Shown here: in pieces, positions 1 through 64,000 of the stretch
How the letters are laid out: every line of letters begins with the position of its first letter
Position numbering within the stretch: the stretch's first letter is position 1
Source: a phage
Strand: one strand, 5' to 3'
Sequence record: PZ452598.1
Length of the DNA: 64,000 bases
Translations under genes and position numbers: made by a program
The notes under the pieces: model-generated
Told to the model about the DNA's origin: nothing
Database searches by the model: none
What the model saw: the letters and a program-made list of their open reading frames with translations, nothing else

Positions 1-163
1 CATCCCAGTACGCAGTCTGCCAACAGATTTCAGGAACTTCTTTCAGAATATCTTCTTCTGTGCATTTATAACCATGCGCTTTAAATTTTTCAACAAGACT
101 TTCTGGAGTTTCACGAGATAAAGGAACATTCAGCATTTTTAAACGATTGATAAATGGGTTCAT
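1..163 (-). CDS. hypothetical protein, partial: start codon at 161-163, 3-prime end lies beyond the window edge
   Basis: Open minus-strand frame from ATG at 161-163 ([11 protein letters not shown]...) running off coordinate 1; ATGA overlap with stop of upstream ORF. Confidence 0.5.
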
Positions 164-489
164 TTAAACCATCCTTTAATACGCTGCCACAAAGTTTTCT
201 GTTGAGCTTTGTTGACGCCAATTGAGCGAATAACCGGTTGAGATTCCTGGAATTCTTTATAATCAGCAAGGTAAATTTCGTAAGCTGCATCCGTAAATGA
301 ACTTATCGCTGCCATAAAATTATTGCGAATACCTACTGGAGCATCTTTACTTTCACGAATAATCATGTATTTACCAGTCTTAATCTTTACGATAGTTCCA
401 AGATAAGCTCCATGGTACCAAATATCCCAACCCTCTTGAGTAGGTTCTGCGCAACGACGAAGTTCATTGACAATTTCTAACTTGTTCAT
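160..489 (-). CDS. hypothetical protein (109 aa), downstream of motA
   Basis: ORF track; AGGA Shine-Dalgarno 8 nt upstream of ATG at 487-489. Confidence 0.6.
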
Positions 490-499
490 TATTTATTCC

Positions 500-1135
500 T
501 CACAGTTCAGATGCTACAGTGATTACAGCTTCAATGTTTTCTGCCGAGCGTTTAATGTCAAGATACACATTACCGTTTTTAGCGATTTTACATGACATTC
601 CGATGTCAGTAAATTTCTGAATATGATGTTCCATCATTTTGTATCCAAAAATTCGCATATTTCCATTGTTATTAATTTCAAAATTACGAATTCCGTTAGT
701 GCGTTTTTCTAAAATAGCAAGATAATTACTACGATAAATTTCAACCTTTTTAAGAACAAATCCATTTTTATCTAAAAGTTTTAACATGAGGTCTTTATCT
801 TCTTCCATATCGGAAGTAATCTCGCGAGCTTTACGAGTTGCTCGTTTTTTCAGCAGTTCCGGAGCATTTTCCTGTGCATATAAAGTTGCTGCATTTGAAA
901 TAATATCCTGAGCTTCACCAGTAATGATTAATCCATCACCAGATTTCTCCACCAGGCCTTTTTTAATCAATACCCCAATATTACTATTAACTACTGCGTT
1001 ACCTAAATCTGGATGCACCTCACGAACTTCTGCAGCTGTAATGAAATCTTTCTTAGCAATGGTAATTAAAATCGTAGCAGTTTTTTCATTCAGAACATCG
1101 TTAGAAGCTTTGATGATGTAAGTTACTTTAGACAT
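500..1135 (-). CDS. motA: MotA, activator of middle transcription (211 aa)
   Basis: Length and position immediately downstream of gene 52 as in T4; sequence recognised from memory, not database-verified. Confidence 0.8.
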   Translation of the reverse strand: MSKVTYIIKASNDVLNEKTATILITIAKKDFITAAEVREVHPDLGNAVVNSNIGVLIKKGLVEKSGDGLIITGEAQDIISNAATLYAQENAPELLKKRATRKAREITSDMEEDKDLMLKLLDKNGFVLKKVEIYRSNYLAILEKRTNGIRNFEINNNGNMRIFGYKMMEHHIQKFTDIGMSCKIAKNGNVYLDIKRSAENIEAVITVASEL

Positions 1136-1169
1136 TTTCTAATCTCCGTAATTCTGTATCAGTAGTTGA

Positions 1170-1208
1170 TAGTTGTATAGTACCACAGTATGCTTTGGTT
1201 GTAAACCG
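1170..1208 (-). promoter_or_regulatory. early-type promoter (sigma70-like, -35 GTTTAC at 1201-1206) driving motA
   Basis: Minus-strand GTTTAC, 17-nt spacer, GGTACTATAC -10-like element; same cassette recurs upstream of other early genes. Confidence 0.5.
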
Positions 1209-1224
1209 TTTTGTGAAAAAATTT

Positions 1225-1257
1225 TTAAAATAAAAAAGGGAGAGCCTCGGCTCTCCC
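1225..1257 (-). terminator. intrinsic terminator: 8-bp GC-rich hairpin followed by U-run on minus-strand RNA
   Basis: GGGAGAGC-CGAG-GCUCUCCC then UUUUUUAUUUU on the transcribed strand, between gene 52 cluster and motA promoter. Confidence 0.6.
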
Positions 1258-1262
1258 TAAAA

Positions 1263-1412
1263 TTACTGCATGACTGTGATAACTGTCATGATAACACGTT
1301 GAATTCCGAACGCAAGAAGACCTCCTGCTACGGCTGGAACAACGCCTAAACCCGCCAGTAAAATGCTACCAGATACTAATGCAGCGCTTGTAATACCAAT
1401 GAATGGACTCAT
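1263..1412 (-). CDS. small hydrophobic membrane peptide (49 aa)
   Basis: Manual translation MSPFIGITSAALVSGSILLAGLGVVPAVAGG...; ATGA overlap with gene 52 stop; below the 60-aa ORF-track threshold. Confidence 0.5.
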   Translation of the reverse strand: MSPFIGITSAALVSGSILLAGLGVVPAVAGGLLAFGIQRVIMTVITVMQ

Positions 1413-2737
1413 TTGATTTCCTCTAAATCTTTGGTGTATTCAGTAACTACATCAGTAGTTTTCCAATATTCGTTTTCTTCTTTTTTAGCTTTAGCTTCTT
1501 CAGCAAGTTTCTTTGCTTCATCGGAAGTCATATGAAAAATATTCATTCCAACTAGTTTATCAACATAAGAAGAATACATATCGATTTTCGAAAGTTCTTC
1601 GGTCAGTTCTTTACGAGTTTTACCCTGTACAACAATTTCACCTGAAATTACTTTCTTAATGAAATGTGCTTTGGCAAAGGCTAAACGAAAAGCTGACTCA
1701 GTTTCTTTAATTTTGTTATCAATTCGTTTTTGGACATAAGTTTTACGAACTTCAACAAAGTCTTTAATTAAATCAACTACGTTATCGTAAACTTGCAGCT
1801 TTCCTTTCTCATTAATAACCGTAATATTCTGGGAACGACGCTCAATCAGTCCGAAGTCTTTCATAATTTTTGCATGGCGTTCTTCTTCGTTATCGCTCAA
1901 AGAATATTCTTTGCGGAATTTAACTTTGAAGCCAAAACCATGCTCACCACAAGCATCATCCCATGTAATGAAGCCTTTATCTTCAAGTGGGTCTAAGATT
2001 TTACTCACATAAGTTTCACGATCATACTTATACGGAATCTCAGTGATATGCATTTGAGTTCGTGAAGTAAACTTATATGTTCCACGAATTTCATATTGCC
2101 CATCAATTTCAACGACTTCACCACGAAATTCTGGGAATTCTACTTTCGGTTTAGTTACTTTCTTTCCTTGAAGAGCTTGCAGTACAGCTTTCTTGACAGA
2201 AGAAACACTATGAGGAAGAATGTAAGTTGCATAACCAGTTGCAATACCGGAAACGCCATTAAGAAGAACAGTAGGAATAATAGGCAAATAGAAAGCAGGC
2301 GGAATGTGTTCTTTATCTTGATGTACCGGAGCATATTCAGTATCTTTATATACGTTATAGAAATTTTTACTTACACGAGCAAAAATATAACGACTTGCCG
2401 CTGCCTTTTGGACAGTACGAGAACCAAAGTTTCCTTGACCATCTAACAGAGGAAAGTTATTATTCCAAGTATTAGCCATCAAAGCACCTGCGTCTTGTGC
2501 AGAGTTTTCACCATGATGATATCCAAGGTCCGCTACACCACCTGCAATAGAAGCGAGTTTGTGAAACTTATCTTTATTTCCTCGTGCCAAATCAAGAGCT
2601 CGAGCAATAACAAATCGTTGAACTGGCTTAAATCCATCAATCATATTTGGGATAGCACGATTTTCAACCGTGTACATAGCATAAGCCAATGCTTCATTAT
2701 CAATGATACTTTTTAAATCGCGATTATTCAGTTGCAT
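1409..2737 (-). CDS. 52: DNA topoisomerase II medium subunit gp52 (GyrA-like breakage-reunion subunit, 442 aa)
   Basis: 442-aa ORF; length and sequence match recalled T4 gp52; partners with gp39/gp60 elsewhere in window. Confidence 0.9.
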   Translation of the reverse strand: MQLNNRDLKSIIDNEALAYAMYTVENRAIPNMIDGFKPVQRFVIARALDLARGNKDKFHKLASIAGGVADLGYHHGENSAQDAGALMANTWNNNFPLLDGQGNFGSRTVQKAAASRYIFARVSKNFYNVYKDTEYAPVHQDKEHIPPAFYLPIIPTVLLNGVSGIATGYATYILPHSVSSVKKAVLQALQGKKVTKPKVEFPEFRGEVVEIDGQYEIRGTYKFTSRTQMHITEIPYKYDRETYVSKILDPLEDKGFITWDDACGEHGFGFKVKFRKEYSLSDNEEERHAKIMKDFGLIERRSQNITVINEKGKLQVYDNVVDLIKDFVEVRKTYVQKRIDNKIKETESAFRLAFAKAHFIKKVISGEIVVQGKTRKELTEELSKIDMYSSYVDKLVGMNIFHMTSDEAKKLAEEAKAKKEENEYWKTTDVVTEYTKDLEEIK

Positions 2738-2741
2738 AAAT

Positions 2742-2882
2742 TTACCATACTAGTGAATGTAGTGCCATAATAACATCAGAAATGAAAAGCACGACTTGAA
2801 TTAATCCGAACATTACTCCGTAATATAGTGCTACCAATAAAGCAGCAAGGGCTAATGAATAGCCCAAGATTTTCTTAATCAT
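2742..2882 (-). CDS. small membrane peptide (46 aa)
   Basis: Manual translation MIKKILGYSLALAALLVALYYGVMFGLIQVV...; start overlaps stop of the ac-like ORF. Confidence 0.45.
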   Translation of the reverse strand: MIKKILGYSLALAALLVALYYGVMFGLIQVVLFISDVIMALHSLVW

Positions 2883-3030
2883 TAGATAACAACACAAATG
2901 TTAAATATGCACACATACCCTGGGCTAAAGCTTGTGAAAACACACTGCTAGCATCGATACAGATAGTTAAAACACATGCTACTATCCAACAAATAAATGA
3001 AATAACTCCTAATAATTTTGCAATATTCAT
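2875..3030 (-). CDS. ac: acriflavine-resistance membrane peptide Ac-like (51 aa)
   Basis: 51-aa hydrophobic ORF (MNIAKLLGVISFICWIVACVL...) between gene 52 and stp, size as T4 ac. Confidence 0.55.
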   Translation of the reverse strand: MNIAKLLGVISFICWIVACVLTICIDASSVFSQALAQGMCAYLTFVLLSND

Positions 3031-3037
3031 ATTTTCC

Positions 3038-3118
3038 TCACTGGCGTCCGAAGACGCCTTTAGTTTTAAGATTGTTACGATAGAACTGCATCACGTGTTC
3101 GTTATGGAAATTACTCAT
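3038..3118 (-). CDS. stp: Stp, 26-aa peptide (activator of host anticodon nuclease / anti-restriction)
   Basis: Manual translation gives [26 protein letters not shown], matching the recalled T4 Stp peptide; TAATG overlap with ndd stop. Confidence 0.8.
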
Positions 3119-3573
3119 TAATATGCCTGTAAAACAAATTTAAAGTTATCAGCCAACATACGGTTCATTTCTTCGAGTGTTTGATACTCAGAATGATGAT
3201 TACGAGTAAACGCCAAAGCTAGCTGACCTTTTCCAAATCCCGTCGTTAGAGGTTTCATCTTAGAAGCAGGCAGATAAAACACTGTGTATGGAACATTGTT
3301 ATTTGCAATAGTACGCGCAAGTTGAGACCGGCGTTGACGAATATGACTTAAAACCGCACTGAATCCTTGCTTAGAACGCTGATTACCTACATAAAATCGT
3401 GCAGATACGCATGGATTACTAAATGGACCACCGAGTTTACTCACTAAAAAGTAAAATCCAGGTTTAGATAAAATATCTTTATGCGGAGTTCCTAAAAACC
3501 ATTCACCACCCTTGATTGTACCAATAACAGTAGCGCCTGCATCATTCAGATCAGTAACAGTCATATATTTCAT
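3118..3573 (-). CDS. ndd: Ndd, nucleoid disruption protein (151 aa from Met at 3571-3573)
   Basis: ORF 3118..3621 in track; internal Met with GAGGAAATTAAT SD gives 151 aa, the T4 Ndd length. Confidence 0.75.
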
Positions 3574-3633
3574 ATTAATTTCCTCTAAATTATTTTCTAC
3601 TCCAAGGCCGCATGAATACACACGGCCATTAAA

Positions 3634-3849
3634 TTACTCGTCGCAGTCGACGCTCAATTCCCAAAACTCTTCTACAGTATAAGTTTCAGTATCATTTTCA
3701 ATACAGAAACGTTCATTACTATTATTTGCTAAAGTAGCATTAACTGTCATTTTTTCGCTAGTGCTCTTAAGAGGTGAAATACGAATTAACTGATCACCGT
3801 TATCTAAACAAAAAATTTCACCAACTTTTACATCTTTAAAACTTTTCAT
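3634..3849 (-). CDS. hypothetical protein (71 aa)
   Basis: ORF track; in the ndd-denB small-gene block. Confidence 0.5.
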   Translation of the reverse strand: MKSFKDVKVGEIFCLDNGDQLIRISPLKSTSEKMTVNATLANNSNERFCIENDTETYTVEEFWELSVDCDE

Positions 3850-3964
3850 AATTCACCTCAAGGAGTATAAAATCCAAATGCAGTTGTTGACCATCCCATC
3901 CAATATGGAAAATTTACACCAATGTAAAACATAAGAATATAAAACCAACCGCTCAGCAAATTCA

Positions 3965-4183
3965 TCATTTTACACCATTCCAAATTGTTTCAACCACGGA
4001 TTTTAAACCATTTTGATGAATATCCATTCCTACTACCGCCATCAAATAAATTCCAACTACAACTGAACCTAAGGCAAAAATCAGCATGAAAATGAATAAA
4101 GCCGGAAAAATATTATCGAAAAACCATTCAATAAATGTAAAAGCACTGCGTTTACGCTTCATATTTTCCTCACATAAATCCAA
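3965..4183 (-). CDS. hypothetical small membrane protein (72 aa)
   Basis: ORF track; hydrophobic segment FPALFIFMLIFALGSVVVGIYLMAV. Confidence 0.5.
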   Translation of the reverse strand: MDLCEENMKRKRSAFTFIEWFFDNIFPALFIFMLIFALGSVVVGIYLMAVVGMDIHQNGLKSVVETIWNGVK

Positions 4184-4636
4184 AGTAAACGTTTAATACA
4201 TCAATCATTAAAACGATTGGGAATATACTCAAAACTATTAGTATTATAACTACATTCCATATAGCTTTAATAATCTTTTTCATTTTCTGTTCCTCCATAG
4301 TTGATAGGGTAATAGTACCACGGAAGAACAGTCTTGTAAACAACTTTTTTAAAAATATTCGTAATAAATGTGAATACCAACTACTACCGCTGAAACCTGT
4401 GCAACCCACCACGCACAAGCAATAAGTACAGAATTCAAAATTTTCATAATAACCTCATTACAAAAGTAAATGTTAAACAAATTACTGGAATACTAATTAA
4501 CCAAACAAAACACCACCATAATGAACTCATAGTTCAATCTCAGCGATTTTCATTTTATTCTCCAAATCCGTATCAGTAGTTGATAGTTGTATAGTACCAC
4601 GGTCCTTGTGGTATGTAAACTGTTTTGTGAAATTTT

Positions 4637-5194
4637 TTAAATGGAAAGATACCATCCGTTGTAGTTGCTTTTTCTTACAACTTTACGAAGGTCTTCTCTG
4701 TCACCGATGAACTTCGGAGTGTACTGGATGACACCTGGATGAATTTCTTTAGTGTTGAATATAATTATACAGTCAGCGACTTGATGATTTAGAATGGGCC
4801 CTAGATTTATTCCAGAACCATATGGATACTCTCCGCTGCATCCCGTTGTTACCGAAATCCAACGTGAGTCAGTTTGATGTGTCTTAACTTCTACACGAAG
4901 CCCGCAGTATTTTGGATGAGCCAATACATCCCATGCATATGTGTACGGATCATCGACATCCTCTTGGCCTTTATTGACATATCCACTCAACCAATCTGCC
5001 ACAAAAAACTCTGCGTACACAGCGATACGGCATCTTTCGATAACTTCTGCCTTATCTTGATTTGGGTTTTGTTTTAAAGAGTATCTTGCAGTATCAGCAA
5101 TTTTGACCTTCATTTCACAGGTCAAGTCACTGTTCGATAGGGTAAATGTCGGAATCTGAAATAGTCTCTGTAACCCAGGATTCGTTTTCTGCAT
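4637..5194 (-). CDS. denB: DenB, endonuclease IV (185 aa)
   Basis: 185-aa ORF at the position and length of T4 denB. Confidence 0.75.
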   Translation of the reverse strand: MQKTNPGLQRLFQIPTFTLSNSDLTCEMKVKIADTARYSLKQNPNQDKAEVIERCRIAVYAEFFVADWLSGYVNKGQEDVDDPYTYAWDVLAHPKYCGLRVEVKTHQTDSRWISVTTGCSGEYPYGSGINLGPILNHQVADCIIIFNTKEIHPGVIQYTPKFIGDREDLRKVVRKSNYNGWYLSI

Positions 5195-5249
5195 TTAAAC
5201 TTTCCTTTATGTCGGAATCACCGATATTCATATAAATCATAATTTCTCT

Positions 5250-5275
5250 TAAAACAAAAGGGCCGAAGCCCTTTA
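5250..5275 (-). terminator. UUCG-tetraloop hairpin followed by U-rich tract (terminator-like)
   Basis: AAAGGGC-UUCG-GCCCUUU then UUGUUUU on minus-strand RNA, between the 64-aa ORF and denB. Confidence 0.45.
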
Positions 5276-5277
5276 TT

Positions 5278-5472
5278 TTACTTGAATTGTGCAATTCTTT
5301 TCTCTAGACATTCAGCATAAGATTTCATTGAGATGAACTGCGAAAGTAGCAGTTCTTGCTCAACTGCGCTAACTGTTAGAAACTTTGCGCTTTCTAAAAA
5401 TTTGCTCAGTGCATTAATTTTGAGCATTAATTGATCGTATTCTTCTTTTACTCGTGCTTGATAACCTAACAT
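5278..5472 (-). CDS. hypothetical helical protein (64 aa) lying where rIIB would be expected
   Basis: ORF track; preceded by TAAGGAAAATT-ATG translation initiation region; flanked on both sides by GGGCUUCGGCCC hairpins. Confidence 0.55.
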   Translation of the reverse strand: MLGYQARVKEEYDQLMLKINALSKFLESAKFLTVSAVEQELLLSQFISMKSYAECLEKRIAQFK

Positions 5473-5500
5473 AATTTTCCTTAGTTAAGGGCCGAAGCCC

Positions 5501-6928
5501 TTATTTAAATTGTTCAGTAACGTCTTCAACTACTTCATATTGGCAGGTACGCATTTTAGCATCGTTGTAATCAATCGGAATTGATACTACATCGCGAGGA
5601 TGAACTTTAACTTTTACAACTCGGCTGGTTGAACTACCAAAGTGACGAATATAAGATTTAGAACACACATGCAAACCACGAGAACAAGTTTGTGTATCAT
5701 CGTCATTCACACGAGTACGTGGCATTTTAACTACTTTACCCGGACTGTTATCAAAGGTGTTTGAGTGACAGTCAAAGTAATTGCTGCGAACTACTTTCCA
5801 AGCATAGAAGTAACCATCTTCTGTAATTTCAATATCGTTTGCTACCAAGAAATCAAAGAGTCGAGATACCGCTTTTTGGCTTGGGTTTTCCAACAGATTT
5901 TCCAAGAACGGAAAATAAAATTCAAAGTTTTCGCCTTTTTCCATCGAGTCAAGAATACGATCAACCAAACCAGACCGCAATTCAATATTTTGATAGAACA
6001 AGCTTCCACCTTCAATTCGAACATCGCCGGAAATATATTTTTCAACAGCACGACGAACATTAATTTTTTGTGCCGCTTCTTCCAACTTATCCGCTACAAG
6101 CAGATTAAGAATTTCCTGGAAGTTTGAATGAGTATTAGGAGTTGCGTTATAAGTTACGCCATCAACAGTAATTGAAATGAATTTTTTAGATGCATTCCAA
6201 ATAATGTCAGATTTAGCAACTGGAGCAATAACTGCATCGCTATTAACTTTAACTGTAATATCACCGCTAATAGTCATCAAAATCCGGAAAATAATCATTT
6301 CGCGGTCAAGACCATTAATGATAGCCAAATCTTTGAACGGTCGCATGATATAAGAAACTTCATAAGCAAAGTTTCTAAAGTCTTTTTCTTCAACTGGAAC
6401 TACGATTTCAATACCAGTTTTATCATCTGGACCCATTTCTTTTACGAATGTAGGTTTAATCTGTGGACCATCACCATCCATGTAAGCTACATAACCACGA
6501 ATTTCACCTTTATGATACGAAGTAATACTAAACGTATCAGTATAACTAAACGGAGATTTAGAACCTAAACCAAATCCGCCAATAAAGTCATTAGATTCAG
6601 CTTTAGATGAACTGAAGTATGAATTATACAACCCAGGAGAATTATCATCACCTTGAATATCAAAATCACTCATACCCGGACCAAAATCTCGACAAACAAA
6701 TCGTGGGTCTAAACGTCCAGGAACTTGTATGATAAATTTTTCAGGATTTCCATTAAGTGCATGAGCATCAATCATGTTAGTAATCAATTCACGGACTACT
6801 GCGCGAATCTTGTTTGTATACAAATCAGATGACAGAATTTTAAATACTTTAGGAGATGCTGTGATGCTAAATGCTTTTGATTTAGAACCATTACCAAGAA
6901 TTGTTTCTTTTTCAGTGGTGATAATCAT
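5501..6928 (-). CDS. rII-locus protein (475 aa): rIIA-like N-terminal GHKL ATPase domain; atypical length, possible in-frame rIIA-rIIB fusion
   Basis: GHKL motifs [26 protein letters not shown] in first ~125 aa; sits at the rIIA position next to rIIA.1 and gene 60 but is about 250 aa shorter than canonical rIIA. Confidence 0.7.
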
Positions 6929-6938
6929 AATTTCCTCA

Positions 6939-7142
6939 TTAATTCATATTACGCTTAATAACTTCAGCAACTTCTAGTAGTTCATCTTTAGTTGCGGTGT
7001 CGGATTGAATTTTATCTCTAATATCTTTAAAGCGGGTTTTAAATTCTTCGGCTTCTCCCATATCGAAAAAGCGTTGAATGATTCTATATTCTCGATGAAC
7101 TGCTTTATCAAAAAGTTCTAAATTTACTTTATATGATTTCAT
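6939..7142 (-). CDS. hypothetical protein (67 aa), rIIA.1 position
   Basis: ORF track; between gene 60 and the rII ORF as T4 rIIA.1. Confidence 0.6.
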
Positions 7143-7165
7143 TTCAATATCCTCATTTGCCCAAT

Positions 7166-7199
7166 TAATTATACCACATCCTTGTGGTAAAGTAAACTA
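7166..7199 (-). promoter_or_regulatory. early promoter (-35 GTTTAC 7192-7197, -10 TATAAT 7168-7173) for rIIA.1 and the rII ORF
   Basis: Consensus GTTTAC, 17-nt spacer, G-TATAAT on minus strand. Confidence 0.6.
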
Positions 7200-7729
7200 C
7201 TGGCTCATCCATTCTTTACGAAGGTCAGCATTATCTCCCATGAGCATTTCAAAAAGCTCTTTCCAGTTCTCAGGAAGTTTAACAACATCATATACTGGGT
7301 TTTGAATCATCTCACGATATTCAGATTTTTCCAAAGAGCCAAGTCCCTTAATATAACGGATGCTATGTTTAGGTAGAGCATCTTTGGCACTCTCATATTC
7401 AGCGACTGTATAAAACCATTCTTGTTTTTTACCGACCTGAGCGATGATTACAGGAGTTTTGACAAAGCGAATTCGTCCTTGCTCAAACAATTCTGGCCAA
7501 TTACTAAAAAATCCGAGCAGAGAAGGATAAATAGAACCTAATCCAATAATCTCTTAATTATGAGGTATTTCTATAGATAGCCCGAAGGCTATCCATCGTG
7601 ATCTGCGTCTGTCATAATAGCGACATTCGCATAGTTCATTGAAGAGGATTTAATAGAACGACGAACATTGTTCTGCAATTTATATTTTTTCATATCAACG
7701 CTAGAAGAATCAATTTTTACAAATTTCAT
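7197..7729 (-). CDS. 60: DNA topoisomerase II small subunit gp60 (160 aa) translated across a 50-nt bypassed coding gap
   Basis: Codons 1-46 (7592..7729) end at take-off GGA before UAG; translation resumes at 7541 after landing GGA; 46+114 = 160 aa; sequence matches recalled T4 gene 60. Confidence 0.9.
7542..7591 (-). other. gene 60 translational bypass element (50-nt coding gap)
   Basis: GGA-UAG-CCUUCGGGC hairpin ... landing GGA; explains why the ORF track splits gene 60 into 7589..7780 and 7197..7490. Confidence 0.9.
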
Positions 7730-8528
7730 TATACACCTCATAGAACTTTTCATCAGGAATCCAACCGCGTTTAAATTCATTAAATGCTCGGCCGAATAAT
7801 TTTGAATTCACAGTTATATTATTAACTGATTTCCATTTAGCAACTCCCGTTCGTTTATAATGATCGGGGTCATATTTCGTGACGTACCATTCATATAAAT
7901 TTGGTATTAATTTTACAGCCTCTGGATTTGTCGCTGATTTATTATACCATGGTTTCGCTTTTTCAAGTTCAGCTGCTTTTGCAGTAGCAGCAACAGTATT
8001 TCCAATACCAACTAATTTTTCAGTTTTAATGCGTGGATCATTAACATGAAGACGAAAAACTTCGCCCTTTTCATTTTTAAAGCATGTCATGCCTTTAATT
8101 CCAGGAAGCTTAACACCTTTATTAACACCGCACCATTCCTTTGGGTTAAATGATCCTTTAATTAATAAGGCGCATTTACCCGATTTAATACTTCTCATTA
8201 AAACTTTATCTTTCATAAAGTTTTTTGACCATTCAGATACTGCTCTTTGATGGTAAATTCTAGCAATTTCATATAATTTACTAGAACGTAAATATTTTTC
8301 AGTGTTTAACATTCTATTCATCGCATATGCCATTTCACGATTACGATGAATTTTATATAGTAGAAAATGTGCTAAAAAGTGTTCACGAAAAGTCAGTTTC
8401 ACCAAATTTTCTTTATCATCAGAACCTCCCATTGATCTTGGAAGGATATGATGAATTTCACCCTTAAATTTAGAAACGCGGGTTTTACCCCGCACTATTA
8501 AGTCATTATAGATTTTTTCGTAATTCAC
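7710..8528 (-). CDS. mobA: HNH homing endonuclease-like protein (272 aa) inserted between genes 39 and 60
   Basis: HNH signature HHILPRSMGGSDD...NLV; position as T4 mobA; overlaps both flanking genes. Confidence 0.75.
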   Translation of the reverse strand: MNYEKIYNDLIVRGKTRVSKFKGEIHHILPRSMGGSDDKENLVKLTFREHFLAHFLLYKIHRNREMAYAMNRMLNTEKYLRSSKLYEIARIYHQRAVSEWSKNFMKDKVLMRSIKSGKCALLIKGSFNPKEWCGVNKGVKLPGIKGMTCFKNEKGEVFRLHVNDPRIKTEKLVGIGNTVAATAKAAELEKAKPWYNKSATNPEAVKLIPNLYEWYVTKYDPDHYKRTGVAKWKSVNNITVNSKLFGRAFNEFKRGWIPDEKFYEVYNEICKN

Positions 8529-10059
8529 CTACTGTTATCCATTTACCATTAATCTGTACTTCATCATTTTCATTTACGATAATTGTATCGCCATTTAGCT
8601 CGAAAGTAAACCACTCGCCATCTTCTTTTTCTTCAAACGCTTTTTCACCGAGAACTAGACCAGTGATTGCGCAAATATCAAATAGTTCTTTGTTTTTAAG
8701 CATATCTGCATAAGACATACCCCAACTGTTGAGAACTTTACCACGCAATGGATAACCACCGTGAAGTTCTTTATCACGAACATCAATAAGATATCCGATA
8801 GCCGAATCACCCTCAGTCAAGAAAAGAGTAGTATCAGCATCTTTACCGCAAAGATTCGCTTTGATATGTTTATGAACCTTAGCTTTAGAAGCCTTTTTAG
8901 CTGCTTTAGTTTCTGCTGCTTTTTCTGCCGCCAATTTACGAGCCAAAGCAGCTTCAATAATCGGCATTAGAATTGCTTCATTATTTAGAATAGCACGTGA
9001 AATCTTTTTAGCATCAAGTTGAATATGACTACGAATTTCGCCAAATGGAGAAGTCAAACGCTCTTTAGTTTGAGAATCAAATCGCATGTTTTTCATATCA
9101 CGAACAAACATAACGATAGTCAAACATTCTTTGACACGTGCTTTAGTCACATCAATTTTGAACTTACGTTTGATTTGTGGAATAAGGTCTTCACAAATAT
9201 CATCCATAGCGCAGTCAATGTGATGGCCACCATTCTTAGTATGAATGTTATTGACGTATGTTAATTGACGAAAACCATCCGGTGAACGACCAACCGCAAT
9301 AGAACAATTTTCTTGCTCTTGAACAATAGCATGTTCATCATACTGCCGTGCATATTTCTTAAAATTGCCCTGAACCTTTTTACCATTAAAGGTAAATTGA
9401 ATATCAGGATAAACTACAGCAAGTGTCTGGAGACGATCCAGTGTAATGTCAAGATAAACTTGGGACAGCTCATTAGTTTCAAATGACATAAAATCAGGAA
9501 TGAAAGTAACACGAGTTCCTTTCCATTTTCCAGGAATATCTTCCCATGATTTATTTTCCATGCCATTTGAACAACGAACTACAATATTATTTTGACCGTC
9601 GCCAGTTTCACCGACAAACATCACAGAAAAAATGTTTGTCAAACTAGAACCAACACCGTTCATACCGCCGGTGACGCGTTCTTTATCATCACCAAAGTTA
9701 CCACCTGCTTTTGGAATAGTCCATGCGGCAACAGGACCAGGAATTTCTTCACCGGTAGGTGTTTTAACCATCGCTTGTGGAATACCGCGACCGTTATCTT
9801 CAACTGTTACTTGATTGTTTTTAATAGTAACATTAATTTTATTCGCGAATTTAAACTTAGTACGAATACCTTCATCTACTGAGTTATCGATAATTTCATC
9901 AATAAGCTTAACAAGACCAGGTACATACTGAACACTTTCCCATTTACCAAACATAAAGCGCTCATGCGTTTCATTAGCAGAAGAGCCAATGTACATGCCA
10001 CTACGCTTTTTGATATGTTCAATATCGCTCAGAATTTTAATTTCATTCTTAATCATCAC
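8506..10059 (-). CDS. 39: DNA topoisomerase II large subunit gp39 (GyrB-like ATPase/Toprim)
   Basis: GHKL ATPase motifs (DNGRGIP, GMNGVGSS) and Toprim EGDSA; 516-517 aa as T4 gp39. Confidence 0.95.
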   Translation of the reverse strand: MMIKNEIKILSDIEHIKKRSGMYIGSSANETHERFMFGKWESVQYVPGLVKLIDEIIDNSVDEGIRTKFKFANKINVTIKNNQVTVEDNGRGIPQAMVKTPTGEEIPGPVAAWTIPKAGGNFGDDKERVTGGMNGVGSSLTNIFSVMFVGETGDGQNNIVVRCSNGMENKSWEDIPGKWKGTRVTFIPDFMSFETNELSQVYLDITLDRLQTLAVVYPDIQFTFNGKKVQGNFKKYARQYDEHAIVQEQENCSIAVGRSPDGFRQLTYVNNIHTKNGGHHIDCAMDDICEDLIPQIKRKFKIDVTKARVKECLTIVMFVRDMKNMRFDSQTKERLTSPFGEIRSHIQLDAKKISRAILNNEAILMPIIEAALARKLAAEKAAETKAAKKASKAKVHKHIKANLCGKDADTTLFLTEGDSAIGYLIDVRDKELHGGYPLRGKVLNSWGMSYADMLKNKELFDICAITGLVLGEKAFEEKEDGEWFTFELNGDTIIVNENDEVQINGKWITVGELRKNL

Positions 10060-10125
10060 TTATCCTCGTTTGGTTTCGGGAATATTATACTCCGGTAATC
10101 ATAAAGCTAAAGGCCCGAAGGCCTT

Positions 10126-10386
10126 TTATTTAAAACGAATAGTTGAATCCTTAAAGAACAGCCCAGAACATACTGTTCCTTCTACTTTCTGCCCGGTAGG
10201 TCCAATAGCACGAAATCCAGTATGCTGGAAATCATTTTCAGAGCAACCGAACCAATTATATCCAGTGATTTCAATATTAGTAAAACCACTTGAAGACAAA
10301 ACTTTGGTTGCATTATCAGCATCAGTACATCCTATTAAAGACACTGCTAATACTAATGCTGCAATAGAACGATTAATATATTTCAT
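10126..10386 (-). CDS. putative lipoprotein (86 aa)
   Basis: Signal peptide with lipobox LIGC; ORF track. Confidence 0.6.
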   Translation of the reverse strand: MKYINRSIAALVLAVSLIGCTDADNATKVLSSSGFTNIEITGYNWFGCSENDFQHTGFRAIGPTGQKVEGTVCSGLFFKDSTIRFK

Positions 10387-10388
10387 AA

Positions 10389-10565
10389 TTACCCTTTAAG
10401 CAAGTCGTAAAATCCACCATTCACATGCTTAGGAGCGGAAACTAACCGAACAGCCAGCCGATGACAATCAGGACATACATCAGTATCTCTTTCAGAAATT
10501 TTCTTGATTTTTTCGTATTCTTTTGCACAGTCTTTGGATTGACATTTATAATCATAAAGCGGCAT
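10389..10565 (-). CDS. small zinc-ribbon protein (58 aa)
   Basis: Manual translation MPLYDYKCQSKDCAKEY...CPDCH with CxxxxC...CxxC; below ORF-track threshold. Confidence 0.45.
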   Translation of the reverse strand: MPLYDYKCQSKDCAKEYEKIKKISERDTDVCPDCHRLAVRLVSAPKHVNGGFYDLLKG

Positions 10566-10567
10566 AA

Positions 10568-10993
10568 TTATTCCTTAAAGTAAGCTTTCAACATCTGATA
10601 TAAAGACCACGCCTGATCATTATTTTCAATAGTAACTTTCATGACTGGGAATTCTGTGAAATCTTCTATTTGTTCTTGCTCTTTCTCTTCCTGCTCTTGC
10701 TCTTCAACCGCCTGATATGGATTTTCCACTTCATCAAAGAACCCAGCTTCGTTAGTAGAGAGCCAGATAAAGTTTTCGTCAAGGATATCACCGCCGGCAC
10801 AACGTTTGAGTACACCTATGGATGTCATAATTTTAGTAGGACGCCCAAGATAATCAGCATCTAAAATTTTAAAAGGCTCCATACCTAAACGTCGTGCATA
10901 GATTCCGTTATCAGTATGGTCTTTAATAAAATTTTCTTGAGCTTGTTTATTTTTAAATTGATACCATTTATTAACTTCAAATTTAATAGCCAT
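10568..10993 (-). CDS. acidic hypothetical protein (141 aa), goF/comC-alpha position
   Basis: ORF track; size and order relative to 39 and motB fit T4 goF, unverified. Confidence 0.55.
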
Positions 10994-11208
10994 TAATAAA
11001 TTTCCTTCCAGTAAGTTGTGCCGTCTTCAGTAATTTCACGAAATACACCATAAATTGGCTGTTTATCACCGACTTTCTCATACACATAAACAGAAGTCAA
11101 GTGAGTAAACTTGCTAGTATGTTCCTTTTGAACTACTACCAAATTTGGATCAAATAATACATCTTCAAATTCATCATTAGTGCAATTCTGAACAATTTTA
11201 CGTTTCAT
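10993..11208 (-). CDS. hypothetical protein (71 aa), cef position
   Basis: ORF track; size and order fit T4 cef, unverified. Confidence 0.5.
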
Positions 11209-11378
11209 TACAATTTCCTCATTAATTGAACAGTGGAGCGATACGTTTCAGAAGAGTATCAACACCTTTAGCGAATTTTCCATTTTATTCTCCAAGTTGT
11301 TTTCTGTATCAGTAGTTGATATTGATATAGTACCATAATCAACTACTGATGTATATAGTTTTATGAAAAATTTAAACT

Positions 11379-11867
11379 TTATGCATAGAGAGCATTGCTA
11401 TAGTGTTTAATCCAACTTTCAGGAATGACTTTGTATGTTCCTAAAAATACCACGTTGTACAACTTAACACCATCTTCTACCCATTGATCGGTAATGTATC
11501 CACACATAGCGCGAGTATAAACAACCCTTCCATCATCTTTAATAAAGTTAAATTCACAAGGAGCAATGAACTTGATAGCCTGACCGAGTTTCCACTTAAA
11601 GTCTACACCTACATGCGAAGTATCAATCGTTTCAATTCCTTTAGCAGGAACAGCTTTTAAAAACGCAGACTCAAGAAATTTCGCACGAACATAGCCAAAC
11701 TGGGGTTTAGACTTTCCATCTTTAGGAATGATACGCACTTTTACTTCAGAATCTTCATCTTTAACACCATGCTTAAGCTGAATGCTTACAACTTCGACCA
11801 ATTTTCCTGCTGCTTTAGAACGGGATTTATCAGATACACGAGCTAATTCACCAATATTAATAATCAT
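11379..11867 (-). CDS. motB: MotB-like protein (162 aa)
   Basis: 162-aa ORF at T4 motB position; C-terminal domain shared with the next ORF. Confidence 0.6.
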   Translation of the reverse strand: MIINIGELARVSDKSRSKAAGKLVEVVSIQLKHGVKDEDSEVKVRIIPKDGKSKPQFGYVRAKFLESAFLKAVPAKGIETIDTSHVGVDFKWKLGQAIKFIAPCEFNFIKDDGRVVYTRAMCGYITDQWVEDGVKLYNVVFLGTYKVIPESWIKHYSNALYA

Positions 11868-11943
11868 AGTTATCTCTCACTTGTTAAAAAGATTTTATAC
11901 TCCACGGGACCATTATACTCTGGTCCCAAGAGTTTGTAAACTA

Positions 11944-12375
11944 TTAATTCAAAATAGCTACCACTGCACTACGAGGAACTACGGAGTACTCTCCAGCATG
12001 AACTACGTTCAGAAGTTCAACGCCATCTTCAATCCATTGGTCAGTTACCCAACCACCAATCGGATTCGCAAATGGACGACGAATGTAAACTGCCTTACAC
12101 AACAAATCAGTCGGGTCTTCAGGTTTTTCAATTTCTGTCAATAGATTAAAATCTTCTTCATAGATGATGAATGATGATACCCTTCCATAATAGTTTCTAA
12201 TTTCCATGTACACTGTACCAATGAGAATTCCACTATTAACACTAATGACAGTAAAAGGATATCCGCCAGTTGTACCAAGAAGTTCCCAAAATTTGCTATC
12301 AGTCGTATTCGACATTGTCTGAAAATCAATTTCAGATGGTTTTTTCATTTGATACGCAGTATTAATTTTAATCAT
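11944..12375 (-). CDS. hypothetical protein (143 aa) with MotB-like C-terminal domain
   Basis: C-terminus GGWVTDQWIEDGVELLNVV parallels MotB ITDQWVEDGVKLYNVV. Confidence 0.6.
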   Translation of the reverse strand: MIKINTAYQMKKPSEIDFQTMSNTTDSKFWELLGTTGGYPFTVISVNSGILIGTVYMEIRNYYGRVSSFIIYEEDFNLLTEIEKPEDPTDLLCKAVYIRRPFANPIGGWVTDQWIEDGVELLNVVHAGEYSVVPRSAVVAILN

Positions 12376-12385
12376 AATTTTCTCT

Positions 12386-12886
12386 TTAGTTTAAGGTAAT
12401 AAAGCCTTTTAGTTCGGCATAGGATTTACGGAACATTACTTGATGCCCGCCAATGATAACTTGGTCATCTGGTACTTCGTATACAGCAAGATAAAATCCT
12501 TTCGAAGCTAATTCTTCACGCTCTTCTCGTGTGAACCATTTCATCATATCATATTCGCTAGCAAAAGCAAAATGATAAAGAGCTACAAACCATCCGGGAA
12601 TATGATATTCTACTCCAACATAATCTTTCTTGAACTTAGTATTAATTACGATATTAGCATTTTTAACTAATAGTTTGTCTTCGTGCGGCACAGGAATTCT
12701 TTTATTATCATTACTATGATGCATAAAATTAGGTCTGTCATAACCTACATGTAATAACCACTCTTCACTCCATGAATCTATTATACTTCTATACGGCGTT
12801 ATTTGAACACAAAGATCTCGGCGTATTGTTATAGCGTCTTCATAATTAAGAATACTAAACGATGATTCAACACGATAAATTTTCAT
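12386..12886 (-). CDS. hypothetical protein (about 166 aa from Met at 12884-12886)
   Basis: ORF track 12386..12925; start moved to Met downstream of promoter with GAGGA SD. Confidence 0.55.
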   Translation of the reverse strand: MKIYRVESSFSILNYEDAITIRRDLCVQITPYRSIIDSWSEEWLLHVGYDRPNFMHHSNDNKRIPVPHEDKLLVKNANIVINTKFKKDYVGVEYHIPGWFVALYHFAFASEYDMMKWFTREEREELASKGFYLAVYEVPDDQVIIGGHQVMFRKSYAELKGFITLN

Positions 12887-12907
12887 TTTATTATCCTCAG
12901 TAGCTAT

Positions 12908-12945
12908 GGTGTTATAGTACCACAACTAACCGAGGAAGTAAACAA
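12908..12945 (-). promoter_or_regulatory. early promoter (-35 GTTTAC 12938-12943)
   Basis: GTTTAC, 17 nt, GGTACTATAA on minus strand. Confidence 0.5.
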
Positions 12946-12949
12946 CTTT

Positions 12950-13633
12950 TTATCGTTTTGTTGGAAGAGATAGAGGATCGCATTCTTCCTCTGATGGAGC
13001 ATCTTCAAGACCCATAGCATATCGCAAAGCATACTTCATCATCAGGATGTCTTTCGCACAGTCATGAATAGAATCATGTGCAACGAATCCATCTAAAGTT
13101 CCCTTTGGAAGAGGACACGTTGTCATATCACGAACAAGCAGAAGTGCTTCAATTCTAGTACGAATATCACGCTGATTCCAAAATTTACAAGGTTCTAACT
13201 TAAATGTATCAAGCTCATTCTCGGAAACGCCGTTAAGACGTTGAATATCGCGAATAAGATCGACTAAAATTGGAAAATCAAACGACATTCCACGGCACCA
13301 GCCTTGAGATTTCCAAGGATCGATATTATGTGCATTGATGTAATCATTAAATTTTGCAATACCGTCGATAGTGCTTACATCTTCATCGGATGGTGCAATA
13401 TTTTTTCGAGCTTCAGGAGATTGATTCTTCCACCATTCGATAGTACTTTTAGTAAAAAGACGGTGTCCTTTTTGGCTTTTTAAATCAAATTTGATTTTAA
13501 TGCCACGTGAAACTAATTCATCGAATGTTTCAACTACTTCTGGATTAGGGTCAAAAGCAATTACAGCCAAATCAATAACCGCTGCTTTTTCACCACTTCC
13601 CATTGTTTCAAAATCTATAATAAAATCAAACAT
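12950..13633 (-). CDS. dexA: exonuclease A, DnaQ-like 3-5 exonuclease (227 aa)
   Basis: Exo motif IIDFETMG near N-terminus; 227 aa as T4 DexA. Confidence 0.8.
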   Translation of the reverse strand: MFDFIIDFETMGSGEKAAVIDLAVIAFDPNPEVVETFDELVSRGIKIKFDLKSQKGHRLFTKSTIEWWKNQSPEARKNIAPSDEDVSTIDGIAKFNDYINAHNIDPWKSQGWCRGMSFDFPILVDLIRDIQRLNGVSENELDTFKLEPCKFWNQRDIRTRIEALLLVRDMTTCPLPKGTLDGFVAHDSIHDCAKDILMMKYALRYAMGLEDAPSEEECDPLSLPTKR

Positions 13634-13890
13634 TAAATTTTCCTCGCTAAATCACGAATTTGACCTACAGTATAGTCTTGAATATAAACTTTATTAATAG
13701 GCTCATCAATAAATTTTGCCATAGATTCAATATCTTTTTGTATTTCTTCAAGACTGTATACTATCTTTGAAGCTTTTTCGCGAATAGTGATATTTTCAGG
13801 ACCCGGATTTTCTTGAATGACAACTTTAACATTTGTCATAAGAGATTTAAACTGGTACCAACTTAATTCAATCATTAATAATCGCCTCAT
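13633..13890 (-). CDS. hypothetical protein (85 aa), tandem paralog A
   Basis: ORF track; similar length and pattern to adjacent 86-aa ORF. Confidence 0.5.
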   Translation of the reverse strand: MRRLLMIELSWYQFKSLMTNVKVVIQENPGPENITIREKASKIVYSLEEIQKDIESMAKFIDEPINKVYIQDYTVGQIRDLARKI

Positions 13891-14128
13891 AAAGATAGCT
13901 AATTTCGCCTAAAACATAATCATTGATTGTAACAGTTTTAACTTCACCGCAAAAGAATTCTAACGCAATTAAATCTCGTTCAATTTCTTCTAATTGAAGC
14001 ATCAACTTACTAGATTCAATTTTTACAGTTTCACGATTTTTGCTATAAGCTATTTCATAAATTTCGCTTACTTTATCTTGAAGAAGATAAAACTGATCTT
14101 TAGTTATTTCCACGAATAGCTTCCTCAA
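13868..14128 (-). CDS. hypothetical protein (86 aa), tandem paralog B
   Basis: ORF track; LEEIERDL segment parallels LEEIQKDI of neighbour. Confidence 0.5.
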   Translation of the reverse strand: MRKLFVEITKDQFYLLQDKVSEIYEIAYSKNRETVKIESSKLMLQLEEIERDLIALEFFCGEVKTVTINDYVLGEISYLYEAIIND

Positions 14129-14134
14129 ATTTAA

Positions 14135-15454
14135 TCATACATAAAACACATCATAACGACCACGGGTGACACCAACATAAAGAAGTTGTTGAGCTAATTC
14201 AGCATCTGCATAATGAATACAAGGCGTATAAATGAAAGCACGGTCTACAGACATACCCTGCGCTTTATGGAATGTTGATGCAGGAAGTGCTTTCACTTTA
14301 CTAAACTGTGATTTAGCATCCCAAAAATCACTCCACGGAGCTTTTCCGCCTTTGTTCCAATTTTTATAAGTTTCTGCTGTTTTACCTAAAAATAGGTTAA
14401 ACTTATACAATTCTTCGTCAGATGAAATTATTTTAATCTTTTCACGATAATATTCATCATCGCCATAAGTTTCTACTGTTAAATCCCAATGACGAATTAG
14501 ATATTCTCCAGGAACACCACGGGCTTTAACAAACGTTGATGTATACTCTGCTTCTATAATACGAACTAATTGTCCGTTATTAAAAATAATTTCTGACACA
14601 GGCTTTCCATCAATTTTATATGTTTTAATTAATGGTTCCTGCATTACAATAATTTCACCGACAATAAAATCTTTATCAGTTTCAAAAATCTTTTTACGAA
14701 TAATGCTATTTAACTTGTCAACAGATTTATTCGTAAATGCCATTACGCGATTTTCAAACAAATCATCTAGTGATTTGACGATTGAAAAATAATTTACCAT
14801 AAAATCGCGTAAAGCGGTATCACCAGTAAATCCACGTACTCCATGCCCGTCAACAACTTTATCATAAATCCACTTACCGTTGCGAACGTCAGTAGCTACA
14901 TCAATAATAGGAGCATTACTGCGTTTAACTTCAGTGAGTTCACACTGATAAAAATCTTTATGTGTAAAGAATGGACTGATATAAGCAGTATTTTCTCCTG
15001 GGTCAACAGGTCTGATTTGCTTATTATCCCCTATTCCAATTATAGTACACCAAGGTGGAATAGTTGAAAGCAGAATTTTAAATAGCTTTCTATCATACAT
15101 TGACACTTCGTCGCAGATTAATACTCTGCATTTGGCTAAATCAGGTACTTCTTTTTGTTCAAAAAGAACATTTTCTTCATATGTTACTGGGTTAATTTTA
15201 AGAATACTATGAATAGTACTCGCTTCTTTCCCTGATAGTTTTGAAAGAATCTTTTTAGCTGCATGTGTAGGAGCTGCTAAAATAATACCAGTTTCACCCG
15301 TAGATATTAAAGCTTCAATGATGAACTTAGTAAGAGTAGTCTTACCGGTACCAGCAGGTCCATTAATAGTTACATGATGTTTCTTTTCTTTAATAGCCTT
15401 CATAACAATGTTAAAGGCATTTTTCTGGCCTTCGGTCAAATCATCAAATGTCAT
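14135..15454 (-). CDS. dda: Dda DNA helicase (SF1, 439 aa)
   Basis: Walker A GPAGTGKTT; 439 aa as T4 Dda. Confidence 0.9.
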   Translation of the reverse strand: MTFDDLTEGQKNAFNIVMKAIKEKKHHVTINGPAGTGKTTLTKFIIEALISTGETGIILAAPTHAAKKILSKLSGKEASTIHSILKINPVTYEENVLFEQKEVPDLAKCRVLICDEVSMYDRKLFKILLSTIPPWCTIIGIGDNKQIRPVDPGENTAYISPFFTHKDFYQCELTEVKRSNAPIIDVATDVRNGKWIYDKVVDGHGVRGFTGDTALRDFMVNYFSIVKSLDDLFENRVMAFTNKSVDKLNSIIRKKIFETDKDFIVGEIIVMQEPLIKTYKIDGKPVSEIIFNNGQLVRIIEAEYTSTFVKARGVPGEYLIRHWDLTVETYGDDEYYREKIKIISSDEELYKFNLFLGKTAETYKNWNKGGKAPWSDFWDAKSQFSKVKALPASTFHKAQGMSVDRAFIYTPCIHYADAELAQQLLYVGVTRGRYDVFYV

Positions 15455-15762
15455 CGTAAATTCCCTGCAATTGGTATACTAACAATACGCCCAGTATCTA
15501 AAATTCGCTGATATAATCTTTGCGTGTCTACGTCAGGCTTAACATGTTTAACTTCTATTTTATTAAACCAAAATTTACGTGGAGTCTCAACTAATCTTGG
15601 AATTCCCTTACCTAAAGCTAATCGATACTGCTCTTTAAGAGTGGTAAATACTTTATCAGCAATCTTCCATTCAAAAAATACAGCAGGACGATGTTCATCA
15701 AGCGGAACTGGCGCTGTAAATCCGTCTTTGTCTCGGTAAACTATCGCATATACATAAACCAT
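15451..15762 (-). CDS. hypothetical protein (103 aa)
   Basis: ORF track; overlaps dda start by 4 nt. Confidence 0.55.
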   Translation of the reverse strand: MVYVYAIVYRDKDGFTAPVPLDEHRPAVFFEWKIADKVFTTLKEQYRLALGKGIPRLVETPRKFWFNKIEVKHVKPDVDTQRLYQRILDTGRIVSIPIAGNLR

Positions 15763-15763
15763 A

Positions 15764-16510
15764 TTATCCTCGGATAAGTTTAAAAATTGAACAATTTAGC
15801 GGATATCCTCTTTTCAGTTTAAGTTTATCAATAAAAGACAAATTTTGATACCGCTCTACACCTTGAATAATTTTATCACACATATCATATTGCATTTCTG
15901 CTTCTGACAACTTTTTCACAATTTTCCAATCCGAGCCTTTAAGAAGAACGTTCAATTTAACAACTTCAGCGCCTTCTGCTATGCGAGAACCATCAATACG
16001 TGCTTTAAGTGCTATAATTCTCAGCTTAATGTCAGAGGTCTGTTTTGATTTAGAAAGCTGAGAAATGTGTTCAATTCGATTTTCACGTTTTTTCTGTATA
16101 GCTTTAATTTGATTATAAGTCTTTTTGATTTTAGCCCATTTCTTTTCATCTAAATTTAGTTTATGAACTTTTTTCGCAGATGAACGACCAATTCGCAAAG
16201 CAAATAAATCACGCTTTTCAATCAACTCTTCTAAAGTATAATCAGAACGAAATGTATTATACTTTTTCTTTACTGCAATAACATTCCCTTTAATGTATCC
16301 AACGTTATTATCAAAACGTTCTAATGATAATTTCTCTCCTTCAATACGATTATCAAAAGGTTCTCCCGAGTAAGCACAAACTTTTTGATCTAAAATGTTC
16401 TTAATGTAATTGAAGTCTAAGTTAAAATCTTTAGAACGTCTTTTTGCAGATGCCTGAGTATGCTCTAAACGACGTTTAATTTTACGAATTTGGTTATTAG
16501 ACAGCTTCAT
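15764..16510 (-). CDS. Srd-position protein (248 aa) with HNH-like motif
   Basis: ORF track; segment CAYSGEPF...ERFDNNVGYIKGNVIAV resembles HNH_3 nuclease fold; position as T4 srd. Confidence 0.5.
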   Translation of the reverse strand: MKLSNNQIRKIKRRLEHTQASAKRRSKDFNLDFNYIKNILDQKVCAYSGEPFDNRIEGEKLSLERFDNNVGYIKGNVIAVKKKYNTFRSDYTLEELIEKRDLFALRIGRSSAKKVHKLNLDEKKWAKIKKTYNQIKAIQKKRENRIEHISQLSKSKQTSDIKLRIIALKARIDGSRIAEGAEVVKLNVLLKGSDWKIVKKLSEAEMQYDMCDKIIQGVERYQNLSFIDKLKLKRGYPLNCSIFKLIRG

Positions 16511-16544
16511 ATTTTTCTCACATCTTACGGACGGTTAACTACTT

Positions 16545-16580
16545 ATACTATAACATTTTTACTTTAACTTGTAAACAACT
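16545..16580 (-). promoter_or_regulatory. early promoter (-35 GTTTAC 16572-16577)
   Basis: GTTTAC, 17 nt, TATAGTAT on minus strand upstream of 15764..16510. Confidence 0.45.
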
Positions 16581-16632
16581 TTATGAAAAATGCTTTAAAA
16601 CTTTCATGGTATAATGAATCTAAGTCCTTCCA

Positions 16633-17235
16633 TTATAGATTAAATCCTTCAAAATCAAGAGTATAGATAGTGTATGTTGAACACTTTTTATACTCATATC
16701 TATCTGCAATTCTAAATACACTTCCAGCTGGTATCATTACTTCTTGTTCATCTGAAACTAATTCCATATTACGATAACGATGACTATCCGGAAACTTAAA
16801 GTTTGGATTGTATTCTTTACAGCGTAGAGCTTTTATAGCATACTCCTGGAAATTGAATACCATAGGAGCTTTGAATTCAAAAATAACTTGTGTGTTATAC
16901 TCTAAACCAGAAGCAAAATGTAGAGCTATATTTTTATCATATGAAGCTGATACGACTTTATCAAATGTAATAATATCAATTCCTTGATTTAATACTTGTT
17001 TAGTCTCAGCTGGAACACCTCTCCAAAGAGGTTTATCGTTTGGAACCAAACGAGATTTGATTATTTCATTTAACCAAGAATGGTCATCTGGTTTATTAGT
17101 AATACAATGAATTAAAAGTTCAATTTCAGATAAATTAAACCCTTCAGAAAGTAATTCTTCACGAATAGAAGCACGCACCGATGCATCCATTGATTTTATT
17201 TTAAAATCTTTTAGTTGCATTACTGAGTATTTCAT
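16633..17235 (-). CDS. modA: ADP-ribosyltransferase ModA (200 aa)
   Basis: R / S-x-S / Q-x-E type ART motifs (LWRGV, VVSASYD, EQEVMIP); 200 aa. Confidence 0.75.
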   Translation of the reverse strand: MKYSVMQLKDFKIKSMDASVRASIREELLSEGFNLSEIELLIHCITNKPDDHSWLNEIIKSRLVPNDKPLWRGVPAETKQVLNQGIDIITFDKVVSASYDKNIALHFASGLEYNTQVIFEFKAPMVFNFQEYAIKALRCKEYNPNFKFPDSHRYRNMELVSDEQEVMIPAGSVFRIADRYEYKKCSTYTIYTLDFEGFNL

Positions 17236-17855
17236 TCAACTACCTCAATATCATAAACTTTAAATGTTCCAAATGAATCGTGTAATTTTTCTTTTGAAAT
17301 AGAAGTTATTTTATACTTTCCAATTGGAATCATCCATTCTTGTTCACGCACAATCATCATTAAGTTATCAGTACGCTCTGAATCTAATCCATCAGTATCT
17401 TCATACGTGTACTTAAACTCAGTATTAGGAGAAGAAAGTATAATATCGCTGATATGGTCAGAATAATTAAAAGCTTTATCAGTTTTTAAACGAAGTATTG
17501 TTTCAGTGAAATATTCAGCATAAGAAAAAGAACACGCTGTATGCAAACTAGTAGTAAATGAATCTACCCTGTTCGTTGAAAACACTTCTCCAACTTGTAA
17601 ATCTTTAATGAGTTCTTTTGTCGATTTTGATATACCACGATATAATTGATAAGGCGATTTAGTTAAATGCTTTTTAATGATTTCATTTAAATGCTTATGA
17701 AGAGCTTCATTCTTTTTGGCTTCCATACATTGCCAAAGAACAGACTGCTCAAAGTCAGTAAATTTTTCACAGACCTTTTTATACATATCATATTGAAAAT
17801 CAACGCTTTCAGCTTTTATAGATAACTGTTCAACATCTGCAAGATTAATAATCAT
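17232..17855 (-). CDS. modB: ADP-ribosyltransferase ModB (207 aa)
   Basis: ART motifs (YRGIS, FSTN, EQEWMIP); 207 aa, tandem with ModA. Confidence 0.75.
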   Translation of the reverse strand: MIINLADVEQLSIKAESVDFQYDMYKKVCEKFTDFEQSVLWQCMEAKKNEALHKHLNEIIKKHLTKSPYQLYRGISKSTKELIKDLQVGEVFSTNRVDSFTTSLHTACSFSYAEYFTETILRLKTDKAFNYSDHISDIILSSPNTEFKYTYEDTDGLDSERTDNLMMIVREQEWMIPIGKYKITSISKEKLHDSFGTFKVYDIEVVE

Positions 17856-17877
17856 GATAGCCTCCGTATACTTCAGA

Positions 17878-17913
17878 AGCTATCATATCATCGTTAGAAA
17901 GGAAAGTAAACAA
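17878..17913 (-). promoter_or_regulatory. early promoter (-35 GTTTAC 17906-17911)
   Basis: GTTTAC plus -10-like element upstream of modB. Confidence 0.45.
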
Positions 17914-17922
17914 CTTTTTGAA

Positions 17923-18105
17923 TTATTTTGCCCAGGGAGCCCAAGGCGGAGGGTCAAGATGGTATGAAGCTAGTTCTTCTAGAAGAGCATCTGGGGCTTC
18001 AATTCCATAATTCTGTAATACTATACGGTACTCTTTCTTATAATCACTAGAATCATTCTGGTTATTCGTAGAATGATTATCTTCTAACATCTCAAATAAA
18101 TCCAT
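17923..18105 (-). CDS. hypothetical protein (60 aa)
   Basis: ORF track. Confidence 0.45.
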   Translation of the reverse strand: MDLFEMLEDNHSTNNQNDSSDYKKEYRIVLQNYGIEAPDALLEELASYHLDPPPWAPWAK

Positions 18106-18113
18106 ATTAATTC

Positions 18114-18584
18114 CTAGCGATAAAAACCAAATTTACGATTAGTTTCAATGATCTTTCTTTCTTCTTCGGACATTCTCCAGCGTAGTCCAACATCAAAATG
18201 AGCCCAGACCATCCTAACAAATGCATTTATATCTTTAATATCTTCAATAATGAATGTTTTACTTTTAGAAGGTTGACTCGCTAATTTAACTTTATCGTCT
18301 TCAAACATGTCAAAAAGACCATATTCATGAGCTCTTTTATAGCCTTTAATAGTTAAAGCTTCAGAAGAAGAAAATGGTGAATCTGTATTCTGCAAAATAT
18401 CTTCAGTATGCTTTATAATTAGAATAATATTTTCTGGATATTTTCTTTCTTTTATATCTTTAATTAAAAAATCCGGATTTTCTGCTAAAGGAATAATTAA
18501 TGAGCAATTTTTATCAAGTGTATTTACTGATTTACCTTCTTTAGACATAAATTCTATTGAATATAATTTTGCTACTTCAATCAT
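18114..18584 (-). CDS. hypothetical protein (156 aa)
   Basis: ORF track. Confidence 0.55.
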
Positions 18585-18737
18585 GTGATTTCCTTTTGCC
18601 TACTAATGGACCGTCAGGAATTTTATTTTCCTGGATATATTTCTCATTTTCTTCCATCATTTTACTGCCAATTTTAAGAAGCAAATCCATTGCTTCATTT
18701 GCTTTTGCTTTAGCTTCTTCTAACGTCATATCTTTGT

Positions 18738-18941
18738 TCATGATTTATCACCATAGATGTCTCTCATCAATTTAAGCGCTGAGCGTTCTAGTTTCTTTTC
18801 TTTCTCAGCACTAATCATTGATTTCATCCATTCTTCTGATTCATTCTGCATTTCTTTATTTGCTTGTTCAACCCAACCGTCATCAATATACATTGAGTTT
18901 GGTCTATTGAACCATTCAAGCATCTTCTTCAGAACTTTCAT
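18738..18941 (-). CDS. hypothetical protein (67 aa)
   Basis: ORF track. Confidence 0.5.
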
Positions 18942-19413
18942 TCGTTTTACCTAAAACAATAGTAGGAGCATCGTCAAATTTATGAATTTTTAGCAAATTT
19001 GGATTTAAATTATTCCATAAAGAGGTAATAAAATATGATAGCGCACTTTCGTCCGTAATTATAAATTTATTTCCTTTATCTATTTTCCAATCATATATTG
19101 AATCATATGAATAGAAGGATAACGGTTTATTATTATAATATGCTTCAGCAACATCAATATAGTTAGATTTAGTAAATGCTTGAATTGCCATAAATGGAGA
19201 ATTTTGTACAGTTTCAATAATTCCGATCTTTTTAAGTTTTATTTCAACATCTTCTGGAATTGGCATTGAAATAAAATCTTCTACTAGATACATATTATTG
19301 TCATATCTTTTATCAATCATTACTGCTACAGTAATTGGAACATCCTTGACAAACGCCATACTAATACTATTGATAGACATTTCAAACAAAATTGCTTCCA
19401 TAATTTTCCTCAA
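18916..19413 (-). CDS. hypothetical protein (161-165 aa), mrh position
   Basis: ORF track; position between modB and soc. Confidence 0.5.
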
Positions 19414-19751
19414 TCACAAGATGTAGATGAACAACTAGAATCACAAGAACTTCCACATGAATCACCTGCCCATACATGAACAGGAACATTAGTATCATAT
19501 GAATCAGAACTAGACTGTGTATTCTGTGTGTTAGATGATGTAGTAGGTGTTGACCAGCGCCAAGGATTTTTATAATATTCTTGGGCTTCTTCATAAGTCA
19601 TAGTAACTGCTTCTACTGTTCCATCTCCCATATAAACATATTCAACTACAGTTAAAGGAAGGTAGTCATTTGAAATAGGAACTACACCTTCCCCAGGAGT
19701 TGTAGAGAAAAAATCCGTAAAGAAACTTTTAAACCAATTAAAGATAAACAT
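19410..19751 (-). CDS. hypothetical protein (113 aa) with Ser/Cys-rich C-terminus
   Basis: ORF track; C-terminal [18 protein letters not shown]. Confidence 0.5.
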
Positions 19752-19957
19752 TACAAAAAGCCTCTTTTGAATTCGACTTGCTTCTCACCATAATCATATC
19801 GAATCTCTGCATTAAATTCGACAGAACCATCTGCGTACATCATAAATGAATGCACAACAACTTCTGTAGACCATGGTTGTAGTTCATATTTCTTCATTAC
19901 ATGTCGTGAAATGATAATATCTAAATCTTCATTTGGTTTAATCCAACGATTTAACAT
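19751..19957 (-). CDS. hypothetical protein (68 aa)
   Basis: ORF track. Confidence 0.5.
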   Translation of the reverse strand: MLNRWIKPNEDLDIIISRHVMKKYELQPWSTEVVVHSFMMYADGSVEFNAEIRYDYGEKQVEFKRGFL

Positions 19958-19981
19958 AGTACTCTCCTCTATAAGATAATT

Positions 19982-20015
19982 CTATTATACCATACTCATT
20001 TTGGAAAGTAAACCA
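19982..20015 (-). promoter_or_regulatory. early promoter (-35 GTTTAC 20008-20013, -10 TATAAT 19984-19989)
   Basis: Perfect GTTTAC, 17 nt, GGTATAAT on minus strand just downstream of the soc terminator. Confidence 0.6.
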
Positions 20016-20021
20016 TTTAAA

Positions 20022-20050
20022 TGAAAAAAGGACTCCCGAAGGAGTCCTTG
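20022..20050 (-). terminator. intrinsic terminator downstream of soc
   Basis: AAGGACUCC-UUCG-GGAGUCCUU hairpin followed by UUUUUU on minus-strand RNA. Confidence 0.65.
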
Positions 20051-20055
20051 AGTTA

Positions 20056-20298
20056 TTAACCAGTTACTTTCCACAAATCTTCATTTGCAGCAATCCATTC
20101 AGTACGTTGATTTTCTTCATATACTGTAGAATATGCTGCTTTTTCTGAAGGGAATGTCTGGTAATGAGCGCCAGAAATTTTGTGAACGTCAGAATAAAGA
20201 GGGAAAGCTACAGAAATTTCCTTTCCTTCAATTTTCTTATTTCCATCTAATTTCTGCTCAAATGTTTTGATATTAACATAACCGCGAGTACTAGCCAT
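20056..20298 (-). CDS. soc: small outer capsid protein Soc (80 aa)
   Basis: 80-aa ORF; sequence recognised as T4 Soc; late promoter upstream. Confidence 0.85.
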   Translation of the reverse strand: MASTRGYVNIKTFEQKLDGNKKIEGKEISVAFPLYSDVHKISGAHYQTFPSEKAAYSTVYEENQRTEWIAANEDLWKVTG

Positions 20299-20327
20299 GT
20301 AATTCTCCTTTATTTAAATTACATGAT

Positions 20328-20335
20328 TATTTATA
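20328..20335 (-). promoter_or_regulatory. late promoter TATAAATA for soc
   Basis: TATAAATA on minus strand about 30 nt upstream of soc ATG, overlapping segF stop. Confidence 0.6.
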
Positions 20336-21020
20336 CATCTTCTTTTCTGAATAAGTAAATTAAATTCTTAAGAGCCGAACTTGTTACATCATATTTTCCT
20401 TTAAGCGCCTTTACAACCGGGCCTGTTGCTGGTTTACCTAAAGAAACCCATAACTCGTGTATTTCGCTTTTAAGTGGTTCATGCCAATGCGGTGCTTTTC
20501 TTTGCGCCCTTGAAGTTCCTTCTGAAATCTTTTTATTTCCGCCATTCGAATAAAACTTTTTCATTACTTCAGATTGCCGAGCTTTTCTTTCTGCCCTATT
20601 TTGGGCTATACGTTGTGAATTCTTCATCCGAGTTTTTGTTTCAGGATTGTTTAATCTAAGTTTATGTTCTAATCGTTGTTGCTCAGTCCATTTTCTTCCT
20701 TCTCCACCCTGACCACCAGGAGAAATATTAATGCAAGTATCTGGGTGTTTACGTTTTAATGCAGATATTAGCTCACGTTCAACTTCATATGATTTTTCTC
20801 TAGAACCATGGCATTTTGACCATCGTATTTTATAATTAAATCCATACTTACGATATATGTTCCATAGTATTTTACCTGAACCCGGATATTTATCATTATA
20901 TGGATTTACAATAAATGATTCATGTTTCCCAGCGTACCAAAAGACGCCTTTCGGCGTCCTAACTTTTACTATATATGTTCTATAAAATTTTTGTTTAATA
21001 TCCATTATCTTGACGTTCAA
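20331..21020 (-). CDS. segF: GIY-YIG homing endonuclease (224-229 aa)
   Basis: GIY-YIG core (YRTYIVKV...GVFWYAGKH); between soc and gene 56 as T4 segF. Confidence 0.8.
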   Translation of the reverse strand: MNVKIMDIKQKFYRTYIVKVRTPKGVFWYAGKHESFIVNPYNDKYPGSGKILWNIYRKYGFNYKIRWSKCHGSREKSYEVERELISALKRKHPDTCINISPGGQGGEGRKWTEQQRLEHKLRLNNPETKTRMKNSQRIAQNRAERKARQSEVMKKFYSNGGNKKISEGTSRAQRKAPHWHEPLKSEIHELWVSLGKPATGPVVKALKGKYDVTSSALKNLIYLFRKEDV

Positions 21021-21525
21021 AATTATGTTTGTTCTTCAGATAATAAAGTTTAAAGATTTCTTCCGCATTCATTCCAAGGCCAACAAACATATTTAATACG
21101 AAATGAAATATATCCACAAGCTCAAATTTAATTTCGAGCTGGTCTTCGGGGGACATTTCATCAATGCGTTTTTCTTGCGCTTCAATATAACGTGCTTTCC
21201 ATTTTTTCCATACAGCAGAAGCTTCTTTTTCACCACGTGACATTTCACCAAGAGAAGTCAGAAGTTCGCGGAATTCATCATCAATACAGTCTTTTTGTTC
21301 ACGCATCCAAGAAACAACATCACCGGCAGTTTCTAATTTATCTGGATGATAGCAGTATTCGCGGACATTAGCCAAACGAATCTGTAAAGACCGCTGCATA
21401 TCAAGCATAACTTGCAGCGGATCTTTTTCATCACCGAGAATATCCCAGTATTCATTTTGAGCTTTATCAACACCTTCGATCAAATGAGCACATTCATTAA
21501 AGTGAGCCATTAGTTTTCCTTTCAA
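20995..21525 (-). CDS. 56: dCTP pyrophosphatase gp56 (MazG-like, about 171 aa)
   Basis: MazG/NTP-PPase-like helical protein; length and position as T4 gp56. Confidence 0.8.
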   Translation of the reverse strand: MKGKLMAHFNECAHLIEGVDKAQNEYWDILGDEKDPLQVMLDMQRSLQIRLANVREYCYHPDKLETAGDVVSWMREQKDCIDDEFRELLTSLGEMSRGEKEASAVWKKWKARYIEAQEKRIDEMSPEDQLEIKFELVDIFHFVLNMFVGLGMNAEEIFKLYYLKNKHNFERQDNGY

Positions 21526-21570
21526 TTCATTAATAAGTTAAATAATTATATCATTTGAGTATGTAAGCAA

Positions 21571-22359
<789 letters not shown>

Positions 22360-22462
22360 TCATTTATTGCAGCAAAAATGAATTATACAATTCTTCATCA
22401 TATGTATTTGATAGTAATACTAACACGTTTTGCGATAAATATTAATTTAAAGGAGGATATAT

Positions 22463-22663
22463 ATGGTACAAAAATTAATGGCACTTGTTAATGCCATAAA
22501 AGGTAATAAGAAACGTATAGCTTTTACTATTTCTGCTATGGTAGGAATTTTACTCTGGAACTTTATTTTATCACCTGTTGCAATTGCACATGGTGTTAAT
22601 ATTCCAGTAGTTACTCTTGATACATTCGTAGATTTAGCATTTGCTTTAGTTGGGTTAATTTAA
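22463..22663 (+). CDS. hypothetical small membrane protein (66 aa) on the plus strand
   Basis: Strong SD AAAGGAGGATATAT-ATG; only plus-strand ORF sitting in otherwise non-coding space (22351..22659); hydrophobic. Confidence 0.5.
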   Translation: MVQKLMALVNAIKGNKKRIAFTISAMVGILLWNFILSPVAIAHGVNIPVVTLDTFVDLAFALVGLI

Positions 22664-23688
22664 ATCTTAGCATATTTAGATAGCCGCATTTTAGCCATTA
22701 ACCCCTGGGCAATATTATTTTTCATATATTCCATAATTTGTTCAGGGGTTGCACCTTCCTTTCTAATCATATCATTAACATCTTTTGATTTCCAGGGAGA
22801 TTTATCCCAAAACATAACCCTTTCTCCTGCATCAACTAATTTAGTCATTCGTTTAATAGTGTCAGGGTGACGAGGTTCATTATCTAAGACCCACACACGT
22901 CTATCTTTAAATGGAACAACTTCTAGGTCTAATTGACCGCCCGTAATAGCTATACCATTTTCAATAAAAAGTGAATCTATAGGTCCTTCTAGAACATATA
23001 CATCACCATCTTTAACTCGTTCGACTCCATAGATTTTTGTTGCCTCAGGATAAGCTTTGATGGTGATATATTTTTGAGGAGCATCTTTCTTTAATGCACG
23101 TCCTTGAAAAGACTCAGCTTTTCCATTAGCATTATAAATTGGAATAACAAGACGAGGCTCAGAAATTTCCTTTTTGTATGTTCCCGGTGCTATGCTATTA
23201 ACTAATTTAGGCCATTCGGTTGTAAACCAAAGATATTTCCATTTATCCTTTGGAATACAACGAGCTTTTACGTATTTTATAATTGGATGGTCTTCCGCCA
23301 GTTTATCTAATCTAACACATGACGGAAGAGATTTAATTATTTTCTTCTCGGGTTGTTTAGGAAGTTCTTTAGGTTTTTCTATTGGACGACTTTTACCTTT
23401 TTCTTTTCTTATTTCAAAGATATACTCACGATATAAATCGGGTTCAAACTCCTTTAAATATATTCCGATTGGTGCATGATAGTTACAGTTATAACAATGA
23501 ATATTTCCTTCATTATTATCACCATAATACCATCCACGGGCTTTATTCTGGTCGGTTTTTGAATCTCCACAAACAGGGCATCTAAACCGTAATTTAAAAG
23601 TTGAACTATTATTTACTTGTGTGAATTTAGGTAAATGAGCTAATGCACGGTATGCAAACTCATTATCAATCCAAGGTATTGATGACAT
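22660..23688 (-). CDS. 61: DNA primase gp61 (342 aa)
   Basis: Zinc-ribbon CPVCGDS...CYNC plus Toprim-like core; 342 aa as T4 gp61. Confidence 0.9.
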   Translation of the reverse strand: MSSIPWIDNEFAYRALAHLPKFTQVNNSSTFKLRFRCPVCGDSKTDQNKARGWYYGDNNEGNIHCYNCNYHAPIGIYLKEFEPDLYREYIFEIRKEKGKSRPIEKPKELPKQPEKKIIKSLPSCVRLDKLAEDHPIIKYVKARCIPKDKWKYLWFTTEWPKLVNSIAPGTYKKEISEPRLVIPIYNANGKAESFQGRALKKDAPQKYITIKAYPEATKIYGVERVKDGDVYVLEGPIDSLFIENGIAITGGQLDLEVVPFKDRRVWVLDNEPRHPDTIKRMTKLVDAGERVMFWDKSPWKSKDVNDMIRKEGATPEQIMEYMKNNIAQGLMAKMRLSKYAKI

Positions 23689-23690
23689 TT

Positions 23691-23855
23691 TTACTCTTCT
23701 TTTTCTTTAGATTCCTCTTTTTTCTTTTTAGGAATCTGTTCAGGACCTTTATTTACTACAGCGCCTGATGTTGTTCCAGTAGAGATATTTTCAGGATTAC
23801 CACCTGAATCTCCAGCGACCATATCTTCTTTGATAAATTCTTTAAATGTTTTCAT
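23691..23855 (-). CDS. small acidic protein (54 aa)
   Basis: Manual translation MKTFKEFIKEDMVAGDSGGNPEN...; abuts gene 61 start. Confidence 0.45.
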   Translation of the reverse strand: MKTFKEFIKEDMVAGDSGGNPENISTGTTSGAVVNKGPEQIPKKKKEESKEKEE

Positions 23856-23856
23856 A

Positions 23857-24483
23857 TTAACCTCTATTCATAAAAGCATTAAAAATTTGGTCATCAATAG
23901 AAACATTTACTTTAGGCTGTTTTTCAGATGGCAATTCATATCCACATATTACAATTTTATGATCAATATCAAAATACACAGAAGCAATATGATTAATGAT
24001 ATTTTCAGTAAAGTCTAAATCAACATCAATATCTTTTTGACCAAAGCCCAAAGGATAAATAATGCGAGTAATTCGATTATCTTTAACAAAGATTCCACCG
24101 ACATACTCTGTGCTGCGTTTAAAGTCTACACGCCGACGAAATGAAAAATATTCAGGCTCTTTATGAGCTCGGCTCATAGGACACAACGAATAACTAGAAT
24201 AAGAGATGTCAAATCCTACGCCTTCAATATGAACTAAATTGTCATGATTAAACCAATTATAATCATATGCCAAGTCCATTAGATTGTCATATGTGAAAGG
24301 CACCGGATTAACATCATTGGTCACAAGCATATAATTAGCAACTGCTATAATTTCATTATTTTTAACGAATACAAACCGTGATTGATGCGAATGGCCTGGA
24401 CCTGCGTTTTCACGATTAATGATATAACACTGGGCACCTTTATATTTGTACGTGTCTTTACACTTGTGCATTTGATAAAGCAT
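23857..24483 (-). CDS. hypothetical protein (208 aa)
   Basis: ORF track. Confidence 0.6.
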   Translation of the reverse strand: MLYQMHKCKDTYKYKGAQCYIINRENAGPGHSHQSRFVFVKNNEIIAVANYMLVTNDVNPVPFTYDNLMDLAYDYNWFNHDNLVHIEGVGFDISYSSYSLCPMSRAHKEPEYFSFRRRVDFKRSTEYVGGIFVKDNRITRIIYPLGFGQKDIDVDLDFTENIINHIASVYFDIDHKIVICGYELPSEKQPKVNVSIDDQIFNAFMNRG

Positions 24484-24776
24484 TATTCACCTACCACTTC
24501 AGCGATGATATTTTTGTTATTAAAGTTTTTATCGCAATACAGAACATAATTATACTGCATTACACCACCAGACTTAAGCTGTTTTTGCACTTCAGCTTTC
24601 ATTTCAGGACGATCACGCTTAACGATATTCATAATATCTGCTTCAATTTGAGTTTCAACCTCAGTCTGATCCGCAGTCATAGACCATTCGCACAAATCTT
24701 TATCATAACCTGCCATAGCAGGCTGAGCAGCACAAGAAGCTAAAGCAAAAATTGTAGCAAAGATGAATTTTTTCAT
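24483..24776 (-). CDS. sp: Spackle-like periplasmic protein (97 aa)
   Basis: Signal peptide MKKFIFATIFALASCAAQPAMA; 97 aa at T4 sp position. Confidence 0.7.
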   Translation of the reverse strand: MKKFIFATIFALASCAAQPAMAGYDKDLCEWSMTADQTEVETQIEADIMNIVKRDRPEMKAEVQKQLKSGGVMQYNYVLYCDKNFNNKNIIAEVVGE

Positions 24777-24799
24777 GATAATCTCCTCAGTAGTTTATG

Positions 24800-24836
24800 T
24801 TTATATAGTATCTCAATTTCCAACAAAAGTAAACAG
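24800..24836 (-). promoter_or_regulatory. early promoter (-35 GTTTAC 24829-24834)
   Basis: GTTTAC, 17 nt, TACTATATA on minus strand upstream of sp. Confidence 0.5.
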
Positions 24837-25136
24837 TTATTTTAAAATTTCTGCGTAATCACATGTTACAAACTGTTTCTCTAACTTGACGATTTTACGA
24901 AAGTATCTTTTGCATTGGCGAATCTGCCTCTTCGTAGGGCGAACAGCAAACTTAATAAATTCCACTCGACCAAATGGAGGGCTTTCTTCTGCTGGAATAT
25001 CTAACACCAATTCCCACGTATCTGCAATAAGTGCTTTGAATTGCGTATTTTTCCTGACGTTATACGGAGTAGGTTTAAATAAAACAATATGCATATTATC
25101 CTCGGCAATCCACTTCACATACTTTCTTGTCATCAA
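24837..25136 (-). CDS. hypothetical protein (99 aa)
   Basis: ORF track. Confidence 0.5.
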   Translation of the reverse strand: MMTRKYVKWIAEDNMHIVLFKPTPYNVRKNTQFKALIADTWELVLDIPAEESPPFGRVEFIKFAVRPTKRQIRQCKRYFRKIVKLEKQFVTCDYAEILK

Positions 25137-25278
25137 TGAAAGCTTTAACTAATGCTTTATTAACTTCAGCATATTGAGTAGTAGCCCATTGAACGTCATC
25201 TTTCATCATTGTGATTTCTTTAGTAAACATGCTTTCATTCTTAAACCACCCCATAAAAACTACCTTTACCAATTCCAT
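25096..25278 (-). CDS. dmd: Dmd-like protein (60 aa)
   Basis: 60-aa ORF immediately downstream of gene 41 as T4 dmd. Confidence 0.6.
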   Translation of the reverse strand: MELVKVVFMGWFKNESMFTKEITMMKDDVQWATTQYAEVNKALVKAFIDDKKVCEVDCRG

Positions 25279-25305
25279 AACAATCTCCTCATTTAACCGA
25301 CAAGA

Positions 25306-25338
25306 CTACTATACCATAGTCTTGTCAGCTTGTAAACT
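25306..25338 (-). promoter_or_regulatory. early promoter (-35 GTTTAC 25332-25337)
   Basis: GTTTAC overlapping gene 41 stop, -10-like GGTATAGT. Confidence 0.45.
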
Positions 25339-26764
25339 AAAATTTTAATTCATTCGCCAAAGCATCTAACTGAGCTCGAGTCGATTCATTTCTTTGATAG
25401 CGATTCTGCTCAGCCTGAATCTGTTGTGAACCTGCTACTTCGTTCACTTCAGTTGGAGTAGAATCTTGTTCAATTTCTACCCATTTTTGATTTCCTTTTT
25501 GAACACCCATCAAAAACTTATTCCACTTATTCTTATCACCATATCGTGATTTGATTTGCTTAATGAGTTGTTGTTCAGCAGCTGCTAGCTCCTCGGTTTC
25601 AATGACCGCAAGCATAAAATCGGCTGTTGCTGGAAGACCGGCAGATTCTGCAATATCGCTCATGTTAACATCGGAAGAGTCCCAAGCTTGTTTACCAACC
25701 TGTGCTGCAGTCCAAAGAACAGTTTCGGTTTCAACAGCCAGAGCACGTAATTCCTCTGCAATAGCTTTAACAGTTGTGTAACTATTTTCTGAATAAACTC
25801 TAATGCGGCAAGATTTACAAATACCTAGATAGTCGACAATAATGATTGTTGGAACAAAATTCTTCTTGAGCTTCAATTCGTTTAAAAGTGATCGAAATGT
25901 ATTAGCGTCTGCTCCACCAGTAGGATACTGTTTAACGATTAAACGACCAAGAGTAGATTTCTCACGCCATTTTTCCATTTTTCCTTTATACTCAGCGTAA
26001 GAAATATGCCCATCATCAATGTCATCAAGAGAAACATCAAGCATATTAGCGTCAATACGTTTAGCACAGACTTCTTCTGCCATTTCCATGGAAATGTAAA
26101 GAACATTATGTCCGAGCTGTAAATAATCTGCCGCTAATGAACACAATCCTAATGATTTACCAACGTTAACGCCAGCCATTAAAACGTTCAGTGTTCCAGT
26201 TTCAGCTCCGCCTTTCGTAATTTTGTTCAGAATTCTGAGTTTAAATGGAACCTTACGAGCTTTATTCATATAAGATAGCCAACGTGCTTCGTAGTCATCC
26301 ATCCAATCATGACCAACGTAACTATCAAATGAAATTGATAATGCCTGGCGCATGATGTCAGGAATAGCACCAACATCCGGCATTTTCTTATTTCGTTTTT
26401 CCGGAGGAAGCTCAGCATTAGTTTGAATTTCGATTATTTTAGACGTAGCATTAAACATCGCCCTTTGCTGAACATATTTTTCTGTTTCTTTTACTAACCA
26501 GCTGTGGTCTTCCGGAGAATCAGCCAGTTTTGAAATAAGTGTTTTTACACCAGAATATTCTGTTTCAGTAAATGAACTATTTTCTAATGCAACATTTAAC
26601 GCATTAATAGATGGAACGCTATGGTACTCATTAACATGAGATTTAATTAATTTGAATGTATTTTTAGCTGGACCACTTTCAAAATATTCTGAATCCATAT
26701 ATGGCCAAACTTTTGAAAAATAAGCTTGATCAAATATGAGATGAGAAAGAATAATTTCTACCAC
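25337..26764 (-). CDS. 41: replicative DNA helicase gp41 (DnaB-like, 475 aa)
   Basis: Walker A GVNVGKS and DnaB-family organisation; 475 aa. Confidence 0.9.
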   Translation of the reverse strand: MVEIILSHLIFDQAYFSKVWPYMDSEYFESGPAKNTFKLIKSHVNEYHSVPSINALNVALENSSFTETEYSGVKTLISKLADSPEDHSWLVKETEKYVQQRAMFNATSKIIEIQTNAELPPEKRNKKMPDVGAIPDIMRQALSISFDSYVGHDWMDDYEARWLSYMNKARKVPFKLRILNKITKGGAETGTLNVLMAGVNVGKSLGLCSLAADYLQLGHNVLYISMEMAEEVCAKRIDANMLDVSLDDIDDGHISYAEYKGKMEKWREKSTLGRLIVKQYPTGGADANTFRSLLNELKLKKNFVPTIIIVDYLGICKSCRIRVYSENSYTTVKAIAEELRALAVETETVLWTAAQVGKQAWDSSDVNMSDIAESAGLPATADFMLAVIETEELAAAEQQLIKQIKSRYGDKNKWNKFLMGVQKGNQKWVEIEQDSTPTEVNEVAGSQQIQAEQNRYQRNESTRAQLDALANELKF

Positions 26765-26773
26765 ACTTACTCC

Positions 26774-27136
26774 TTAAAAGAATTTAAATTTTTTCTTTGA
26801 CCTTTTATTAAATGCATCTTGCAGTTGCATTGTAATACATTTTTCTACATGAGGAGCTAACTCAGCTTTTCTTTCTTGGTCAAGAACAGCAAAGTCCATT
26901 ACAACCTTTCCATCAACCCAATCCAGTTTAGTTACATACACTATATGCGTAGAACCATCTTCTAGTTTAATGACAATCTCCTGGATAACATTTTCCATAG
27001 CAGATTTAATTATCTTAAGAGACTCATTAAAAAGACGTTCTTTTCTTTCTTCTTCCCCCTCCGAAGAGGGGGATTCATCGATAATTTCTAGATCTAAATC
27101 TAAATCATCTTTATTCATTAAATTCTTCCATATCAC
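26774..27136 (-). CDS. hypothetical protein (120 aa), gene 40 position
   Basis: ORF track; between 41 and uvsX. Confidence 0.5.
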   Translation of the reverse strand: MIWKNLMNKDDLDLDLEIIDESPSSEGEEERKERLFNESLKIIKSAMENVIQEIVIKLEDGSTHIVYVTKLDWVDGKVVMDFAVLDQERKAELAPHVEKCITMQLQDAFNKRSKKKFKFF

Positions 27137-28286
27137 TTAGCTGTTCGAGGTCAGTTTCTAAATCAGCAGCTGATTTACTTTTACTTTCTGGAGATTTAAA
27201 TTTTTCAACCTTTGAGTTAATCAATTCATCAACTTCAGCTTCAACAATTTCATTACTATCAATAGCACCTAACTGATAAGCACGTTTAATAGCATCTCGG
27301 AATGGTTGATGCTTAAATAAAGGACCCCAGAATGTAGTGCAGTTGGTATCTTTTGCACGCCAAGATTTTTCTTCGCGAATCATCTCGCCAGTTTCTTCGT
27401 CAAGAAATTCACGAGCATACCAGCCATTTTTAGGTTTTACCACGAATCCTAATTCTAGAGCCATATCTAACAATCCAGAATAAGGATCGATACCACCGTC
27501 AAATTTAACATCAATAAAGAATTTACTTTTTTCTTTAACGGTACGAGATTTTTCTACATTTAGAACAAATTGATACCCCTGAAGATCAGAACCATCTTTA
27601 ATCTGGCGTTTACCGATAATGAATACGGTATCAGCCGAATACATCGGTCCAGTACCACCTCCCATAACTGTTTTACTAAACATTTCTTGTGTTTCGTATG
27701 TATGGTTAATAGCAATACATGGAATATTTTTAGTACTAAAATAGGGAGTTACGATACGAAATAAGCTTTTCATTGTTTTAGCTCTAGTCATATCACTAAC
27801 AACTTTTTCATTTAAAGCATCTTCAGTTTCTTTCTTAGAAGCTAAGTTACCAAGTGAATCGATAAAAACGACTACCTTTTCGCCGCGTTCAATTGCATCC
27901 AATTGATTAACCATGTCAATACGTAATTGCTCAAGTGATTGAACCGGAGTATGAATTACTCGTTCTGGATCGACTCCCATAGACCGCAAATAAGCAGGAG
28001 TAATACCAAATTCACTATCATAAAACAAACATACTGCATCAGGATATTGACGCATGTAAGATGACACCATTGTTAATCCAAAGTTTGATTTAAATGATTT
28101 TGATGGACCTGCCAAAATTAACAGACCAGATTGCATACCACCAGTAATTTCACCAGAAAGTGCAATATTCATCATAGGAATTTTTGTTCGAACTACATCT
28201 TTTTCATTAAAGAATTTAGATGCTGTTAATTCTGCAGTCAATTTAGAAGTAGAAGCTTTAATCAAACGAGATTTTAAATCAGACAT
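27111..28286 (-). CDS. uvsX: UvsX recombinase (RecA-like, 391 aa)
   Basis: RecA-fold Walker A GPSKSFKS; 391 aa as T4 UvsX. Confidence 0.9.
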   Translation of the reverse strand: MSDLKSRLIKASTSKLTAELTASKFFNEKDVVRTKIPMMNIALSGEITGGMQSGLLILAGPSKSFKSNFGLTMVSSYMRQYPDAVCLFYDSEFGITPAYLRSMGVDPERVIHTPVQSLEQLRIDMVNQLDAIERGEKVVVFIDSLGNLASKKETEDALNEKVVSDMTRAKTMKSLFRIVTPYFSTKNIPCIAINHTYETQEMFSKTVMGGGTGPMYSADTVFIIGKRQIKDGSDLQGYQFVLNVEKSRTVKEKSKFFIDVKFDGGIDPYSGLLDMALELGFVVKPKNGWYAREFLDEETGEMIREEKSWRAKDTNCTTFWGPLFKHQPFRDAIKRAYQLGAIDSNEIVEAEVDELINSKVEKFKSPESKSKSAADLETDLEQLSDMEEFNE

Positions 28287-28294
28287 ATAATACC

Positions 28295-28972
28295 TTATAG
28301 TAGTGTTCTTGTTCCACGAAATACTTCGAGCATTCTTGCATAAGATTTATTTGGAAATCCAGCTTCAATTGCTAATTTTTTAAGCTTAATAGCACCGGGT
28401 TTTCCAGAGTTTTCCCATATTTCTTTAATCTTTTCAATGTTATCCCACATTATTGGGTCACGTTTATGTGATGGTTTATTTCTATTATAACCATATGGAT
28501 TATTAAGCAAAGCTTCTTTTCGTTTTGCTTTAGTTTCTTCTGACTGCTTTTTGCCTAGCTGGGCTTTCCGGCAAACATCACTAAATCCAAGATGTTTTGG
28601 TTTTCCTTTTTGAGCTTTTGAAATTTTTTCTTTGGTTTCTGATGAAACTCTATAACCAATTCTTCTACGACCCTCTCCACCAATTTTTAAATTATAAGTC
28701 ATAGGATCATTTACCACATCTATTGTTACTAATTCTCTTTCAGCATCACGGGCTGATTTAAAATCTTTATAAAACCCAAGAATGCTTAAATTAAAATTTT
28801 TCTTACCATACTTTTTCTTGGCTTGTGCTAATAAAGTTCCTGATCCCATATAACCATCATTTAAATCATCGGTTGAATGAGTTCCATAGTAAATTTTATT
28901 ATTAACTAAATTAGTTATAACATAAGTATAATTATATTTCTTTTCTTTATGTCTTTTCATGTCATTAATCAA
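28295..28972 (-). CDS. segA: GIY-YIG homing endonuclease (221-225 aa)
   Basis: GIY-YIG motif YNYTYVITNLVNNKIYYG; between uvsX and beta-gt. Confidence 0.8.
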   Translation of the reverse strand: MINDMKRHKEKKYNYTYVITNLVNNKIYYGTHSTDDLNDGYMGSGTLLAQAKKKYGKKNFNLSILGFYKDFKSARDAERELVTIDVVNDPMTYNLKIGGEGRRRIGYRVSSETKEKISKAQKGKPKHLGFSDVCRKAQLGKKQSEETKAKRKEALLNNPYGYNRNKPSHKRDPIMWDNIEKIKEIWENSGKPGAIKLKKLAIEAGFPNKSYARMLEVFRGTRTLL

Positions 28973-29124
28973 CTGCTATTCGATGAACTTCTCTCTTTTC
29001 TAATCAATATAACAAAAGAAGTCCCAAAAAGCAAACAGACCTAAACCGATAATAAGCAATAAAGGTCCTAACATTTATTCCACCGGTTAAAGATAAATAA
29101 CTTTCTAATAATAGTTCATAATTT

Positions 29125-30180
29125 TTATAAATCAATAGCTTTTTTGAACGCATCTTGCCATTCGGCTTTCTTTGCACGGGTTTTATTTAAAATATCATGT
29201 TGAATAGAAAGCATCTCTTTACGCAAAACATCACTGTGTTTTAACTCATTGACTCTATCAATGAGTTCAGCACGATTATTTACATAAAAACGAGCATCAT
29301 TAATAATTCGATGTTTGGTATCAAATTCTTCGTCAATTAGCATCACTGCATCAGATGCCATTGTTTCCCAGACGCGTAAGGTAATAAAGTTGTCATTATA
29401 ATTCTTGTCACCAATAATTAATGCAGCAATAGCTTGACTATTCTTTTCAGATACCATGTTCATAGGAATTTTTCCAGTGAACACCGGAGCTTTGGTCCAA
29501 GGATATTTAGGATTTTTAAACTGTTTTTCTCGTGCATTGCCAAAAAACTCAATATTTAAACCGGTGTCAAATAAGAATTCTACCATCTTGGATTCGCGTT
29601 GACCGGACCGAAATGAACCGCCATAAATAACATCCAAAGTTTTCTTGGTAGGCTTAGATAATTGAAAATCGTTCATATGAATTTTATATTGTTCAATAGG
29701 AAAATATTCAAATTCAATAACATTATCAACTTTCTTATGCGCAGCCTTAGCAATGTCTAAATTTATACCTTGGGAAATCACTTTAATTGGTGATTTAATT
29801 AATAGCTCTTCTTCAGTGTACAAATATGCCCATGGTCTATTTTTAACATTTGGCCAAGACTGCGAAAACGGCAAACGTATATCTGTAAATAAATAATAAA
29901 TTTTACTTTTGTATTTTGCCATAAATTTTTGCGCAGATAAAATTGCTAAATTAGGTTTACCGCCAAAAAAGTTAATAGAAGAATTAACAACTATCAAACG
30001 GTCATAATCATTAACATCTACTTCATCAAAAGATTTAGTGTAAACACCATTTTTAAGAGAAATAATGTCGACATTAAGACCCATTTCAGAAATAACTTTA
30101 AAAAGATAAATAGTTTCAGAAGATGGAACAGTTTTAAAATTAATAACATTATTACCCATATTAATTATAGCAATTTTCAT
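29125..30180 (-). CDS. bgt: DNA beta-glucosyltransferase (351 aa)
   Basis: 351-aa ORF at T4 beta-gt position; sequence recognised. Confidence 0.8.
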   Translation of the reverse strand: MKIAIINMGNNVINFKTVPSSETIYLFKVISEMGLNVDIISLKNGVYTKSFDEVDVNDYDRLIVVNSSINFFGGKPNLAILSAQKFMAKYKSKIYYLFTDIRLPFSQSWPNVKNRPWAYLYTEEELLIKSPIKVISQGINLDIAKAAHKKVDNVIEFEYFPIEQYKIHMNDFQLSKPTKKTLDVIYGGSFRSGQRESKMVEFLFDTGLNIEFFGNAREKQFKNPKYPWTKAPVFTGKIPMNMVSEKNSQAIAALIIGDKNYNDNFITLRVWETMASDAVMLIDEEFDTKHRIINDARFYVNNRAELIDRVNELKHSDVLRKEMLSIQHDILNKTRAKKAEWQDAFKKAIDL

Positions 30181-30203
30181 ATTATTCCTTTTATGTTAAA
30201 CGA

Positions 30204-30944
30204 TTAAGCGTATTTTCCTACATAATCTTTTTTCGAAATATGTGTTTCGCCAGTTTTCCACCAATGATCAACCAAATAAAAATGACGAGAATACACATGT
30301 AGGCTTCCAACATTCCATATAATGGAACCTGCTTTATACTGGCGAGTTGAATCACCTGCATTCAAATCAGATACTAATTTATCTAATACGTATTTTTGCC
30401 ATGCATAATCATTACGGAATCCGAAGACCACGTCATTTGAGCGCATGTTAACAACCGCATTGATTTTCTTGTCACGAATCAGGTATTGTACTGTATTCGT
30501 GCACATGAAATCTGACATACCATCTTTATTATAGTCAAACTGCATAGATGGACGAGTATAAATCATGATACCACGTCGAGAATCAGGATTTTGACCAAGT
30601 TCAGCTAAACACATGTCATACTGAGCATAGTTATCTTCTGACCAGATAGCCCAACCATAATTCGAGTTAATTTCACCTTTAGAAGATGCTACTTGTTGCC
30701 AAATCTTCGGTGTTTCACCCGGAATATCTTTAACGAACAAGCTTTTAGATTTATACCATTCAAGTTCACGCTGAATGTATTCATCATTAAGAGCGCCAAA
30801 AATAAACGGTTCATCTGCTACAAATGATGCGCCAATAATTTCAATAGTTTTAACACCTGTTTTATCAACTACGAAATCTTTTTCTTTTAATGCAAGCCCC
30901 AAATGAAGACGGATTTCTTCAACTGTCATAGAGTCACTAATCAT
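30204..30944 (-). CDS. 42: dCMP hydroxymethylase gp42 (246 aa)
   Basis: Thymidylate-synthase-like fold, 246 aa. Confidence 0.85.
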   Translation of the reverse strand: MISDSMTVEEIRLHLGLALKEKDFVVDKTGVKTIEIIGASFVADEPFIFGALNDEYIQRELEWYKSKSLFVKDIPGETPKIWQQVASSKGEINSNYGWAIWSEDNYAQYDMCLAELGQNPDSRRGIMIYTRPSMQFDYNKDGMSDFMCTNTVQYLIRDKKINAVVNMRSNDVVFGFRNDYAWQKYVLDKLVSDLNAGDSTRQYKAGSIIWNVGSLHVYSRHFYLVDHWWKTGETHISKKDYVGKYA

Positions 30945-31097
30945 TTAAACCTCAATTGATACATTCATATTTAACTTGTAACAGTAATAAACTCCAACCT
31001 AAAATAATAGTTGGAATCATAAGAGGAACCGTTACACTATAGTATATACTTATTATAATCATCAAGATTAAAAGCAATGCTGCTATAATTTTGCTTT

Positions 31098-31349
31098 TCA
31101 TTCCTTCTCTCTGATGATAATTACCTGATTTGGCTGCGCAGACTTTTTAGTTTCACCTGCAATTGACCAAATAAATGTAATAAACCAACCAATAATTGAC
31201 CAGTTAAACAGTAAAGATGCGAAAAAGATTCCTACTGTCGATTTTGACCCACGCATCAAGGCGATAAACCATGGAAGCATGTATATAATAATAGCCAACA
31301 CGCCTGAAACTAAAACCATAAAAATTGAACCTGCTACTAAAGTTTCCAT
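31098..31349 (-). CDS. imm: immunity (superinfection exclusion) membrane protein (83 aa)
   Basis: 83-aa protein with two hydrophobic segments. Confidence 0.7.
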   Translation of the reverse strand: METLVAGSIFMVLVSGVLAIIIYMLPWFIALMRGSKSTVGIFFASLLFNWSIIGWFITFIWSIAGETKKSAQPNQVIIIREKE

Positions 31350-31356
31350 GTTTTCC

Positions 31357-31749
31357 TCACTTAGTCAAATTTTTTACACATGAATTATAAGAATTCACTA
31401 CATACTCCATCGGAGCGTTTTTACCTGTACGCCACTGGTAATTATTAGCCCAATTTGCCCAAAGCTCAGCGCAGTAGTTTTCAATTTTTTCTTCGCGTGT
31501 AATTACATCTGAATTACGATATGCTTGAGCAGATTCATCTGGACGAATAGCTTCGTCAAAATTCGCCTGCATTTGTTCTACTGTCTGTTTTGGAGCTTCT
31601 TTATAACACTTGACATTAGGATTATAAAATTTGCTTGAACAGTTTACAATTTTTCCTACATCAGACTGATTTACTACCGGTCCTTGAGCTACACAACCAG
31701 CAAGACCTAATGCAATAACCAAAATAGCGATTTTCATTTCATTCTCCAA
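31357..31749 (-). CDS. putative lipoprotein (130 aa)
   Basis: Signal peptide MKIAILVIALGLAGC with lipobox. Confidence 0.6.
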   Translation of the reverse strand: MENEMKIAILVIALGLAGCVAQGPVVNQSDVGKIVNCSSKFYNPNVKCYKEAPKQTVEQMQANFDEAIRPDESAQAYRNSDVITREEKIENYCAELWANWANNYQWRTGKNAPMEYVVNSYNSCVKNLTK

Positions 31750-31771
31750 ATCCGTATCAGTAGTTGATAGT

Positions 31772-31806
31772 TGTATAGTACCATGGAAGAACAGTCTTGT
31801 AAACAG
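31772..31806 (-). promoter_or_regulatory. early promoter (-35 GTTTAC 31799-31804) with conserved leader cassette
   Basis: Same promoter-leader module as at 1148, 4561 and 58621. Confidence 0.5.
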
Positions 31807-31883
31807 TTTTGTGAAAAAATTTTTAGGGAATCCAAAGGGTCCAGAATCATCTCTTTTTCATAAGTATAGATTTATATTACTTG

Positions 31884-31908
31884 TATGAAAAAGGGACCTG
31901 GAGGTCCC
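31884..31908 (-). terminator. intrinsic terminator downstream of gene 43
   Basis: GGGACC-UCCA-GGUCCC hairpin followed by UUUUU on minus-strand RNA. Confidence 0.6.
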
Positions 31909-31921
31909 TAGATTTATTCTA

Positions 31922-34618
31922 TCAGCCAAACAGGAAGTCTAACGAAGCTTTTTCTTCATAGTCCATGCCAGCCGATTCACACATACCCGCAAGCGGTTTA
32001 ACAAACGATTTTTGGAACAAAGTTGAGTGGTCAATCCAAGATAGCACATCAGAACGAATTTCTTTTGGAAGTTCTGTACCCGATGGCCAAGCAATGCACT
32101 TGTCACCAAATGGATTTCCTTCACGTAATGGAAGAACCATTACTTTATTTCCATCCAAAATTGGAGCTACACCTAAACCGCTAACAGCTCGACGATAAGT
32201 TAGCACACCACGAATATGGAACGGGCATTTAAATCCTGGCCAACCTTTATCATCATATTTCGCTATATCGTTCGCAGTTTTTACTTCAGCAATAACTTTA
32301 TAGTCAAGTTGACGATATTCTTTCTCGAAGTTCTTGTAGTATTCTTGGACAGACTCTTCACCTTCCTGAAGAATACGACGAATACTTTCTTCGAGAGCTT
32401 CTTGCACTGCTTTTGGTGTTGAACTCTGCTGAGTTTCCATACCCATGATTTTTAGATGCGGTTCAGCAAATCGCTTATCTTCCATATCATAAACGTTCAG
32501 AGCATAACGCTTTTTCGCTTTCCAAAATCCACCAACGCCCTTTGAACCAAGCGGAGGGCAAGAAATAGCTTCACGGTCCATATGCATCAGATGCTCGCGG
32601 TTATTCATATAATCACATAACTCACGATATGCAGCATCAATCATAGGTTCCATCTTTTTCTTACCGAACTGATTCATGAATTCAACCAAATCGTTCTGCT
32701 CTTTGAATCGGTCAAGACCAACTTTTTCAATAACTTTATCTACGCAAACATATACCGAATCAGTATCACCTGCTGCAATGAAATCTTCATCATTAGTTCC
32801 GCATACTTTATTCAGATATTCATTAATTTTACGAGCAATCCACTGAATACCGACTTGGCCGAAAATTGTGATAGCAGTAGCATTTCGCAAATCATAGTAA
32901 CGGAAATGAATATTACCAAGAGCACCATAAAGACTGTTAATGAGAATTTTACGGTTCAGCTGATTTGTATTAGCAAGTGTAGCTGCTTTTTCACATTCTT
33001 CAATCAGACTATTGAGAACAGATTCGGTGTAATTCGATAGTTCATTTAAGAAATCATCACTGAACTTAACATATCGTTCAACTTCTGGTTTAGTTGAACA
33101 AGACCCTGCGCCTTTCATAATAATCTTTTTAATAGCTTCGGCATTCATTTCTTCAGCGAACATTTTCTTTTTCCAGTCTTTACGCTGGAAAAATACTTTA
33201 GCGATTTCCTTTGGAATGATACCTTCTTGATGTTTATCATACATCCATCCATTCGGAGAACAAGAATATTCATCACTCGGTTTAGGAGCTGTTCCTGCGA
33301 TATATTCATGAATTGGATGAACTTTAAACTGACCACGAATAGTTTCAGGACTAATGTTAACCTGGCGAATAATGCTCGGATACAGAGACGTCAAGTCAAA
33401 ACTCATAATGTATCGACGTGCAATTGGTTTAGGTTCAAACACAAATGCACCCGGAAAACTCTGTTTAACGTGCGAACCTTGTTGAGGAATAACCTTATGT
33501 TCACCTTTCAATGAGTTAAAAATAATAGCATCCCAAGTTTTAATAGGACTCATTACACCAGAAAAAGGCATTTTAGCGTAATAAGACATACTTAAAACTA
33601 GATCGATAAACCCACGAATTTTATCGATTGCTTGAACTGATTCTACGTCAATGATGTTATAACTAATGTATCGTTGATGATTAGTCTCACGAAGTTTATT
33701 AATAGGACCGTCGTATGGTAATTTACCTTTTTTGGTTTCATGTTGAGCAACTGATTCCAAAGAGAATGACGGCAAATTAGTAAAAGCGAATTTCTTGTAC
33801 AAATCTAAATAATCAAGAATAGATACGCCATCAATAGAATAAATTTCTTTGCTACCGTACATATTTTGAATTAGTTTAGATTTTACCCGACCGATTGGAG
33901 AGAAACGTTTCATACTACGTTCACCCAGAATCATTTTAACACGATTCATGATATACGGAACGTCAAACCCCTCAATATTCCAACCAGTAAAAATAGCAGG
34001 TCGTTTCTGTTCCCAAAGATTGATATATTCCATGAGCATATCACGCTCATTATCGAATGGCATATAAATTACTCGGTCAAGAATTTCTTGAGGAACTTCA
34101 TCACCACCTTCACAGTCAAGCTTAGCAGCTAACTTTGCATCCCATTTTGATACTGAACCGTACATTGAATTCAAAAGGTCGAAAACATAAAAACGATCGT
34201 CAATTGAATCGTAATGAGTGATAGCATCAATTTCATATTCTGCTTTCATTGGGTCAGGAAATTTATCACCAGTAACCTCAATGTCACAGTTAGCTACACG
34301 AACAAATTTTCGGTCATAAACAATTTCTGAACCATATGTATCACTTATATAAGCGAGTTTAAAATCGTTCATACCGAGAGCTTCGAGACCGATGTCTTCC
34401 ATTCGCTTCATCCAATCTCGAGCATCTTTCATTGATGGAAATTTTTGAGGAGCGCAGTTTTTACCATAGATGTCTTTGTATTTTGACTCTTCCTTACAAT
34501 GCCTAAACATAGTTGGAAGATATTCTACTTCACGGGTACGTTCCTTTCCATTTTCATCAATATAACGTTCAACAATGTTATTTCCGACTGTTTCAATAGA
34601 GATATAAAATTCTTTCAT
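31922..34618 (-). CDS. 43: DNA polymerase gp43 (family B, 898 aa)
   Basis: Exo and Pol motifs (FDIE-like CDIEV, YGDTDS), 898 aa. Confidence 0.95.
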   Translation of the reverse strand: MKEFYISIETVGNNIVERYIDENGKERTREVEYLPTMFRHCKEESKYKDIYGKNCAPQKFPSMKDARDWMKRMEDIGLEALGMNDFKLAYISDTYGSEIVYDRKFVRVANCDIEVTGDKFPDPMKAEYEIDAITHYDSIDDRFYVFDLLNSMYGSVSKWDAKLAAKLDCEGGDEVPQEILDRVIYMPFDNERDMLMEYINLWEQKRPAIFTGWNIEGFDVPYIMNRVKMILGERSMKRFSPIGRVKSKLIQNMYGSKEIYSIDGVSILDYLDLYKKFAFTNLPSFSLESVAQHETKKGKLPYDGPINKLRETNHQRYISYNIIDVESVQAIDKIRGFIDLVLSMSYYAKMPFSGVMSPIKTWDAIIFNSLKGEHKVIPQQGSHVKQSFPGAFVFEPKPIARRYIMSFDLTSLYPSIIRQVNISPETIRGQFKVHPIHEYIAGTAPKPSDEYSCSPNGWMYDKHQEGIIPKEIAKVFFQRKDWKKKMFAEEMNAEAIKKIIMKGAGSCSTKPEVERYVKFSDDFLNELSNYTESVLNSLIEECEKAATLANTNQLNRKILINSLYGALGNIHFRYYDLRNATAITIFGQVGIQWIARKINEYLNKVCGTNDEDFIAAGDTDSVYVCVDKVIEKVGLDRFKEQNDLVEFMNQFGKKKMEPMIDAAYRELCDYMNNREHLMHMDREAISCPPLGSKGVGGFWKAKKRYALNVYDMEDKRFAEPHLKIMGMETQQSSTPKAVQEALEESIRRILQEGEESVQEYYKNFEKEYRQLDYKVIAEVKTANDIAKYDDKGWPGFKCPFHIRGVLTYRRAVSGLGVAPILDGNKVMVLPLREGNPFGDKCIAWPSGTELPKEIRSDVLSWIDHSTLFQKSFVKPLAGMCESAGMDYEEKASLDFLFG

Positions 34619-34696
34619 AGATATTCCTTAGTTTATAGCCCGAGTTATTAGGCTCTTGATATATTATACTCCAAATAAGGGGCCGAAGCCCCTTGC

Positions 34697-35065
34697 TTAA
34701 TTACCAATCGTATATTTAGGAACGAGCTTCCATTCATGTTTTTGTTTAAAAGAAATAACTCGGAAGTTATTAGTTAAATCTTTCATAAAAGTTCTTTGAC
34801 CAGGAACGATTTCAATTAGTCCCCAATCTTCTAATAGCCATGCAATCGAATCACGACGAACTTCATCTTCTTCTGTCATTTCAACTTGACGACCATCCAT
34901 ACGAAGCATTTCTTTAAAATGAACGATATAGTATAGTCCTTTTTTCTGAAGAATATGACAGGACTGATATAGAACTTTATCTTTATTATTAGCAATTCCC
35001 ATACGAGTCAAAGTTTCTTTTACTTTCAGAAAATCTTCAGGTTTTTTAAGAGTAATTTCAATCAT
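34697..35065 (-). CDS. regA: translational repressor RegA (122 aa)
   Basis: 122-aa ORF between 62 and 43 as in T4. Confidence 0.8.
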   Translation of the reverse strand: MIEITLKKPEDFLKVKETLTRMGIANNKDKVLYQSCHILQKKGLYYIVHFKEMLRMDGRQVEMTEEDEVRRDSIAWLLEDWGLIEIVPGQRTFMKDLTNNFRVISFKQKHEWKLVPKYTIGN

Positions 35066-35066
35066 T

Positions 35067-35630
35067 TTACCATTCCAATGCTAGTTTTTTGAGTTGTTTC
35101 TGTTCTTTTACGTTCTTAGTCACTTCTTTCAAAAAATCATCCGTGACTAAACCTTTTAGTTCTTTTAATACTAAAGGAAGTTTTCCATTTTTAGTAAGAA
35201 TTGATTTATAGTTAATTGCATCATTTGTATTAACTTGATACCGCTTAGCAAGTAACTTAATAATCAATACTTCGGTGGAATCTTCAACCAGTTTTGCCCA
35301 TTTACCATATCTTTTACCACGAGGAACTGCAGCCATTAGATAATTAAAATGAGCTTCATCACTTAAGCCTGATCCAATTAAATTCATAGCATATACAGCT
35401 GGCATACACTCTGGAAATTGTGATAATGCATTTTCAACCATGAATTTTGAATAATCTTTTTGAGCAATAGAGCATTTAGTTTTATTATTAATAGCTCCAA
35501 TTATTTCAAAAAATTCATTTTCTGCTTTTTCTTTAAAAGAATCAGCAGCGGATTGGACAGCTGTCCAATCTTTTGAATACCAAGCAACTTGATGCTCGTT
35601 TAATTGAATATCATCTTTAAATAAGCTCAT
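35067..35630 (-). CDS. 62: clamp loader small subunit gp62 (187 aa)
   Basis: 187-aa ORF upstream of regA; synteny 45-44-62-regA-43. Confidence 0.8.
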
Positions 35631-35631
35631 A

Positions 35632-36606
35632 TCACTTCCACTGCATTTCGCATGCTAATTGAATGAAAAGATAAGCTAAATGCAATTCAGTATTAGCTGC
35701 AATACCATGATACTGATTATTTTCGCCGACAATTTCGTACATACGAATAATACTTTGTGGAGTTACACGTGAATAGATTTCTTCGGCAAGTTTACCCACG
35801 AACCACGAATAATCAGCCGCATATTTTGGTGCTAAAGCTCTGAGTTGTTTAACATCTTTATTTTTGAGAGACTCAAGAACATCATCAATAGCACCACGAT
35901 CGTTAGTAACCAGTGATAAAATACCAGCATCCAAAACACCTTTAGACGAATAACTATCGAGCTCGCCAATAGTTTTACGAAAATCAGGAAAATTCTTTTT
36001 AACCAAAGCTGCTACAACTTTCATATCAGCTATAGCAATTCCTTCATGCTTGCAGATTTCAGTCAATCGACGAATCATCTGCTTCATCATTTCAATTTTA
36101 TCTTCATCAGTTGGTTGACCGAATGTAATAACTCGGCAGCGTGACTGAAGCGGTTTAATAATACCATCAATATTATTAGCAGTAATAATAATACTACAGT
36201 TTGAACTATAAGCTTCCATAAAGGAACGAAGATGTCGCTGAGACTCTGCTAACCCTGAACGGTCAAATTCATCAATAACGATTACTTTTTGACGACCATC
36301 AAATGAAGCGGCGCTGGCAAAATTAGTCAAAGGACCACGAACGAAATCAATTTTACAATCTGACCCATTCACAAACATCATATCAGCATTTACATCATGA
36401 CATAATGCTTTTGCTACAGTTGTTTTACCTGTTCCTGGAGAAGGAGAATGAAGAATAATATGTGGAATCTTACCTTTACTTGTAATAGATTTAAAGGTTT
36501 CTTTATCAAAGGCGGGAAGAATACATTCATCGATAGTAGATGGACGATATTTCTGTTCAAGAATGTGTTCTTTTTCATTTACAGTAATCATAATTTCCTC
36601 ATTCAA
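35632..36606 (-). CDS. 44: clamp loader ATPase gp44 (AAA+, 319-324 aa)
   Basis: Walker [15 protein letters not shown] Walker B. Confidence 0.9.
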
Positions 36607-36642
36607 GTTTTAGTGTAAATTATAAAGGGCCGAAGCCCTCTA

Positions 36643-37329
36643 TTAAAAATCGTGGGTAGAATCAGCTTCAAGAGCTACCACATAATTCGCGTGTTCACCT
36701 TCAAATTTAGCAGCACCTTGTTTACCTTTTGCCCAAAGCAGAAGTTTATAATTTCCTGGTTGCATTTTCATATTTGCCATATTGATAATGAAATTAAATG
36801 TATTTTCACCATCATAATCACCAAGAGTCAAAGAATATTTAACACGGGTCAGAGCAGAATCTTCTACTTTATTAAAACCGTTAATTACGATTTTACCTTC
36901 TTTTACCGTGATAGCAATTGTATCAATTTGCAGACCACGAGATACACGCAACAGCTGTTGAAGGTCTTCAGCTTTAATTTCAGTAACAGCAGATGCTACC
37001 GGGAATGGAATTGGTTTATTAGGAGCAACTACTGTACTCGGATCGGCTGCTGGCCAAAAAATTGTTGAGCGGGCATCAGCAATTTTAATATTTCCATCTT
37101 CTGACTGGGAAATTTCTGCATCATCATTAACTAAAGACAGAATACCGAGAAAACCGTTCAAATCGTAAATTGCTACATCAAAATCAATAACGTCAGAAAT
37201 ATTTGCTTCCGCATAAGTTGTACCATTAACTGCGCGAGTCATAATAAATTGACCGGATTTAAGCATAATACCAGAGTTAATAGTAGCGAAATTTTTAAGC
37301 AGAGCAGTAGTATCTTTAGACAGTTTCAT
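36643..37329 (-). CDS. 45: sliding clamp gp45 (228 aa)
   Basis: 228-aa ORF; synteny with 44/62. Confidence 0.85.
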   Translation of the reverse strand: MKLSKDTTALLKNFATINSGIMLKSGQFIMTRAVNGTTYAEANISDVIDFDVAIYDLNGFLGILSLVNDDAEISQSEDGNIKIADARSTIFWPAADPSTVVAPNKPIPFPVASAVTEIKAEDLQQLLRVSRGLQIDTIAITVKEGKIVINGFNKVEDSALTRVKYSLTLGDYDGENTFNFIINMANMKMQPGNYKLLLWAKGKQGAAKFEGEHANYVVALEADSTHDF

Positions 37330-37384
37330 GTAATTTCCTTCAATTCAAATGAGATTTAATTTTATAACTAATTTAATAAAGCAA

Positions 37385-37774
37385 TTAACGATTAAAATCA
37401 GCCGCAATTGTTTCCGCAACAATTTGAGCAGCAACAATTAGACGTTCATCTGCATTACCGCAATAATCATCTTCAAGGCGTTCACCACATGAAGTCATAA
37501 TAAATTTAGCACCGGCGTTTAGGGATTCTGTAGTATGTTTGCGCATTAGTTCAATCCATTTATTACTTACTTCACGATCGATAGCTTCATAATACGCATG
37601 ACGAGCAGGTGCAGATTTAATTTTGTTCTGAATAACTTCCATTGCGTTATCAGAAAGAGACAAAACCCATGCTCGACGAATTTTATTTTGGTTTTGTGGA
37701 TTTGATTCAGAACGCACGTGTTTTGGCTGAATATCTTTTACATCAACAGTATAATTCACAGTAATTTTAGTCAT
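37385..37774 (-). CDS. rpbA: RNA polymerase-binding protein RpbA-position (129 aa)
   Basis: 129-aa ORF between 45 and 46. Confidence 0.55.
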
Positions 37775-37783
37775 AATACACCT

Positions 37784-37972
37784 TTAGTCATAATAATCAG
37801 TAACAGTCCAAGCTTCATTTCTATTGGACATTATTTTTGTATATTCTGCTTTAAATGCATTCCTAAGCATAGATTCAGTAACTATATGCTCTTCATTAGA
37901 AAAATTATTTCTCAGAATATATCGTTTTATTTCAGGAATAGTTAATAGATGCTGTCCAGTTGAATATTCCAT
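37784..37972 (-). CDS. hypothetical protein (62 aa)
   Basis: ORF track. Confidence 0.45.
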   Translation of the reverse strand: MEYSTGQHLLTIPEIKRYILRNNFSNEEHIVTESMLRNAFKAEYTKIMSNRNEAWTVTDYYD

Positions 37973-37989
37973 GTTTTTCCTCCATAGAG

Positions 37990-38013
37990 ATTATACTCTA
38001 ATAAATTAAAGCA
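37990..38013 (-). promoter_or_regulatory. middle-type promoter: MotA box TGCTTTA with -10 TATAAT
   Basis: Minus strand TGCTTTA, 11-nt spacer, TATAAT, just downstream of gene 46. Confidence 0.45.
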
Positions 38014-38027
38014 TAATCTCTTATAAA

Positions 38028-39710
38028 TTAAACCATTACAGTAAATCGACCAACTTTCTTCATTTGAAGATGCTGACCATATTCTTGCGGGTCATGGTCT
38101 TTATGCGAAATTATAAAAACGTTAGTGTTTTTCATTGAATTTATAATATTAGCTACACCTTTAATACCTTCGGCATCAAATGACCCATCAAACACTTCAT
38201 CAAGAATTAATGTACTAATACTAACACCAGATACGATAGAAGCAATATCACGCCAAGTAAATAAAAGAGCAATATCGATTCGTGCCTTTTCACCTTCACT
38301 AAATGAAGCATAACTAAAATCTTCACGACCACGGGATTTAATTGTCTCATTAAATTCTTCATCTAATGTAAACACATAATCCGCTTCCATTATTTTAAGA
38401 TAATGGTTAATCTGCTTATTAAATAATGGAATGTACTTTTTAATAATAGCACCTTTAATACCAGAATCTTTGAGCATATCAGTCAAAATTCCTCGGTGGT
38501 ATTTTTCCATTACTAAATTAGTTTTTGTCTTAACAATTTTATCAAGTTCTTCTTGAAGCAGTGCTATTTCATCAGCATGGTCAATAAACTCAGAAGATGC
38601 TTTTTCTATAGCCGCTTTAACTTTTTTAGCTTTATCTACTGCTGCGATCAGAGATTGCTTTTTATTGCGAATATCATTTGCCAACGACTGCTGGGTTTTA
38701 ATATTATCTCGGTATTCATCAACAAGAACTTTTAAATTATCACGATGTGTTGAAAGCTGTTCAAACGAATGTGTGCATTCAGAAACTTTATCTTTAATTT
38801 TAGAAACAACTTTATCACCGGAACTCAATTGTGACAAACAGGTTGGACATAATCCACCTTCGTGATACATATTAATGACTTTATTATACGAGTCAATTTT
38901 TGATTTAATTAAAAATGCTTCTTGACCGATTTTATTAAATGCATCAGTCGGGTCTTCGTCCAAAACAATATTAACTAATCTTTCGTTAGCTTCTTCTATT
39001 TCCGATTTTAGCGTTCTAGCTTCTTTTGCCAAATCATCATACATATTTTGTAGACGAGTAAGGTTGTCACCCGTTAATTTTTTCTGGCGTTCAACATTAT
39101 CATTATATATTTTAATTTGTTGGATAATACTATCTTTTTTAACATCAAGCACTTGGTTCTGCGAATTTAATTCACGTATTAGTGCTTTATTAAGCTTATC
39201 CATTTCAGCTAATGTTCCTACCTCAAGCAGGTCTTCCACAAGCTTTCTTCGCGCAGGGGTCGACAAACCCATGAAAGGGGTATACCCTGCTGTACCAAGG
39301 ACAACAATCTGCTTGAAACTGGCATATGACATTCCGATAAGCTGTTCAAATTCTGCTTGGAAATCTTTACTGCTGGCAGATTCATTAAGACGTGTACCGT
39401 TAACGGTGATTTCGAAAACGTTTGGTTTTTGTCCTCTTTTGATATAGTACTTTTTCTCATCATATTCCATCCACAGTTCAACTAAAAGTTCTTTCTTATT
39501 TGTGCTGTTTATTAATTGACCTTTCTTTACATCGCGAAATGGCTTACCAAAAAGCCCAAATGTGATGGCTTCTAGCATAGTAGACTTACCACCGCCATTT
39601 CGTCCAGTAATAAGAGTTTTTTGAACCTTATCTAATTGAATGTCAATCCCATTTTGACCAACTGACATTATATTTTTATATTTTACTCTATTAAGTTTAA
39701 AATTCTTCAC
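38028..39710 (-). CDS. 46: recombination nuclease subunit gp46 (Rad50/SbcC-like ATPase, 560 aa)
   Basis: Walker A GRNGGGKST, coiled-coil middle, signature and Walker B near C-terminus. Confidence 0.9.
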   Translation of the reverse strand: MKNFKLNRVKYKNIMSVGQNGIDIQLDKVQKTLITGRNGGGKSTMLEAITFGLFGKPFRDVKKGQLINSTNKKELLVELWMEYDEKKYYIKRGQKPNVFEITVNGTRLNESASSKDFQAEFEQLIGMSYASFKQIVVLGTAGYTPFMGLSTPARRKLVEDLLEVGTLAEMDKLNKALIRELNSQNQVLDVKKDSIIQQIKIYNDNVERQKKLTGDNLTRLQNMYDDLAKEARTLKSEIEEANERLVNIVLDEDPTDAFNKIGQEAFLIKSKIDSYNKVINMYHEGGLCPTCLSQLSSGDKVVSKIKDKVSECTHSFEQLSTHRDNLKVLVDEYRDNIKTQQSLANDIRNKKQSLIAAVDKAKKVKAAIEKASSEFIDHADEIALLQEELDKIVKTKTNLVMEKYHRGILTDMLKDSGIKGAIIKKYIPLFNKQINHYLKIMEADYVFTLDEEFNETIKSRGREDFSYASFSEGEKARIDIALLFTWRDIASIVSGVSISTLILDEVFDGSFDAEGIKGVANIINSMKNTNVFIISHKDHDPQEYGQHLQMKKVGRFTVMV

Positions 39711-39970
39711 AAAAGATTCCTTTTAATGTATCTTTTAGACCATTCTATCATATCATCATAATCTAAAAAGTATTCATCAAATTCAGCCATGCAAACAACG
39801 CCTTGTGCTGTTTTTGATGTGATATAAATTATTCCAACATATCTAGAATCTTCTTCGGTATAATCAATATTTGCTATGAATTCATCATTAATGTCAAATG
39901 TCGAAAACTTCACAGTATGCATCCTTAATACAAGATACAGCCATATCTCGTAATGATTTAGGTGTGTCAT
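39707..39970 (-). CDS. hypothetical protein (87 aa or shorter)
   Basis: ORF track; overlaps neighbour, true start may be internal. Confidence 0.4.
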   Translation of the reverse strand: MTHLNHYEIWLYLVLRMHTVKFSTFDINDEFIANIDYTEEDSRYVGIIYITSKTAQGVVCMAEFDEYFLDYDDMIEWSKRYIKRNLL

Positions 39971-40157
39971 TATCTAAAATGTTGAAGTTAAAAGATACAG
40001 CCCAGTCAGTGCAGACAGTAACCTTTTTAATACAATTATCTTCAACCTCTAACGGTTCAAACCAGTATTCAATAATTTCTTTATGACCAATATCATCTTT
40101 TACTTCACATTTAAAATGCTGACTCATCATAACATTTTTAAATTCATCAAAAGTCAT
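39894..40157 (-). CDS. hypothetical protein (87 aa)
   Basis: ORF track. Confidence 0.45.
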   Translation of the reverse strand: MTFDEFKNVMMSQHFKCEVKDDIGHKEIIEYWFEPLEVEDNCIKKVTVCTDWAVSFNFNILDNDTPKSLRDMAVSCIKDAYCEVFDI

Positions 40158-41173
40158 TGTGTTGCCTCTACATATAGCTGATTTGCATATTGAATAAGTG
40201 CTTCACGGTCAGAATCAGTGATGTCTGGAATTGCATTAATATACTCTTCCATTAATGTCTGAAGCGATTGAACTTCAACTTCTTCACTGTCATCTGACTC
40301 GACAGAGTTATCAATCTTTGACACAACTCGTAATGAATGCACAACTTTTTCTAGTTCAGATTCGAACTTCGTCAGATTTTTGTCTACTTCAGTTACTATA
40401 ACACGTACTGATAGATTTGTAAAATCTTTATAGTCAATTTTTCCTTTAAATGGATAATGAATTCTACGATGCCAGGTAGTATTGTTTGGAATAAATTCCG
40501 TTCGTTCTGTTTCTGTATCAAACATCCAGAACCCACGAGGGTCATTCTCGTCACCTGCGGTTAGTGTCCATGGTGTCCCAATATATCTGACGTTTGCAGC
40601 CTCAGAAATAGTATGGAAGTGACCAGACCACACTTCTTTATAAGTCTTAAGGAAATCGGGTTCAAGACCATGAGATTTCATTCCTTTATAAAAATAAAAT
40701 CCATTCAGTTCCCAGTGACCAACACAAAAAGAAGCAGATGAAGTTTTGATATGCTCAAGAATTTCACCAGTATTTTCTTCGCACATCCAAGGAATCAAAT
40801 CAATCAAACACCCGTCAAAATCTACTGTAGTAGGCTTATCATACACTTTAACATTAGGATATTTAGCCAAAAGCTCAGTAGAAGCATTTGGATGCATTAC
40901 ATTTTTATAGTGGAGATCGTGATTTCCTACAATAGTGTGTAATGTAATTCCAGCATCATCAAGCGTTTGAACTATTTCACGGGCAAACTCCATAGTTTTA
41001 TGTGTGATCGCTTTTCGCACATCAAAAATATCACCGTATTGAATCCAGGTAGTAATTCCATTTTTCTTAGAATATTCTATCGCTTGCTTAATTCCATCAA
41101 TTTGAATACCGCGAATCCACTCATCATCAGCTTTAACGCCTAAATGCCAATCACCTAAATTTAAAATTTTCAT
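40154..41173 (-). CDS. 47: recombination nuclease subunit gp47 (Mre11/SbcD-like, 339 aa)
   Basis: Phosphoesterase motifs GDWHLG, GNHD. Confidence 0.9.
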   Translation of the reverse strand: MKILNLGDWHLGVKADDEWIRGIQIDGIKQAIEYSKKNGITTWIQYGDIFDVRKAITHKTMEFAREIVQTLDDAGITLHTIVGNHDLHYKNVMHPNASTELLAKYPNVKVYDKPTTVDFDGCLIDLIPWMCEENTGEILEHIKTSSASFCVGHWELNGFYFYKGMKSHGLEPDFLKTYKEVWSGHFHTISEAANVRYIGTPWTLTAGDENDPRGFWMFDTETERTEFIPNNTTWHRRIHYPFKGKIDYKDFTNLSVRVIVTEVDKNLTKFESELEKVVHSLRVVSKIDNSVESDDSEEVEVQSLQTLMEEYINAIPDITDSDREALIQYANQLYVEATQ

Positions 41174-41349
41174 ATATCAAGAACCGTCATTGAAATGCAA
41201 AATAAAATTATTGAAATAAATCCATCTGGAGTGCTAAAGAACCCAATCCAACATGCTCTAGTGAATAGATAAAATGCAAGAAAAAGTATCACATATCCAA
41301 GAAATATCATTATATCAAACTCCGTATAAAGCTAAAGGGCCGAAGCCCT

Positions 41350-42552
41350 TTATTTTGTAATAATGTCAAACTGTTCTTTAAAGCAGAAGCTTGAATCTTG
41401 ATGCTGATACAAAAATTCATATGCTTTTTCTCGCTCACGGTCATAAAGAGCTCGGTCAGATGACAGTTCTTTAATACGTTCAAATGTTGATTCCATATCA
41501 TTTTCATCAAACCAAATGATACCGCTATCATGCGAGGTCAAAGGAGTATTATCAACACGGAATTTTAAATTTTCGCCAGTAGATTTCCAAAATACCGGAA
41601 TTGTTCCACATGCACCAAGCTCGAGATGAGTATATTCGAGTGAGCGTTGTAAGTATTTCTGGTTAAGTTTACTCAACTGATATCCAAAGCCAGATTTACT
41701 CATTCGTTCAAGCATTTCACTATTAATATAACAATCTAGGATTTGTGCCGGTTGATTCGGCGCGAGATTCATTTTATCAATCTCACGATTACCGTAATAT
41801 TCATACGGAATACCTTTTTCCTTAATTGCAATAAAAGCAGGGGAACGTTCCAGACCTTCCATTACAGTGGATTTACCAGCAGGTTTTAAGAATTTTTCAT
41901 GAAAATCAAACATCTGGTAAAAACCTTTCCATGTAGTCGTACGACCAATCCAACGGTTGATATTCATGTTAATTTCAGAAACATCTTTCCAATAAGTTGA
42001 CCGAACCTTCACAATATCCATAGGAGGCTGAAAATTATATACTGTCGGTGCTTCTTCAATATCATCAAACAGAGAAACAGTTTCTGGATACCATTCTTTC
42101 ATCAGAACTTTATTAAAATCACCATTATCAGAATGGCTAAAAATAACATCAGCTCGACGAACAGTTTCTTCTAATCCCAAATTTCGACGCAAAGAAAGAA
42201 CAGAATGATCATGCTGATAAACTACAACACGAATAGAAGGTTTAATATTATCTAAAAGTTTTTTATAGTTATTAATCGTAGCTTCTTGAACGGAAGTAGC
42301 AGGAACAGAATTAATAATTAGAATATCACAATCATTTACTAGCTTAAGTGCTTTATCGTATTCTTTAGCTAAAATAACTGGAATTGAAAATGATTTGTGG
42401 TCATGAGAACTTGTACGAGTAAATGATTTATCTTTAGCATAAACCAAAGTTACTTCATGACCATTTTTAATAAACCAATCACGTTGCTCGAGTGAGAATT
42501 TTGTTACACCACAACCTTCAAGACCTCGAGCCATAAAAATGCAAATACGCAT
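41350..42552 (-). CDS. agt: DNA alpha-glucosyltransferase (400 aa)
   Basis: 400-aa ORF at T4 alpha-gt position. Confidence 0.8.
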   Translation of the reverse strand: MRICIFMARGLEGCGVTKFSLEQRDWFIKNGHEVTLVYAKDKSFTRTSSHDHKSFSIPVILAKEYDKALKLVNDCDILIINSVPATSVQEATINNYKKLLDNIKPSIRVVVYQHDHSVLSLRRNLGLEETVRRADVIFSHSDNGDFNKVLMKEWYPETVSLFDDIEEAPTVYNFQPPMDIVKVRSTYWKDVSEINMNINRWIGRTTTWKGFYQMFDFHEKFLKPAGKSTVMEGLERSPAFIAIKEKGIPYEYYGNREIDKMNLAPNQPAQILDCYINSEMLERMSKSGFGYQLSKLNQKYLQRSLEYTHLELGACGTIPVFWKSTGENLKFRVDNTPLTSHDSGIIWFDENDMESTFERIKELSSDRALYDREREKAYEFLYQHQDSSFCFKEQFDIITK

Positions 42553-42610
42553 AGTTTTCCTCTTTTCATTTAATAAATCATGTAAATAATATTTTATTTT
42601 CTATAAAACG

Positions 42611-43405
42611 CTACGAATAGGCCCAAACATATCCATAAGCAATTTTGCTTTTTCCAGATATGCACTTTTTAATATTAGACATGCATCCTTTAACGGATAC
42701 AGCTGCGTCTTTAATTCTAGGAAATACTCGTAATAATTTTCCAGTAGTATCATATTGAAATACTGGCACATTTCTTTTCTGAGTTATCCCACGTTTAGAT
42801 TTAGACATTTTTTGTTTAGTTGCATTAGACATCCTAGAGGGCTTTCCTATGTTATCAGAATAATAATATTTCCATTGAAATCCTCCAGCGGTTTTCCTTT
42901 TACCATCTACACATTGTTTAATTGAAGTTGAACAGCTATATGACATATCTTCTGCAGCATCTGTAATACATCTATATTTGCGAATAAAATTTCCATTTAA
43001 ATCATATTGATAAATTGGTTTTCCAGCATTTCGTCTAGCGTTAGACATGTATTTTTTATTATCATCATCTTTCCAGAACTCTTTCATGCTTTCCGATATT
43101 GAAGAAGATACAGCTGTTTTAATCCATCCATACATTTTATTATTTAGTCTTGTTCCGTCAGAACTATAACACATCATACGAATAGCTAAAGCCAATTTAG
43201 GAAGTCTATAAATTTTAAATAATAATAAATGCGCGGTAAAATGTTCTTCTGGTGTCAAAAGAACTAAATTAGTTTTATCATCTGTACCACCCATACATCT
43301 AGGAATTATATGATGTGTTTCAGTATAGTATGTCAAAAGACTTTTATCATTGCCTCTGTTTAGTCCTTTTTCGATCAGTAAATTATATATGTTTAAATAA
43401 TTCAT
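42611..43405 (-). CDS. HNH homing endonuclease-like protein (264 aa)
   Basis: HNH signature HHIIPRCMGGTDD...NLVLL; N-terminus MNYxxIY shared with the other two HNH ORFs. Confidence 0.75.
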   Translation of the reverse strand: MNYLNIYNLLIEKGLNRGNDKSLLTYYTETHHIIPRCMGGTDDKTNLVLLTPEEHFTAHLLLFKIYRLPKLALAIRMMCYSSDGTRLNNKMYGWIKTAVSSSISESMKEFWKDDDNKKYMSNARRNAGKPIYQYDLNGNFIRKYRCITDAAEDMSYSCSTSIKQCVDGKRKTAGGFQWKYYYSDNIGKPSRMSNATKQKMSKSKRGITQKRNVPVFQYDTTGKLLRVFPRIKDAAVSVKGCMSNIKKCISGKSKIAYGYVWAYS

Positions 43406-43456
43406 TTTAGTTTATTTTACCAAAAAATTTATAAAGCAATATAGGAGCCGAAGCTC

Positions 43457-43648
43457 CTATCCACATAATACGCCATACAGAGGCTCGTTAGAACTTTTAA
43501 ATTTTATGCGCTTATATGTTATAGTTCCTTCTGCTTTAGCTTTATCATGAGCCTCTTTAAAGCGTCTCATCATTTCCTCTCTAGAGGAACGAATTTTATT
43601 ATAATCTATTTCAGAAGTCGGATGTTCATCTTTCACAGTTGCCACCAT
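43457..43648 (-). CDS. hypothetical protein (63 aa)
   Basis: ORF track. Confidence 0.45.
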   Translation of the reverse strand: MVATVKDEHPTSEIDYNKIRSSREEMMRRFKEAHDKAKAEGTITYKRIKFKSSNEPLYGVLCG

Positions 43649-43839
43649 TTTTTGACTTGATAAGAATCAACCCACACTTTCATATTAGGGTCTGCTCTTA
43701 CAATAGGAGGATTAACTTCTTTGATTGAACTATCACGGTATTCTTTTTCAGAAATTTTCACGCAAAGATGACCATTCAAAGATTCAGTAAATCCTGCATT
43801 AATTTTAAGACGCTTGAATTTTACGTGTGTAAGCATCAA
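43633..43839 (-). CDS. hypothetical protein (68 aa)
   Basis: ORF track. Confidence 0.45.
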   Translation of the reverse strand: MMLTHVKFKRLKINAGFTESLNGHLCVKISEKEYRDSSIKEVNPPIVRADPNMKVWVDSYQVKKWWQL

Positions 43840-44122
43840 TCATATCCTCAATCTGCGATCTAGTAGTCTTCCAAAGAATACTGATGAGTTCATCGTTATA
43901 TGGCTGTTTTAGAATATCCCGACTTTTCTTGATAGCATATTCGTATTGAGCAAAATTATTATTTTCAGCTGCGATCTGAGCGTGCTTATAAAGACGATTC
44001 AGTTCGCGTTTGTTTTTAGACAATAACTTATTTGCTTTTCTTTCTGCTTCAAGACGGTTCTTTTCTTCAATAGAAGAAATAAGCTTTTCCACTTCATCAT
44101 TAATTTCGGGTTTATCAGTCAT
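43805..44122 (-). CDS. hypothetical protein (105 aa)
   Basis: ORF track. Confidence 0.5.
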   Translation of the reverse strand: MTDKPEINDEVEKLISSIEEKNRLEAERKANKLLSKNKRELNRLYKHAQIAAENNNFAQYEYAIKKSRDILKQPYNDELISILWKTTRSQIEDMIDAYTRKIQAS

Positions 44123-44123
44123 A

Positions 44124-44369
44124 TTATTTCTCTAATATAAAATAAAAATCATCATCTGTTAAATGATACCGATAGTTTAATTCTACACCATTAGATTTAA
44201 AAGCGGTATCATACGGATTTTCTGGATCAATATCAATGTCAAGAGCTAAAACTTCCCTGAGATACATTTTAAGTAAATAGGGAATAGCTTCAACTTCAGG
44301 TATTTCTTCCAAGAATCCGGAGAGGTTAATCGTTAGCCTCATATAAAAAATCCAAACTAGGAGAATCAT
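44124..44369 (-). CDS. hypothetical protein (81 aa)
   Basis: ORF track. Confidence 0.5.
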
Positions 44370-44889
44370 CTACAACACTTTTCTTTTCAGCCCCCGGTGT
44401 TCTATAGGTTGATTCTTCGTAATGCGTCATTTTATCATAGATGTCTTGAATAAAAGTTTCATCTACTAACGCAACCATATCGTCGTCACGGCTGTCATAG
44501 ACATTGTGAACGAAGTAACTATATTTCTTTGCAACTTCCTTACGTTCTTTTTTAATACGTTGGACGAATGCATTAAAACAAGCTTGAGTTATATACGCAT
44601 GTGGGTTTTTATATTTCGTTTCATCAAAATTGTGAAGCCCCTTAATAGAAGCTTCTATACCATCTGCAATCATTTCTTGTTTCCAAGACTGGGTGTATCC
44701 TGAAAAGTTGAAACGTTTAGATAAGCCTTCTGCAATAAGCATAATGGCTAATCCGATAGTATCATTCTGACGAACTACTTTATTTGGGTCTTTATTATTT
44801 GCTAATTCTGTTTTCCAATCAATAATAGCTTGTAAAAGCTCTTTATTGTTTACGTAATTATATTTAGGCTTAGTTTCTGACATTTTCAC
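44326..44889 (-). CDS. 55: late-transcription sigma factor gp55 (about 185 aa)
   Basis: Length and sequence match recalled T4 gp55. Confidence 0.8.
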
Positions 44890-44965
44890 CTCTTAGCTCA
44901 ATTCATAGATCTATTATATCATAATATTTGAAGACCTATCTTAAAGCATAGAGGATGAATCAATT

Positions 44966-45181
44966 TCAAGCATTCATCAGATTAGCCGCTCCAAGAGCTG
45001 CATCTAGTGAATCAAATTGGTCAACATATTCAATTAATTCGCCGTAATTAGCGTATAACCACCATTGGCTAAATTCATACTCAAGGATGAATCCATTTCC
45101 TTCAATTTGAGTTAAACCAATGCCATTTGTATTTACTTCATACCCAGCGAGACGTAAATCGTTAATAAGAGCTTCGTTCAT
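44966..45181 (-). CDS. hypothetical protein (71 aa)
   Basis: ORF track. Confidence 0.45.
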   Translation of the reverse strand: MNEALINDLRLAGYEVNTNGIGLTQIEGNGFILEYEFSQWWLYANYGELIEYVDQFDSLDAALGAANLMNA

Positions 45182-45183
45182 AA

Positions 45184-45510
45184 TTATACCTTAGTAATTT
45201 TCAGGTCTGCAAATTTTTTCTTGCGTTGATTTTTCATGCGACGAATAGTTTTATCGGAAATTTCATGCTTTTGATAAGCTTTAGATTCTACACCAAAAGC
45301 TTTAACATCAAATTCTGACAAGATATATTGAACCAACAATTCACGGACAGTATTGCGTCCAATCTTCTGATCATTCTGTTTCATCGTTTGATGAAGCTCT
45401 TTTTCCCATTTATCCAAAATTTGAGGAGTTACAATATCGCCTTTTTCTAGCAAAGAAACTACTTTATCATATGCGTAAGAATTGATGGCGTTTTTAATTT
45501 GAATAGTCAT
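45184..45510 (-). CDS. hypothetical protein (108 aa)
   Basis: ORF track. Confidence 0.5.
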   Translation of the reverse strand: MTIQIKNAINSYAYDKVVSLLEKGDIVTPQILDKWEKELHQTMKQNDQKIGRNTVRELLVQYILSEFDVKAFGVESKAYQKHEISDKTIRRMKNQRKKKFADLKITKV

Positions 45511-45562
45511 ACATTATCCTCAATTACGTTAAAATTTTATTATCCAAAAAGGGCCGAAGCCC

Positions 45563-45763
45563 TTAGCTAAACTTTTTGGCACCCTTCCAGCCTTCGTACA
45601 TCATTGCGACTGACAATGACAAAGCTCCTTCACATGCTGCATACTTATTATTCCAGAACCAATTTAGAAAAACTTCATCCTCAATACCGTTGTGTTTCAT
45701 GTTCTGGAAAAATTTGGCGCGTTCTTCAGCAATTCGCTGCGATAATTTAGATTCAGGATTCAT
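45563..45763 (-). CDS. hypothetical protein (66 aa)
   Basis: ORF track. Confidence 0.45.
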   Translation of the reverse strand: MNPESKLSQRIAEERAKFFQNMKHNGIEDEVFLNWFWNNKYAACEGALSLSVAMMYEGWKGAKKFS

Positions 45764-45979
45764 TTAAATTTCCCAATTGCCATTTTCATCAATAAATTTA
45801 ATCCAGTCATTTACTGACCACTTGGTCGTATCGCCTTTTGGAGTAACATTTAAAGTGTATAGCCCTTGCTTAAAAAGCATGCGTTTGATATTCATATTTT
45901 CCTCAGCTGTAACGATAACACTCGTTTGATTTACGTTTAGCAACTCGTTGAGAAGTATTATAATCAAAATCATCATCAA
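45764..45979 (-). CDS. hypothetical protein (71 aa)
   Basis: ORF track. Confidence 0.45.
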   Translation of the reverse strand: MMMILIIILLNELLNVNQTSVIVTAEENMNIKRMLFKQGLYTLNVTPKGDTTKWSVNDWIKFIDENGNWEI

Positions 45980-46241
45980 TGTAAACTGATTTTTTCAACT
46001 TTCTTACTTCACCGCGTAATTGACGATTTAACTCATCTTTAACTTCTGAATCAATACCTTTCATTCTACGCCATTTATCTGAGCGAAAAATGTTTTCAAC
46101 CATATCTTTATGACTTACCCCATCAGGAGCTTTACGCTTTCCGAAATAGTCATAATCACGCACTTTTAAGTCTTTACGACGATACGTTTTACCCATGGAG
46201 TTTAATTTCCTTAGCAACTGAACTAAATACAGCACGATCAC
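45903..46241 (-). CDS. hypothetical basic protein (112 aa or shorter)
   Basis: ORF track; overlaps neighbours. Confidence 0.4.
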   Translation of the reverse strand: MIVLYLVQLLRKLNSMGKTYRRKDLKVRDYDYFGKRKAPDGVSHKDMVENIFRSDKWRRMKGIDSEVKDELNRQLRGEVRKLKKSVYIDDDFDYNTSQRVAKRKSNECYRYS

Positions 46242-46371
46242 AAATCATACGTTTATGTAACTTGAGTATAAGATAGTAAACATCAAAACCATTTACATAA
46301 GTAACACGAACAACATTACCATTCACGAGATAATACTGTCCCTTTTTAATCTCTTTATCAACCACAACCAT
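46189..46371 (-). CDS. hypothetical protein (60 aa)
   Basis: ORF track; early promoter upstream. Confidence 0.45.
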   Translation of the reverse strand: MVVVDKEIKKGQYYLVNGNVVRVTYVNGFDVYYLILKLHKRMICDRAVFSSVAKEIKLHG

Positions 46372-46399
46372 ATCAATTCCTCAAAGGTAATTCATATGT

Positions 46400-46432
46400 T
46401 AATAATACCACGGTTTGAACTTGTTGTAAACA
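46400..46432 (-). promoter_or_regulatory. early promoter (-35 GTTTAC 46426-46431)
   Basis: GTTTAC, 17 nt, GGTATTAT on minus strand. Confidence 0.5.
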
Positions 46433-46504
46433 ACTTTGTGAAAAATATTTTAGGGAATGATAAGAAAGGAACGATAGCTTAGAATGGTAATATACAGAAT
46501 GTGA

Positions 46505-46527
46505 GAAAGAAAGGCCCAGAGGGCCCG
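46505..46527 (-). terminator. hairpin plus U-rich tract downstream of nrdH
   Basis: GGGCCC-UCU-GGGCC stem-loop then UUUCUUUCU on minus-strand RNA. Confidence 0.45.
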
Positions 46528-46529
46528 TC

Positions 46530-46838
46530 TTAATCTTCTATGATATCTCTATCATATCCAAGTGAAATGAGAGTTTCTTTGAAGTGTTTAATGTTCTTTT
46601 GTCTAGAATCATTAATGAAAATGACTGGATAACGAATGTTAAGAGATGTGAATCCAGCGCGTTTAGCAAGAGATACAATCAGCGGACGATCATACTCAAT
46701 CTTACCATTATTTGTAAGAACTTTATAGAAAGTAAAAGGAGCATTGAGCTCCTTTAGAAGTTTTGTAACTGATTGACATCCAGGACAACGACCTACTTCA
46801 TCTGGAATTCCATAGACTTCAATCTTATTTTGTTTCAC
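46530..46838 (-). CDS. nrdH: glutaredoxin-like NrdH (102 aa)
   Basis: CPGC redox motif; adjacent to nrdG/nrdD. Confidence 0.8.
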   Translation of the reverse strand: MKQNKIEVYGIPDEVGRCPGCQSVTKLLKELNAPFTFYKVLTNNGKIEYDRPLIVSLAKRAGFTSLNIRYPVIFINDSRQKNIKHFKETLISLGYDRDIIED

Positions 46839-46840
46839 AA

Positions 46841-47053
46841 CTATTCCTTACTAAGAGCAGCATTCAGCTTGTTAGTAATTTTATCCAGACGCTCATTGAA
46901 TTCACTAGAAGATAAGCCCTTTTCTGGAGAAATCAAACTAATCACGAAAAATATAGCAATAAAAGGAATAAGGAAAATAGCTCCAACTGCCATAAACAGA
47001 AAGAATGTTACAGTTGTAAGAAAATCAGCTAAACCTTTACGAAATTTATACAT
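46841..47053 (-). CDS. small membrane protein (70 aa)
   Basis: ORF track; hydrophobic core. Confidence 0.5.
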   Translation of the reverse strand: MYKFRKGLADFLTTVTFFLFMAVGAIFLIPFIAIFFVISLISPEKGLSSSEFNERLDKITNKLNAALSKE

Positions 47054-47171
47054 TTACATTTACCTTTAATTGATTAACCAAGCATTGATAAGCACTAAAC
47101 TATACTGCGAATAAAATTCTGGACCAAAATGAAAAATCATATCATTTATAGTATCCATAATGTAATTCAAT

Positions 47172-47642
47172 TTAATCATGTTTCCACACCCCATCGGTAT
47201 TTGACCAAAGTCGCTGATTATCTGATCCTCGCCACAGCTTTTTGGTCGGAAGATTTTTCTCATACTTCCCATCAATAATAACATCAACATATTTAAGCAT
47301 TTCTAGTTGTTTAATATCTTCAAACTTATATCCTGTCCACAACCAGATATCTTTCTCCGGAAATCTTGCTTTAACCCAAGAAACTAAATTTGAAATCTCT
47401 TCTCGGTTCTGTGGATAAAGTGGGTCACCGCCGGTTAAGGTAAGGCCTTGGATATACGATTTGCTTAAATGGGACGCAAGTTCTTTAACGGTATTCATAG
47501 TGAATAACTGTCCGTTACGAGCATTCCAAGTACTACGATTATAACAACCTTCGCATTTATGCAAACATCCAGTGACGAAGAGAACGACCCTACATCCAGG
47601 GCCGTTAACGAAATCGCATGGATAAATTCTATCATAATTCAT
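47172..47642 (-). CDS. nrdG: anaerobic ribonucleotide reductase activating enzyme NrdG (radical SAM, about 156 aa)
   Basis: CxxxCxxC cluster motif GCLHKCEGCYN; start taken at internal Met MNYDRIYP. Confidence 0.85.
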   Translation of the reverse strand: MNYDRIYPCDFVNGPGCRVVLFVTGCLHKCEGCYNRSTWNARNGQLFTMNTVKELASHLSKSYIQGLTLTGGDPLYPQNREEISNLVSWVKARFPEKDIWLWTGYKFEDIKQLEMLKYVDVIIDGKYEKNLPTKKLWRGSDNQRLWSNTDGVWKHD

Positions 47643-48264
47643 CTTTATATTTCCAAGTATATCCCTTATGAATAGATTGAATTCCTTTGCAACATTTATA
47701 AACAGCAGAATGAAAAAATCCTGCATTTCTTATTTCAGTTGCTCCAGTTAGTTCTATTGTATTTCCGTCTGGTGAATAGCCAATAACCGTTTTGGTGTTA
47801 AAGCGATTTCTAGAACTATTTTTGATATGCTCTTTATGATTAGTAGACAAAGTTCTTCCTGTTAGCCCATCAGATATCCTTTTTCCAAAATCATCAGGAA
47901 GAGTTACTTTAGACCTAGCTATGCTCATTAGCTTCTTAGTTTTATCGCTTCTTTTTGCGCCACGCTGATTTTCAAATTTCTTAGCTTTTGCATACGCGTA
48001 TTGTGAAGAAGTAACTTTTCTATGCTTACTATTACTCATTATCCAATATGCATCATACATCTTTCCACCATATATTTTAGCCAATAAATGGTGAGCAGTA
48101 TAGTGGGCCTTATAAGTTAAAAATACTAAGTTGTCTAAATCATCTGAACCACCCATACTTCTTGGAATTATATGATGAAGTTCATACCCGGCTTTAGTTT
48201 GACGGGGCTTAGATGGGTGTTCAGCAGAATTAACTAGATTTGAATAGATTCTGTCATAATTCAT
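47632..48264 (-). CDS. mobD: HNH homing endonuclease-like protein (210 aa) between nrdD and nrdG
   Basis: HNH signature HHIIPRSMGGSDD...NLVFL. Confidence 0.7.
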   Translation of the reverse strand: MNYDRIYSNLVNSAEHPSKPRQTKAGYELHHIIPRSMGGSDDLDNLVFLTYKAHYTAHHLLAKIYGGKMYDAYWIMSNSKHRKVTSSQYAYAKAKKFENQRGAKRSDKTKKLMSIARSKVTLPDDFGKRISDGLTGRTLSTNHKEHIKNSSRNRFNTKTVIGYSPDGNTIELTGATEIRNAGFFHSAVYKCCKGIQSIHKGYTWKYKDEL

Positions 48265-51111
48265 TGGTGCTTAACCCTATGCATGATTTCTTTATTTTTA
48301 CCGAGATTAAATCCGCGTTCGTTCGGATTTCCCAAATAACCACATGTTCTTCTTATGGTATTCATCTTTTTAGGATCAGTTTCTCCACAAATAGAACAAA
48401 CAAATCCGTTTTCAGTAGGAGTCATTTCATGGGTACTTCCACATGTAAAACATTTATCTACTGGCATATTAACACCAAAATAATCTAAATGCTGTGCAGC
48501 ATAATCCCACACGGCCTCAAGACCTTTTAAGTTATTTTTCATATCAGGAAGTTCAACATAAGAAATGTGACCACCTGTCGCAATGAAATGATATGGCGCT
48601 TCACGAGAAATCTTTTCAAACGGAGTAATATTTTCTTCTACTGAAACATGGAAACTGTTAGTGTACCAGCCTTTATCGGTAACATCTTTTACGCTTCCAT
48701 ATTTTTCTGTATCGAGTTTACAGAAGCGATAACACAGGTTTTCAGCAGGAGTCGAATATAAACTAAAAGCAAATCCGGTTCTTTCAGTCCACTGTTTAAG
48801 ATGAGCATTCATTTTAGTTAAAATTTCTCGTCCAATATCACGACCGACAAGAATATTCAATTCGTGAATACCAATGTATCCTAAAGACACTGAACTTCTA
48901 CCGTTTTTAAATAACTCAATTATGTCGTCATCAGGTTTAAGACGAACCCCGAATGCACCTTCTTGGTAAAGAATAGGAGCAACAGTAGCTTTAACTCCTT
49001 TTAAGGAACTAATTCTACACATCAAAGCTTCAAAACATAAATCCATTCGTTCATTAAATAGCTCAACAAATTTCTGTTCATTGAACTGTGTTCCAATATA
49101 AGAATCTAACGCGATGCGAGGAAGATTCAGTGTTACAACACCAAGATTATTGCGTCCATCAAGAATTTCATTGCCAGTCGAATCTTTCCATACGCTCAAG
49201 AAACTACGGCAACCCATCGGAGAAACAGGAACAGATGAACCAGTGATAGCTTTATTGTTCTTAGCTGAAATAATATCAGGATACATCCTTTTGCTTGCGC
49301 ACTCTAGAGCAAGCTGTTTAATATCATAGTTCGGATCGTCTTTATAAAGATTAACACCTTCTTCAACGAACATAACAAGCTTAGGGAAAATAGGAGTTAT
49401 CCCATCACGACCAAGACCTTTAATACGATTTTTCAGAATTGCTTTCTGAATCATTCGTTCAGTCCAGTCAGTTCCCGTACCAAATGTAATTGTTACAAAA
49501 GGAGTCTGTCCGTTTGAACTGAATAACGTGTTCACTTCATCAATGTGTTCAGTAGAGTTCGCTACTTCTCTACCCGTTTATATGAAACAATGTAATTTGG
49601 ATAATTGTCATCTAAACACAAATCTTTAATACGACTTGGGTGGAGTTTTAAATCTTTAGCAGCATCCACAAATGATTTATAGATATTGTCATTTATTTTA
49701 ACATATTCTGGGACGGGATGAATTGTTATTTTTATATCTATAACATTTGGATGATTACTAACCTGTTCTTCAGAGCATTTAAGAAATTTTGCAGCTGATT
49801 TAAAACTTCTAAATTTATTTCCGGATTTTAAAGCTATAGAAACAGTCTTTTTAGCCGTTCTACTACCAATATTATTTTTAACATGAGCTTCACTTCTACT
49901 ATTATTTTTATAATGCTCAATCAATTTCTCTCGTATCTTATCTTTATGTTTTAAAGATAAGATTTTACCTTTATGGGCATTACTAAGTTTTTGCTTATGT
50001 TCTTCTGAATCCGGATATTTGTTAAATTTATATCCACCTATAGATTTATTAAGAATAAATTCGTTATTAAAATATTTCCTAATAAGCATTTCTTCATGTT
50101 TAAGGGCCGATTCATAAGAATCAAAAACTTGAAGAATTATCCACTTAGCTTTATAATCTTTAAGCTTTTCTTTAACAAGCTTAGATGACGAATTGTATTC
50201 TTTCCAATTTGTATCTTTACCATATATAGTTTTGAATTTTTTAAAACCTATATAAAAAGACTTATCAGGAAATCTTACCATATAGGTAAATGCTACAGAA
50301 TTGGCAATTTTTAAGCTTTTTCTTAATTTCCATTTCATCGTTTCACCTCGTATTCATATTTATACGAGGATAAACAGCTGCATGTCACCATGCAGTTCAG
50401 ACTATATCTTCAACTCTTAGAGTTGTCTGCCGTTTCGGGTCGCTTGACCCTACTCCCTTACATTCATCAGGGATAGTCGTTGGGCATTTACAGCTACTGC
50501 TGATTTAGCAACGGATTGTCTCAGTGAGAGTTTCCCGTTTTAGGCAGATTTTACATGAGCTTGACTTACGTTAACTCATAAGCTTGGAATGCATCGTATA
50601 CGTCTTTTTCTGTTTTAGATTGAGCATAATTCAACGCATCAGCGATTTGCCATTTTTCTGCATCCTCAATATGTTTTGCATAGGTGCGTTTAACATAAGG
50701 AGAAAGTACTTTATCTACATTCGCAAAAGTCGTTCCGCCGTATTGGTGAGAAGCAACTTGCGCAGTAATTTGTGCCATAATTGCAGTAGCAACTCCAATT
50801 GATTTAGGAGTTTCAATCTGCGCATTACCAAGCTTAAATCCGTTTTCAAGCATTCCTTTTAAATCTACTAAACAGCAATTAGTAAATGGAAGAGCAGGGG
50901 AATAATCAATATCATGCACGTGAATAATTCCGCTTTCATGCGCTTTCATAATAAAAGACGGGACCATATTTTTGGCAATGTGTTTAGACACAATACCAGC
51001 CATAAGGTCCCGTTGAGTTGGAAAAACACGAGAATCTTTATTAGCATTCTCGTTTAAAAGGTCTTTATTAGTTTTATGAATTAATCCTTCAATTTCTTTT
51101 TCAATTGTCAT
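48261..51111 (-). CDS. nrdD: anaerobic ribonucleotide reductase NrdD, split by a group I intron (exon 1 about 50566..51111, exon 2 about 48261..49540)
   Basis: Two collinear ORFs (181 + 424 aa, about 605 aa total) separated by about 1 kb containing I-TevII; C-terminal glycyl-radical region in exon 2; splice sites not mapped exactly. Confidence 0.85.
49562..50338 (-). CDS. I-TevII: intron-encoded GIY-YIG homing endonuclease (258 aa)
   Basis: GIY-YIG-type N-terminus (FTYMVRF...FYIGFKKF); located inside nrdD intron. Confidence 0.85.
   Translation of the reverse strand: MKWKLRKSLKIANSVAFTYMVRFPDKSFYIGFKKFKTIYGKDTNWKEYNSSSKLVKEKLKDYKAKWIILQVFDSYESALKHEEMLIRKYFNNEFILNKSIGGYKFNKYPDSEEHKQKLSNAHKGKILSLKHKDKIREKLIEHYKNNSRSEAHVKNNIGSRTAKKTVSIALKSGNKFRSFKSAAKFLKCSEEQVSNHPNVIDIKITIHPVPEYVKINDNIYKSFVDAAKDLKLHPSRIKDLCLDDNYPNYIVSYKRVEK
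50357..50364 (-). promoter_or_regulatory. late promoter TATAAATA inside the intron, upstream of I-TevII
   Basis: TATAAATA on minus strand about 20 nt upstream of I-TevII ATG. Confidence 0.55.
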
Positions 51112-51581
51112 TTTAAACTCTTTCTAAGCTGCTTCTTGAATGAAGCTATTAATTGTGTTTTGGTGTCAGATTCATTATATTCAAATCCTCTTTGAAGCAT
51201 CTCGGCCATCATTTCCTCTTTTCCTAAACGAGAAAATTCCTTTGATTTATCTCCAACAAAGTTAGGGTGAATATTATTTTGGGTGTAATCGGATTTTAAA
51301 TAAGTAAGTAAATTTTCTAACCATTCAAGATAATCAACACCTTGTCCCTTTAAGCCAGAACGATTAAATTTATGCTTCATTTGACCTTCTGCAGCATTGC
51401 ATAGATTACAAAGCAATCCACGCACCTTTCCTGCTTTTGGTCCATTTAATTCATGGTCATGGTCGAGGTGATTAGCTTGAACATCAGGATTTAGTTCTCG
51501 TTGGCAAATTAAGCATTTACCGTTTTGTGCATCATAAAATTTCTGTTTTTCTTCTTTGTATAATTTGCCAGTCAATAACAT
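51108..51581 (-). CDS. 49: endonuclease VII gp49, Holliday junction resolvase (157 aa)
   Basis: Zinc-binding CLICQ...CNLCN and HNH-like HLDHDH core; 157 aa. Confidence 0.9.
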   Translation of the reverse strand: MLLTGKLYKEEKQKFYDAQNGKCLICQRELNPDVQANHLDHDHELNGPKAGKVRGLLCNLCNAAEGQMKHKFNRSGLKGQGVDYLEWLENLLTYLKSDYTQNNIHPNFVGDKSKEFSRLGKEEMMAEMLQRGFEYNESDTKTQLIASFKKQLRKSLK

Positions 51582-51622
51582 AATAAACCCTTACCTTAAA
51601 TAGATAAGGGTATTTATTATTT

Positions 51623-52126
51623 TCAAGTATTGTAAAACATTTGATGCAATCGCTTATATTGCTGAATCATTCGGTCAGAAAAAGAAATTTGAGTTTCAAG
51701 CCATTCAATGTACTCTGCGGCAGCTTGCATTAAATTTCCTTCATAGCCATCGTTATTTTCTTGTGCAGCTAATTTAGCTAATGCGTATGAAATACGTTCA
51801 CCTTGAAAATCGGCTTTAGGCTTCTGAACAACTTGATTAGTTCGCTCTACAACTTCTTCAATTTCGCCATTTTCTACTGATTCAGTATTCCACAAACACC
51901 AATACGTAATTGGCTTATCGTAGATGTTAATAATCTTTCCATCAGAAAGTTCAATTTCAATAATTCCAGTGTCAGGCTCTATATCATCTTCACATTCTTT
52001 TACAAGTTCACGAACTTTAAAGACAGTACCTGCACTAAGTTCCGGCCAGTAATTACACAGCCCTGTATCAGCACGATTAATTCTAAACCATTTATCTACT
52101 GTAATCATGTCCCATCTCCATATCAA
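51623..52126 (-). CDS. hypothetical protein (161-167 aa), pin position
   Basis: ORF track; position downstream of gene 49 as T4 pin. Confidence 0.5.
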   Translation of the reverse strand: MIWRWDMITVDKWFRINRADTGLCNYWPELSAGTVFKVRELVKECEDDIEPDTGIIEIELSDGKIINIYDKPITYWCLWNTESVENGEIEEVVERTNQVVQKPKADFQGERISYALAKLAAQENNDGYEGNLMQAAAEYIEWLETQISFSDRMIQQYKRLHQMFYNT

Positions 52127-52231
52127 TTAAGTCATTTATCGTTGGTTCATTATACACCGTTTCTTCATCAGTGTAAACCGGTTCTTCCGGCTCTGGCTCT
52201 ACAGTTTCCCATCTAGCCGCCCACCAAGGTT

Positions 52232-52552
52232 TTATAGCGTAATCCATTCTCGTACTGTCTGAGTTACTACACGTTCTCGAAGCTCAACCAGTTCAACAGT
52301 AGGAACTGCATAATACCAGTCAGAATGGTAAGAACCTGAGCGAGATTCATTTACAGCCACATGTACATTATGTTTTGGACTAAAATAAACACACTGACGA
52401 TATTGGCATTTACCATCTTGCACCCAGTCTTCTATTTCGATAGGTTTAAGATAGTCGGAAAAATCGAAATCATAGTTTTCCGAAAATGCATCATGGTCTT
52501 CAATGATTTCGCTCAGAACTGCATCAACATCTAATTTATTTTCAATATTCAT
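52232..52552 (-). CDS. hypothetical protein (106 aa)
   Basis: ORF track. Confidence 0.5.
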   Translation of the reverse strand: MNIENKLDVDAVLSEIIEDHDAFSENYDFDFSDYLKPIEIEDWVQDGKCQYRQCVYFSPKHNVHVAVNESRSGSYHSDWYYAVPTVELVELRERVVTQTVREWITL

Positions 52553-52857
52553 TTTTCACACCACCAACTGCTTACTTCAAAATCGGGTTCGCCATGTTCC
52601 CAGAACCAGGGGCCGATAGGAATCCACTTACCTTCATCGGTGACGTCATATTCTTCGGATTTAAGCCCAACGTATCGCCATTCGACTTCATAAGCGGTAC
52701 CACCGATTACAACTGTGTTCTCGCCATACGGGTTAGACACAACAAAGTCTATACCTTCTGCTTTAGCTAACCAAATCATGTATTCATAGAGTTTATATTC
52801 CAGGTCGCCTTCTGTTCCATCGCCTAGAAAAATAATTTGTTCATTTAATTCTATCAT
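52549..52857 (-). CDS. hypothetical protein (102 aa)
   Basis: ORF track. Confidence 0.5.
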   Translation of the reverse strand: MIELNEQIIFLGDGTEGDLEYKLYEYMIWLAKAEGIDFVVSNPYGENTVVIGGTAYEVEWRYVGLKSEEYDVTDEGKWIPIGPWFWEHGEPDFEVSSWWCEK

Positions 52858-53117
52858 TTAAAGTATTCCCGCAATTGGTCAAATCCACCAATATGACTTC
52901 CATCAGGAGCAAATACCTGAGGCATTGTTAAGCCGATTTGAGTATCACGACCTAGTTTAGTCAGAAGCTCAGCAATTTTCTCATCATCAAAAACACCTTT
53001 TTCCGGCATAATGTTGATAAATTCAAACGGCTGTTTCTTCACAGTCAAAAGACGTTTTGCATTATCGCAATACACACATTTATGAATGTTGCTATCATAA
53101 CCATATACTTTAAACAT
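52854..53117 (-). CDS. nrdC: thioredoxin/glutaredoxin NrdC (87 aa)
   Basis: CVYC active site; 87 aa. Confidence 0.85.
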   Translation of the reverse strand: MFKVYGYDSNIHKCVYCDNAKRLLTVKKQPFEFINIMPEKGVFDDEKIAELLTKLGRDTQIGLTMPQVFAPDGSHIGGFDQLREYFK

Positions 53118-53118
53118 A

Positions 53119-53361
53119 TTATTCCTTAATTCCTAGTACTTGTTTAAAAGTCTCGTCGTAATCAAGACTTTGGCCCGTTTGTTCTTTATGCTTGTATATA
53201 ATATCACTTACTTCTGATAGCATATTTTTATATGAACGAGTTAAAGCAGATTTAAGCACGCTGTATCTATCAGGAAATTTACCGTGTTCATTATAATAAG
53301 CTATTGCTAATTCACGGACTGCCTTTTCAGCAGTCTCCATATATTCTTTACGCTTTGTCAT
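53119..53361 (-). CDS. hypothetical protein (about 80 aa from internal Met)
   Basis: ORF track 53119..53502; upstream part overlaps next ORF so start is likely internal. Confidence 0.4.
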
Positions 53362-53662
53362 TTTCTTCTCGGTCAAATCGGTGTTTACAATGGCGACATT
53401 TATAACGAAGATTATTAGTCTGCCAATGGACCAATTGCACCTGTTCAGTTCCACATTCAGGGCAATTAGGAACGTTTTTAGAAGCCCTTTCGCGACGTTC
53501 AACCATGACCATTACAGAATCCCAATTAACAGGAGGGCTATAATCATCACAACCATAAATCTTTCCACGCATTTCCAGATCGTCTTCTTCACCAGCCATA
53601 ATAATTTTAATTAGACTAGAATTACTTGAAGCTGCAATGTCTTCTAATAGACGCTTTTTCAT
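53348..53662 (-). CDS. zinc-ribbon protein (104 aa)
   Basis: CPECG...CRHC C-terminal zinc ribbon. Confidence 0.5.
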
Positions 53663-54585
53663 TTCAATACCTCAATAGCATTACGTAAACCATTTGCTTT
53701 GGCGGTTAAATCCTTAAGAACTTTAGTATGCTCTTCAATCTGTTTTTCAACTTCAATCAAACGGGTACTGAGATATTCGCGTTCTTCTTTCATAGTATCA
53801 TTCCCATGATTGGGCTTTGGCGTAGGTTTAAATTTATTAGGGTCCTTTAACTTAATAACAACTTTAGTTTCAAACAGTGAAAGACCATAATTCGTATTAT
53901 CATCAAAGGATTCAACTACGTCCATTTTAGACAATAACGTACGAAGATTATAAGTCAAAGAACGAATCGTTTTATTATGTTTATTAGCTTCACATGGTTT
54001 CATATATGGAAGATTTTTATATATTTCATGCGGAGCACAAACAATAATTAACAATTCAAATGGTCCATTCTGTGATGATGGAATGAATTTAGCCGTAACC
54101 CAATCTTTTACATTTACATTAATAGTACGATCATCGCCATGACAAAACAGTCTACGAGAATGCTTAAAAAGCATATTCACATTATTATTAAATTCGTGTG
54201 AAAACTCACTGGCAAATTTTTCTTTACTATCTTTAGAAAACCATTCTTCTAAATAAGTTCTTTTCACGTCGTTAATAATATTAAATGTAACAACATTATC
54301 ATTTGATACATTAGTCTCAATGTAGCTTGGATACATAAATTTTTTAACATTATTAACAGCTATCACAGAAGATAGTAATCGGGAACGTTTGAACCACTCG
54401 AGCAAAGAACCAAGAGAATGTGAATACGCATTTTGTGTATCTTTACAAATATGGTTTTCCCATCCAATATAGTCTAAAAAATCACGAAGAATATTATTGA
54501 TTACTTCTCTATGTCCTTTCTGATAATCACGATGTTTAGTAATAAGACTGTCAAAATAATCAATATAATGTTTACGAGTTTTCAT
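53659..54585 (-). CDS. hypothetical protein (308 aa), coiled-coil C-terminus; paralog family member 1
   Basis: ORF track; C-terminal heptad-like tail. Confidence 0.6.
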   Translation of the reverse strand: MKTRKHYIDYFDSLITKHRDYQKGHREVINNILRDFLDYIGWENHICKDTQNAYSHSLGSLLEWFKRSRLLSSVIAVNNVKKFMYPSYIETNVSNDNVVTFNIINDVKRTYLEEWFSKDSKEKFASEFSHEFNNNVNMLFKHSRRLFCHGDDRTINVNVKDWVTAKFIPSSQNGPFELLIIVCAPHEIYKNLPYMKPCEANKHNKTIRSLTYNLRTLLSKMDVVESFDDNTNYGLSLFETKVVIKLKDPNKFKPTPKPNHGNDTMKEEREYLSTRLIEVEKQIEEHTKVLKDLTAKANGLRNAIEVLK

Positions 54586-54639
54586 GTTCTTCTCACTTGG
54601 TTAATGATTTATACTCCGAGCCATCCTTGGCTTTAAATT

Positions 54640-55692
54640 TTACTTAATTAACTGCAAAGCTTGTTCTAGACGATCAAGACGATTAACGGATTCTTCCCAA
54701 ATCTTTTTAGCCTGCTCATATTCTTTCTGCGCTTTATTAGAAATTTCTAGAACTTCTTTATAAGCTTTTTCTAGTGCAATAACTTCTGGACGAATTTCTA
54801 TCGGTTCAGGTGAATCATCAAGACATTCCATTAGTTCCTCAAGGGTAGTTTCTTCTTTAGGAGTATTCACAATTTCATCACATTTTTGTTGGTAAATTTC
54901 TTTACTAGTAGGTGAATAAGCACATTTCACTTCACGAAGGCTAATTACGAGTTTATATCCTTCCCAACCGCATATATTCTTAAAAGGATATGTATGAATA
55001 TTTTCTACTGTTTCCATACAAAGTAATGCGGTCTCTAATTGACGAGTTATAGTGCTAGCAATTGAGAAAAATTTATTAATATTCTTTTGGTTAGTTTCTG
55101 GTGTAAAAAATCCATAATTCACAAAAATAGATACTTTATTTTTATCAAGTTCATATTCTTTTATGATAATCATATCAGAAGCCAAAGGATGAATTTGACG
55201 ATAATCGCCATAACATAATTTAGAAGCTGATTTTAGAATTTGCTTCTTGAAAAGTCTGAAATTACTAATCCAACGACGAGTAAAAATATTCTCAGGGTCT
55301 TCTTTATTATTGAGATGATAAGAATTAACATCACCGAACCAATTATATCCTACTACATCTTTAGTTCGTTTAATTTCTTTCCCAAAATTACCAAGAATAT
55401 CCCGATTAACCAAATATGAAAGAAGACGAGACTCTTTAAAGGTTTTCTTGATAACATCTTTATCTACACGGCTAGAAATTTTACGAATTTCATGAATAAA
55501 TTTAGTAGAAGAAACAATACTTGCATCAACACTATTGAGCCACTGATTGATAATAGAAAGAACGCTATTTTGGCCAAACATCGGTATAGCTTTATCATCA
55601 ATAACGCTATTGAATGATTTGATATATTCGTTACGAGTCATATTAATCTCCTCAGTAGAAAGTAAGAACATTATACCACATCCTTGTGGCAA
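54640..55692 (-). CDS. hypothetical protein (350 aa), paralog family member 2
   Basis: Shares FRLFKKQILKSASKL-type segment and coiled-coil tail with neighbours. Confidence 0.6.
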   Translation of the reverse strand: MPQGCGIMFLLSTEEINMTRNEYIKSFNSVIDDKAIPMFGQNSVLSIINQWLNSVDASIVSSTKFIHEIRKISSRVDKDVIKKTFKESRLLSYLVNRDILGNFGKEIKRTKDVVGYNWFGDVNSYHLNNKEDPENIFTRRWISNFRLFKKQILKSASKLCYGDYRQIHPLASDMIIIKEYELDKNKVSIFVNYGFFTPETNQKNINKFFSIASTITRQLETALLCMETVENIHTYPFKNICGWEGYKLVISLREVKCAYSPTSKEIYQQKCDEIVNTPKEETTLEELMECLDDSPEPIEIRPEVIALEKAYKEVLEISNKAQKEYEQAKKIWEESVNRLDRLEQALQLIK

Positions 55693-55702
55693 AGTAAACT
55701 AG
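55668..55702 (-). promoter_or_regulatory. early promoter (-35 GTTTAC 55695-55700, -10 TATAAT 55670-55675)
   Basis: Consensus early promoter on minus strand. Confidence 0.55.
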
Positions 55703-56721
55703 TTCAGTGCATTTAGTGCATTGTTCAGTTTAGAACGTTGCTTTGTCAGATTTTGAACCCTTGACTGAGCTTGTTCTAACGCCTTTTCAGCTTCTAGCAC
55801 TTCATTGGTCGCTTTAACTAATTCAGCATCTACTGCCTTAAGAGACTTCTCAATCGCATCCGCGTGCCATTTTTCAACAGGTTTAAGACTTGGATTTTCA
55901 ACAGGAAGAAAATTCACTTTATTGAATTTCCATGCATCTTTATTACCTGAGCTATACATCCAAAATTTAGGATCGTTTGATAAGTAATTAGATAAATTTA
56001 AGTTATCTTGCACTTCTTGCTTTTTCTCTTGTGTGACTTCGTCCTTTCTCAAAAATTCATATTTAAATGAAACGATCATATCAAGTTCATATGATGTTGT
56101 ATCTAACTTAAATCGTTCAAAACGAGGTAAAATCTTAGATTGAACAGCAGCAACAACATCCATATACTTAAATGCTTCTGTCAACTGCGATTTAAGGCAT
56201 TCGCAAATTGAAAGAGAATTTTTTGTATTAGGTTTAAAGCTAATTCGTGCAGTTCTATTATTTTCTTTTAACGGTCTTACTTCCATCTGAAGAGTATAAC
56301 CATCAAATTTCAGATTCTTTAAGTTAATGTCAGAGCCTTTTAATCGACTAGCAGTAGACAAAATTTGCTTTAATTGTCTACGGAACAGAGCAATAAATCT
56401 CCATTCAATACGATAATGATTTGGATTGAAAAATCCAGATGATAAATCGACCTTACTTTGACCAACGCCTTGAACAAATAGAGGATTTTTATAATCAATA
56501 GTTTTACAGAAATCGGTGAGCTGTTCACGAGCAGTCATTTGAGTAATATACCCTGCTTTACTAAAATTACGCACCCATTCACTGCTATTCGTATACTTAA
56601 AGTGATGAATAACACGATTAACTTTATCAGGGTCTAAATTATTTTCACACAAAAATGTCATAACATCACGAGTATAGCTGGCATTACGAACCATATCTTC
56701 AATTTGAGAACGAGTTTTCAT
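55699..56721 (-). CDS. hypothetical protein (340 aa), paralog family member 3
   Basis: Segment ALFRRQLKQILSTASRL and coiled-coil tail. Confidence 0.6.
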   Translation of the reverse strand: MKTRSQIEDMVRNASYTRDVMTFLCENNLDPDKVNRVIHHFKYTNSSEWVRNFSKAGYITQMTAREQLTDFCKTIDYKNPLFVQGVGQSKVDLSSGFFNPNHYRIEWRFIALFRRQLKQILSTASRLKGSDINLKNLKFDGYTLQMEVRPLKENNRTARISFKPNTKNSLSICECLKSQLTEAFKYMDVVAAVQSKILPRFERFKLDTTSYELDMIVSFKYEFLRKDEVTQEKKQEVQDNLNLSNYLSNDPKFWMYSSGNKDAWKFNKVNFLPVENPSLKPVEKWHADAIEKSLKAVDAELVKATNEVLEAEKALEQAQSRVQNLTKQRSKLNNALNALN

Positions 56722-56729
56722 GGTGTTCC

Positions 56730-57644
56730 TTAAGATTTAAGTAAATCAACAATTTTAATTAACTTTTCACGCTCAGATTTAGCTTTACTACTCAATCCAG
56801 ATAGTCTGAAAATTTCATCATCATATTGTTGAATAGAAATATTCAGCTCTTCAATTTGCTTATTAAAATAATCAATTTGTTCAGAATGTTTTTCGTTACT
56901 ACGAACTGGTACAGGTTTTGTAGGCAATTTAGTTGAACTGGATTCATTCGGGCGATAAATTAAAATGCAATTTGAACCAATCGGGCATTTAGCACCAGAT
57001 GAATATTCTAACGTTCCAGCTTCTTTTAAAACTTCAAAAGCTAAACAGAGATGATGCCCCATATTAACATAATCAGTAGAGCGAGCTCTGATGTAATAAT
57101 CATCTCCACGAGTGCTAAATTTAAAGCATTTAAGGTCTTCTGTATTATTAGTTTTAAAAATCATTTGTTTATCTAGACCTTTAGCCAATCGAGCACCTAA
57201 TGCTAATAATCGTCGTTGATTTTCCCACAAATCTGCGATCATTTGGTCAAATGATAATTTCGGCATTAGCCGACCATAAAGGTCATATCCTTTATTATAA
57301 TTGCGAAGGATTTCACTCGCATTAATACGAGACAACGCTCCAATTTTATTAAGGGCTTTCATAATACGATTAGATAAACTCATTCCAGACCCGTTTGTTC
57401 GCTGTAAATGTTTTTCTAATCCAAATCCAATATCAACTTTAAATTTATCTAAAATTTCAGCATGAACATCTCTGTCAATAACATTCAAATCCAAAGTTGG
57501 GTTAAATCTATGAAAAAATTTATCTGGCTCTCCACGACGTAAAACAGTCCATTCATTCATCATTTTTTTATTAACTAAAGATTTAATTACTGCGTTGACA
57601 TTATTAATTACTACTGACATATTTTCCTCACTCAATTTTACCAA
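56730..57644 (-). CDS. hypothetical protein (304 aa), paralog family member 4
   Basis: Segment LWENQRRLLALGARLAKG and coiled-coil tail. Confidence 0.6.
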   Translation of the reverse strand: MVKLSEENMSVVINNVNAVIKSLVNKKMMNEWTVLRRGEPDKFFHRFNPTLDLNVIDRDVHAEILDKFKVDIGFGLEKHLQRTNGSGMSLSNRIMKALNKIGALSRINASEILRNYNKGYDLYGRLMPKLSFDQMIADLWENQRRLLALGARLAKGLDKQMIFKTNNTEDLKCFKFSTRGDDYYIRARSTDYVNMGHHLCLAFEVLKEAGTLEYSSGAKCPIGSNCILIYRPNESSSTKLPTKPVPVRSNEKHSEQIDYFNKQIEELNISIQQYDDEIFRLSGLSSKAKSEREKLIKIVDLLKS

Positions 57645-58029
57645 TTACGCGGAATAAGATTGAACAGACTATATAAGTACCACATATAGATTGAACTAAT
57701 GCCATTCCAAAGAACCAAACAATATTATCAAACCATGTCTGTTTTACGTCGAAAGGACGTAAACTTACAGTAATATTATCACCTTTTTCTATTGAAGAAT
57801 ACATCTCTGGGGAAATATATTCACTAAATCTATAACCGTCTTTGAGTTCATATACAGCAATAAACGATAAACTAGACCCCTTTCCTTGAGTTCCTGTAAG
57901 GGTATTAACTACAGTAACATCATAATCTTTATAATGCATATAATCATTAATTGCGTAATAACCATATGCAATTACTATACATAAACAACATATCAATAAA
58001 TTCAATCTTTTAATTATCAACTGTTTCAT
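57628..58029 (-). CDS. membrane protein (133 aa)
   Basis: Two hydrophobic helices at N and C termini. Confidence 0.55.
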   Translation of the reverse strand: MKQLIIKRLNLLICCLCIVIAYGYYAINDYMHYKDYDVTVVNTLTGTQGKGSSLSFIAVYELKDGYRFSEYISPEMYSSIEKGDNITVSLRPFDVKQTWFDNIVWFFGMALVQSICGTYIVCSILFRVIGKIE

Positions 58030-58084
58030 AATAATCTCAATTAAAAGGGCTTAGAACCATTATACCATCCTTGGTATAAAGCGG

Positions 58085-58612
58085 TTATGCGAGTACCGTA
58101 TTTAACCGTTCTTCAAACTTCCGAAGAGTGTTCTGGCGTTCAGCTCTTTGCTTTTTGTAAGTTTCAATACGCTCTGAAATGAGAGTGTATCGTTCATTTA
58201 CTGATTCTTTCATAAAATCAGGAATTTCACGAGAAGCTTTAATCTCGTCAAATTTATCAATAACAGCTTGCTCTTCAGCAATTAAGTTATCATACATCAA
58301 AATATCTTTCTTGATGAACTCAATATCTTCTTGAGTTACACGAGATAATTTAGATGCTTTATCCTTTTTGTACTGTTCGTTAGTATCACGAGACCAGTGT
58401 AATGTACGATTTTTATTCGTATTCTTGTAAATTTCTACAATACCAATCTCATCGATAATAACGATCCAATTCCAACGGGATTTGTAAATTTGTCCTCCAT
58501 TAACAGTGATTTCACCTCCGATTGAGATGTCATTAAAGAACTTGCTTTGTGCTTCTGATTTAAATTTACCATCGTTGTAATTTACCAGGTTGAAAATATC
58601 TTTAGCGTTCAT
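58085..58612 (-). CDS. hypothetical protein (about 175 aa from Met at 58610-58612)
   Basis: ORF track 58085..58657; start moved to Met with GGAGGA SD downstream of promoter. Confidence 0.55.
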   Translation of the reverse strand: MNAKDIFNLVNYNDGKFKSEAQSKFFNDISIGGEITVNGGQIYKSRWNWIVIIDEIGIVEIYKNTNKNRTLHWSRDTNEQYKKDKASKLSRVTQEDIEFIKKDILMYDNLIAEEQAVIDKFDEIKASREIPDFMKESVNERYTLISERIETYKKQRAERQNTLRKFEERLNTVLA

Positions 58613-58637
58613 TTTGTGTTCCTCCGTAGTTGATAGT

Positions 58638-58672
58638 TGTATAGTACCACAGCTCAAACGGAAAGTAAACCG
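58638..58672 (-). promoter_or_regulatory. early promoter with conserved leader cassette (-35 GTTTAC 58665-58670)
   Basis: Same GTTTAC...GGTACTATACAACTATCAACTAC module as other copies. Confidence 0.5.
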
Positions 58673-58679
58673 GTAAAAT

Positions 58680-58704
58680 GAAAAAAAGTCTCCCGAAGGA
58701 GACT
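58680..58704 (-). terminator. intrinsic terminator
   Basis: AGUCUCC-UUCG-GGAGACU hairpin followed by UUUUUUU on minus-strand RNA. Confidence 0.65.
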
Positions 58705-58708
58705 AATG

Positions 58709-59095
58709 TTATTCGAGGGAAAGAAGATACTTACTCTGGTAAAACATTCCAGTAATATCATCTATCGTGCTTTGGATGGCTGGAGGCATTTCTTTATAAA
58801 TGCTGTTAGATTGGTCTAGTATGCGATCAATCATTTTAATTGTGTCGGTAGGAAGTTTACTGGCATCTGGAATTGAAGGCGTGTATTTTCGACCAGAATA
58901 CCCCAAATATTGCTCACCAAATTTATCAATCAAATCTGGCAACTCGGAAAAAATAAAATCGTATGCTTTGTGTCTAGCATAACTTTTAGTTTCAAAATGT
59001 GCAGAATGAAAATAAGCTTGTGCAGCCATTAATAAACCTAAGTATTCATCTGCCTTTGAAGGTTTTCCACTTTGTGAAAAGTCGCTGAATTTCAT
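58709..59095 (-). CDS. hypothetical protein (128 aa)
   Basis: ORF track. Confidence 0.55.
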   Translation of the reverse strand: MKFSDFSQSGKPSKADEYLGLLMAAQAYFHSAHFETKSYARHKAYDFIFSELPDLIDKFGEQYLGYSGRKYTPSIPDASKLPTDTIKMIDRILDQSNSIYKEMPPAIQSTIDDITGMFYQSKYLLSLE

Positions 59096-59385
59096 TCAGT
59101 CTCCAATTTAATGTTCATAATTCTAGCGTATGATTGTGCCATCTCCGCGCCTCGCTCTATACATTCAAAATCAGAAGAGCACGGGTCATTTTTATAGGTC
59201 GTTCTCATAAAACTATAGAATTGTTCAGACGATTCTACGCTTTTATTTTCAAAAAGCATATAAACGTGCCTAATACCAGATTCCATAAATTTATCAAAAT
59301 GAGGATCGACATTCGCTTCAATCGATGGAGATAAAACAAATGACAATCCTAGCATGGCAAAAAGTGCTGTTGCTTTTAAGGCCAT
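59092..59385 (-). CDS. rI: lysis-inhibition regulator rI-like periplasmic protein (97 aa)
   Basis: 97-aa ORF with N-terminal signal/anchor, adjacent to tk. Confidence 0.7.
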   Translation of the reverse strand: MALKATALFAMLGLSFVLSPSIEANVDPHFDKFMESGIRHVYMLFENKSVESSEQFYSFMRTTYKNDPCSSDFECIERGAEMAQSYARIMNIKLETE

Positions 59386-59397
59386 AAAGGCCTCCTA

Positions 59398-59610
59398 TCA
59401 TTTTTGTCCTGTATTTACTTTGTGCCGATGCACGGCCTTAACTTTATCAAGGTATTTTTCAAAATTTCGCAATCTAGTATAGTCTGCCGGAGATTGGTTG
59501 AGTGATACTTCTCGACGCAAAGCTGAAATGATATTTCCAACTTCCCTACGAATTTCATCTAATTGAAGAACAGTAAGATTGCGAAGTTGCTTTTCAGTTA
59601 ATTGTAGCAT
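59398..59610 (-). CDS. hypothetical protein (70 aa)
   Basis: ORF track; late promoter upstream. Confidence 0.5.
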
Positions 59611-59635
59611 ATATACCCCTTTAGTTAGATAAACC

Positions 59636-59643
59636 TATTTATA
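59636..59643 (-). promoter_or_regulatory. late promoter TATAAATA upstream of the rI gene block
   Basis: TATAAATA on minus strand about 25 nt upstream of ATG at 59608-59610. Confidence 0.55.
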
Positions 59644-59652
59644 ACTTTTGCA

Positions 59653-60234
59653 CTAACCGAGCTTTTTAGTTAATTCATTCCAATGTTTTCTACACAAAGA
59701 AACATAAATTTCATCACCAATACAAATTTGATTACCTTCTTTAACTGGTGTTCCATCTTCCATTAATCGAGCTGTCATAATCGCTTTTTTACCACAATGA
59801 CAAACTGCTTTTAGTTCAATAAGTTTATCTGCAATCGCTAAAAGTTCTTTAGAACCTTCAAATAATTTTCCAGCGAAATCAGTCCTTAGCCCATAAGCCA
59901 TAACAGGAACATTATATGTATCAACAATTCGGCTCAATTGATGCACCTGTTCAGTTTTTAAAAACTGAGCTTCATCTACAAATACGCAATGAATATCTTT
60001 TTGTGCTTCAGCCCATTTATAGAACTCGAAAATATCCATATCATCTGTAATAATATTCGCTTCCTGCTTAATTCCAATGCGAGAAACGACTTCACAGACA
60101 GAATCGCGAGTATCAATAGCAGGCTTAAGAACTAATACACTCATTCCACGTTCTTTATAATTATGTGCAGCAGTCAAAAGAGAAGCAGATTTTCCAGCAT
60201 TCATTGCTGCATAAGTAAAAATTAAACTCGCCAT
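59653..60234 (-). CDS. tk: thymidine kinase (193 aa)
   Basis: P-loop NAGKSAS and C-terminal zinc cysteines; 193 aa. Confidence 0.9.
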   Translation of the reverse strand: MASLIFTYAAMNAGKSASLLTAAHNYKERGMSVLVLKPAIDTRDSVCEVVSRIGIKQEANIITDDMDIFEFYKWAEAQKDIHCVFVDEAQFLKTEQVHQLSRIVDTYNVPVMAYGLRTDFAGKLFEGSKELLAIADKLIELKAVCHCGKKAIMTARLMEDGTPVKEGNQICIGDEIYVSLCRKHWNELTKKLG

Positions 60235-60235
60235 C

Positions 60236-60424
60236 TTAGTCCTTAGTTAAATTTTCTAAATATGTTTCTAAATCATTTTCAGCTTTATCGATAGATTTTA
60301 CTAATTCGTAATATGTTTCGGCATCTCCATATTCAGAAGATATTTCAAAAGACAAATCCTTTTCTAAACTAATAATTTCACCAACTAAAAATAATATTTC
60401 GTTCTTTTGTTCGCGAGTAATCAT
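60236..60424 (-). CDS. hypothetical protein (62 aa), tandem paralog
   Basis: ORF track; similar to next ORF. Confidence 0.45.
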   Translation of the reverse strand: MITREQKNEILFLVGEIISLEKDLSFEISSEYGDAETYYELVKSIDKAENDLETYLENLTKD

Positions 60425-60612
60425 AAGGAATTTATATAATCAATGAGTTCTTGTTCTTTATTATCGAATTCTTTAGAAAGTTCTTCGTACTCGTTTGCGC
60501 TAAAAGGACCGCATTCATTACAAACTTTTTCCAATTCACTATTTTTATCCATAACTTCGTGGATAAGAGAAAAGAGTGTGTCTTTTTGTTCTTTGCTTAA
60601 ACTCATAACCAT
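60421..60612 (-). CDS. hypothetical protein (63 aa), tandem paralog
   Basis: ORF track. Confidence 0.45.
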   Translation of the reverse strand: MVMSLSKEQKDTLFSLIHEVMDKNSELEKVCNECGPFSANEYEELSKEFDNKEQELIDYINSL

Positions 60613-60830
60613 GTCACCTTTAAGCAGTATTCTTCTACATGCTGTTTACGACCTTTCTTATCAATAAAGGTATATTCAACGAATGTTCCAATGTAGTCTT
60701 TATCTACATCATGTGGACTATTAATTGGACATTTAGTGCGACAAATGCGTTCCCATTGACGAATAATTACTGCCTTATTCTTTGGGTCATATGGATGTGG
60801 ATAATGTATATTCATAATAATGGTTCCCAA
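60603..60830 (-). CDS. hypothetical protein (75 aa)
   Basis: ORF track. Confidence 0.45.
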   Translation of the reverse strand: MGTIIMNIHYPHPYDPKNKAVIIRQWERICRTKCPINSPHDVDKDYIGTFVEYTFIDKKGRKQHVEEYCLKVTWL

Positions 60831-61279
60831 TCAACAATCACAATTTCTAATTTAGAGGAATATGTATCTAAAATCCCCTCAATAATATCCCAGTTCCCTT
60901 TACCTATGCCTGCACCAATCCTAGGCATATAGATTGTAGGTTTAATCAGTTTATTTTCACCAAACTCATTTAATTCTAACATACAATTCATTAAAGCGGA
61001 ATACTCAAAATTTGGCCCTGGTTGAAATTGAGTATAAAGATTGAAGCAGTAAGCTTTATGAGTCCTAAAGTATTTTTCATAGACTGAGTAAGAACCGAGT
61101 TTAGTTACATCACCCCATTCAGTCTGTAATTTATCAGCTTCCAAAATTTTAGGGAAAGCTTTGGTTAATTGACCCGCTACGCCTGAACCCATAGTATGAA
61201 AACAATTACATCCATGTGCAATATTTTTACCTTCAGCGAAAAGGGCGACAATATCGCCCTTGATATATTTTACAATCAT
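60812..61279 (-). CDS. macrodomain protein, TARG1/DarG-like putative ADP-ribosyl hydrolase (155 aa)
   Basis: Motifs KGDIVALF...IAHGCNC...MGSGVAGQL and MPRIGAGIGKGNW parallel the TARG1/DarG macro fold. Confidence 0.65.
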   Translation of the reverse strand: MIVKYIKGDIVALFAEGKNIAHGCNCFHTMGSGVAGQLTKAFPKILEADKLQTEWGDVTKLGSYSVYEKYFRTHKAYCFNLYTQFQPGPNFEYSALMNCMLELNEFGENKLIKPTIYMPRIGAGIGKGNWDIIEGILDTYSSKLEIVIVDWEPLL

Positions 61280-61623
61280 CTAGTACTCAATCCTCGATTA
61301 TAAGAATCTACCAAACGGTCAACCATTGAATGACAAGCGGCTTTATCTTTCTCCTCCGCAACTGAACATTCTAAGGTATTCCACTTTTTAGCATATCGTT
61401 TTAACAATGTATCGTTTTTGTATCTGCTTGATTTATCTCTTTCTCCGTCTTTATATGCATATATTAATTTCTGTGCAAATTCAGCTTGGCATGCCTTATT
61501 TTTCCCACAATAATCTGCCGCAGTGCGGTTTACATATTCTCTAATTTCAGTATATGATGTATCTGCTGACGCAGAAGCAGAAAATGAAATTAATCCTATA
61601 CATAAAACCAAAATTTTAGTCAT
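61276..61623 (-). CDS. secreted hypothetical protein (115 aa)
   Basis: Cleavable signal peptide MTKILVLCIGLISFSASASA. Confidence 0.55.
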   Translation of the reverse strand: MTKILVLCIGLISFSASASADTSYTEIREYVNRTAADYCGKNKACQAEFAQKLIYAYKDGERDKSSRYKNDTLLKRYAKKWNTLECSVAEEKDKAACHSMVDRLVDSYNRGLSTR

Positions 61624-62161
61624 TTACTATTTCCAAAAGTTTATTATTTTTAAGGTAATTAGCCTTTTCTAGGACTTCAGAAGCATATTTAGAACCTGCT
61701 TTAACATTCCATCCCGAATTATAAGAGGATATTGCTTTTCTTATATCGCCCTTATGTATATTTAACCAATAAGAAAGTTCAATGTACGCCCAGGAAGCTG
61801 AATTGGATCGTTTATTCAACATTCTTTTTATTTCAGCATCGGTCATATTATAACCAAGTTCCTTAACTCTTGCTCGCATAGTAGGCAAATAATTTTGGAA
61901 CATTCCGTAGGCGTGATGCTTTGGTTTAGATTTTAAATTAACTCCGCCAGAGCTTTCTTGCCATAAAATGGCAGCCATTATATGACCTAATCCGCTCTTG
62001 TGGATATTTTTGTGTGTTTTATATTTTCCATCCTTAGAAAATTGTTCCCCGAATTGATACGCGTAACGCATGTTATCGAGTTGGACATTACTGAAAGTAT
62101 GCTCGGAGCTATGTGCCATCATTGAAATGGCCAATAGACCAGCGAGTAGTGCTTTTCTCAT
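61616..62161 (-). CDS. secreted lytic-transglycosylase-like protein (181 aa)
   Basis: Signal peptide plus SLT-type catalytic segment ILWQESSGG. Confidence 0.55.
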   Translation of the reverse strand: MRKALLAGLLAISMMAHSSEHTFSNVQLDNMRYAYQFGEQFSKDGKYKTHKNIHKSGLGHIMAAILWQESSGGVNLKSKPKHHAYGMFQNYLPTMRARVKELGYNMTDAEIKRMLNKRSNSASWAYIELSYWLNIHKGDIRKAISSYNSGWNVKAGSKYASEVLEKANYLKNNKLLEIVND

Positions 62162-62168
62162 GCTTACC

Positions 62169-62630
62169 TCATTGAGTTTTAATTACTGCTTTAGAAGCCT
62201 TTCCTGGTAAACGACGACTGTTGATAATTGCCATCCTACATTGAAGTGACGGGTCTTTGAACTTCTCGTTAGGTTTACAAACTGTAAATCCAAGCCAAAG
62301 ATTTCCATCTGTGATTTCTAAACGTCCAGGACGATATTCAACCCCATCAATAAAATCCTCGTCAATGTCAGGACGCGGAGGCATACTCAGGAATTCATTA
62401 ACTTCTAAAACATGGTCTTTTATTTTATGGAATAATTCAAAAACGTATGTCTCATCAATCTCCCGTTGAATTGCGCGATCAAGAAGATGTTGAGAATATT
62501 TTAGATGAAACGATGAGACTCCTGCTGCTTTTGATGCCTCACGAATCTCATTGTTAATTTGACGAAACTCCGACTCAAAGTGACGACGAAGCTTATTTCG
62601 ACGGATAAAAACTTCTGTATTGATAGTCAT
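62169..62630 (-). CDS. regB: endoribonuclease RegB (153 aa)
   Basis: 153-aa ORF; length and sequence match recalled T4 RegB. Confidence 0.75.
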   Translation of the reverse strand: MTINTEVFIRRNKLRRHFESEFRQINNEIREASKAAGVSSFHLKYSQHLLDRAIQREIDETYVFELFHKIKDHVLEVNEFLSMPPRPDIDEDFIDGVEYRPGRLEITDGNLWLGFTVCKPNEKFKDPSLQCRMAIINSRRLPGKASKAVIKTQ

Positions 62631-62655
62631 GTTATTCTCCTCTTAACTGATAGAA

Positions 62656-62689
62656 AAATTATACCACAGTCAAGAGGAAAAGTAAACAG
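62656..62689 (-). promoter_or_regulatory. early promoter for regB (-35 GTTTAC 62682-62687, -10 TATAAT 62658-62663)
   Basis: Consensus early promoter on minus strand. Confidence 0.55.
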
Positions 62690-63010
62690 TTATTCTTTAA
62701 ATCTAATCAATTTATTCATAGACTTTGAAACTTCGGCACGAACCTCATGTAGATTTTTGAGCTGTTCAAGACGCTGCGTATAGTAAGCAATTTCATCTTC
62801 TTCGAGACAGTCCTGCGAATCTTCTTTAAGATAACGTGCATAGTCCTGGAAAGCGTTACGGACTACTTCCTGGAAGTCATCAAGACTTTGAATTTTCTTA
62901 GGAGCAACAGATACACGACGAGGGGCAGTATAATACTCATAACCAAACCCTGCGCTTAATTGAGCCATTAGTATTTTTCCTCTGGTTGGAACACTGCACG
63001 ACAAGCCCAC
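62690..63010 (-). CDS. hypothetical protein (106 aa)
   Basis: ORF track. Confidence 0.5.
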
Positions 63011-63270
63011 ATACTGGCTTCTTTGAGTTTCGTTTTAGCAATAGTTAACTGATCGAGACTTTCAGCATAATTCTTCGCGAATTCACAGTCTTCGCAATTA
63101 TCTAGTGCTTCCCAGAATTCATCATATAAAGCATCAAAGATAAGTCCTAAACGAACTTCAGCGTCTTTAATAGCATTTACTTTACCGATTTTCTCTTCAG
63201 TATGTGGTTTATAACCCTTAATATCTTCAATCATATTTGACTTCCTCACCAGTACATAAATCGTATTCAA
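62968..63270 (-). CDS. hypothetical protein (100 aa)
   Basis: ORF track. Confidence 0.5.
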
Positions 63271-63448
63271 CTAAACGAATAGGTTCATGAATGCCATAGC
63301 CTTGAACAGAAATTTCTGTCGTAGGATAAATTCCATCAATATCACCCATATTCCACGCTTCATTAAATTGCTGTTCGCCTGAGTTACTAAACCACTCGGC
63401 GAAAGCATTTAGCACATCTTCAGAACCTTCAATAATTATCTTTGCCAT
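63227..63448 (-). CDS. hypothetical protein (73 aa)
   Basis: ORF track. Confidence 0.45.
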   Translation of the reverse strand: MAKIIIEGSEDVLNAFAEWFSNSGEQQFNEAWNMGDIDGIYPTTEISVQGYGIHEPIRLVEYDLCTGEEVKYD

Positions 63449-63810
63449 TACAAACTTTCAGTAAAGGTACGAGCGATAACGTCGCGCTGCTGTTCCGGAG
63501 TCAGAGAGTTAAAGCGAACTGCATAACCGGATACACGGATGGTCAGCTGCGGATATTTTTCCGGATGCTTAACTGCATCTTCCAGAGTTTCACGACGCAG
63601 AACGTTAACGTTCAGGTGTTGACCACCTTCAATTTTAACTGTAGGTTGTGGCTCAATTTCAATTTCACGGGCATGCAAACCATAGAAAATTTCTGGGTCT
63701 ACAAAAGAGTCCTCTTTAAAGGTTTTAGAGACAATAATTCGTGCTTGAATACCATCTTCAAAATAAATAGTACCTTTATGTGTGCCTTCAAGAATTTGAT
63801 ATGCTTTCAT
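63448..63810 (-). CDS. autonomous glycyl-radical cofactor (GrcA/YfiD-like, 120 aa)
   Basis: C-terminal glycyl radical motif RVSGYAVRF and PFL-type tail; GC-rich 3-prime half. Confidence 0.85.
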
Positions 63811-63817
63811 ATAAACC

Positions 63818-64000
63818 TCAATTAGAAAATAAATTTATCCAAGATTGTTCTTTAATTAAAAATGGCTCAGAATCATATGCCATTAAACTTTGCGTAATTA
63901 ATCCTTTAAAAGGTCCATCAATAAATTCCATGGTAAAATATGGAATTTTATTCATTAGCCGTGCATTAGGAGCAGTGCACAAAACTCTGCATCCTTTGAA
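63818..64000 (-). CDS. hypothetical protein, partial: stop at 63818-63820, start beyond window end
   Basis: Open frame ...[49 protein letters not shown]. Confidence 0.5.

Follow-up and report, generated by a model that had tools for sequence, protein, structure and literature searches.

Background

The closest described system is phage T4's own set of early promoters, mapped at these very sites (Liebig and Rueger; Wilkens and Rueger; Miller et al. 2003) and reviewed as UP/-35/TGn/-10 promoters (Hinton 2010), in which the literature places GTTTAC at positions -36 to -31. The leaders of motA, nrdC.8 and mobD.5 have been studied by primer extension. The T4 endoribonuclease RegB, acting with ribosomal protein S1, has the published cleavage consensus GGAGAAUAAAA (Durand et al. 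2006); among its substrates, motA is good, nrdC.8 is moderately cut, and motB.2 is cut at a GGAU site.

The shuffling of promoter-terminator cassettes, termed PeSLs, is also already published. A PeSL consists of a terminator stem-loop, an AT-rich region, an early promoter, a Shine-Dalgarno sequence and an ATG, and adjoins variable small ORFs (Arbiol et al. 2010; Comeau et al. 2014). Mutual recombination has been proposed for these elements and shown for RB49 and phi1, where PeSL mini-circles were demonstrated experimentally. For the PST/T4 pair the consensus reads TTTACW-N17-TAYWAT, and the ndd region of T4 and PST is among the examples described (Comeau et al. 2014). The morons of lambdoid phages and the gene cassettes of integrons are comparable in that small accessory genes with their own expression signals are gained and lost as units.

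A repeated early-promoter cassette

The window analysed here, 64,000 nt of record PZ452598.1, is 100% identical to phage T4 by sequence comparison and represents a variant with two deletions. A repeat family on its minus strand includes five copies that precede the early genes motA, ndd.6, cef (leader), imm.1 and nrdC.8. A 32-nt core, GGTACTATACAACTATCAACTACTGATACGGA, is found on that strand at 1153-1184 (one mismatch), 4567-4598 and 31751-31782 (both exact), whereas dinucleotide shuffles give an expectation of 0.00 matches. Copies 3 (~11283-11356) and 5 (~58612-58670) are partial and have TGGTACTATA, CTATCAACTAC and the GGAG site in common. The repeat search proposed in the initial annotation recovered the family independently, as D1 (7 copies) and D2 (6 copies), and bears out the claim of a repeated block in front of unrelated early genes. 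All five copies listed there are real; the description of a near-verbatim block holds for copies 1, 2 and 4, but not for copy 3, with ATATAC at -35, or copy 5, without the TGATACGGA part. Three further copies with TACTAT (at ndd.4, motB.2 and sp) and nine further early promoters of TATAAT type within the window had been overlooked. Across the window, 17 minus-strand intergenic sites have a -35 GTTTAC, 18 nt and a TAnnAT preceded by TGG.

Each copy comprises an A/T-rich upstream element, a -35, a TGG-extended -10 TACTAT, the start-site motif CTATC and GGAG. The sequence upstream of the -35 is of the type aaaaattttttcacaaaac. GTTTAC, 18 nt and TACTAT make up the promoter in copies 1, 2, 4 and 5, while the -35 of copy 3, ATATAC, is a poor one; TGG immediately precedes TACTAT in all five. 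The spacing first given as 17 nt after GTTTAC is 16 nt when measured to GGTACTAT, and 17 nt is right for the interval between the hexamers TTTACA and TACTAT. The predicted start sites of copies 1 to 5 lie at about 1170, 4584, 11320, 31768 and 58634, with an A at 1170, 4584 and 31768. GGAG stands 7-10 nt ahead of an ATG in 5/5 copies, so that, as a PeSL requires, the conserved block of every copy closes with a Shine-Dalgarno sequence and a start codon.

The repeated block is thus very probably a strong early promoter of phage T4, followed by a short leader and a ribosome-binding site. The copies share with T4 early promoters the UP element, the -35 GTTTAC, the 17-nt spacer, the TGn and the -10, as well as a location before immediate-early genes on the counter-clockwise strand. 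Nothing essential differs; the five copies form a sub-family with TACTAT rather than TATAAT at -10 and a near-identical initial transcribed sequence. GenBank entry X75802 carries promoter features for copy 2 and for the ndd.4 copy, which stop at the A of CTATC. These annotations agree with the literature in supporting the proposal of coordinated early expression of unrelated genes. Host sigma-70 RNA polymerase would read the UP element, the -35 GTTTAC, the TGn-extended -10 (in its TACTAT variant) and CTATC, and transcription from the cassettes would, from the literature, start at once after infection.

The individual cassettes

All cassettes described here are on the minus strand. Copy 1 (1133..1258), the early-promoter cassette of motA, lies downstream of gene 52 and consists of a terminator hairpin (1258-1237), an A/T-rich UP region, a -35 GTTTAC (1206-1201), a -10 TACTAT (1182-1177), a GGAG (1147-1144) and the motA ATG (1135); the ORF that follows, beginning MSKVTYIIKASN, is recognisable as MotA. 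Copy 2, the ndd.6 cassette (4527..4620), has its -35 at 4620-4615 and its -10 at 4596-4591. In the ndd.4 promoter (4283..4341), the -35 (4341-4336) and the -10 TACTAT (4317-4312) are followed by GGAGG (4296) and an ATG (4283). Copy 3, upstream of cef (11248..11356), has ATATAC at 11356-11351 and its -10 at 11332-11327, the latter flanked by the arms (11350-11338 and 11320-11308) of a perfect 13-bp inverted repeat. Copy 4, the imm.1 cassette (31735..31909), begins with the gene 43 terminator (31909-31892), followed by a -35 (31804-31799), a -10 (31780-31775), a GGAG (31747-31744) and the imm.1 ATG (31737); the imm.1 product, MKIAILVIALGLAGC..., carries a lipobox. Copy 5 (58612..58704) is a recombinant cassette with a terminator at 58704-58687, a -35 at 58670-58665 and a leader from the nrdC.8 promoter, with GGAGG at 58625 and an ATG at 58612.

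The other members of the TACTAT class are the promoters of motB.2 (12886..12943; -10 at 12919, a GGAUAAUAAAA site and an ATG at 12886) and sp (spackle; 24776..24834; -10 at 24810 and leader AAACTACTGAGGAG). The TATAAT class includes the rIIA.1 promoter (7168..7199), which together with its partner, the nrdC.4 promoter (55670..55701), forms repeat family D7; the two are identical at 31/32 positions from -35 through -10. The regB promoter (62630..62690), followed by an ORF starting MTINTEVFIRR, is an example of this wider family.

The upstream stem-loop by which a PeSL is defined adjoins only three of the five copies, as the terminators of copies 1, 4 and 5. None was found next to copy 2 in a scan, or next to copy 3 by eye. 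The copies are otherwise built like PeSLs and, like them, adjoin variable small ORFs. They differ in that copies 2 and 3 lack the adjacent stem-loop, and in that several junctions here are located at RBS/ATG sequences or inside coding sequence instead of the AT-rich or -10 segment. In addition, mini-circles are known from RB49 and phi1, whereas the T4 case described here consists of a chimeric cassette and mosaic copies.

The leader and its RegB-type site

The transcribed leader is short and unstructured, ending with a GGAG Shine-Dalgarno sequence and then an A-rich run; the leaders are predicted to fold no better than shuffled controls (z from -1.2 to +0.5). A RegB/S1 target was defined for testing as an unpaired GGA(G/U) with an A-rich 7-mer (GGAGRAYARAA). 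Copies 2 (4563-4553) and 3 (11293-11283) match the consensus at 11/11 positions by sequence with GGAGAATAAAA, and copies 4 (GGAGAATGAAA) and 1 (GGAGATTAGAA) at 10/11; the site of copy 5 is of GGAGG type. As in the RegB/S1 sites of T4 early mRNAs, the GGAG and A-rich 7-mer lie within the translation-initiation region, although such a site accounts for no more than the 3' portion of the repeat. From what the literature describes, the phage endoribonuclease RegB, together with ribosomal protein S1, would also act on this element, and the same block would turn genes on early and tag their mRNAs for early inactivation.

Mosaic relationships among the copies

Different segments of the cassettes group different promoters. 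The spacers of imm.1 and ndd.4 are identical at 17/18 positions, as are those of rIIA.1 and nrdC.4, yet the median over all promoter pairs is only 7/18. The first 21 transcribed nucleotides are the same (21/21) in motA, ndd.6 and imm.1, the distal leaders of ndd.6 and imm.1 agree at 19/20 positions, and the UP region of imm.1 matches that of 55.6 at 23/28 positions. The copies form mosaics of each other, as seen in the promoters of motA, imm.1 and ndd.6, and we attribute this to repeated recombination among them; they would be related by both descent and mutual exchange.

Copy 5 marks where a 4.8-kb deletion has joined two wild-type cassettes, the promoters of mobD.5 and nrdC.8. Its terminator, -35 and spacer come from the mobD.5 promoter, and its leader, GGAGG and ATG from the nrdC.8 promoter. 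A 17-bp stretch, CTGTGGTACTATACAAC (58636..58652, minus strand), is identical in both parental cassettes and holds the crossover, which took place at equivalent positions of the two promoters. The deletion removes AF158101 ~53926-58741, from nrdC.9 to mobD.5, and could conceivably be of engineered origin. The second deletion of the window, in rII, occurred at a 7-bp repeat with no relation to any cassette. The junction in copy 5 and the mosaic segments support the suggestion that cassettes act as substrates for recombination.

Stub ORFs and shared gene starts

The initial annotation placed two identical starts at 31749 and near 4530, and read them as a promoter and gene 5' end that had been duplicated and moved together. 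The actual start codons are at 31737 and 4553, and the identical 12 nt, ATGAAAATCGCT, have two separate origins. After copy 2, they begin a stub ORF of eight codons, MKIAEIEL* (4553-4527), whose TGA overlaps the ndd.6 ATG (4530). The stub was rejected as a moved gene start: its eight codons are the 3' end of an ORF268-like gene, which PST and ECML-134 still carry in full. After copy 4, ATGAAAATCGCT is the start of imm.1, which in relatives has its own ribosome-binding site and is preceded by an extra small gene; judged by these sequences, it is imm.1's own start, joined to the cassette by deletion. Joint duplication of promoter and gene start, as first proposed, is not supported. Both occurrences of ATGAAAATCGCT were brought beside cassettes by deletions crossing over in short RBS/ATG(AAA) homology. 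The stub after copy 3 (11283-11248; 11 codons, out of frame) is a remnant of an 89-aa gene found in T2, RB51 and CrRp10.

Rearrangements in related phages

Comparison with relatives, also proposed at the outset, showed small genes inserted, deleted or swapped precisely at the leader or ATG of each cassette. Copy 1 in KMB26 has an extra gene and a second promoter. At copy 2, PST has ORF269 and ORF268, ECML-134 only ORF268, and T2 ORF269 and the stub. At copy 4, the cassette and imm.1 are separated by g048c or RB68_047. An independent 4.1-kb deletion in Shinka ends in the same mobD.5 -10. The imm.1 gene of RB69 is at another locus, still behind a TACTAT...CTATCAACTAC cassette, which suggests that gene and cassette travel together. 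Indels or replacements adjoin all five copies among these relatives, which were picked for showing a split alignment. In an unbiased scan of T4 against T2, 3/14 indels abut early promoters, an enrichment over random positions (P ~0.01) but no excess over a null of indels at any gene boundary (P = 0.32). Several of the relatives' deletions end in 5-8 bp of RBS/ATG microhomology or in coding DNA, and not in cassette-to-cassette homology.

Short homology would suffice for T4 recombination, so that the cassettes and the RBS/ATG(AAA) at their 3' edge could serve as crossover points, at which small non-essential early genes would be deleted, inserted or replaced. The link between cassettes and indels might instead reflect mostly survivorship, which we consider possible, though clearly the less likely account. 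Microhomology deletions would then occur anywhere, and survival would be limited to deletions that take out entire dispensable genes but spare the promoter and translation-initiation region for the genes downstream, so that breakpoints only seem to cluster beside cassettes. The junctions at copies 2 and 3 and at the T2 motB.2 stub fit this account, since they use 4-8 bp of microhomology (AAATG, AAAA, GAATTAA) with one end inside a gene, as do the result against the gene-boundary null and the rII deletion at a repeat unrelated to cassettes. It is opposed by the 4.8-kb crossover within 17 bp of cassette identity, by the Shinka deletion that stops in the same -10, by near-identical mosaic spacers at non-consensus positions and by the PeSL-PeSL mini-circle junctions sequenced in RB49 and phi1. 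A reading of the cassettes as integron-like mobile elements, with a dedicated site-specific recombinase responsible for their movement, is hardly credible, even though Arbiol et al. left room for a targeted recombinase or helper protein. The crossovers are scattered over the -10, leader, ATG and coding DNA with no fixed core site, and T4 general recombination is reported to need <50 bp of homology. In contrast to morons and integrons, the cassettes have neither an integrase nor an attC-like site, and the homology comes from the promoter sequence itself.

Exchange between cassettes also has to be weighed against purely convergent likeness, in which each promoter was separately optimised for RNA polymerase, with neither common descent nor exchange. 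The UP, -35, TGn, -10 and CTATC elements are indeed under functional constraint, and RB69 too has a related start-site motif, CCTATCAA. The spacer identities of 17/18 and the 19/20 match between distal leaders are another matter: we know of no consensus at these positions, and near-identity at non-consensus spacer positions requires exchange from cassette to cassette. With groupings that change by segment and a median spacer identity so low, convergence is most improbable. The start region itself contains an element, TATCA-N5-TGATA within ATCAACTACTGAT, which occupies +1 to +13 in the promoters of motA, ndd.6, imm.1 and the cef leader. All five exact copies of the 13-mer lie within cassettes, one of them inverted inside the copy 3 spacer, so that in copy 3 the -10 is flanked by two oppositely oriented copies of the element; this palindrome is identical in T2, RB51 and CrRp10 despite flanks that have diverged by 7-20%. 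Reviews call the mechanism of early-promoter shut-off incompletely understood, and a putative operator, bound by a protein that shuts off a subset of early promoters, could be imagined here. However, no binding protein is known, the full element occurs in only four of the ~18 early promoters of the window while shut-off is class-wide, RB69 has a different downstream sequence, and common descent of the copies can account for the element. A role as operator is therefore very doubtful, and it is, if anything, slighter still that the near-palindromic ATCAACTACTGAT is a candidate operator for some factor aiding abrupt shut-off.

Significance

A classic T4 early promoter and the published idea of modular gene shuffling were recoverable from sequence alone. 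To the known picture, the analysis modestly adds that both T4 stub ORFs are deletion scars of genes kept in close relatives and that the T4 promoters of motA, imm.1 and ndd.6 have a mosaic makeup, and the 4.8-kb deletion provides a clean single-genome case of cassette-to-cassette recombination in T4 itself.

Identity of the repeated block

The 32-nt core of the repeat is present on the minus strand at 1153–1184 (one mismatch), 4567–4598 (exact) and 31751–31782 (exact). Shuffled sequence gave an expectation of 0.00 matches, and a chance repeat was therefore rejected. An unbiased repeat search of the window independently ranked this family first and second and added copies at 4298–4355, 12906–12943, 24756–24816 and 46388–46445. 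An exact 24-mer was found in IMG/VR in only 12 stretches on 5 contigs, which added nothing. The five sites listed in the initial annotation (copies 1–5) were read directly, which confirmed two fuller and two partial relatives. All five are related, but the list missed the further copies and included two that are less complete: copy 3 (~11283–11356, minus strand) has ATATAC, a weak −35, in place of GTTTAC, and copy 5 (~58612–58670, minus strand) shares the block only up to CAACTATCAACTAC. Copy 3 also contains a perfect 13-bp inverted repeat with one arm on either side of the −10. The gap between GTTTAC and GGTACTAT is 16 nt, not 17 nt as first described, and the start-codon coordinates were displaced by ~10–20 nt.

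The window is phage T4, matching T4T and other T4 records at 100% identity over 6 kb. According to the T4 annotation, copies 1–5 are located upstream of motA, ndd.6, the cef leader, imm.1 and nrdC.8 respectively, and the genes downstream of all five are early and on the minus strand. T4 early promoters are textbook elements. A scan for GTTTAC, 17–19 nt, then TAnnnT picked out 17 sites between genes on the minus strand whose −35 is perfect. Almost all have TGG in front of the −10 and A/T-rich sequence upstream, and the genes behind them include rIIA.1, motB, motB.2, srd, modB, mrh.2, sp, dmd, 55.6, nrdC.4 and regB. The literature places GTTTAC of T4 early promoters at −36 to −31 and assigns them to the UP/−35/TGn/−10 class, and the consensus of promoter-early stem-loop (PeSL) cassettes for PST/T4 is TTTACW-N17-TAYWAT. 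In GenBank entry X75802, promoters are annotated at copy 2 and at the adjoining ndd.4 copy, 279 bp away, and their −35 and −10 signals fall on exactly the same hexamers. Since the last base of its promoter feature is the A of CTATC, this base was taken as +1. The repeated block is the published T4 early promoter. Copies 1–5 form a sub-family with ndd.4, motB.2 and sp, characterized by a TACTAT −10 and by ...CTATCAACTAC... at the end of the start region. Early promoters of RB69 carry a related motif at the start site, CCTATCAA; hence, part of the apparent leader conservation is a general start-site feature.

The start region also holds a near-palindromic element (ATCAACTACTGAT), which has an inverted duplicate in copy 3. 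An operator was considered because early-promoter shut-off is described in reviews as incompletely understood. The element and its duplicate could conceivably be an operator, but nothing here demands that reading.

Leader and RegB-type site

The transcribed leader is ~35 nt long. Its predicted folding is no more structured than that of shuffled sequence and it matches no Rfam family, and a structured or known RNA leader was rejected on these grounds. The only Rfam match in the window is a group I intron (RF00028, 105 bits; 50378–50609, minus strand), the known nrdD intron carrying I-TevII. The leader ends in GGAG and an A-rich run; in copies 2 and 3 the sequence is GGAGAATAAAA, the exact target consensus of the T4 RegB/S1 endoribonuclease (GGAGAAUAAAA; general form GGAGRAYARAA). 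Among reported RegB substrates, motA is good, nrdC.8 is moderately cut, and the GGAU site of motB.2 is cut. With promoter and RegB-type site in one block, the cassette would specify transcription at the immediate-early stage as well as early inactivation by RegB, each of which is established T4 biology. The leader of copy 4, ATGAAATGAAAATCGCT at 31742–31734, contains a two-codon mini-ORF (ATG AAA TGA) that overlaps the imm.1 start codon.

Deletions in the window

The window is collinear with AF158101.6 save for two deletions; the larger, of 4.8 kb relative to wild-type T4, identifies it as a T4 deletion variant rather than the reference strain. The first deletion (~1.69 kb, AF158101 ~168739 through 1522; junction 6262–6274) fuses rIIA to rIIB. 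Its endpoints meet at CACCG(C)TAATAGT, a short direct repeat, and in combination with a 1-nt rIIA deletion just upstream (CAATTT to CATTT) it yields one continuous 475-aa rIIA'-'rIIB fusion ORF (6928–5501, minus strand). The second deletion (junction 58632–58652) removes nrdC.9, nrdC.10, nrdC.11, mobD and mobD.1–mobD.5. Wild-type T4 has distinct nrdC.8 and mobD.5 promoters, each containing the 17-mer CTGTGGTACTATACAAC. Copy 5 is of mobD.5 type upstream of this 17-mer (terminator, −35 and spacer) and of nrdC.8 type downstream, with the intervening 4.8 kb absent. As judged from this arrangement, copy 5 is itself a recombinant, located at the junction of a deletion between two early promoters, and the proposal that the cassettes act as recombination sites is supported.

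Neither junction is present in any record of the phage collection, and the rIIA'-'rIIB fusion protein is absent from the protein-to-contig index. An assembly artefact is unlikely as the source of the deletions, since homologies of this length are too short to cause k-mer collapse; an engineered origin may be considered possible. An independent deletion of 4.1 kb in phage Shinka ends on one side in the same mobD.5 −10.

A second repeat family (D3 and D6 of the repeat search) consists of terminator-like GGGCC-GAAG-GCCC(TT) hairpins with T-runs, at 5250–5279, 5487–5514, 10102–10131, 34670–34699, 36617–36646, 41327–41356 and 45541–45570. These hairpins resemble the GGGC/GCCC motifs at T4 deletion endpoints, as Arbiol et al. 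cite them from Mosig et al. (1998).

Rearrangements at the cassettes in related phages

Comparative genomics, proposed in the initial annotation as a check, located breaks at copies 1–4 in relatives (PST, ECML-134, T2, fPS-65, RB68, RB51, CrRp10 and KMB26). At copy 2, the alignment of T4 with PST, ECML-134 and T2 runs to the ATG (4551–4560) and then breaks. The site holds ORF269 and ORF268 in PST, ORF268 only in ECML-134, and ORF269 followed by a stub in T2. ORF268 ends in ...NSNEMKIAEIEL*, so the T4 8-codon stub corresponds to its last eight codons, joined to the copy 2 cassette through AAATG-type microhomology. At copy 4, a 78-aa gene (start ATGAAAATTGTT) separates the cassette from imm.1 in fPS-65; in RB68 the intervening gene is another one, of 83 aa, and the distal leader differs as well. 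The imm.1 gene of both phages has a site of its own, GAGGAAATTATTATGAAAATCGCT. T4 therefore owes its arrangement at copy 4 to a deletion from one ATGAAAAT start to another.

The same start, ATGAAAATCGCT, does follow copies 2 and 4, at the stub ORF MKIAEIEL* (4553–4527) and at imm.1 (31737). However, the view that a promoter was copied and moved together with the 5' end of a gene is mistaken. The stub is the end of ORF268 and imm.1 retains its own start; thus, the 12 nt common to the two copies have separate origins, and the stub was rejected as a duplicated imm.1 5' end. Past the crossover homology, the copies share only CGCT, which is CGTT in PST and T2.

The copy 3 site contains an 89-aa gene in T2, RB51 and CrRp10, of which T4 keeps an out-of-frame remnant with 201 bp missing. 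At copy 1, motA of KMB26 is preceded by a second early promoter and, upstream of that, by an extra 75-aa gene; the break is at ...CTATCAA. In RB69, imm and imm.1 are located between sp and 61.4 (RB69 positions 19011–19723), and in T4 between genes 42 and 43; in RB69 a separate early promoter of the TACTAT type (TACTAT...CTATCAACTAC) stands in front of each of the two. The imm/imm.1 module has changed locus between genera.

In T2 (~6750–6800), motB.1 and the greater part of motB.2 are missing (902 bp). The motB.2 cassette is still there, followed by a stub of 10 codons, MKIYRVEFIV*, whose junction lies at GAATTAA microhomology immediately upstream of the motB −35. T2 in this respect repeats the stub-after-cassette pattern of T4. 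A T4 record with an ndd-region deletion (MZ375356) was rejected as a natural cassette-to-cassette deletion: it is an engineered mutant clone, with endpoints (window 4039/4381) outside the cassettes.

Exchange between cassettes and possible survivorship

Segment-by-segment comparison of the promoters gave conflicting groupings. In the UP region, imm.1 is nearest to 55.6 (23/28) and also close to motA (21/28); in the spacer, it is nearest to ndd.4 (17/18), and rIIA.1 to nrdC.4 (17/18). The initial 21 nt are identical in motA, ndd.6 and imm.1 (21/21), and the distal leaders of ndd.6 and imm.1 match at 19/20. The all-pair median identities are 11/28 (UP), 7/18 (spacer), 8/21 (initial transcribed) and 6/20 (distal leader). 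Because spacer positions are near-identical in these pairs and the partners differ by segment, the pattern points to cassettes having exchanged sequence by recombination or gene conversion, not to convergence. The rIIA.1 (7168–7199) and nrdC.4 (55670–55701) early promoters are identical at 31/32 positions from −35 through −10 and then diverge completely, and could be another pair able to recombine. The terminator-plus-−35 halves of mrh.2 (20003–20044) and mobD.5 (58660–58701) are 88% identical over 42 nt, UUCG-loop hairpins included; their downstream halves have different −10 classes (TATAAT vs TACTAT).

Comparison of T4 and T2 over the whole region showed 14 indels or replacements. At three of them (cef leader, motB/motB.2 and imm.1), neither edge is more than 65 bp from the −10 of an early promoter; many of the other 11 lie where T4 encodes annotated homing-endonuclease genes. 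Such proximity is commoner than at randomly placed positions (P ~0.01 per event, 0.0004 per edge), but not against an any-gene-boundary null (P = 0.32), and for this reason breakpoint enrichment was left out of the primary evidence. Selection may explain part of the association, in that surviving deletions retain a promoter and initiation region for the downstream genes. Both the lack of excess over gene boundaries and several junctions with only 4–8 bp of microhomology and one end in coding DNA are consistent with such survivorship.

Relation to known cassettes

PeSL cassettes consist of a stem-loop, an AT-rich region, an early promoter, an SD and an ATG, and recombination between them has been proposed to shuffle small ORFs (Arbiol et al. 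2010; Comeau et al. 2014). The upstream stem-loop of canonical PeSLs was found at only three of copies 1–5. PeSL recombination was demonstrated for RB49/phi1 by sequencing of mini-circle junctions (Arbiol et al. 2010; Comeau et al. 2014), and the T4/PST ndd region is Figure 6A of the published PeSL work. Apart from the copying of gene 5' ends, the interpretation in the initial annotation is essentially the published PeSL model. The feature is real and its explanation well supported, and both are already known.

Follow-up and report, generated by a model that had tools for sequence, protein, structure and literature searches.

The rII region of the phage genome analysed here (sequence record PZ452598.1, of which the stretch of 64,000 nucleotides that was studied is called the window) is bounded by the intact genes denB on the left and rIIA.1 on the right. 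In the NC_000866 record of T4 the order of genes across this region is denB, denB.1 (64 aa), rIIB (312 aa), rIIA (725 aa), rIIA.1 and gene 60. A preliminary description, made from the letters of the window and a list of its open reading frames, had reported that a 475-aa and a 64-aa ORF stand between denB and rIIA.1, that the surroundings are those of T4, and that about 1.5–1.7 kb is missing; all three observations are borne out. Both ORFs are present on the minus strand (Table 1), window 3600..8500 agrees at every base with the T4 assembly OZ035787.1 outside two lesions in rII, and the measured loss is 1,699 + 1 = 1,700 bp; the two distinct genes of wild-type T4, rIIA with 725 aa and rIIB with 312 aa, are not found. 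Over its full 64 kb the window differs from OZ035787.1 by four substitutions, one single-base indel and two large deletions. When a 2.9-kb probe of the locus was compared with OZ035787.1, a match of 99.9% was obtained in two pieces across 4,601 bases.

Table 1. Features of the rII region, in window coordinates and from left to right (an empty cell means that no entry is given).
Feature	Position	Strand	Basis or remark
denB, intact (endonuclease IV, 185 aa); bounds the locus on the left	4637..5194	-	ORF list, T4 identity
Twin copy of the GGGCTTCGGCCC-core hairpin, 3' of denB.1	5257..5274		
denB.1, native 64-aa T4 ORF outside the lesion	5278..5472	-	T4 identity; Pfam crAss001_48 (E 4e-19)
Native GC-rich hairpin with GGGCTTCGGCCC core, directly 3' of the rIIB stop codon	5486..5503	-	
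Fusion ORF rIIA'-'rIIB, 475 aa, 53.6 kDa	5501..6928	-	ORF list and reconstruction from T4
rIIB codons 56-312 and stop codon, identical to T4	5501..6274	-	Fusion residues 219-475
Deletion junction, 7-nt microhomology ACTATTA (coding strand), single copy	6268..6274	-	Base-level alignment
Eight frame-shifted codons (MIIFRILM), rIIA DNA in rIIB phase	6275..6298	-	Fusion residues 211-218
1-nt deletion site, rIIA codon 211	6296..6297	-	T4 alignment; TT to one T (coding strand)
rIIA codons 1-210, identical to T4 rIIA, with GHKL-type ATPase-like region (residues 43-143)	6299..6928	-	
rIIA.1, intact, 67 aa; right boundary of the locus	6939..7142	-	ORF list
Early-promoter-like site near rIIA.1	7196..7168		

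The smaller ORF had been said to occupy the place of rIIB, and in an alternative offered by the preliminary description the 475-aa ORF would end at a native rIIA/rIIB-like junction, with the 64-aa ORF as the truncated start of rIIB. The initiation region speaks for such a reading, as TAAGGAAAATTATGT, which covers 15 nt before and into the 64-aa ORF, is identical to the initiation region of rIIB. The resemblance of this spacer and initiation region to the rIIA/rIIB junction is therefore real, but it is native, the starts of rIIB and denB.1 having the same 15-nt initiation region in wild-type T4, and it does not carry the meaning of an rIIB start. Wild-type T4 also has denB.1 between rIIB and denB (T4 167743..167937), and the 64-aa ORF matches it in position and length. 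Together with its flanks the ORF has the same sequence as T4 denB.1, within a segment of the window (3600..6274) that is 100% identical to OZ035787.1; relative to the older NC_000866 record the ORF shows one difference, at codon 3. It belongs, moreover, to a different family (crAss001_48), and a tblastn search of the window with the N-terminal 55 residues of rIIB found no match. On the grounds of denB.1 identity, family membership and the missing match to rIIB 1–55, the reading of the 64-aa ORF as a remnant of the rIIB start was rejected and retains virtually no credibility; judged by sequence, this ORF is the unaltered T4 gene denB.1.

The larger ORF, by comparison with T4, is made up of parts of two genes. 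Its tail had been proposed to correspond to rIIB residues 56–312, and residues 219–475 of the fusion are indeed identical to that part of rIIB. The N-terminal portion had been described as about 218 aa of rIIA type; residues 1–210 are identical to rIIA, and residues 211–218 are encoded by frame-shifted rIIA DNA. In profile searches the PHROG RIIA profile falls on residues 1–211 (E 2e-109) and the RIIB profile on residues 228–475 (E 9e-145). The GHKL motifs that had been noticed in the N-terminal part are matched by a weak Pfam signal, HATPase_c_3 at residues 43–143 (E=1e-4), which lies just below the cut-off and is the same in full-length rIIA. Several Pfam HTH families match rIIB residues 7–50, a region that is deleted here, all of them just under their cut-offs. 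As far as these profiles indicate, the allele keeps the ATPase-like module of rIIA and the conserved C-terminal region of rIIB and drops the HTH-like module of rIIB. A search of solved structures with the sequence of the fusion protein gave no match.

The length of the ORF is the one feature that would favour a natural short rIIA homologue of a T4-like phage, with rIIB located elsewhere. Its two halves are, however, each 100% identical to a different T4 gene and meet at a sharp breakpoint, and the locus probe matches all 629 of the 629 related phage records as at least two separated pieces, with none of the matches running across the junction. A natural homologue was rejected on account of this two-gene identity with a sharp breakpoint, and its probability is negligible.

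BLAST against a joined T4 reference gave two colinear blocks that are 1,700 bp apart in T4 and abut at window 6262..6274; the deleted segment corresponds to T4 168739..168903 plus 1..1534, or 1,699 bp. The preliminary description had placed the breakpoint near 6272..6277 (codon 218/219) and had raised the matter of microhomology there. Both points agree with the base-level alignment, in which rIIB residue 56 becomes fusion residue 219 and a 7-nt microhomology, ACTATTA, is found at the junction. T4 contains two copies of this heptamer, one in rIIA (1528..1534) and one in rIIB (168732..168738). On the coding strand rIIA can be followed to ...GATG ACTATTA and rIIB from ACTATTA GCGGTGAT..., and the junction of this allele consists of ...GATGACTATTA joined to GCGGTGAT..., with GAAATGATT located 22 nt upstream. 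A repeat of 7 nt is nothing special here, since rIIA and rIIB share 306 7-mers; at the junction it extends imperfectly, as ACTATTA(G)CGGTG. Deletions of T4 at short homologies of 2–10 bp have been documented (PMC9391042).

A crossover only a few bases further along the same imperfect repeat corresponds to a simple in-frame deletion of 1,700 bp; the window has kept the G that is specific to rIIB, and that in-frame crossover therefore did not happen. What was lost with the 1,699-bp deletion comprises rIIA codons ~220–725, the rIIA stop codon (TAA), the intercistronic ribosome-binding site and rIIB codons 1–55. No copy of the deleted DNA, or of the protein segments rIIA 220–725 and rIIB 1–55, occurs elsewhere in the 64-kb window, which is part of a genome of ~162 kb; the other ~100 kb could hold an intact rII copy, for example in a duplication.

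The second lesion lies within rIIA codon 211, where the lost T sits 22 nt upstream of the deletion junction: the coding-strand TT of T4 (AA at T4 1556-1557) is reduced to a single T, and GAAATTGATT in T4 becomes GAAATGATT in the window. When both lesions were applied to the T4 reference, window 5501..6928 (1,428 nt) was reproduced exactly; the two-lesion make-up of the allele and the layout of the resulting ORF are seen directly in the sequence. The consequence of the large deletion by itself was obtained by restoring the T, in which case the reading frame ends ...D-D-Y-TAG, with TAT-TAG at the junction, giving a 219-residue ORF with rIIB out of phase. The frame of rIIB is restored in this allele because one T has been lost at codon 211. 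The earlier proposal of an in-frame rIIA–rIIB fusion is accordingly right as to the fusion but not as to a simple in-frame deletion, as the frame depends on the 1-nt deletion and passes through eight shifted codons; similarly, the statement that the alternative would need two lesions was right in number but not in kind, the actual pair being the 1,699-bp deletion and the 1-nt loss.

The position of the –1 is constrained by the shifted frame. In the rIIB phase the nearest stop codon upstream of the junction is 126 nt away, so that a –1 can rescue the frame only if it falls within ORF nt 527–662; the observed –1, at ORF nt 632/633, lies inside this permissive stretch, and for a lone random indel the chance of falling there is ~0.2% (135 nt of 64,000). 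Relative to OZ035787.1 the 64 kb contain no small indel other than the –1 at codon 211, which makes noise or coincidence an unlikely explanation; a consensus error at the breakpoint, possible in principle, is less likely. The –1 acts as a suppressor that brings the out-of-phase large deletion back into phase. The arrangement resembles the frameshift/suppressor pairs of Crick and Brenner in rIIB, in which a phase error is likewise fixed nearby, the shifted stretch is short and free of stop codons, and the position of the second change is limited by stops in the shifted frame; unlike in those pairs, the first phase error is here the junction of a 1,699-bp deletion, and the shifted stretch lies in the remnant of rIIA. 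The locus as a whole is, with very high probability, a mutant T4 rII locus that arose by a 1,699-bp deletion and the loss of one T, an out-of-phase deletion suppressed by a –1, with an ORF composed of rIIA 1–210, eight shifted residues and rIIB 56–312.

The suppressing role of the –1 does not by itself specify how the two lesions came to be together. It is possible, with the balance leaning moderately against it, that the –1 is a selected second-site suppressor, in which an out-of-phase rIIA/rIIB deletion (A– B–) later regained the rIIB phase. The setting could have been experiments that selected for B while A was provided in trans, such as crosses with rII partial diploids or duplications; alternatively, the truncated product may have been harmful. 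Such an origin would account for a –1 that falls within the 135-nt permissive stretch, ~0.2% of the window, and that is unaccompanied by other small indels. It is consistent too with the amber codon at which the large deletion alone ends, and with the absence of the simple in-frame product, even though the same imperfect repeat could have given rise to it. The second, 4.8-kb deletion of non-essential genes fits lineages that accommodate extra DNA, for which compensating deletions have been documented (PMC9391042). On the other hand, ordinary plating on K(lambda) does not select for B function alone, and the 64 kb show no duplication.

The short distance of 22 nt between the lesions, and the fact that joining took place within the imperfect repeat ACTATTA(G)CGGTG, would also be expected if both lesions came from one complex event, such as microhomology-mediated joining with error-prone synthesis, the product having been kept as one that was in frame by chance. 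Three observations make a single event improbable: a template for the lost T was looked for in the rIIB partner sequence and not found, the 21 nt that separate the lesions match rIIA perfectly, and the second large deletion of the same genome has a clean junction.

Expression of the fusion can be considered from the signals that remain. The rIIB start codon and its Shine-Dalgarno sequence are in the deleted DNA, as is a MotA-box-like site that has a -10 element and lies 156 nt upstream of rIIB; rIIB has been described as controlled by a middle promoter (PMC9697503). Because the start codon, the Shine-Dalgarno sequence and the MotA-box-like promoter of rIIB are all deleted, the fusion would be translated only from the start signals of rIIA. 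With 70% of rIIA removed, the function of rIIA would be lost, and classical rII genetics would predict that the phage lyses rapidly and fails to grow on lambda/RexAB hosts. The C-terminal 257 residues of rIIB would, by analogy with r1589, probably keep B-complementing activity. In classical rII genetics the N-terminal region of rIIB is dispensable, and the dispensable start of the B cistron in r1589 corresponds to the HTH-like N-terminus of rIIB that is lost here. B function alone does not permit growth on K(lambda). The eight shifted residues, together with the much larger loss of rIIA, could nevertheless leave the fusion inactive or unstable.

Benzer's deletion r1589, an rIIA–rIIB fusion, reportedly served in the work of Champe and Benzer as well as in that of Crick, Brenner and colleagues. 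Like r1589, the allele described here has a deletion across the A/B divide, reads the N-terminal part of rIIA into the C-terminal part of rIIB and has lost the rIIB start; by analogy, its phenotype would be A-minus with B activity and sensitivity to Rex, with r plaques and with rIIB mutants but not rIIA mutants complemented. It may differ from r1589 in that it is in frame only with the help of a second lesion, the –1, and in that it lacks 70% of rIIA. The sequence features that define the r1589 class are all found: the A/B divide is deleted, with the rIIA TAA and the rIIB TAAGGAAAATT-ATG both in the lost DNA; the body of rIIB is kept, with residues 56–312 at 100% identity and residues 1–55 lost; and one uninterrupted frame, owed to the 1-nt deletion, begins at the start codon of rIIA and continues to the stop codon of rIIB. 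The allele is on this comparison assigned to the r1589 class, as a laboratory-type rII mutation in T4, which is the genotype that the preliminary description had proposed.

Whether the allele is Benzer's r1589 itself, carried along in a distributed stock, is a narrower question. If it were, r1589 would be molecularly a double lesion (1,699 bp and 1 nt); this may be so, although we consider the chance to be somewhat less than even. The layout is the one that classical genetics gave for r1589, in which A has lost its right part and B its left end and one continuous frame results. With its endpoint at codon 55/56 of rIIB, moreover, the deletion takes away only the HTH-like N-terminal region of that gene, which fits a dispensable start of the B cistron. 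A precedent among distributed stocks is provided by the 'rIIAB fusion' stock of the BASEL collection: this sequenced T4 stock, sent from a culture collection as wild type, has the rIIA and rIIB ORFs fused and forms no plaques on rexAB hosts, and the legend of S5 Fig likens it to the r1589 sketch of Benzer and Champe (PMC8594841). The likeness of that stock to the present allele is one of layout. Against identity with r1589, the loss of 70% of rIIA is greater than textbook sketches of r1589 suggest, and B activity is said to have played no part in the selection of r1589, so that a double lesion compensated without selection is unlikely a priori.

Neither deletion endpoints for r1589 nor a statement that DSM 4505 is a mutant stock was found in the literature searched. 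Among sequences, none of 50,697 phage records spans the junction when searched with a 301-nt junction probe; a 33-nt exact junction pattern is absent from IMG/VR and JGI metagenomes; and the exact 475-aa protein is absent among ~15 billion proteins and 153 billion gene positions. The combined proposition, that the window shows base by base how r1589, or one of its direct siblings in the classical rII collections, is built, with an out-of-phase 1,699-bp deletion rescued by its own nearby –1, is put forward tentatively and is, on balance, unlikely. If true, it would imply past selection for rIIB function (or against truncated rIIA), or else a complex one-step event, and the deletion of nrdC.9–mobD.5 could then mark descent from rII duplication (partial-diploid) lineages.

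The genome is not that of wild-type T4, which matters to anyone taking the sequence as a T4 reference: without rIIA function exclusion by lambda RexAB would be expected, the genome encodes a 53.6-kDa rIIA–rIIB hybrid, and the ten genes from nrdC.9 to mobD.5 are missing. For the history of phage genetics it offers a base-level view of an r1589-type fusion whose frame is held by a deletion/frameshift pair according to the phase rules of Crick and Brenner. Laboratory alleles of this kind are known; the one curious detail here is the compensated frameshift, and no new biological mechanism is implied.

The remaining changes in the window lie outside rII. At ~58.6 kb there is a second, unrelated deletion of 4,837 bp (T4 53926..58762), extending from nrdC.9 through mobD.5 and removing ten genes; its junction is a 17-nt repeat (window 58636..58652) that lies in the -10 regions of two early promoters. 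This deletion was absent from all phage records searched. With short-homology junctions of 7 nt in rII and 17 nt in the second deletion, and with the loss of non-essential DNA, the two deletions are like the spontaneous short-repeat deletions of T4 known from rII studies that PMC9391042 cites; in the evolved T4 clones of that paper, unlike here, the whole rII locus is deleted along with amplification, whereas the window keeps a fusion ORF and contains no amplification. Two substitutions, gp43 V662A and SegA G98R, are private to this genome among T4 records.

A second large deletion in the genome removes 4,837 bp, corresponding to T4 53926..58762, and with them nrdC.9, nrdC.10, nrdC.11, mobD, mobD.1, mobD.2, mobD.2a, mobD.3, mobD.4 and mobD.5. 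Its junction lies inside a 17-nt direct repeat, GTTGTATAGTACCACAG, from which two early promoters each take their -10 region; nrdC.8 is thus now downstream of a hybrid promoter. A search of phage records found this junction in none of them.

Repeats also occur around rIIB and denB.1, the native 64-aa ORF between rIIB and denB. In wild-type T4 the 15-nt translation initiation region TAAGGAAAATTATGT is identical in the two genes, and each is followed by a GGGCTTCGGCCC hairpin; these initiation-region and hairpin repeats could themselves be mediators of deletions.

Coordinates of features in the window (T4 positions where marked)
Feature	Position	Strand	Remarks
Junction of second deletion	58636..58652		inside the 17-nt direct repeat
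Initiation region, denB.1 copy	5459..5473		15 nt
Initiation region, rIIB copy	T4 1..11 with 168900..168903		15 nt
Hairpin after rIIB	5486..5503		twin of the next
Hairpin after denB.1	5257..5274
denB.1	5278..5472	-
mobA	7710..8528	-	HNH-type ORF, intact, 272 aa; flanked by gene 39 and gene 60

DenB.1, annotated in T4 only as hypothetical, clearly belongs to two families: Pfam PF21825 (crAss001_48-related protein), with E 4e-19, and PHROG 774. Residues 7-50 of T4 rIIB match several helix-turn-helix (HTH) families just under the Pfam thresholds; HTH_7, for example, scores 23.6 bits against a cut-off of 23.8. The start of the rIIB cistron, the B1 segment, is classically dispensable, and because the near-threshold matches fall there, its sequence suggests a separate HTH-like module.

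In the older T4 reference, NC_000866, about 11 single-base differences divide the mobA region into 60.1 and a 37-aa 'defective' mobA. This division looks like an error in that reference, because the window agrees here with the modern T4 assembly, OZ035787.1.

Two missense changes set this genome apart from every other T4 record searched: V662A in gp43, the DNA polymerase (GTT to GCT, window 32634), and G98R in SegA (GGT to CGT, window 28669). At 14706 and 57937 the window carries the same base as NC_000866 and a different one from OZ035787.1; these are therefore private variants of OZ035787.1 and not of the genome studied here.

Follow-up and report, generated by a model that had tools for sequence, protein, structure and literature searches.

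The gene 60 translational bypass site of bacteriophage T4 and its MobA mobile element, recovered from raw sequence

Programmed ribosomal bypassing has its founding case in gene 60 of bacteriophage T4, the 'hop' of Huang et al. (1988, Science 239:1005), whose elements are matched GGA take-off and landing codons, a UAG stop, a UUCG hairpin, a 50-nt gap, a GAG and a nascent peptide. For the ribosomal mechanism, and for nicking and homing by the associated endonuclease MobA, we rely on earlier experiments (Huang 1988, Weiss 1990, Samatova 2014, Chen 2015, Agirrezabala 2017 and Bonocora 2011), which PMC7026636 and bioRxiv 10.1101/2022.08.31.505936 summarise. According to both summaries, the mRNA keeps the gap and ribosomes physically skip it, at ~50% efficiency. 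At GGA the ribosome is slowed by the nascent peptide together with mRNA structure, a short A-site stem-loop blocks termination and mimics tRNA, EF-G powers take-off and sliding through hydrolysis of GTP, and the distal GGA is reached by ~50–60% of ribosomes (PMC7026636), the anti-Shine-Dalgarno sequence pairing with a GAG that lies 6 nt upstream of the landing codon (bioRxiv 10.1101/2022.08.31.505936). Take-off and landing codons, hairpin and nascent peptide have all been mutated in published work with outcomes that support bypassing, the junction peptide has been sequenced, and single-molecule and cryo-EM data have also been published (PMC7026636, bioRxiv 10.1101/2022.08.31.505936); the in vivo product has been identified by mass spectrometry (bioRxiv 10.1101/2022.08.31.505936), and the 160-aa protein assembles into an active topoisomerase (PMC11461880).

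The idea that the bypass site belongs to a mobile cassette has likewise been published (Bonocora et al. 2011; Manning & Atkins 2022, bioRxiv 10.1101/2022.08.31.505936). Nicking of the empty site by MobA and super-Mendelian inheritance in mixed infection are reported in PMC2988022, and the summaries in PMC7026636 and bioRxiv 10.1101/2022.08.31.505936 attribute empty-site nicking and spread to Bonocora 2011 and describe the gap as shielding the carrier genome from MobA. The mitochondrial 'byp' elements of Magnusiomyces capitatus (Lang et al. 2014 PNAS), for which we relied on the same two summaries, resemble gene 60 in that inserts of 27–55 nt are bypassed between matched codons with a take-off stem-loop. 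As described there, they differ from T4 in having unrelated sequence and dozens of copies per genome, with no associated endonuclease, and the A site holds an unreadable sense codon, whereas T4 has a stop.

The window analysed here is a 64,000-nt stretch of phage DNA (PZ452598.1), in which positions 7150–8600 were 100% identical to at least 12 phage T4 records (T4T HM137666, KJ477684-6, MT984581, OZ209023 and others), and likewise to RB55 and RB59. This identity, together with the annotation of the T4 records, identifies the window as bacteriophage T4 and the site as T4 gene 60. Because the locus is T4 base for base, we claim no novelty for the bypass, which has been known since 1988: there is nothing new at the locus, and we found no difference at the bypass from the published hop. 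The bypass elements, gene 60, mobA and gene 39 all lie on the minus strand. In the T4T annotation they appear as gene 39, mobA (a 272-aa homing endonuclease) and gene 60 as a two-piece join, with a misc_feature over the 50-nt gap labelled 'non-coding translational bypass region'; the annotation of AF158101 is the same, mobA excepted.

A mechanical list of open reading frames breaks this region into products of 63 aa (7780–7589), 97 aa (7490–7197, from TTG) and 272 aa (8528–7710), and one of 517 aa ending at 8506. An earlier note, made from the letters alone, had placed the start of gene 60 at 7780, which is wrong: this is the most upstream in-frame ATG of the mechanical frame, lies inside mobA and is 51 nt too far upstream of the annotated start, ATG 7729, which is preceded by a Shine-Dalgarno sequence, GAGGTG. 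The 46-aa first frame that the note implied was nevertheless right, as scripted extraction from ATG 7729 returned 46 aa ending ...DADHDG. Gene 60, encoding topoisomerase II subunit gp60, therefore occupies 7197–7729 and consists of ORF1 (7729–7592), the 50-nt gap and ORF2 (7541–7197, stop included), the latter reading 114 aa from UUA 7541 with the N-terminus LGSIYPS.... Translation across the gap gave 46 + 114 = 160 aa, the product length that had been proposed. PHROG 7229 'DNA topoisomerase II' covered residues 1–160 of this joined protein (E = 2.4e-81), TOPRIM_C matched at 33.3 bits against a cutoff of 29, and NCBIfam gyrB/parE profiles aligned with residues 20–159. Gene 39 (8506–10056) encodes the 516-aa GyrB-like ATPase and N-terminal Toprim part, with Pfam matches to HATPase_c and DNA_gyraseB, and the domain order of a type IIA topoisomerase B subunit (GyrB/ParE-like: ATPase, transducer, Toprim, C-terminal) was found across gp39 and gp60. 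The joined 160-aa gp60 is identical to residues 517–676 of PDB 8YO3 chain C, the solved T4 topoisomerase.

Scripted extraction also recovered the take-off GGA, the UAG and the landing GGA exactly where they had first been read. The take-off codon (Gly46) lies at 7592–7594 and the UAG directly 3' of it at 7589–7591, forming the first triplet of the gap. Counted from the UAG through the landing GGA (7591–7542), the gap is exactly 50 nt long (TAGCCTTCGGGCTATCTATAGAAATACCTCATAATTAAGAGATTATTGGA), and the landing codon (7542–7544) is its sole GGA, the other GGN triplets being GGG at 7583 and GGC at 7582; decoding restarts at UUA 7541–7539. The locus thus has the matched take-off and landing GGA pair, 50 nt apart, of a T4 gene 60-type bypass. 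Stops occur within the gap in all three frames: UAG at 7591 and 7573 in frame 0, UAA at 7560 in frame 1 and UAA at 7556 in frame 2. These closed frames bear directly on a conventional reading, in which stop-codon readthrough or a +1/−1 frameshift joins the two frames without any long hop. ORF2 does lie in the +2 (= −1) frame relative to ORF1, since 50 mod 3 = 2, and here, as in many cases of +1 frameshifting, the site of the shift is followed by a stop. However, with every frame closed in the gap, neither readthrough nor a single frameshift can join the frames, and neither the unsplit homologs nor the solved protein contain the residues that the gap would encode; this reading is extremely unlikely.

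Around the programmed bypass itself, folding supported the take-off hairpin above all. This 10-bp stem with a UUCG tetraloop (7573–7596; AUGGAUAGCC-UUCG-GGCUAUCUAU) carries the take-off codon in its 5' arm, with CCUUCGGGC inside the stem, and is backed by both folding energy and covariation: it folded at −14.7 kcal/mol, compared with −4.6 ± 2.1 kcal/mol for shuffled sequences (z = −4.86), and none of 200 shuffles did as well. Upstream of it, a 5' stem-loop (7604–7631) was present in both the MFE and the centroid structures, with modest support (−10.8 kcal/mol, z = −2.35; 6 of 200 shuffled sequences folded equally well); its functional role is taken from PMC7026636 and bioRxiv 10.1101/2022.08.31.505936. 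The folding energy of a proposed 3' stem-loop downstream of the landing site, a putative barrier to forward slippage, was indistinguishable from that of shuffles (z = −0.46), and the gap's 3' portion is AU-rich and essentially unstructured by folding. On the landing side, a Shine-Dalgarno-like GAG (7551–7553; AAGAGAUUAUUGGA) stands 6 nt 5' of the landing codon, in the order GAG, AUUAUU, GGA, and its role is described in bioRxiv 10.1101/2022.08.31.505936. The nascent-peptide bypass signal corresponds to ORF1 codons 14–30 (KKYKLQNNVRRSIKSSS; 7640–7690), which have no counterpart in the unsplit genes of RB32 and T6 and are therefore insert-encoded. The whole 46-aa ORF1 peptide is identical to chain C of PDB 5NP6, the nascent peptide on the take-off ribosome.

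An Rfam scan of 7000–8800 against 4227 families at E ≤ 1 found no intron or other relevant RNA family; at this permissive threshold the lone match lay on the opposite strand, scored 21 bits against a gathering score of 86 and is attributable to chance, and a spliced or intron origin of the junction was rejected. The scan bears on the possibility that a tiny intron or editing takes the 50 nt out of the RNA, leaving the ribosome a continuous mRNA to read. The precise insertion within a gene beside a homing endonuclease does recall the arrangement of phage group I introns, and Bonocora et al. reportedly entertained a degenerate intron as the source of the gap. However, a self-splicing intron would need far more than 50 nt, and mRNA that retains the gap is translated, including in the cryo-EM take-off complex PDB 5NP6 (PMC7026636, bioRxiv 10.1101/2022.08.31.505936); we thus regard removal from the RNA as vanishingly improbable.

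Comparison with relatives in which genes 39 and 60 are a single gene, which the earlier note had suggested as a check, supported bypassing of the gap. In RB32 the gene is unsplit and its 605-aa '60plus39' protein carries all topoisomerase B-subunit domains in one chain, and both RB32 and T6 (PDB 8YLU) run continuously over the junction, with neither the 50 nt nor the mobA insertion (MTDADHDGLGSIYPS; ...MTDADHDG-LGSIYPS...); the RB32 protein reads ...ITGLVLGEKAENLNYHNIAIMTDADHDGLGSIYPSLLGFF... at this point. In the DNA alignment, T4 carries exactly 50 nt that RB32 lacks between a GG(A/T) Gly codon and a Leu codon, so that the insertion falls on a codon boundary within the conserved Toprim DxDxDG motif. 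This pattern exceeds chance. A second, separate T4 insertion of ~1 kb follows ...GGTGAAAAAGC and carries mobA; correspondingly, the alignment of gp39 with RB32 breaks after ...GLVLGEKA.

The same comparison weighs on whether gene 60 might be a pseudogene, or might yield two polypeptides, the 46-aa peptide and a separately initiated C-terminal fragment. The mechanical list does split the gene into 63 aa and 97 aa (from TTG 7490), and many GenBank records annotate the pieces separately, listing two or three topoisomerase coding sequences, a 'hypothetical protein' or nothing, which bears out the expectation that naive annotation would misread gene 60. Against this, the gap interrupts the invariant Toprim DxDxDG-LGS motif, and the frame of ORF2 opens only four codons before the landing site. 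It offers no start codon before TTG 7490, at which initiation would lose the conserved LGSIYPSLLGFFSNWPE segment; independent initiation of ORF2 was rejected for want of such a codon. Both halves are 98–100% conserved over 42 phages, with the architecture kept across genera, and the 160-aa protein forms an active topoisomerase (PMC11461880). A decayed or two-product gene has, in our assessment, hardly any probability.

The gene interposed between the two halves of the bypassed topoisomerase is mobA (7710–8528, minus strand), a free-standing HNH homing endonuclease of 272 aa with a GTG (GUG) start, intact by its open reading frame and by the T4T annotation. As first noticed, it lies between genes 39 and 60 and overlaps both, by 23 nt (8506–8528) and 20 nt (7710–7729), respectively. 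MobA matched PHROG 655 'homing endonuclease' (E = 2.2e-57); its Pfam HNH match narrowly missed the gathering score (20.1 against 21.4 bits), and an HH...N motif is visible at residues 24–43. In AF158101, by comparison, mobA is annotated as a pseudogene, as it is for laboratory T4 in bioRxiv 10.1101/2022.08.31.505936, and that sequence differs from the window and from all resequenced T4 by 11 scattered 1-nt insertions and five substitutions, all within 8006–8412. These differences are most simply explained as errors in the old sequence, the 272-aa frame being intact in the window and in every resequenced T4 record.

Together, mobA and the gap are polymorphic among close relatives. Both were present at ≥95% identity in 42 T4-like records, including all 40 mobA records among the matches listed, and ~460 near-identical phages had neither, matching the window only from 7532 on, at 97–99.7% identity. 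Along the gene, T4 and RB32 diverge by 0–3 per 30 nt; at the insertion site the figure rises to 17 of 60 nt, a burst that covers the interval separating the two insertions and the 9 nt directly following the landing codon, beyond which divergence falls to 0. In T4, the stretch that forms the empty site of T2 and RB32 (...ATGACTGATGCTGACCATGATGGTCTAGGAAGC...) is interrupted by the 50-nt gap and carries changes at 17 of 60 positions. Identity between T4 and RB32 breaks at ~8638 and is full again at 7532, so that the MobA/bypass element would extend over 7533–8638 (~1,106 nt, minus strand). In gene order it comprises a 43-aa extension of gp39 (its last 43 codons, 8637–8509, being insert-encoded), mobA, 30 aa unique to the N-terminus of gp60, a stretch of 16 aa that is homologous but diverged, the 50-nt gap and another 9 diverged nt. 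The published element is of matching size, 1097–1106 nt, with 9 extra nt in clade 1 (bioRxiv 10.1101/2022.08.31.505936): as far as its published descriptions extend (Bonocora et al. 2011 PNAS; bioRxiv 10.1101/2022.08.31.505936), the length of ~1,106 nt and the 43-aa gp39 extension are the same, as are the unique and diverged gp60 stretches, the gap at the 3' end and the 9 diverged nt of clade 1.

Diverged cassettes extended the comparison beyond T4. The 118-nt bypass region was found in 54 phage records, 42 at ≥95% identity and ~12 diverged (73–81%), the latter in Proteus, Salmonella (S16 group) and Shewanella phages and one Escherichia Gelderlandvirus; full-length MobA relatives between split topoisomerase genes also occurred in Acinetobacter and Aeromonas phages. 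We compared loci from Proteus PM2/Pm5461, Salmonella S16, Shewanella Thanatos-1, Acinetobacter fHyAci03 and Aeromonas 60AhydR15PP. All shared one gene order (a 39-like gene, an overlapping HNH gene, an ORF1 of ~45 codons, the gap and ORF2), and UAG followed the take-off codon in six of six homologs. Like T4, these other Straboviridae cassettes retain the architecture, the UAG, the UAGCCUUCGGGCUA hairpin core and the ORF1 peptide, whose motif D-M-x-x-Y-x-x-Q-x-x-V/T-R/K-R was found in all six cassette-bearing homologs and is absent from the unsplit gene; PM2 and S16 also keep the (A)GAG(A) motif before landing. Unlike T4, their gaps range over 17–52 nt and their codon pairs are synonymous and not always identical (GGA/GGA, GGG/GGA, GGU/GGC, GGU/GGU, GAU/GAC and GAC/GAC over the compared loci), two homologs take off from an Asp codon one position earlier, and the Aeromonas copy lacks the UUCG hairpin. 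Gap lengths across the compared loci, T4 included, were 50, 51, 48, 52, 43 and 17 nt; those of the homologs include multiples of 3 and the conserved feature is the codon pair, which argues further against frameshifting. In the take-off hairpin, 100% of cells were paired over five genera, four of the ten pairs changed on both sides and the wobble base of the take-off codon covaried with its partner (A-U, G-C, U-A), evidence that, resting on five sequences, is supportive and not statistical proof; sliding the partner strand as a control reduced pairing to 18–44%.

Taken together, the locus is almost certainly the T4 gene 60 programmed translational bypass, with the gap making up the 3' end of a mobile element that carries MobA. 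Closed frames, T4 annotation, colinearity, the conserved logic of the homologs, hairpin covariation and published experiments all favour bypassing of the 50-nt gap. What this analysis establishes is the anatomy of the sequence, its colinearity with unsplit genes and the polymorphism of the cassette; the ribosomal steps, taken from published work, would run as follows. A ribosome would read the 46 codons of ORF1 while residues ~14–30 of the nascent peptide hold the exit tunnel, and would stall once peptidyl-tRNA(Gly) sits on GGA and UAG fills the A site, in which the top of the UUCG hairpin would form and block the release factor. EF-G pseudo-translocation would then allow the peptidyl-tRNA to unpair and the ribosome to slide 50 nt, with a contact between GAG and the anti-Shine-Dalgarno sequence probably aiding re-pairing of the tRNA with GGA 50 nt downstream, before decoding restarts at UUA and yields the 160-aa gp60. 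As to origin, a ~1.1-kb element with MobA very probably entered a single GyrB-like topoisomerase gene and gave rise to genes 39 and 60; the gap and flanking substitutions would destroy MobA's own target and so render the carrier immune. The initial suggestion that an endonuclease/bypass cassette split an ancestral GyrB-like gene is upheld by the colinearity of unsplit genes, the presence/absence polymorphism, the divergence burst and published experiments.

This arrangement shows a selfish homing-endonuclease element that splits an essential gene and is yet tolerated. T4 mobA might be active, because it is intact here and in all resequenced T4 records; that it is fully active and, in addition, that the bypass, or the 46-aa peptide set free by the approximately 50% of ribosomes that do not land, has a function beyond target protection, for example a regulatory one, we consider unlikely as a joint proposition. 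For genome scanning, the site serves as a positive control, in that non-canonical decoding was recognised from raw sequence at a gene that many automatic annotations still misread as two or three genes or none.

Elsewhere in the window, the rII region of this strain carries a 1,699-nt deletion relative to wild-type T4, by which rIIA is fused with rIIB across 7 bp of microhomology (TAATAGT, 6268–6274), a junction absent from public phage records. A culture-collection T4 stock with an r1589-like rIIAB fusion has been described (PMC8594841); we considered the name r1589 for this deletion but did not adopt it, as the published mention gives no coordinates and the junction is in no public phage record. 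A 1-nt deletion 22 nt away (next to 6296) restores the frame, and the resulting rIIA–rIIB fusion is 475 aa long, consisting of rIIA 1–210, eight shifted residues and rIIB 56–312.

The homing endonuclease gene mobA, which lies between genes 39 and 60 (window 7710-8528, minus strand), is an intact open reading frame of 272 amino acids in the window, and likewise in all resequenced T4 records, whereas the older T4 reference record (AF158101/NC_000866) annotates it as a pseudogene. Compared with the window, mobA in that record differs by 11 scattered 1-nt insertions and five substitutions, all confined to 8006-8412, and on the face of the sequences these differences look like legacy sequencing error. 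The mobA of laboratory T4 is still given as pseudogenized in a preprint on the MobA/bypass mobile element (Manning & Atkins, bioRxiv 10.1101/2022.08.31.505936).

Diverged homologs of this cassette in other phages, with variant sites at L004:1541-1620, L005:1547-1620, L006:1523-1600, L007:2133-2200 and L008:2145-2175 of the fetched loci, differ in both hop codons and gap length. Take-off is at GGG and landing at GGA in Proteus phage PM2, where the gap of 51 nt is in frame, and the hop in S16 runs from GGU to GGC over 48 nt. The take-off is an Asp codon one position earlier in both Acinetobacter phage fHyAci03 (GAU to GAC, 43 nt) and Aeromonas phage 60AhydR15PP (GAC to GAC, 17 nt), the latter without the UUCG hairpin; variation of this kind is covered by Manning & Atkins in the same preprint. 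The bypass gene is also misannotated in many deposited phage genomes, including the GenBank records of loci L004-L009, where it is broken into two or three CDSs each labelled 'DNA topoisomerase', called 'hypothetical protein' or left with no feature across the bypass site. It is entered as gp2.4 and gp2.2 in S16 and as TH1_111 and TH1_112 in Thanatos-1, while in PM2 only ORF2 is annotated.

This strain departs from wild type at the rII locus (window 5501-6928, minus strand). A deletion of 1,699 nt, with a 7-bp microhomology (TAATAGT) at its junction (6268-6274), has taken out codons 1-55 of rIIB together with the cistron divide and the 3'-terminal ~70% of rIIA, and alone would leave the sequence out of frame. 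A second, separate lesion 22 nt away, a 1-nt deletion between 6296 and 6297 (A1557 of T4 record HM137666, T4T), restores the frame, so that the two deletions together yield a 475-aa fusion, rIIA(1-210)-8 aa-rIIB(56-312). The junction had no match among the records of the phage collection. The fusion resembles those of r1589-type strains, known from the Crick-Brenner work on the triplet code, and PMC8594841 describes a similar stock.

Among the other topoisomerase genes in the window, gene 52, encoding the third topoisomerase II subunit, differs from its T4T counterpart at one base (C at 1981 versus T at T4T 164462). Gene 39 starts at GTG 10059 (517 aa) in the mechanical ORF list, versus ATG 10056 (516 aa) in T4 records.

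Follow-up and report, generated by a model that had tools for sequence, protein, structure and literature searches.

What interrupts nrdD in the window, that is, in the whole 64-kb stretch of phage DNA analyzed here, and how might the reading frame inside the interruption be expressed apart from the gene that carries it? Our analysis indicates, with a probability of about 97%, that the element is the self-splicing group I intron of T4 nrdD, which carries the homing endonuclease I-TevII behind a late promoter. The gene order in the window is that of the T4 reference NC_000866 (49, nrdD exon 1, intron with I-TevII, exon 2, mobC, nrdG), and the sequence is 99.94% identical to this reference across 7 kb and 100% identical to the T4 record OZ209023.1 across 3001 nt. 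The annotation of NC_000866 gives nrdD as a two-piece join and describes I-TevII as 'encoded by group 1A intron in nrdD; GIY-YIG family'. Window and reference carry the same element without any difference, and the length of the intron, the ORF of 258 aa, the late promoter and the hairpin at the ribosome-binding site (RBS) agree with the published description (PMC2988022). The T4 nrdD intron with I-TevII is already published and is textbook material. Formerly named sunY, nrdD encodes the anaerobic ribonucleotide reductase (RNR), and its intron and endonuclease have served since the late 1980s as a model for RNA that splices itself, for homing endonucleases and for the expression of 'genes within genes'. 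The value of the present check is one of confirmation: a reading made from the sequence alone had placed and understood the element rightly, and boundaries, fold and regulatory anatomy were recovered.

To map the intron boundaries, we aligned the region with nrdD of phage RB32, which lacks the intron; a comparison of this kind had been proposed by the first-pass annotation. This alignment contains a single gap of exactly 1033 nt, corresponding to window positions 50573..49541 on the minus strand, in line with the earlier statement that nrdD is split by about 1 kb. The limits given at that time, 49540-50568, were derived from ORFs and had the place roughly right, but the true ends at 49541 and 50573 lie 1 nt and 5 nt away from them. 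The principal features are as follows.

50574..51111, minus strand: nrdD exon 1, 538 nt, codons 1-179 and the first base of codon 180, from the RB32 alignment
49541..50573, minus strand: group I intron, 1033 nt, IA-type architecture, starting UAACGUAAG and ending ACAUUG
49562..50338, minus strand: gene for the homing endonuclease I-TevII, 258 aa, 3' of the catalytic core
49541, minus strand: omega-G, the terminal guanosine of the intron, with the 3' splice site right after it
48261..49540, minus strand: nrdD exon 2, 1280 nt with the stop codon counted, glycyl-radical domain

Before splicing, the upstream nrdD ORF runs from 51111 to 50566 (minus strand, 181 aa) and the downstream ORF ends at 48261. 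Removal of the 1033 nt yields a NrdD of 605 aa that is identical to RB32 NrdD at 600 of 605 residues without gaps and that gives one Pfam NRDD match over residues 21-604 (E 2.6e-171) together with a Gly_radical match over residues 481-586. The intron splits a codon in phase 1 (GAG T/AT GAA), and the exon-1 frame continues for 5 nt into the intron, where it meets a TAA stop. Contrary to the earlier description of two in-frame pieces, the exons lie in different genomic frames until they are spliced, because the intron is 1033 nt long (3n+1; 1033 mod 3 = 1) and splits a codon. Given the stop codon within the intron and the frame shift between the exons, NrdD needs splicing, and the dependence of anaerobic RNR expression on splicing had been correctly foreseen. 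Exon 2 itself has neither an in-frame start nor a Shine-Dalgarno sequence; its AUG at 49540 opens a different frame that stops after two codons, and the GTG start listed for this ORF is mechanical.

A covariance-model search, likewise proposed by the first-pass annotation, gave a match to the Rfam group I model RF00028 far above threshold, at 105.3 bits (E 2.8e-26; gathering score 50), over 50609..50378 on the minus strand and along the full model (1-253). Using the Rfam alignment, RNAalifold and a pair count, we defined a core structure of 49 pairs that comprises P3-P9, P7.1/P7.2 and the P7 pseudoknot. Where this pseudoknot belongs, RNAalifold predicted a small helix (columns 213-223) that we regard as spurious, and P7 was set by hand before the pair count. 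The resulting elements, all on the minus strand, are listed below.

50378..50548: catalytic core, from the Rfam alignment, RNAalifold and the pair count
50548-43/50431-26: core helix P3
50539-34/50515-10: core helix P4
50529-26/50522-19: core helix P5
50502-499/50494-91: core helix P6a
50478-74/50404-00: core helix P7, pseudoknot
50473-69/50458-54: core helix P7.1, 4 pairs with compensatory change
50450-46/50441-37: core helix P7.2, arms located by hand in the sequence, compensatory change in 4 pairs
50425-20/50416-11: core helix P8
50395-89/50384-78: core helix P9
50554..50580: P1, last 7 nt of exon 1, UAUGAGU (50580..50574), with the internal guide GCUCAUG (50560..50554)
49551..49574: 3'-terminal hairpin GGUAGAG/CUCUACU, from the minimum free energy (MFE) fold, enclosing the I-TevII stop codon (UAG 49564-62) and separated by 10 nt from the 3' splice site that follows

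The covariation test drew on four related phage introns only, and among these 97.9% of the cells were paired and 22 of the 49 pairs showed a compensatory change; slid controls reached 34-41% paired with 1-3 compensatory pairs, and none of 500 shuffles was as good. P9 is uninformative in this test because it is invariant among the four introns. The hairpins at 50473-50454 and 50450-50437 fill the insertion between the P7 and P3' of the model, which is the hallmark of subgroup IA. The Rfam alignment puts the model P1 on exon sequence and leaves P2 nearly empty, so that neither P1 nor P2 draws support from the model itself. The P1 duplex listed above has 7 bp and a stability of -7.0 kcal/mol, also appears in the MFE fold of the local segment, and contains a U50574·G50560 wobble pair at the 5' splice site. 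The best duplex between exon 2 and the guide region, a candidate P10, is weak at just -1.8 kcal/mol. The earlier claim of a group I intron in nrdD is supported by the covariance model, the covariation, the U·G pair in P1, the terminal G and the exact restoration of the NrdD frame. As for the core that had been proposed at 50340..50560, the region is indeed structured and GC-richer (0.41-0.44 in 50300-50600 versus 0.24-0.30 in the endonuclease ORF), but the span covers two distinct elements, the catalytic core (from the P1 guide to P9, 50560..50378) and a regulatory hairpin at 50369..50346. Self-splicing is known from the literature, and the original GTP-labelling work is reportedly that of Gott, Shub and Belfort in 1986. 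The three T4 introns are treated as group I introns in published accounts (PMC1865063, PMC2988022).

A diverged relative of the intron is found in the Escherichia phages vB_Eco_F26, FN and ELT1 at the same nrdD insertion site, which was placed by BLAST anchoring of the exon flanks. This F26-type lineage, which is absent from the window, has an intron of 1045 nt as compared with 1033 nt in T4, about 66% nucleotide identity, the same architecture, and an endonuclease of the same length class that is 56% identical to I-TevII. The terminal guanosine is kept and the P1 guide sequence is invariant, and compensatory substitutions separate the two lineages in P3, P4, P6a, P7.1, P7.2, P8 and the terminal hairpin, the last of which reads GGCAUGA/UCAUGCU in the F26-type intron, with four positions changed on both sides. 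The F26-type intron scored 70.6 bits in a targeted Rfam run and was missed in the multi-locus run at the gathering threshold. Further group I introns occur at other nrdD positions in the phages TH18 and phi92 and in Vibrio phage F92; their cores are homologous to that of T4 and 70-77% identical over ~190 nt. Those of TH18 and phi92 scored 70-80 bits, and Vibrio phage F92 gave nothing in the multi-locus Rfam run at the gathering threshold. These inserts lie at T4-equivalent residues ~125, ~282-290 and ~445, whereas the T4 intron lies at 179/180, and they also differ in content: the TH18 and phi92 inserts have no annotated ORF and the F92 inserts have annotated HNH endonucleases, in contrast to the GIY-YIG gene of T4. 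The T4 td intron with I-TevI occupies another host gene and insertion site, and the I-TevI and I-TevII proteins can hardly be aligned, with 16% identity across 69 columns and an hhalign probability of 15%. Unlike in the td intron, the ORF of the nrdD intron follows P9, and for this reason the whole P3-P9 core lies 5' of the ORF.

The first-pass annotation had also placed a late promoter inside the intron just upstream of the 258-aa ORF, and both the ORF (50338..49562, minus strand) and the promoter element are found where they were expected. It had missed the RBS-sequestering hairpin, the translational half of the control.

50357..50364, minus strand: T4 late-promoter element TATAAATA, with the ATG of I-TevII 18 nt downstream
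50346..50369, minus strand: RBS-sequestering hairpin, CCUCGUAU (50369-62) with AUACGAGG (50353-46), 8-bp stem, Shine-Dalgarno sequence GAGG at 50349-46

The promoter element extends from the 5' arm of the hairpin into its loop, and the hairpin has a free energy of -17.4 kcal/mol (z = -4.4; none of 200 shuffles equally stable). When RNAs beginning at 50352-50349, within the 3' arm, were folded, GAGG was unpaired. A late promoter inside a hairpin that masks the RBS is a mechanism described in a review (PMC2988022), which also reports that the late promoters were located by primer extension (Gott et al. 1988) and that late endonuclease transcripts lie within the early or middle transcription units to which td, nrdD and nrdB belong; the mapping of the late transcripts is thus taken from the literature. 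Both the promoter element and the placement of the hairpin fit I-TevII into the class of soc, e and I-TevI, in which a late promoter is combined with an RBS-masking hairpin. Together with these publications, the position of TATAAATA in the hairpin supports the earlier view that the endonuclease is timed independently of its host gene.

It could be argued that the intron is real and TATAAATA merely a chance A+T-rich match, the endonuclease being made from the nrdD pre-mRNA with early or middle timing, since an 8-mer of A and T could arise by chance in an ORF region of such low GC content. We consider this very improbable. The window holds 3 perfect copies of the motif where shuffles predict 11.2, so that it is depleted rather than frequent, and all three copies are on the coding strand just upstream of the late-expressed ORFs soc, I-TevII and rI.1/rI. 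Moreover, this copy sits within a stable hairpin that occludes the Shine-Dalgarno sequence on any longer RNA, and motif and hairpin both survive in the F26-type intron despite its divergence, there with a C->U (G·U) change in the stem and a longer loop. Primer-extension mapping likewise speaks against a chance match (PMC2988022).

At the late promoter of the I-TevII gene lies a further sequence of potential regulatory relevance.

50337..50358, minus strand: homing-site-like sequence TATGAATACGAGGTGAA-ACGAT, aligned locally with TATGAGTATGAAGTGAACACGTT, a putative I-TevII operator

This 22-nt stretch overlaps the 3' end of the promoter, the transcription start, the Shine-Dalgarno sequence and the ATG. 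It matches the homing site in 18 of 23 alignment columns, a score that 12 of 500 shuffles also reached, and in a 277-column alignment of the 5' 260 nt of the intron the longest run invariant between T4 and F26 (19 nt) falls within it. The 2010 review notes a site near I-TevII that resembles the nrdD homing site and regards autorepression as likely; at an operator, such autorepression is demonstrated for I-TevI and only proposed for I-TevII (PMC2988022). We infer only tentatively that 50358..50337 is a true operator and that I-TevII represses its own gene as I-TevI does, and on balance we lean somewhat against it. The likeness could instead date from the time when the endonuclease gene first invaded an intron that had no ORF, or the stretch could simply reflect conservation of the hairpin arm and the RBS.

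The assignment of I-TevII to the GIY-YIG class, as made in the first-pass annotation, is supported by motif residues, by a predicted fold and by the literature, with a sequence score that remains below threshold: the best Pfam match, PF19835 (SegE_GIY-YIG), scores 21.6 bits (E 2.8e-4) where the cut-off is 25, and PF01541 gave no match in the Pfam search. Among 55 homologues detected by profile, 5 reach PF19835 and 5 reach PF01541, and the homologue P0002, which is 56% identical to I-TevII, has a precomputed PF19835 match. The catalytic motif residues Y19, Y29, G31, E82 and N97 are invariant in all 55. An hhalign comparison with I-TevI, of low probability (15%, E 0.0018), equates Y19/Y29/G31/E82 with Y6/Y17/G19/E75; in the same alignment K26-R27-W28 of I-TevI, which include the canonical GIY-YIG arginine R27, fall in a gap, and the 55 homologues have no invariant Arg. 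PDB sequence searches with I-TevII alone and with the 55-sequence profile found nothing. In the predicted structure, the N-terminal domain adopts a GIY-YIG alpha/beta fold with moderate confidence (pLDDT 65.5).

The weakness of these model matches might be taken to mean that the element is a decayed, immobile relic in which a splicing-competent intron houses an inactive endonuclease, as documented in the T4 genome itself for the nrdB intron and I-TevIII (PMC2988022, PMC1865063). We give this idea almost no weight. The ORF is full length and keeps the motif residues that are invariant among its homologues, I-TevII is 99% identical in other phages, and the full-length, 56%-identical counterpart in the F26-type intron implies purifying selection. 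Activity and mobility are matters of published record: I-TevII is listed as active (PMC2988022, Table 1), and the nrdD intron homes at high efficiency, with a double-strand break made at a distance from the insertion site (PMC1865063). Of about 866 records of related phages, only 62-69 have an insert at the nrdD site, and such a patchy distribution at one identical site among close relatives may be read as an indirect sign of mobility.

For T4, the ligated exon junction in RNA and a single NrdD polypeptide of ~68 kDa are on record in the older literature. It is scarcely credible that the insert is a free-standing endonuclease cassette and nrdD a gene split without splicing into two separately translated, reassembling polypeptides, as might be suggested by the split RNR genes of T4-like phages (mobE splits nrdA in phage Aeh1; PMC2988022) and by the two separate NrdD CDSs listed in several automated annotations of relatives, given that the flanking RNA is a 105-bit group I match with strong covariation, that exon 2 has no start signals of its own, and that taking out exactly 1033 nt leaves a gap-free 605-aa protein, for which the T4 reference annotates a join.

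Nothing in these results contradicts the reading of the element as a group I intron with I-TevII, and the mechanism can be described as follows, with self-splicing, late transcription, endonuclease activity and mobility taken from published work. Within an early/middle unit, nrdD is transcribed from right to left in the window. A group I ribozyme with P1, P3-P9 and the IA-type extra helices P7.1/P7.2 forms from the first ~200 nt of the intron, and the last ~35 nt contribute the 3'-terminal hairpin and the omega-G. Splicing would then link GAG-U to AU-GAA and allow synthesis of the 605-aa anaerobic ribonucleotide reductase, and on unspliced RNA translation would halt two codons into the intron. 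The endonuclease gene, flanked by the core on one side and the 3' terminal element on the other, would be subject to two-fold control: on the long pre-mRNA the 8-bp hairpin would conceal its Shine-Dalgarno sequence, and late in infection transcription would proceed from TATAAATA within the hairpin, with its start in the 3' arm. Because the late RNA would lack the 5' arm, its ribosome site would be free. I-TevII made in this way would cleave nrdD of co-infecting phages that lack the intron, and repair of the break would copy the intron in.

Two aspects may be of interest to specialists: the existence of a diverged intron/endonuclease lineage at the identical nrdD site that has kept the promoter-in-hairpin design, and the finding that, within the 5' part of the intron, the proposed I-TevII operator coincides with the stretch that is conserved best. 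Outside the element, the window differs from NC_000866 by small indels at reference positions 40247, 40828-40840 and 42406 and by a 4.8-kb deletion in the nrdC.9-mobD.5 region.

We found that the element interrupting nrdD is the T4 nrdD (sunY) intron with I-TevII itself, rather than a relative. A 3-kb part of the window (48200-51200) is 100% identical to the Escherichia phage T4 record OZ209023.1, and a 7-kb stretch shows 99.94% identity to the T4 reference NC_000866, with four gap openings as the sole differences. The order annotated in NC_000866 is gene 49, nrdD (a two-piece join), I-TevII, mobC and nrdG, and I-TevII is labelled there as 'DNA endonuclease encoded by group 1A intron in nrdD; GIY-YIG family'. 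The intron and its endonuclease are already known, and nothing in this region is new. Each part of the first-pass interpretation is supported, with the small corrections set out below. The small indels relative to NC_000866 lie at window positions 44972, 45553..45565 and 47132 (reference 40247, a compensating pair at about 40828-40840 within gene 55.3, and 42406 between 55.8 and nrdG) and may reflect strain differences or corrected sequencing errors. In addition, about 4.84 kb of the reference (53926..58741), holding part of nrdC.9, nrdC.10, nrdC.11, mobD and mobD.1-mobD.5, is missing from the window, and a 21-nt sequence common to both flanks marks the junction at 58632..58652. Since no record among a 50,697-phage collection spans this junction, the gap looks like a T4 deletion variant absent from that collection.

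The insert is absent from most relatives. Comparison with an intron-less allele, one of the checks proposed in the first-pass annotation, gave a single gap of exactly 1033 nt when nrdD of phage RB32 was aligned with the T4 gene, and this gap sets the limits of the intron and exons listed here with the ORFs of the region, all of which lie on the minus strand.

51111..50574 (-), nrdD exon 1 (RB32 alignment)
50573..49541 (-), group I intron, 1033 nt (RB32 alignment)
49540..48261 (-), nrdD exon 2 (RB32 alignment)
51111..50566 (-), upstream nrdD ORF, 181 aa, product starting MTIEKEIEGL
50338..49562 (-), endonuclease ORF, 258 aa (ORF list)
end at 48261 (-), downstream long ORF, whose listed GTG start is merely the first mechanical start codon

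The T4 junctions read ...GCTTATGAGT / TAACGTAAG...ACACATTG / ATGAAGTGAAC, and the uninterrupted RB32 sequence reads ...GCTTATGAAT ATGAAGTAAAT. Joining the exons yields 1818 nt encoding a 605-aa protein that matches RB32 NrdD without gaps at 600 of 605 residues and contains a single unbroken Pfam NRDD match (residues 21-604, E 2.6e-171) as well as the glycyl-radical domain. The junction splits a codon (GAG T/AT GAA; protein ...QAYE-Y-EVNTLF...), and the exon-1 reading frame continues for 5 nt of intron sequence up to a TAA stop. Two small corrections to the first-pass annotation follow: its two pieces of nrdD are real but not in frame, because 1033 = 3n+1 places them in different genomic frames, and its intron (49540..50568) was correctly located apart from limits misplaced by 1 nt and 5 nt. 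On the other side of exon 1, gene 49 (endonuclease VII; 51108..51581, -), for which the reference annotates a full-length and an internal-start product, overlaps the nrdD start codon by 4 nt. Between nrdD and nrdG lies mobC (47632..48264, -), a free-standing HNH homing endonuclease gene (Pfam HNH, E 3.2e-6) whose coding sequence extends a few bases into each of its neighbours; two unrelated mobile endonuclease genes, mobC and the intron's I-TevII, therefore sit at the nrdD locus.

The proposed group I intron with a structured, GC-richer core is borne out by a covariance-model search, in which RF00028 (group I catalytic intron) was the sole above-threshold Rfam match in the whole window (50609..50378, 105.3 bits against a gathering score of 50, E 2.8e-26, full model covered), and by a G+C content of 0.41-0.44 at 50300-50600 versus 0.24-0.30 over the 258-aa ORF. 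The Rfam alignment assigns P3, P4, P5, P6, P8 and P9, and its 40-nt insertion between P7 and P3' folds into two hairpins, P7.1 and P7.2, a hallmark of subgroup IA. The model's P1 falls on exon sequence and its P2 is almost empty; in the actual P1 (7 bp, -7.0 kcal/mol), UAUGAGU at the 3' end of exon 1 pairs with the guide GCUCAUG (intron positions 14-20), and the splice-site pair is U·G. The last intron base is G, and P10 is weak (best duplex found, -1.8 kcal/mol). We examined the fold across the T4 intron, the F26-type intron at the same site (a diverged lineage found in phages vB_Eco_F26, FN and ELT1; 70.6 bits), and the introns of TH18 (79.8 bits) and phi92 (70.6 bits) at other nrdD sites. 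A specified 49-pair structure comprising P3, P4, P5, P6a, P7 (pseudoknot), P7.1, P7.2, P8 and P9 gave standard pairs in 97.9% of cells and both-sided changes in 22 pairs, values reached by none of 500 shuffles; shifting the 3' partners by 1-3 columns left 34-41% of cells paired and 1-3 compensatory pairs. P9 is invariant and uninformative either way. Moreover, a 3'-terminal hairpin surrounding the I-TevII stop codon (GGUAGAG/CUCUACU, 49574..49551) co-varies, reading GGCAUGA/UCAUGCU in the F26 type.

The late promoter that had been placed inside the intron is present as TATAAATA at 50364..50357, 18 nt 5' of the I-TevII ATG. This motif is depleted across the early-region 64-kb window (3 copies versus 11.2 ± 2.9 in shuffles), and the remaining two perfect copies, 20328..20335 (-) and 59636..59643 (-), directly precede soc and rI.1/rI on their coding strand; rI.1/rI is expressed late. 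The promoter lies within a hairpin, CCUCGUAU-AAAUAUGA-AUACGAGG, whose 3' arm holds the Shine-Dalgarno sequence GAGG 7 nt from the ATG and whose local fold (-17.4 kcal/mol, z = -4.4) was equalled in stability by 0 of 200 shuffles. Late transcription in T4 begins about 6-7 nt past the TATAAATA box; an RNA begun there has its 5' end within the 3' arm, and its fold leaves the Shine-Dalgarno sequence unpaired. This translational lock, left out of the first-pass annotation, makes the timing of the endonuclease effective. That the endonuclease is timed independently of nrdD is right, because primer extension mapped the late promoters (Gott et al. 1988, as given in PMC2988022) and the endonuclease transcripts are embedded within the early/middle units of td, nrdD and nrdB (PMC2988022). 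The same review counts soc among the late genes.

Positions 50358..50337 resemble the homing site at the exon junction, with 18 identities in 23 columns, a score attained by 12 of 500 shuffles. The resemblance is also pointed out in PMC2988022, where repression by I-TevII of its own late promoter is put forward as a hypothesis. Alternatively, this similarity may be a trace of the endonuclease gene invading an ORF-less intron, an event that Loizos et al. 1994, whose title appears among the references of that review, reportedly described.

Assignment of I-TevII to the GIY-YIG class is supported by motif, predicted fold and literature (Table 1 of PMC2988022), although no sequence match reaches a curated threshold: a Pfam scan of the 258-aa product gave only sub-threshold matches to SegE_GIY-YIG (21.6 bits, cut-off 25), NUMOD1 (22.5, cut-off 22.8) and NUMOD3 (18.8, cut-off 20.4). 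Its close relatives in a 5.8-billion-protein index are few and form three clusters (99%, 56% and 31% identity), and a profile search of 1.84 billion representatives returned 8944 relatives at E ≤ 0.001. In a 55-member alignment drawn from these, Y19, Y29, G31, Y48, S51, E82 and N97 are invariant, and Pfam identifies NUMOD3 in 41, SegE_GIY-YIG in 5 and GIY-YIG in 5 members. Profile-sequence comparison with I-TevI, the td-intron endonuclease (sequence from the T4 reference), pairs Y19/Y29/G31/E82 with Y6/Y17/G19/E75 at a probability of only 15%, and in that alignment the canonical Arg27 of I-TevI stands opposite a gap.

Most of the 3-kb query, insert included, is found in only 62 of about 866 phage records matching the nrdD region. 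The intron search matched 582 records, of which 69 contain 80% or more of the intron and 25 are at least 99% identical to T4's. The full-length introns listed fall into a T4 type (100% identity) and an F26 type (about 66%). Patchy presence at one identical site in near-identical genomes is what a homing element is expected to leave; the nrdD intron is reported to home efficiently, and I-TevII to cut both strands at a distance from the insertion site (PMC2988022, PMC1865063). The F26-type intron (1045 nt; 1496..2540 of the vB_Eco_F26 locus, L004) occupies exactly T4's insertion site, has about 66% overall identity (84% in the core), and encodes an endonuclease 56% identical to I-TevII. It keeps TATAAATA and the hairpin stem, in which a single C→U substitution creates a G·U pair, and its hairpin loop is longer; TATGAATACGAGGTGAAAC is the longest run invariant between the two types in a 277-column alignment of the intron 5' part. 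Its own records label it only as 'hypothetical protein' or split nrdD CDSs.

Between gene 49 and nrdD, Yersinia phage fPS-2 (L003 590..1411) and phage vB_Eco_F26 (L004 146..967) have an extra gene for a 273-aa homing endonuclease. Their NrdD is only 84% identical to that of T4 in exon 1 and 96-97% in exon 2, a difference that suggests endonuclease-associated divergence or co-conversion of the nrdD 5' end. The unrelated phages F92 (a Vibrio phage), TH18 and phi92 have nrdD group I introns with homologous cores at T4-equivalent residues ~125, ~282-290 and ~445, some with an annotated HNH endonuclease and others without an annotated ORF; nrdD has thus been targeted repeatedly, at no fewer than four positions.
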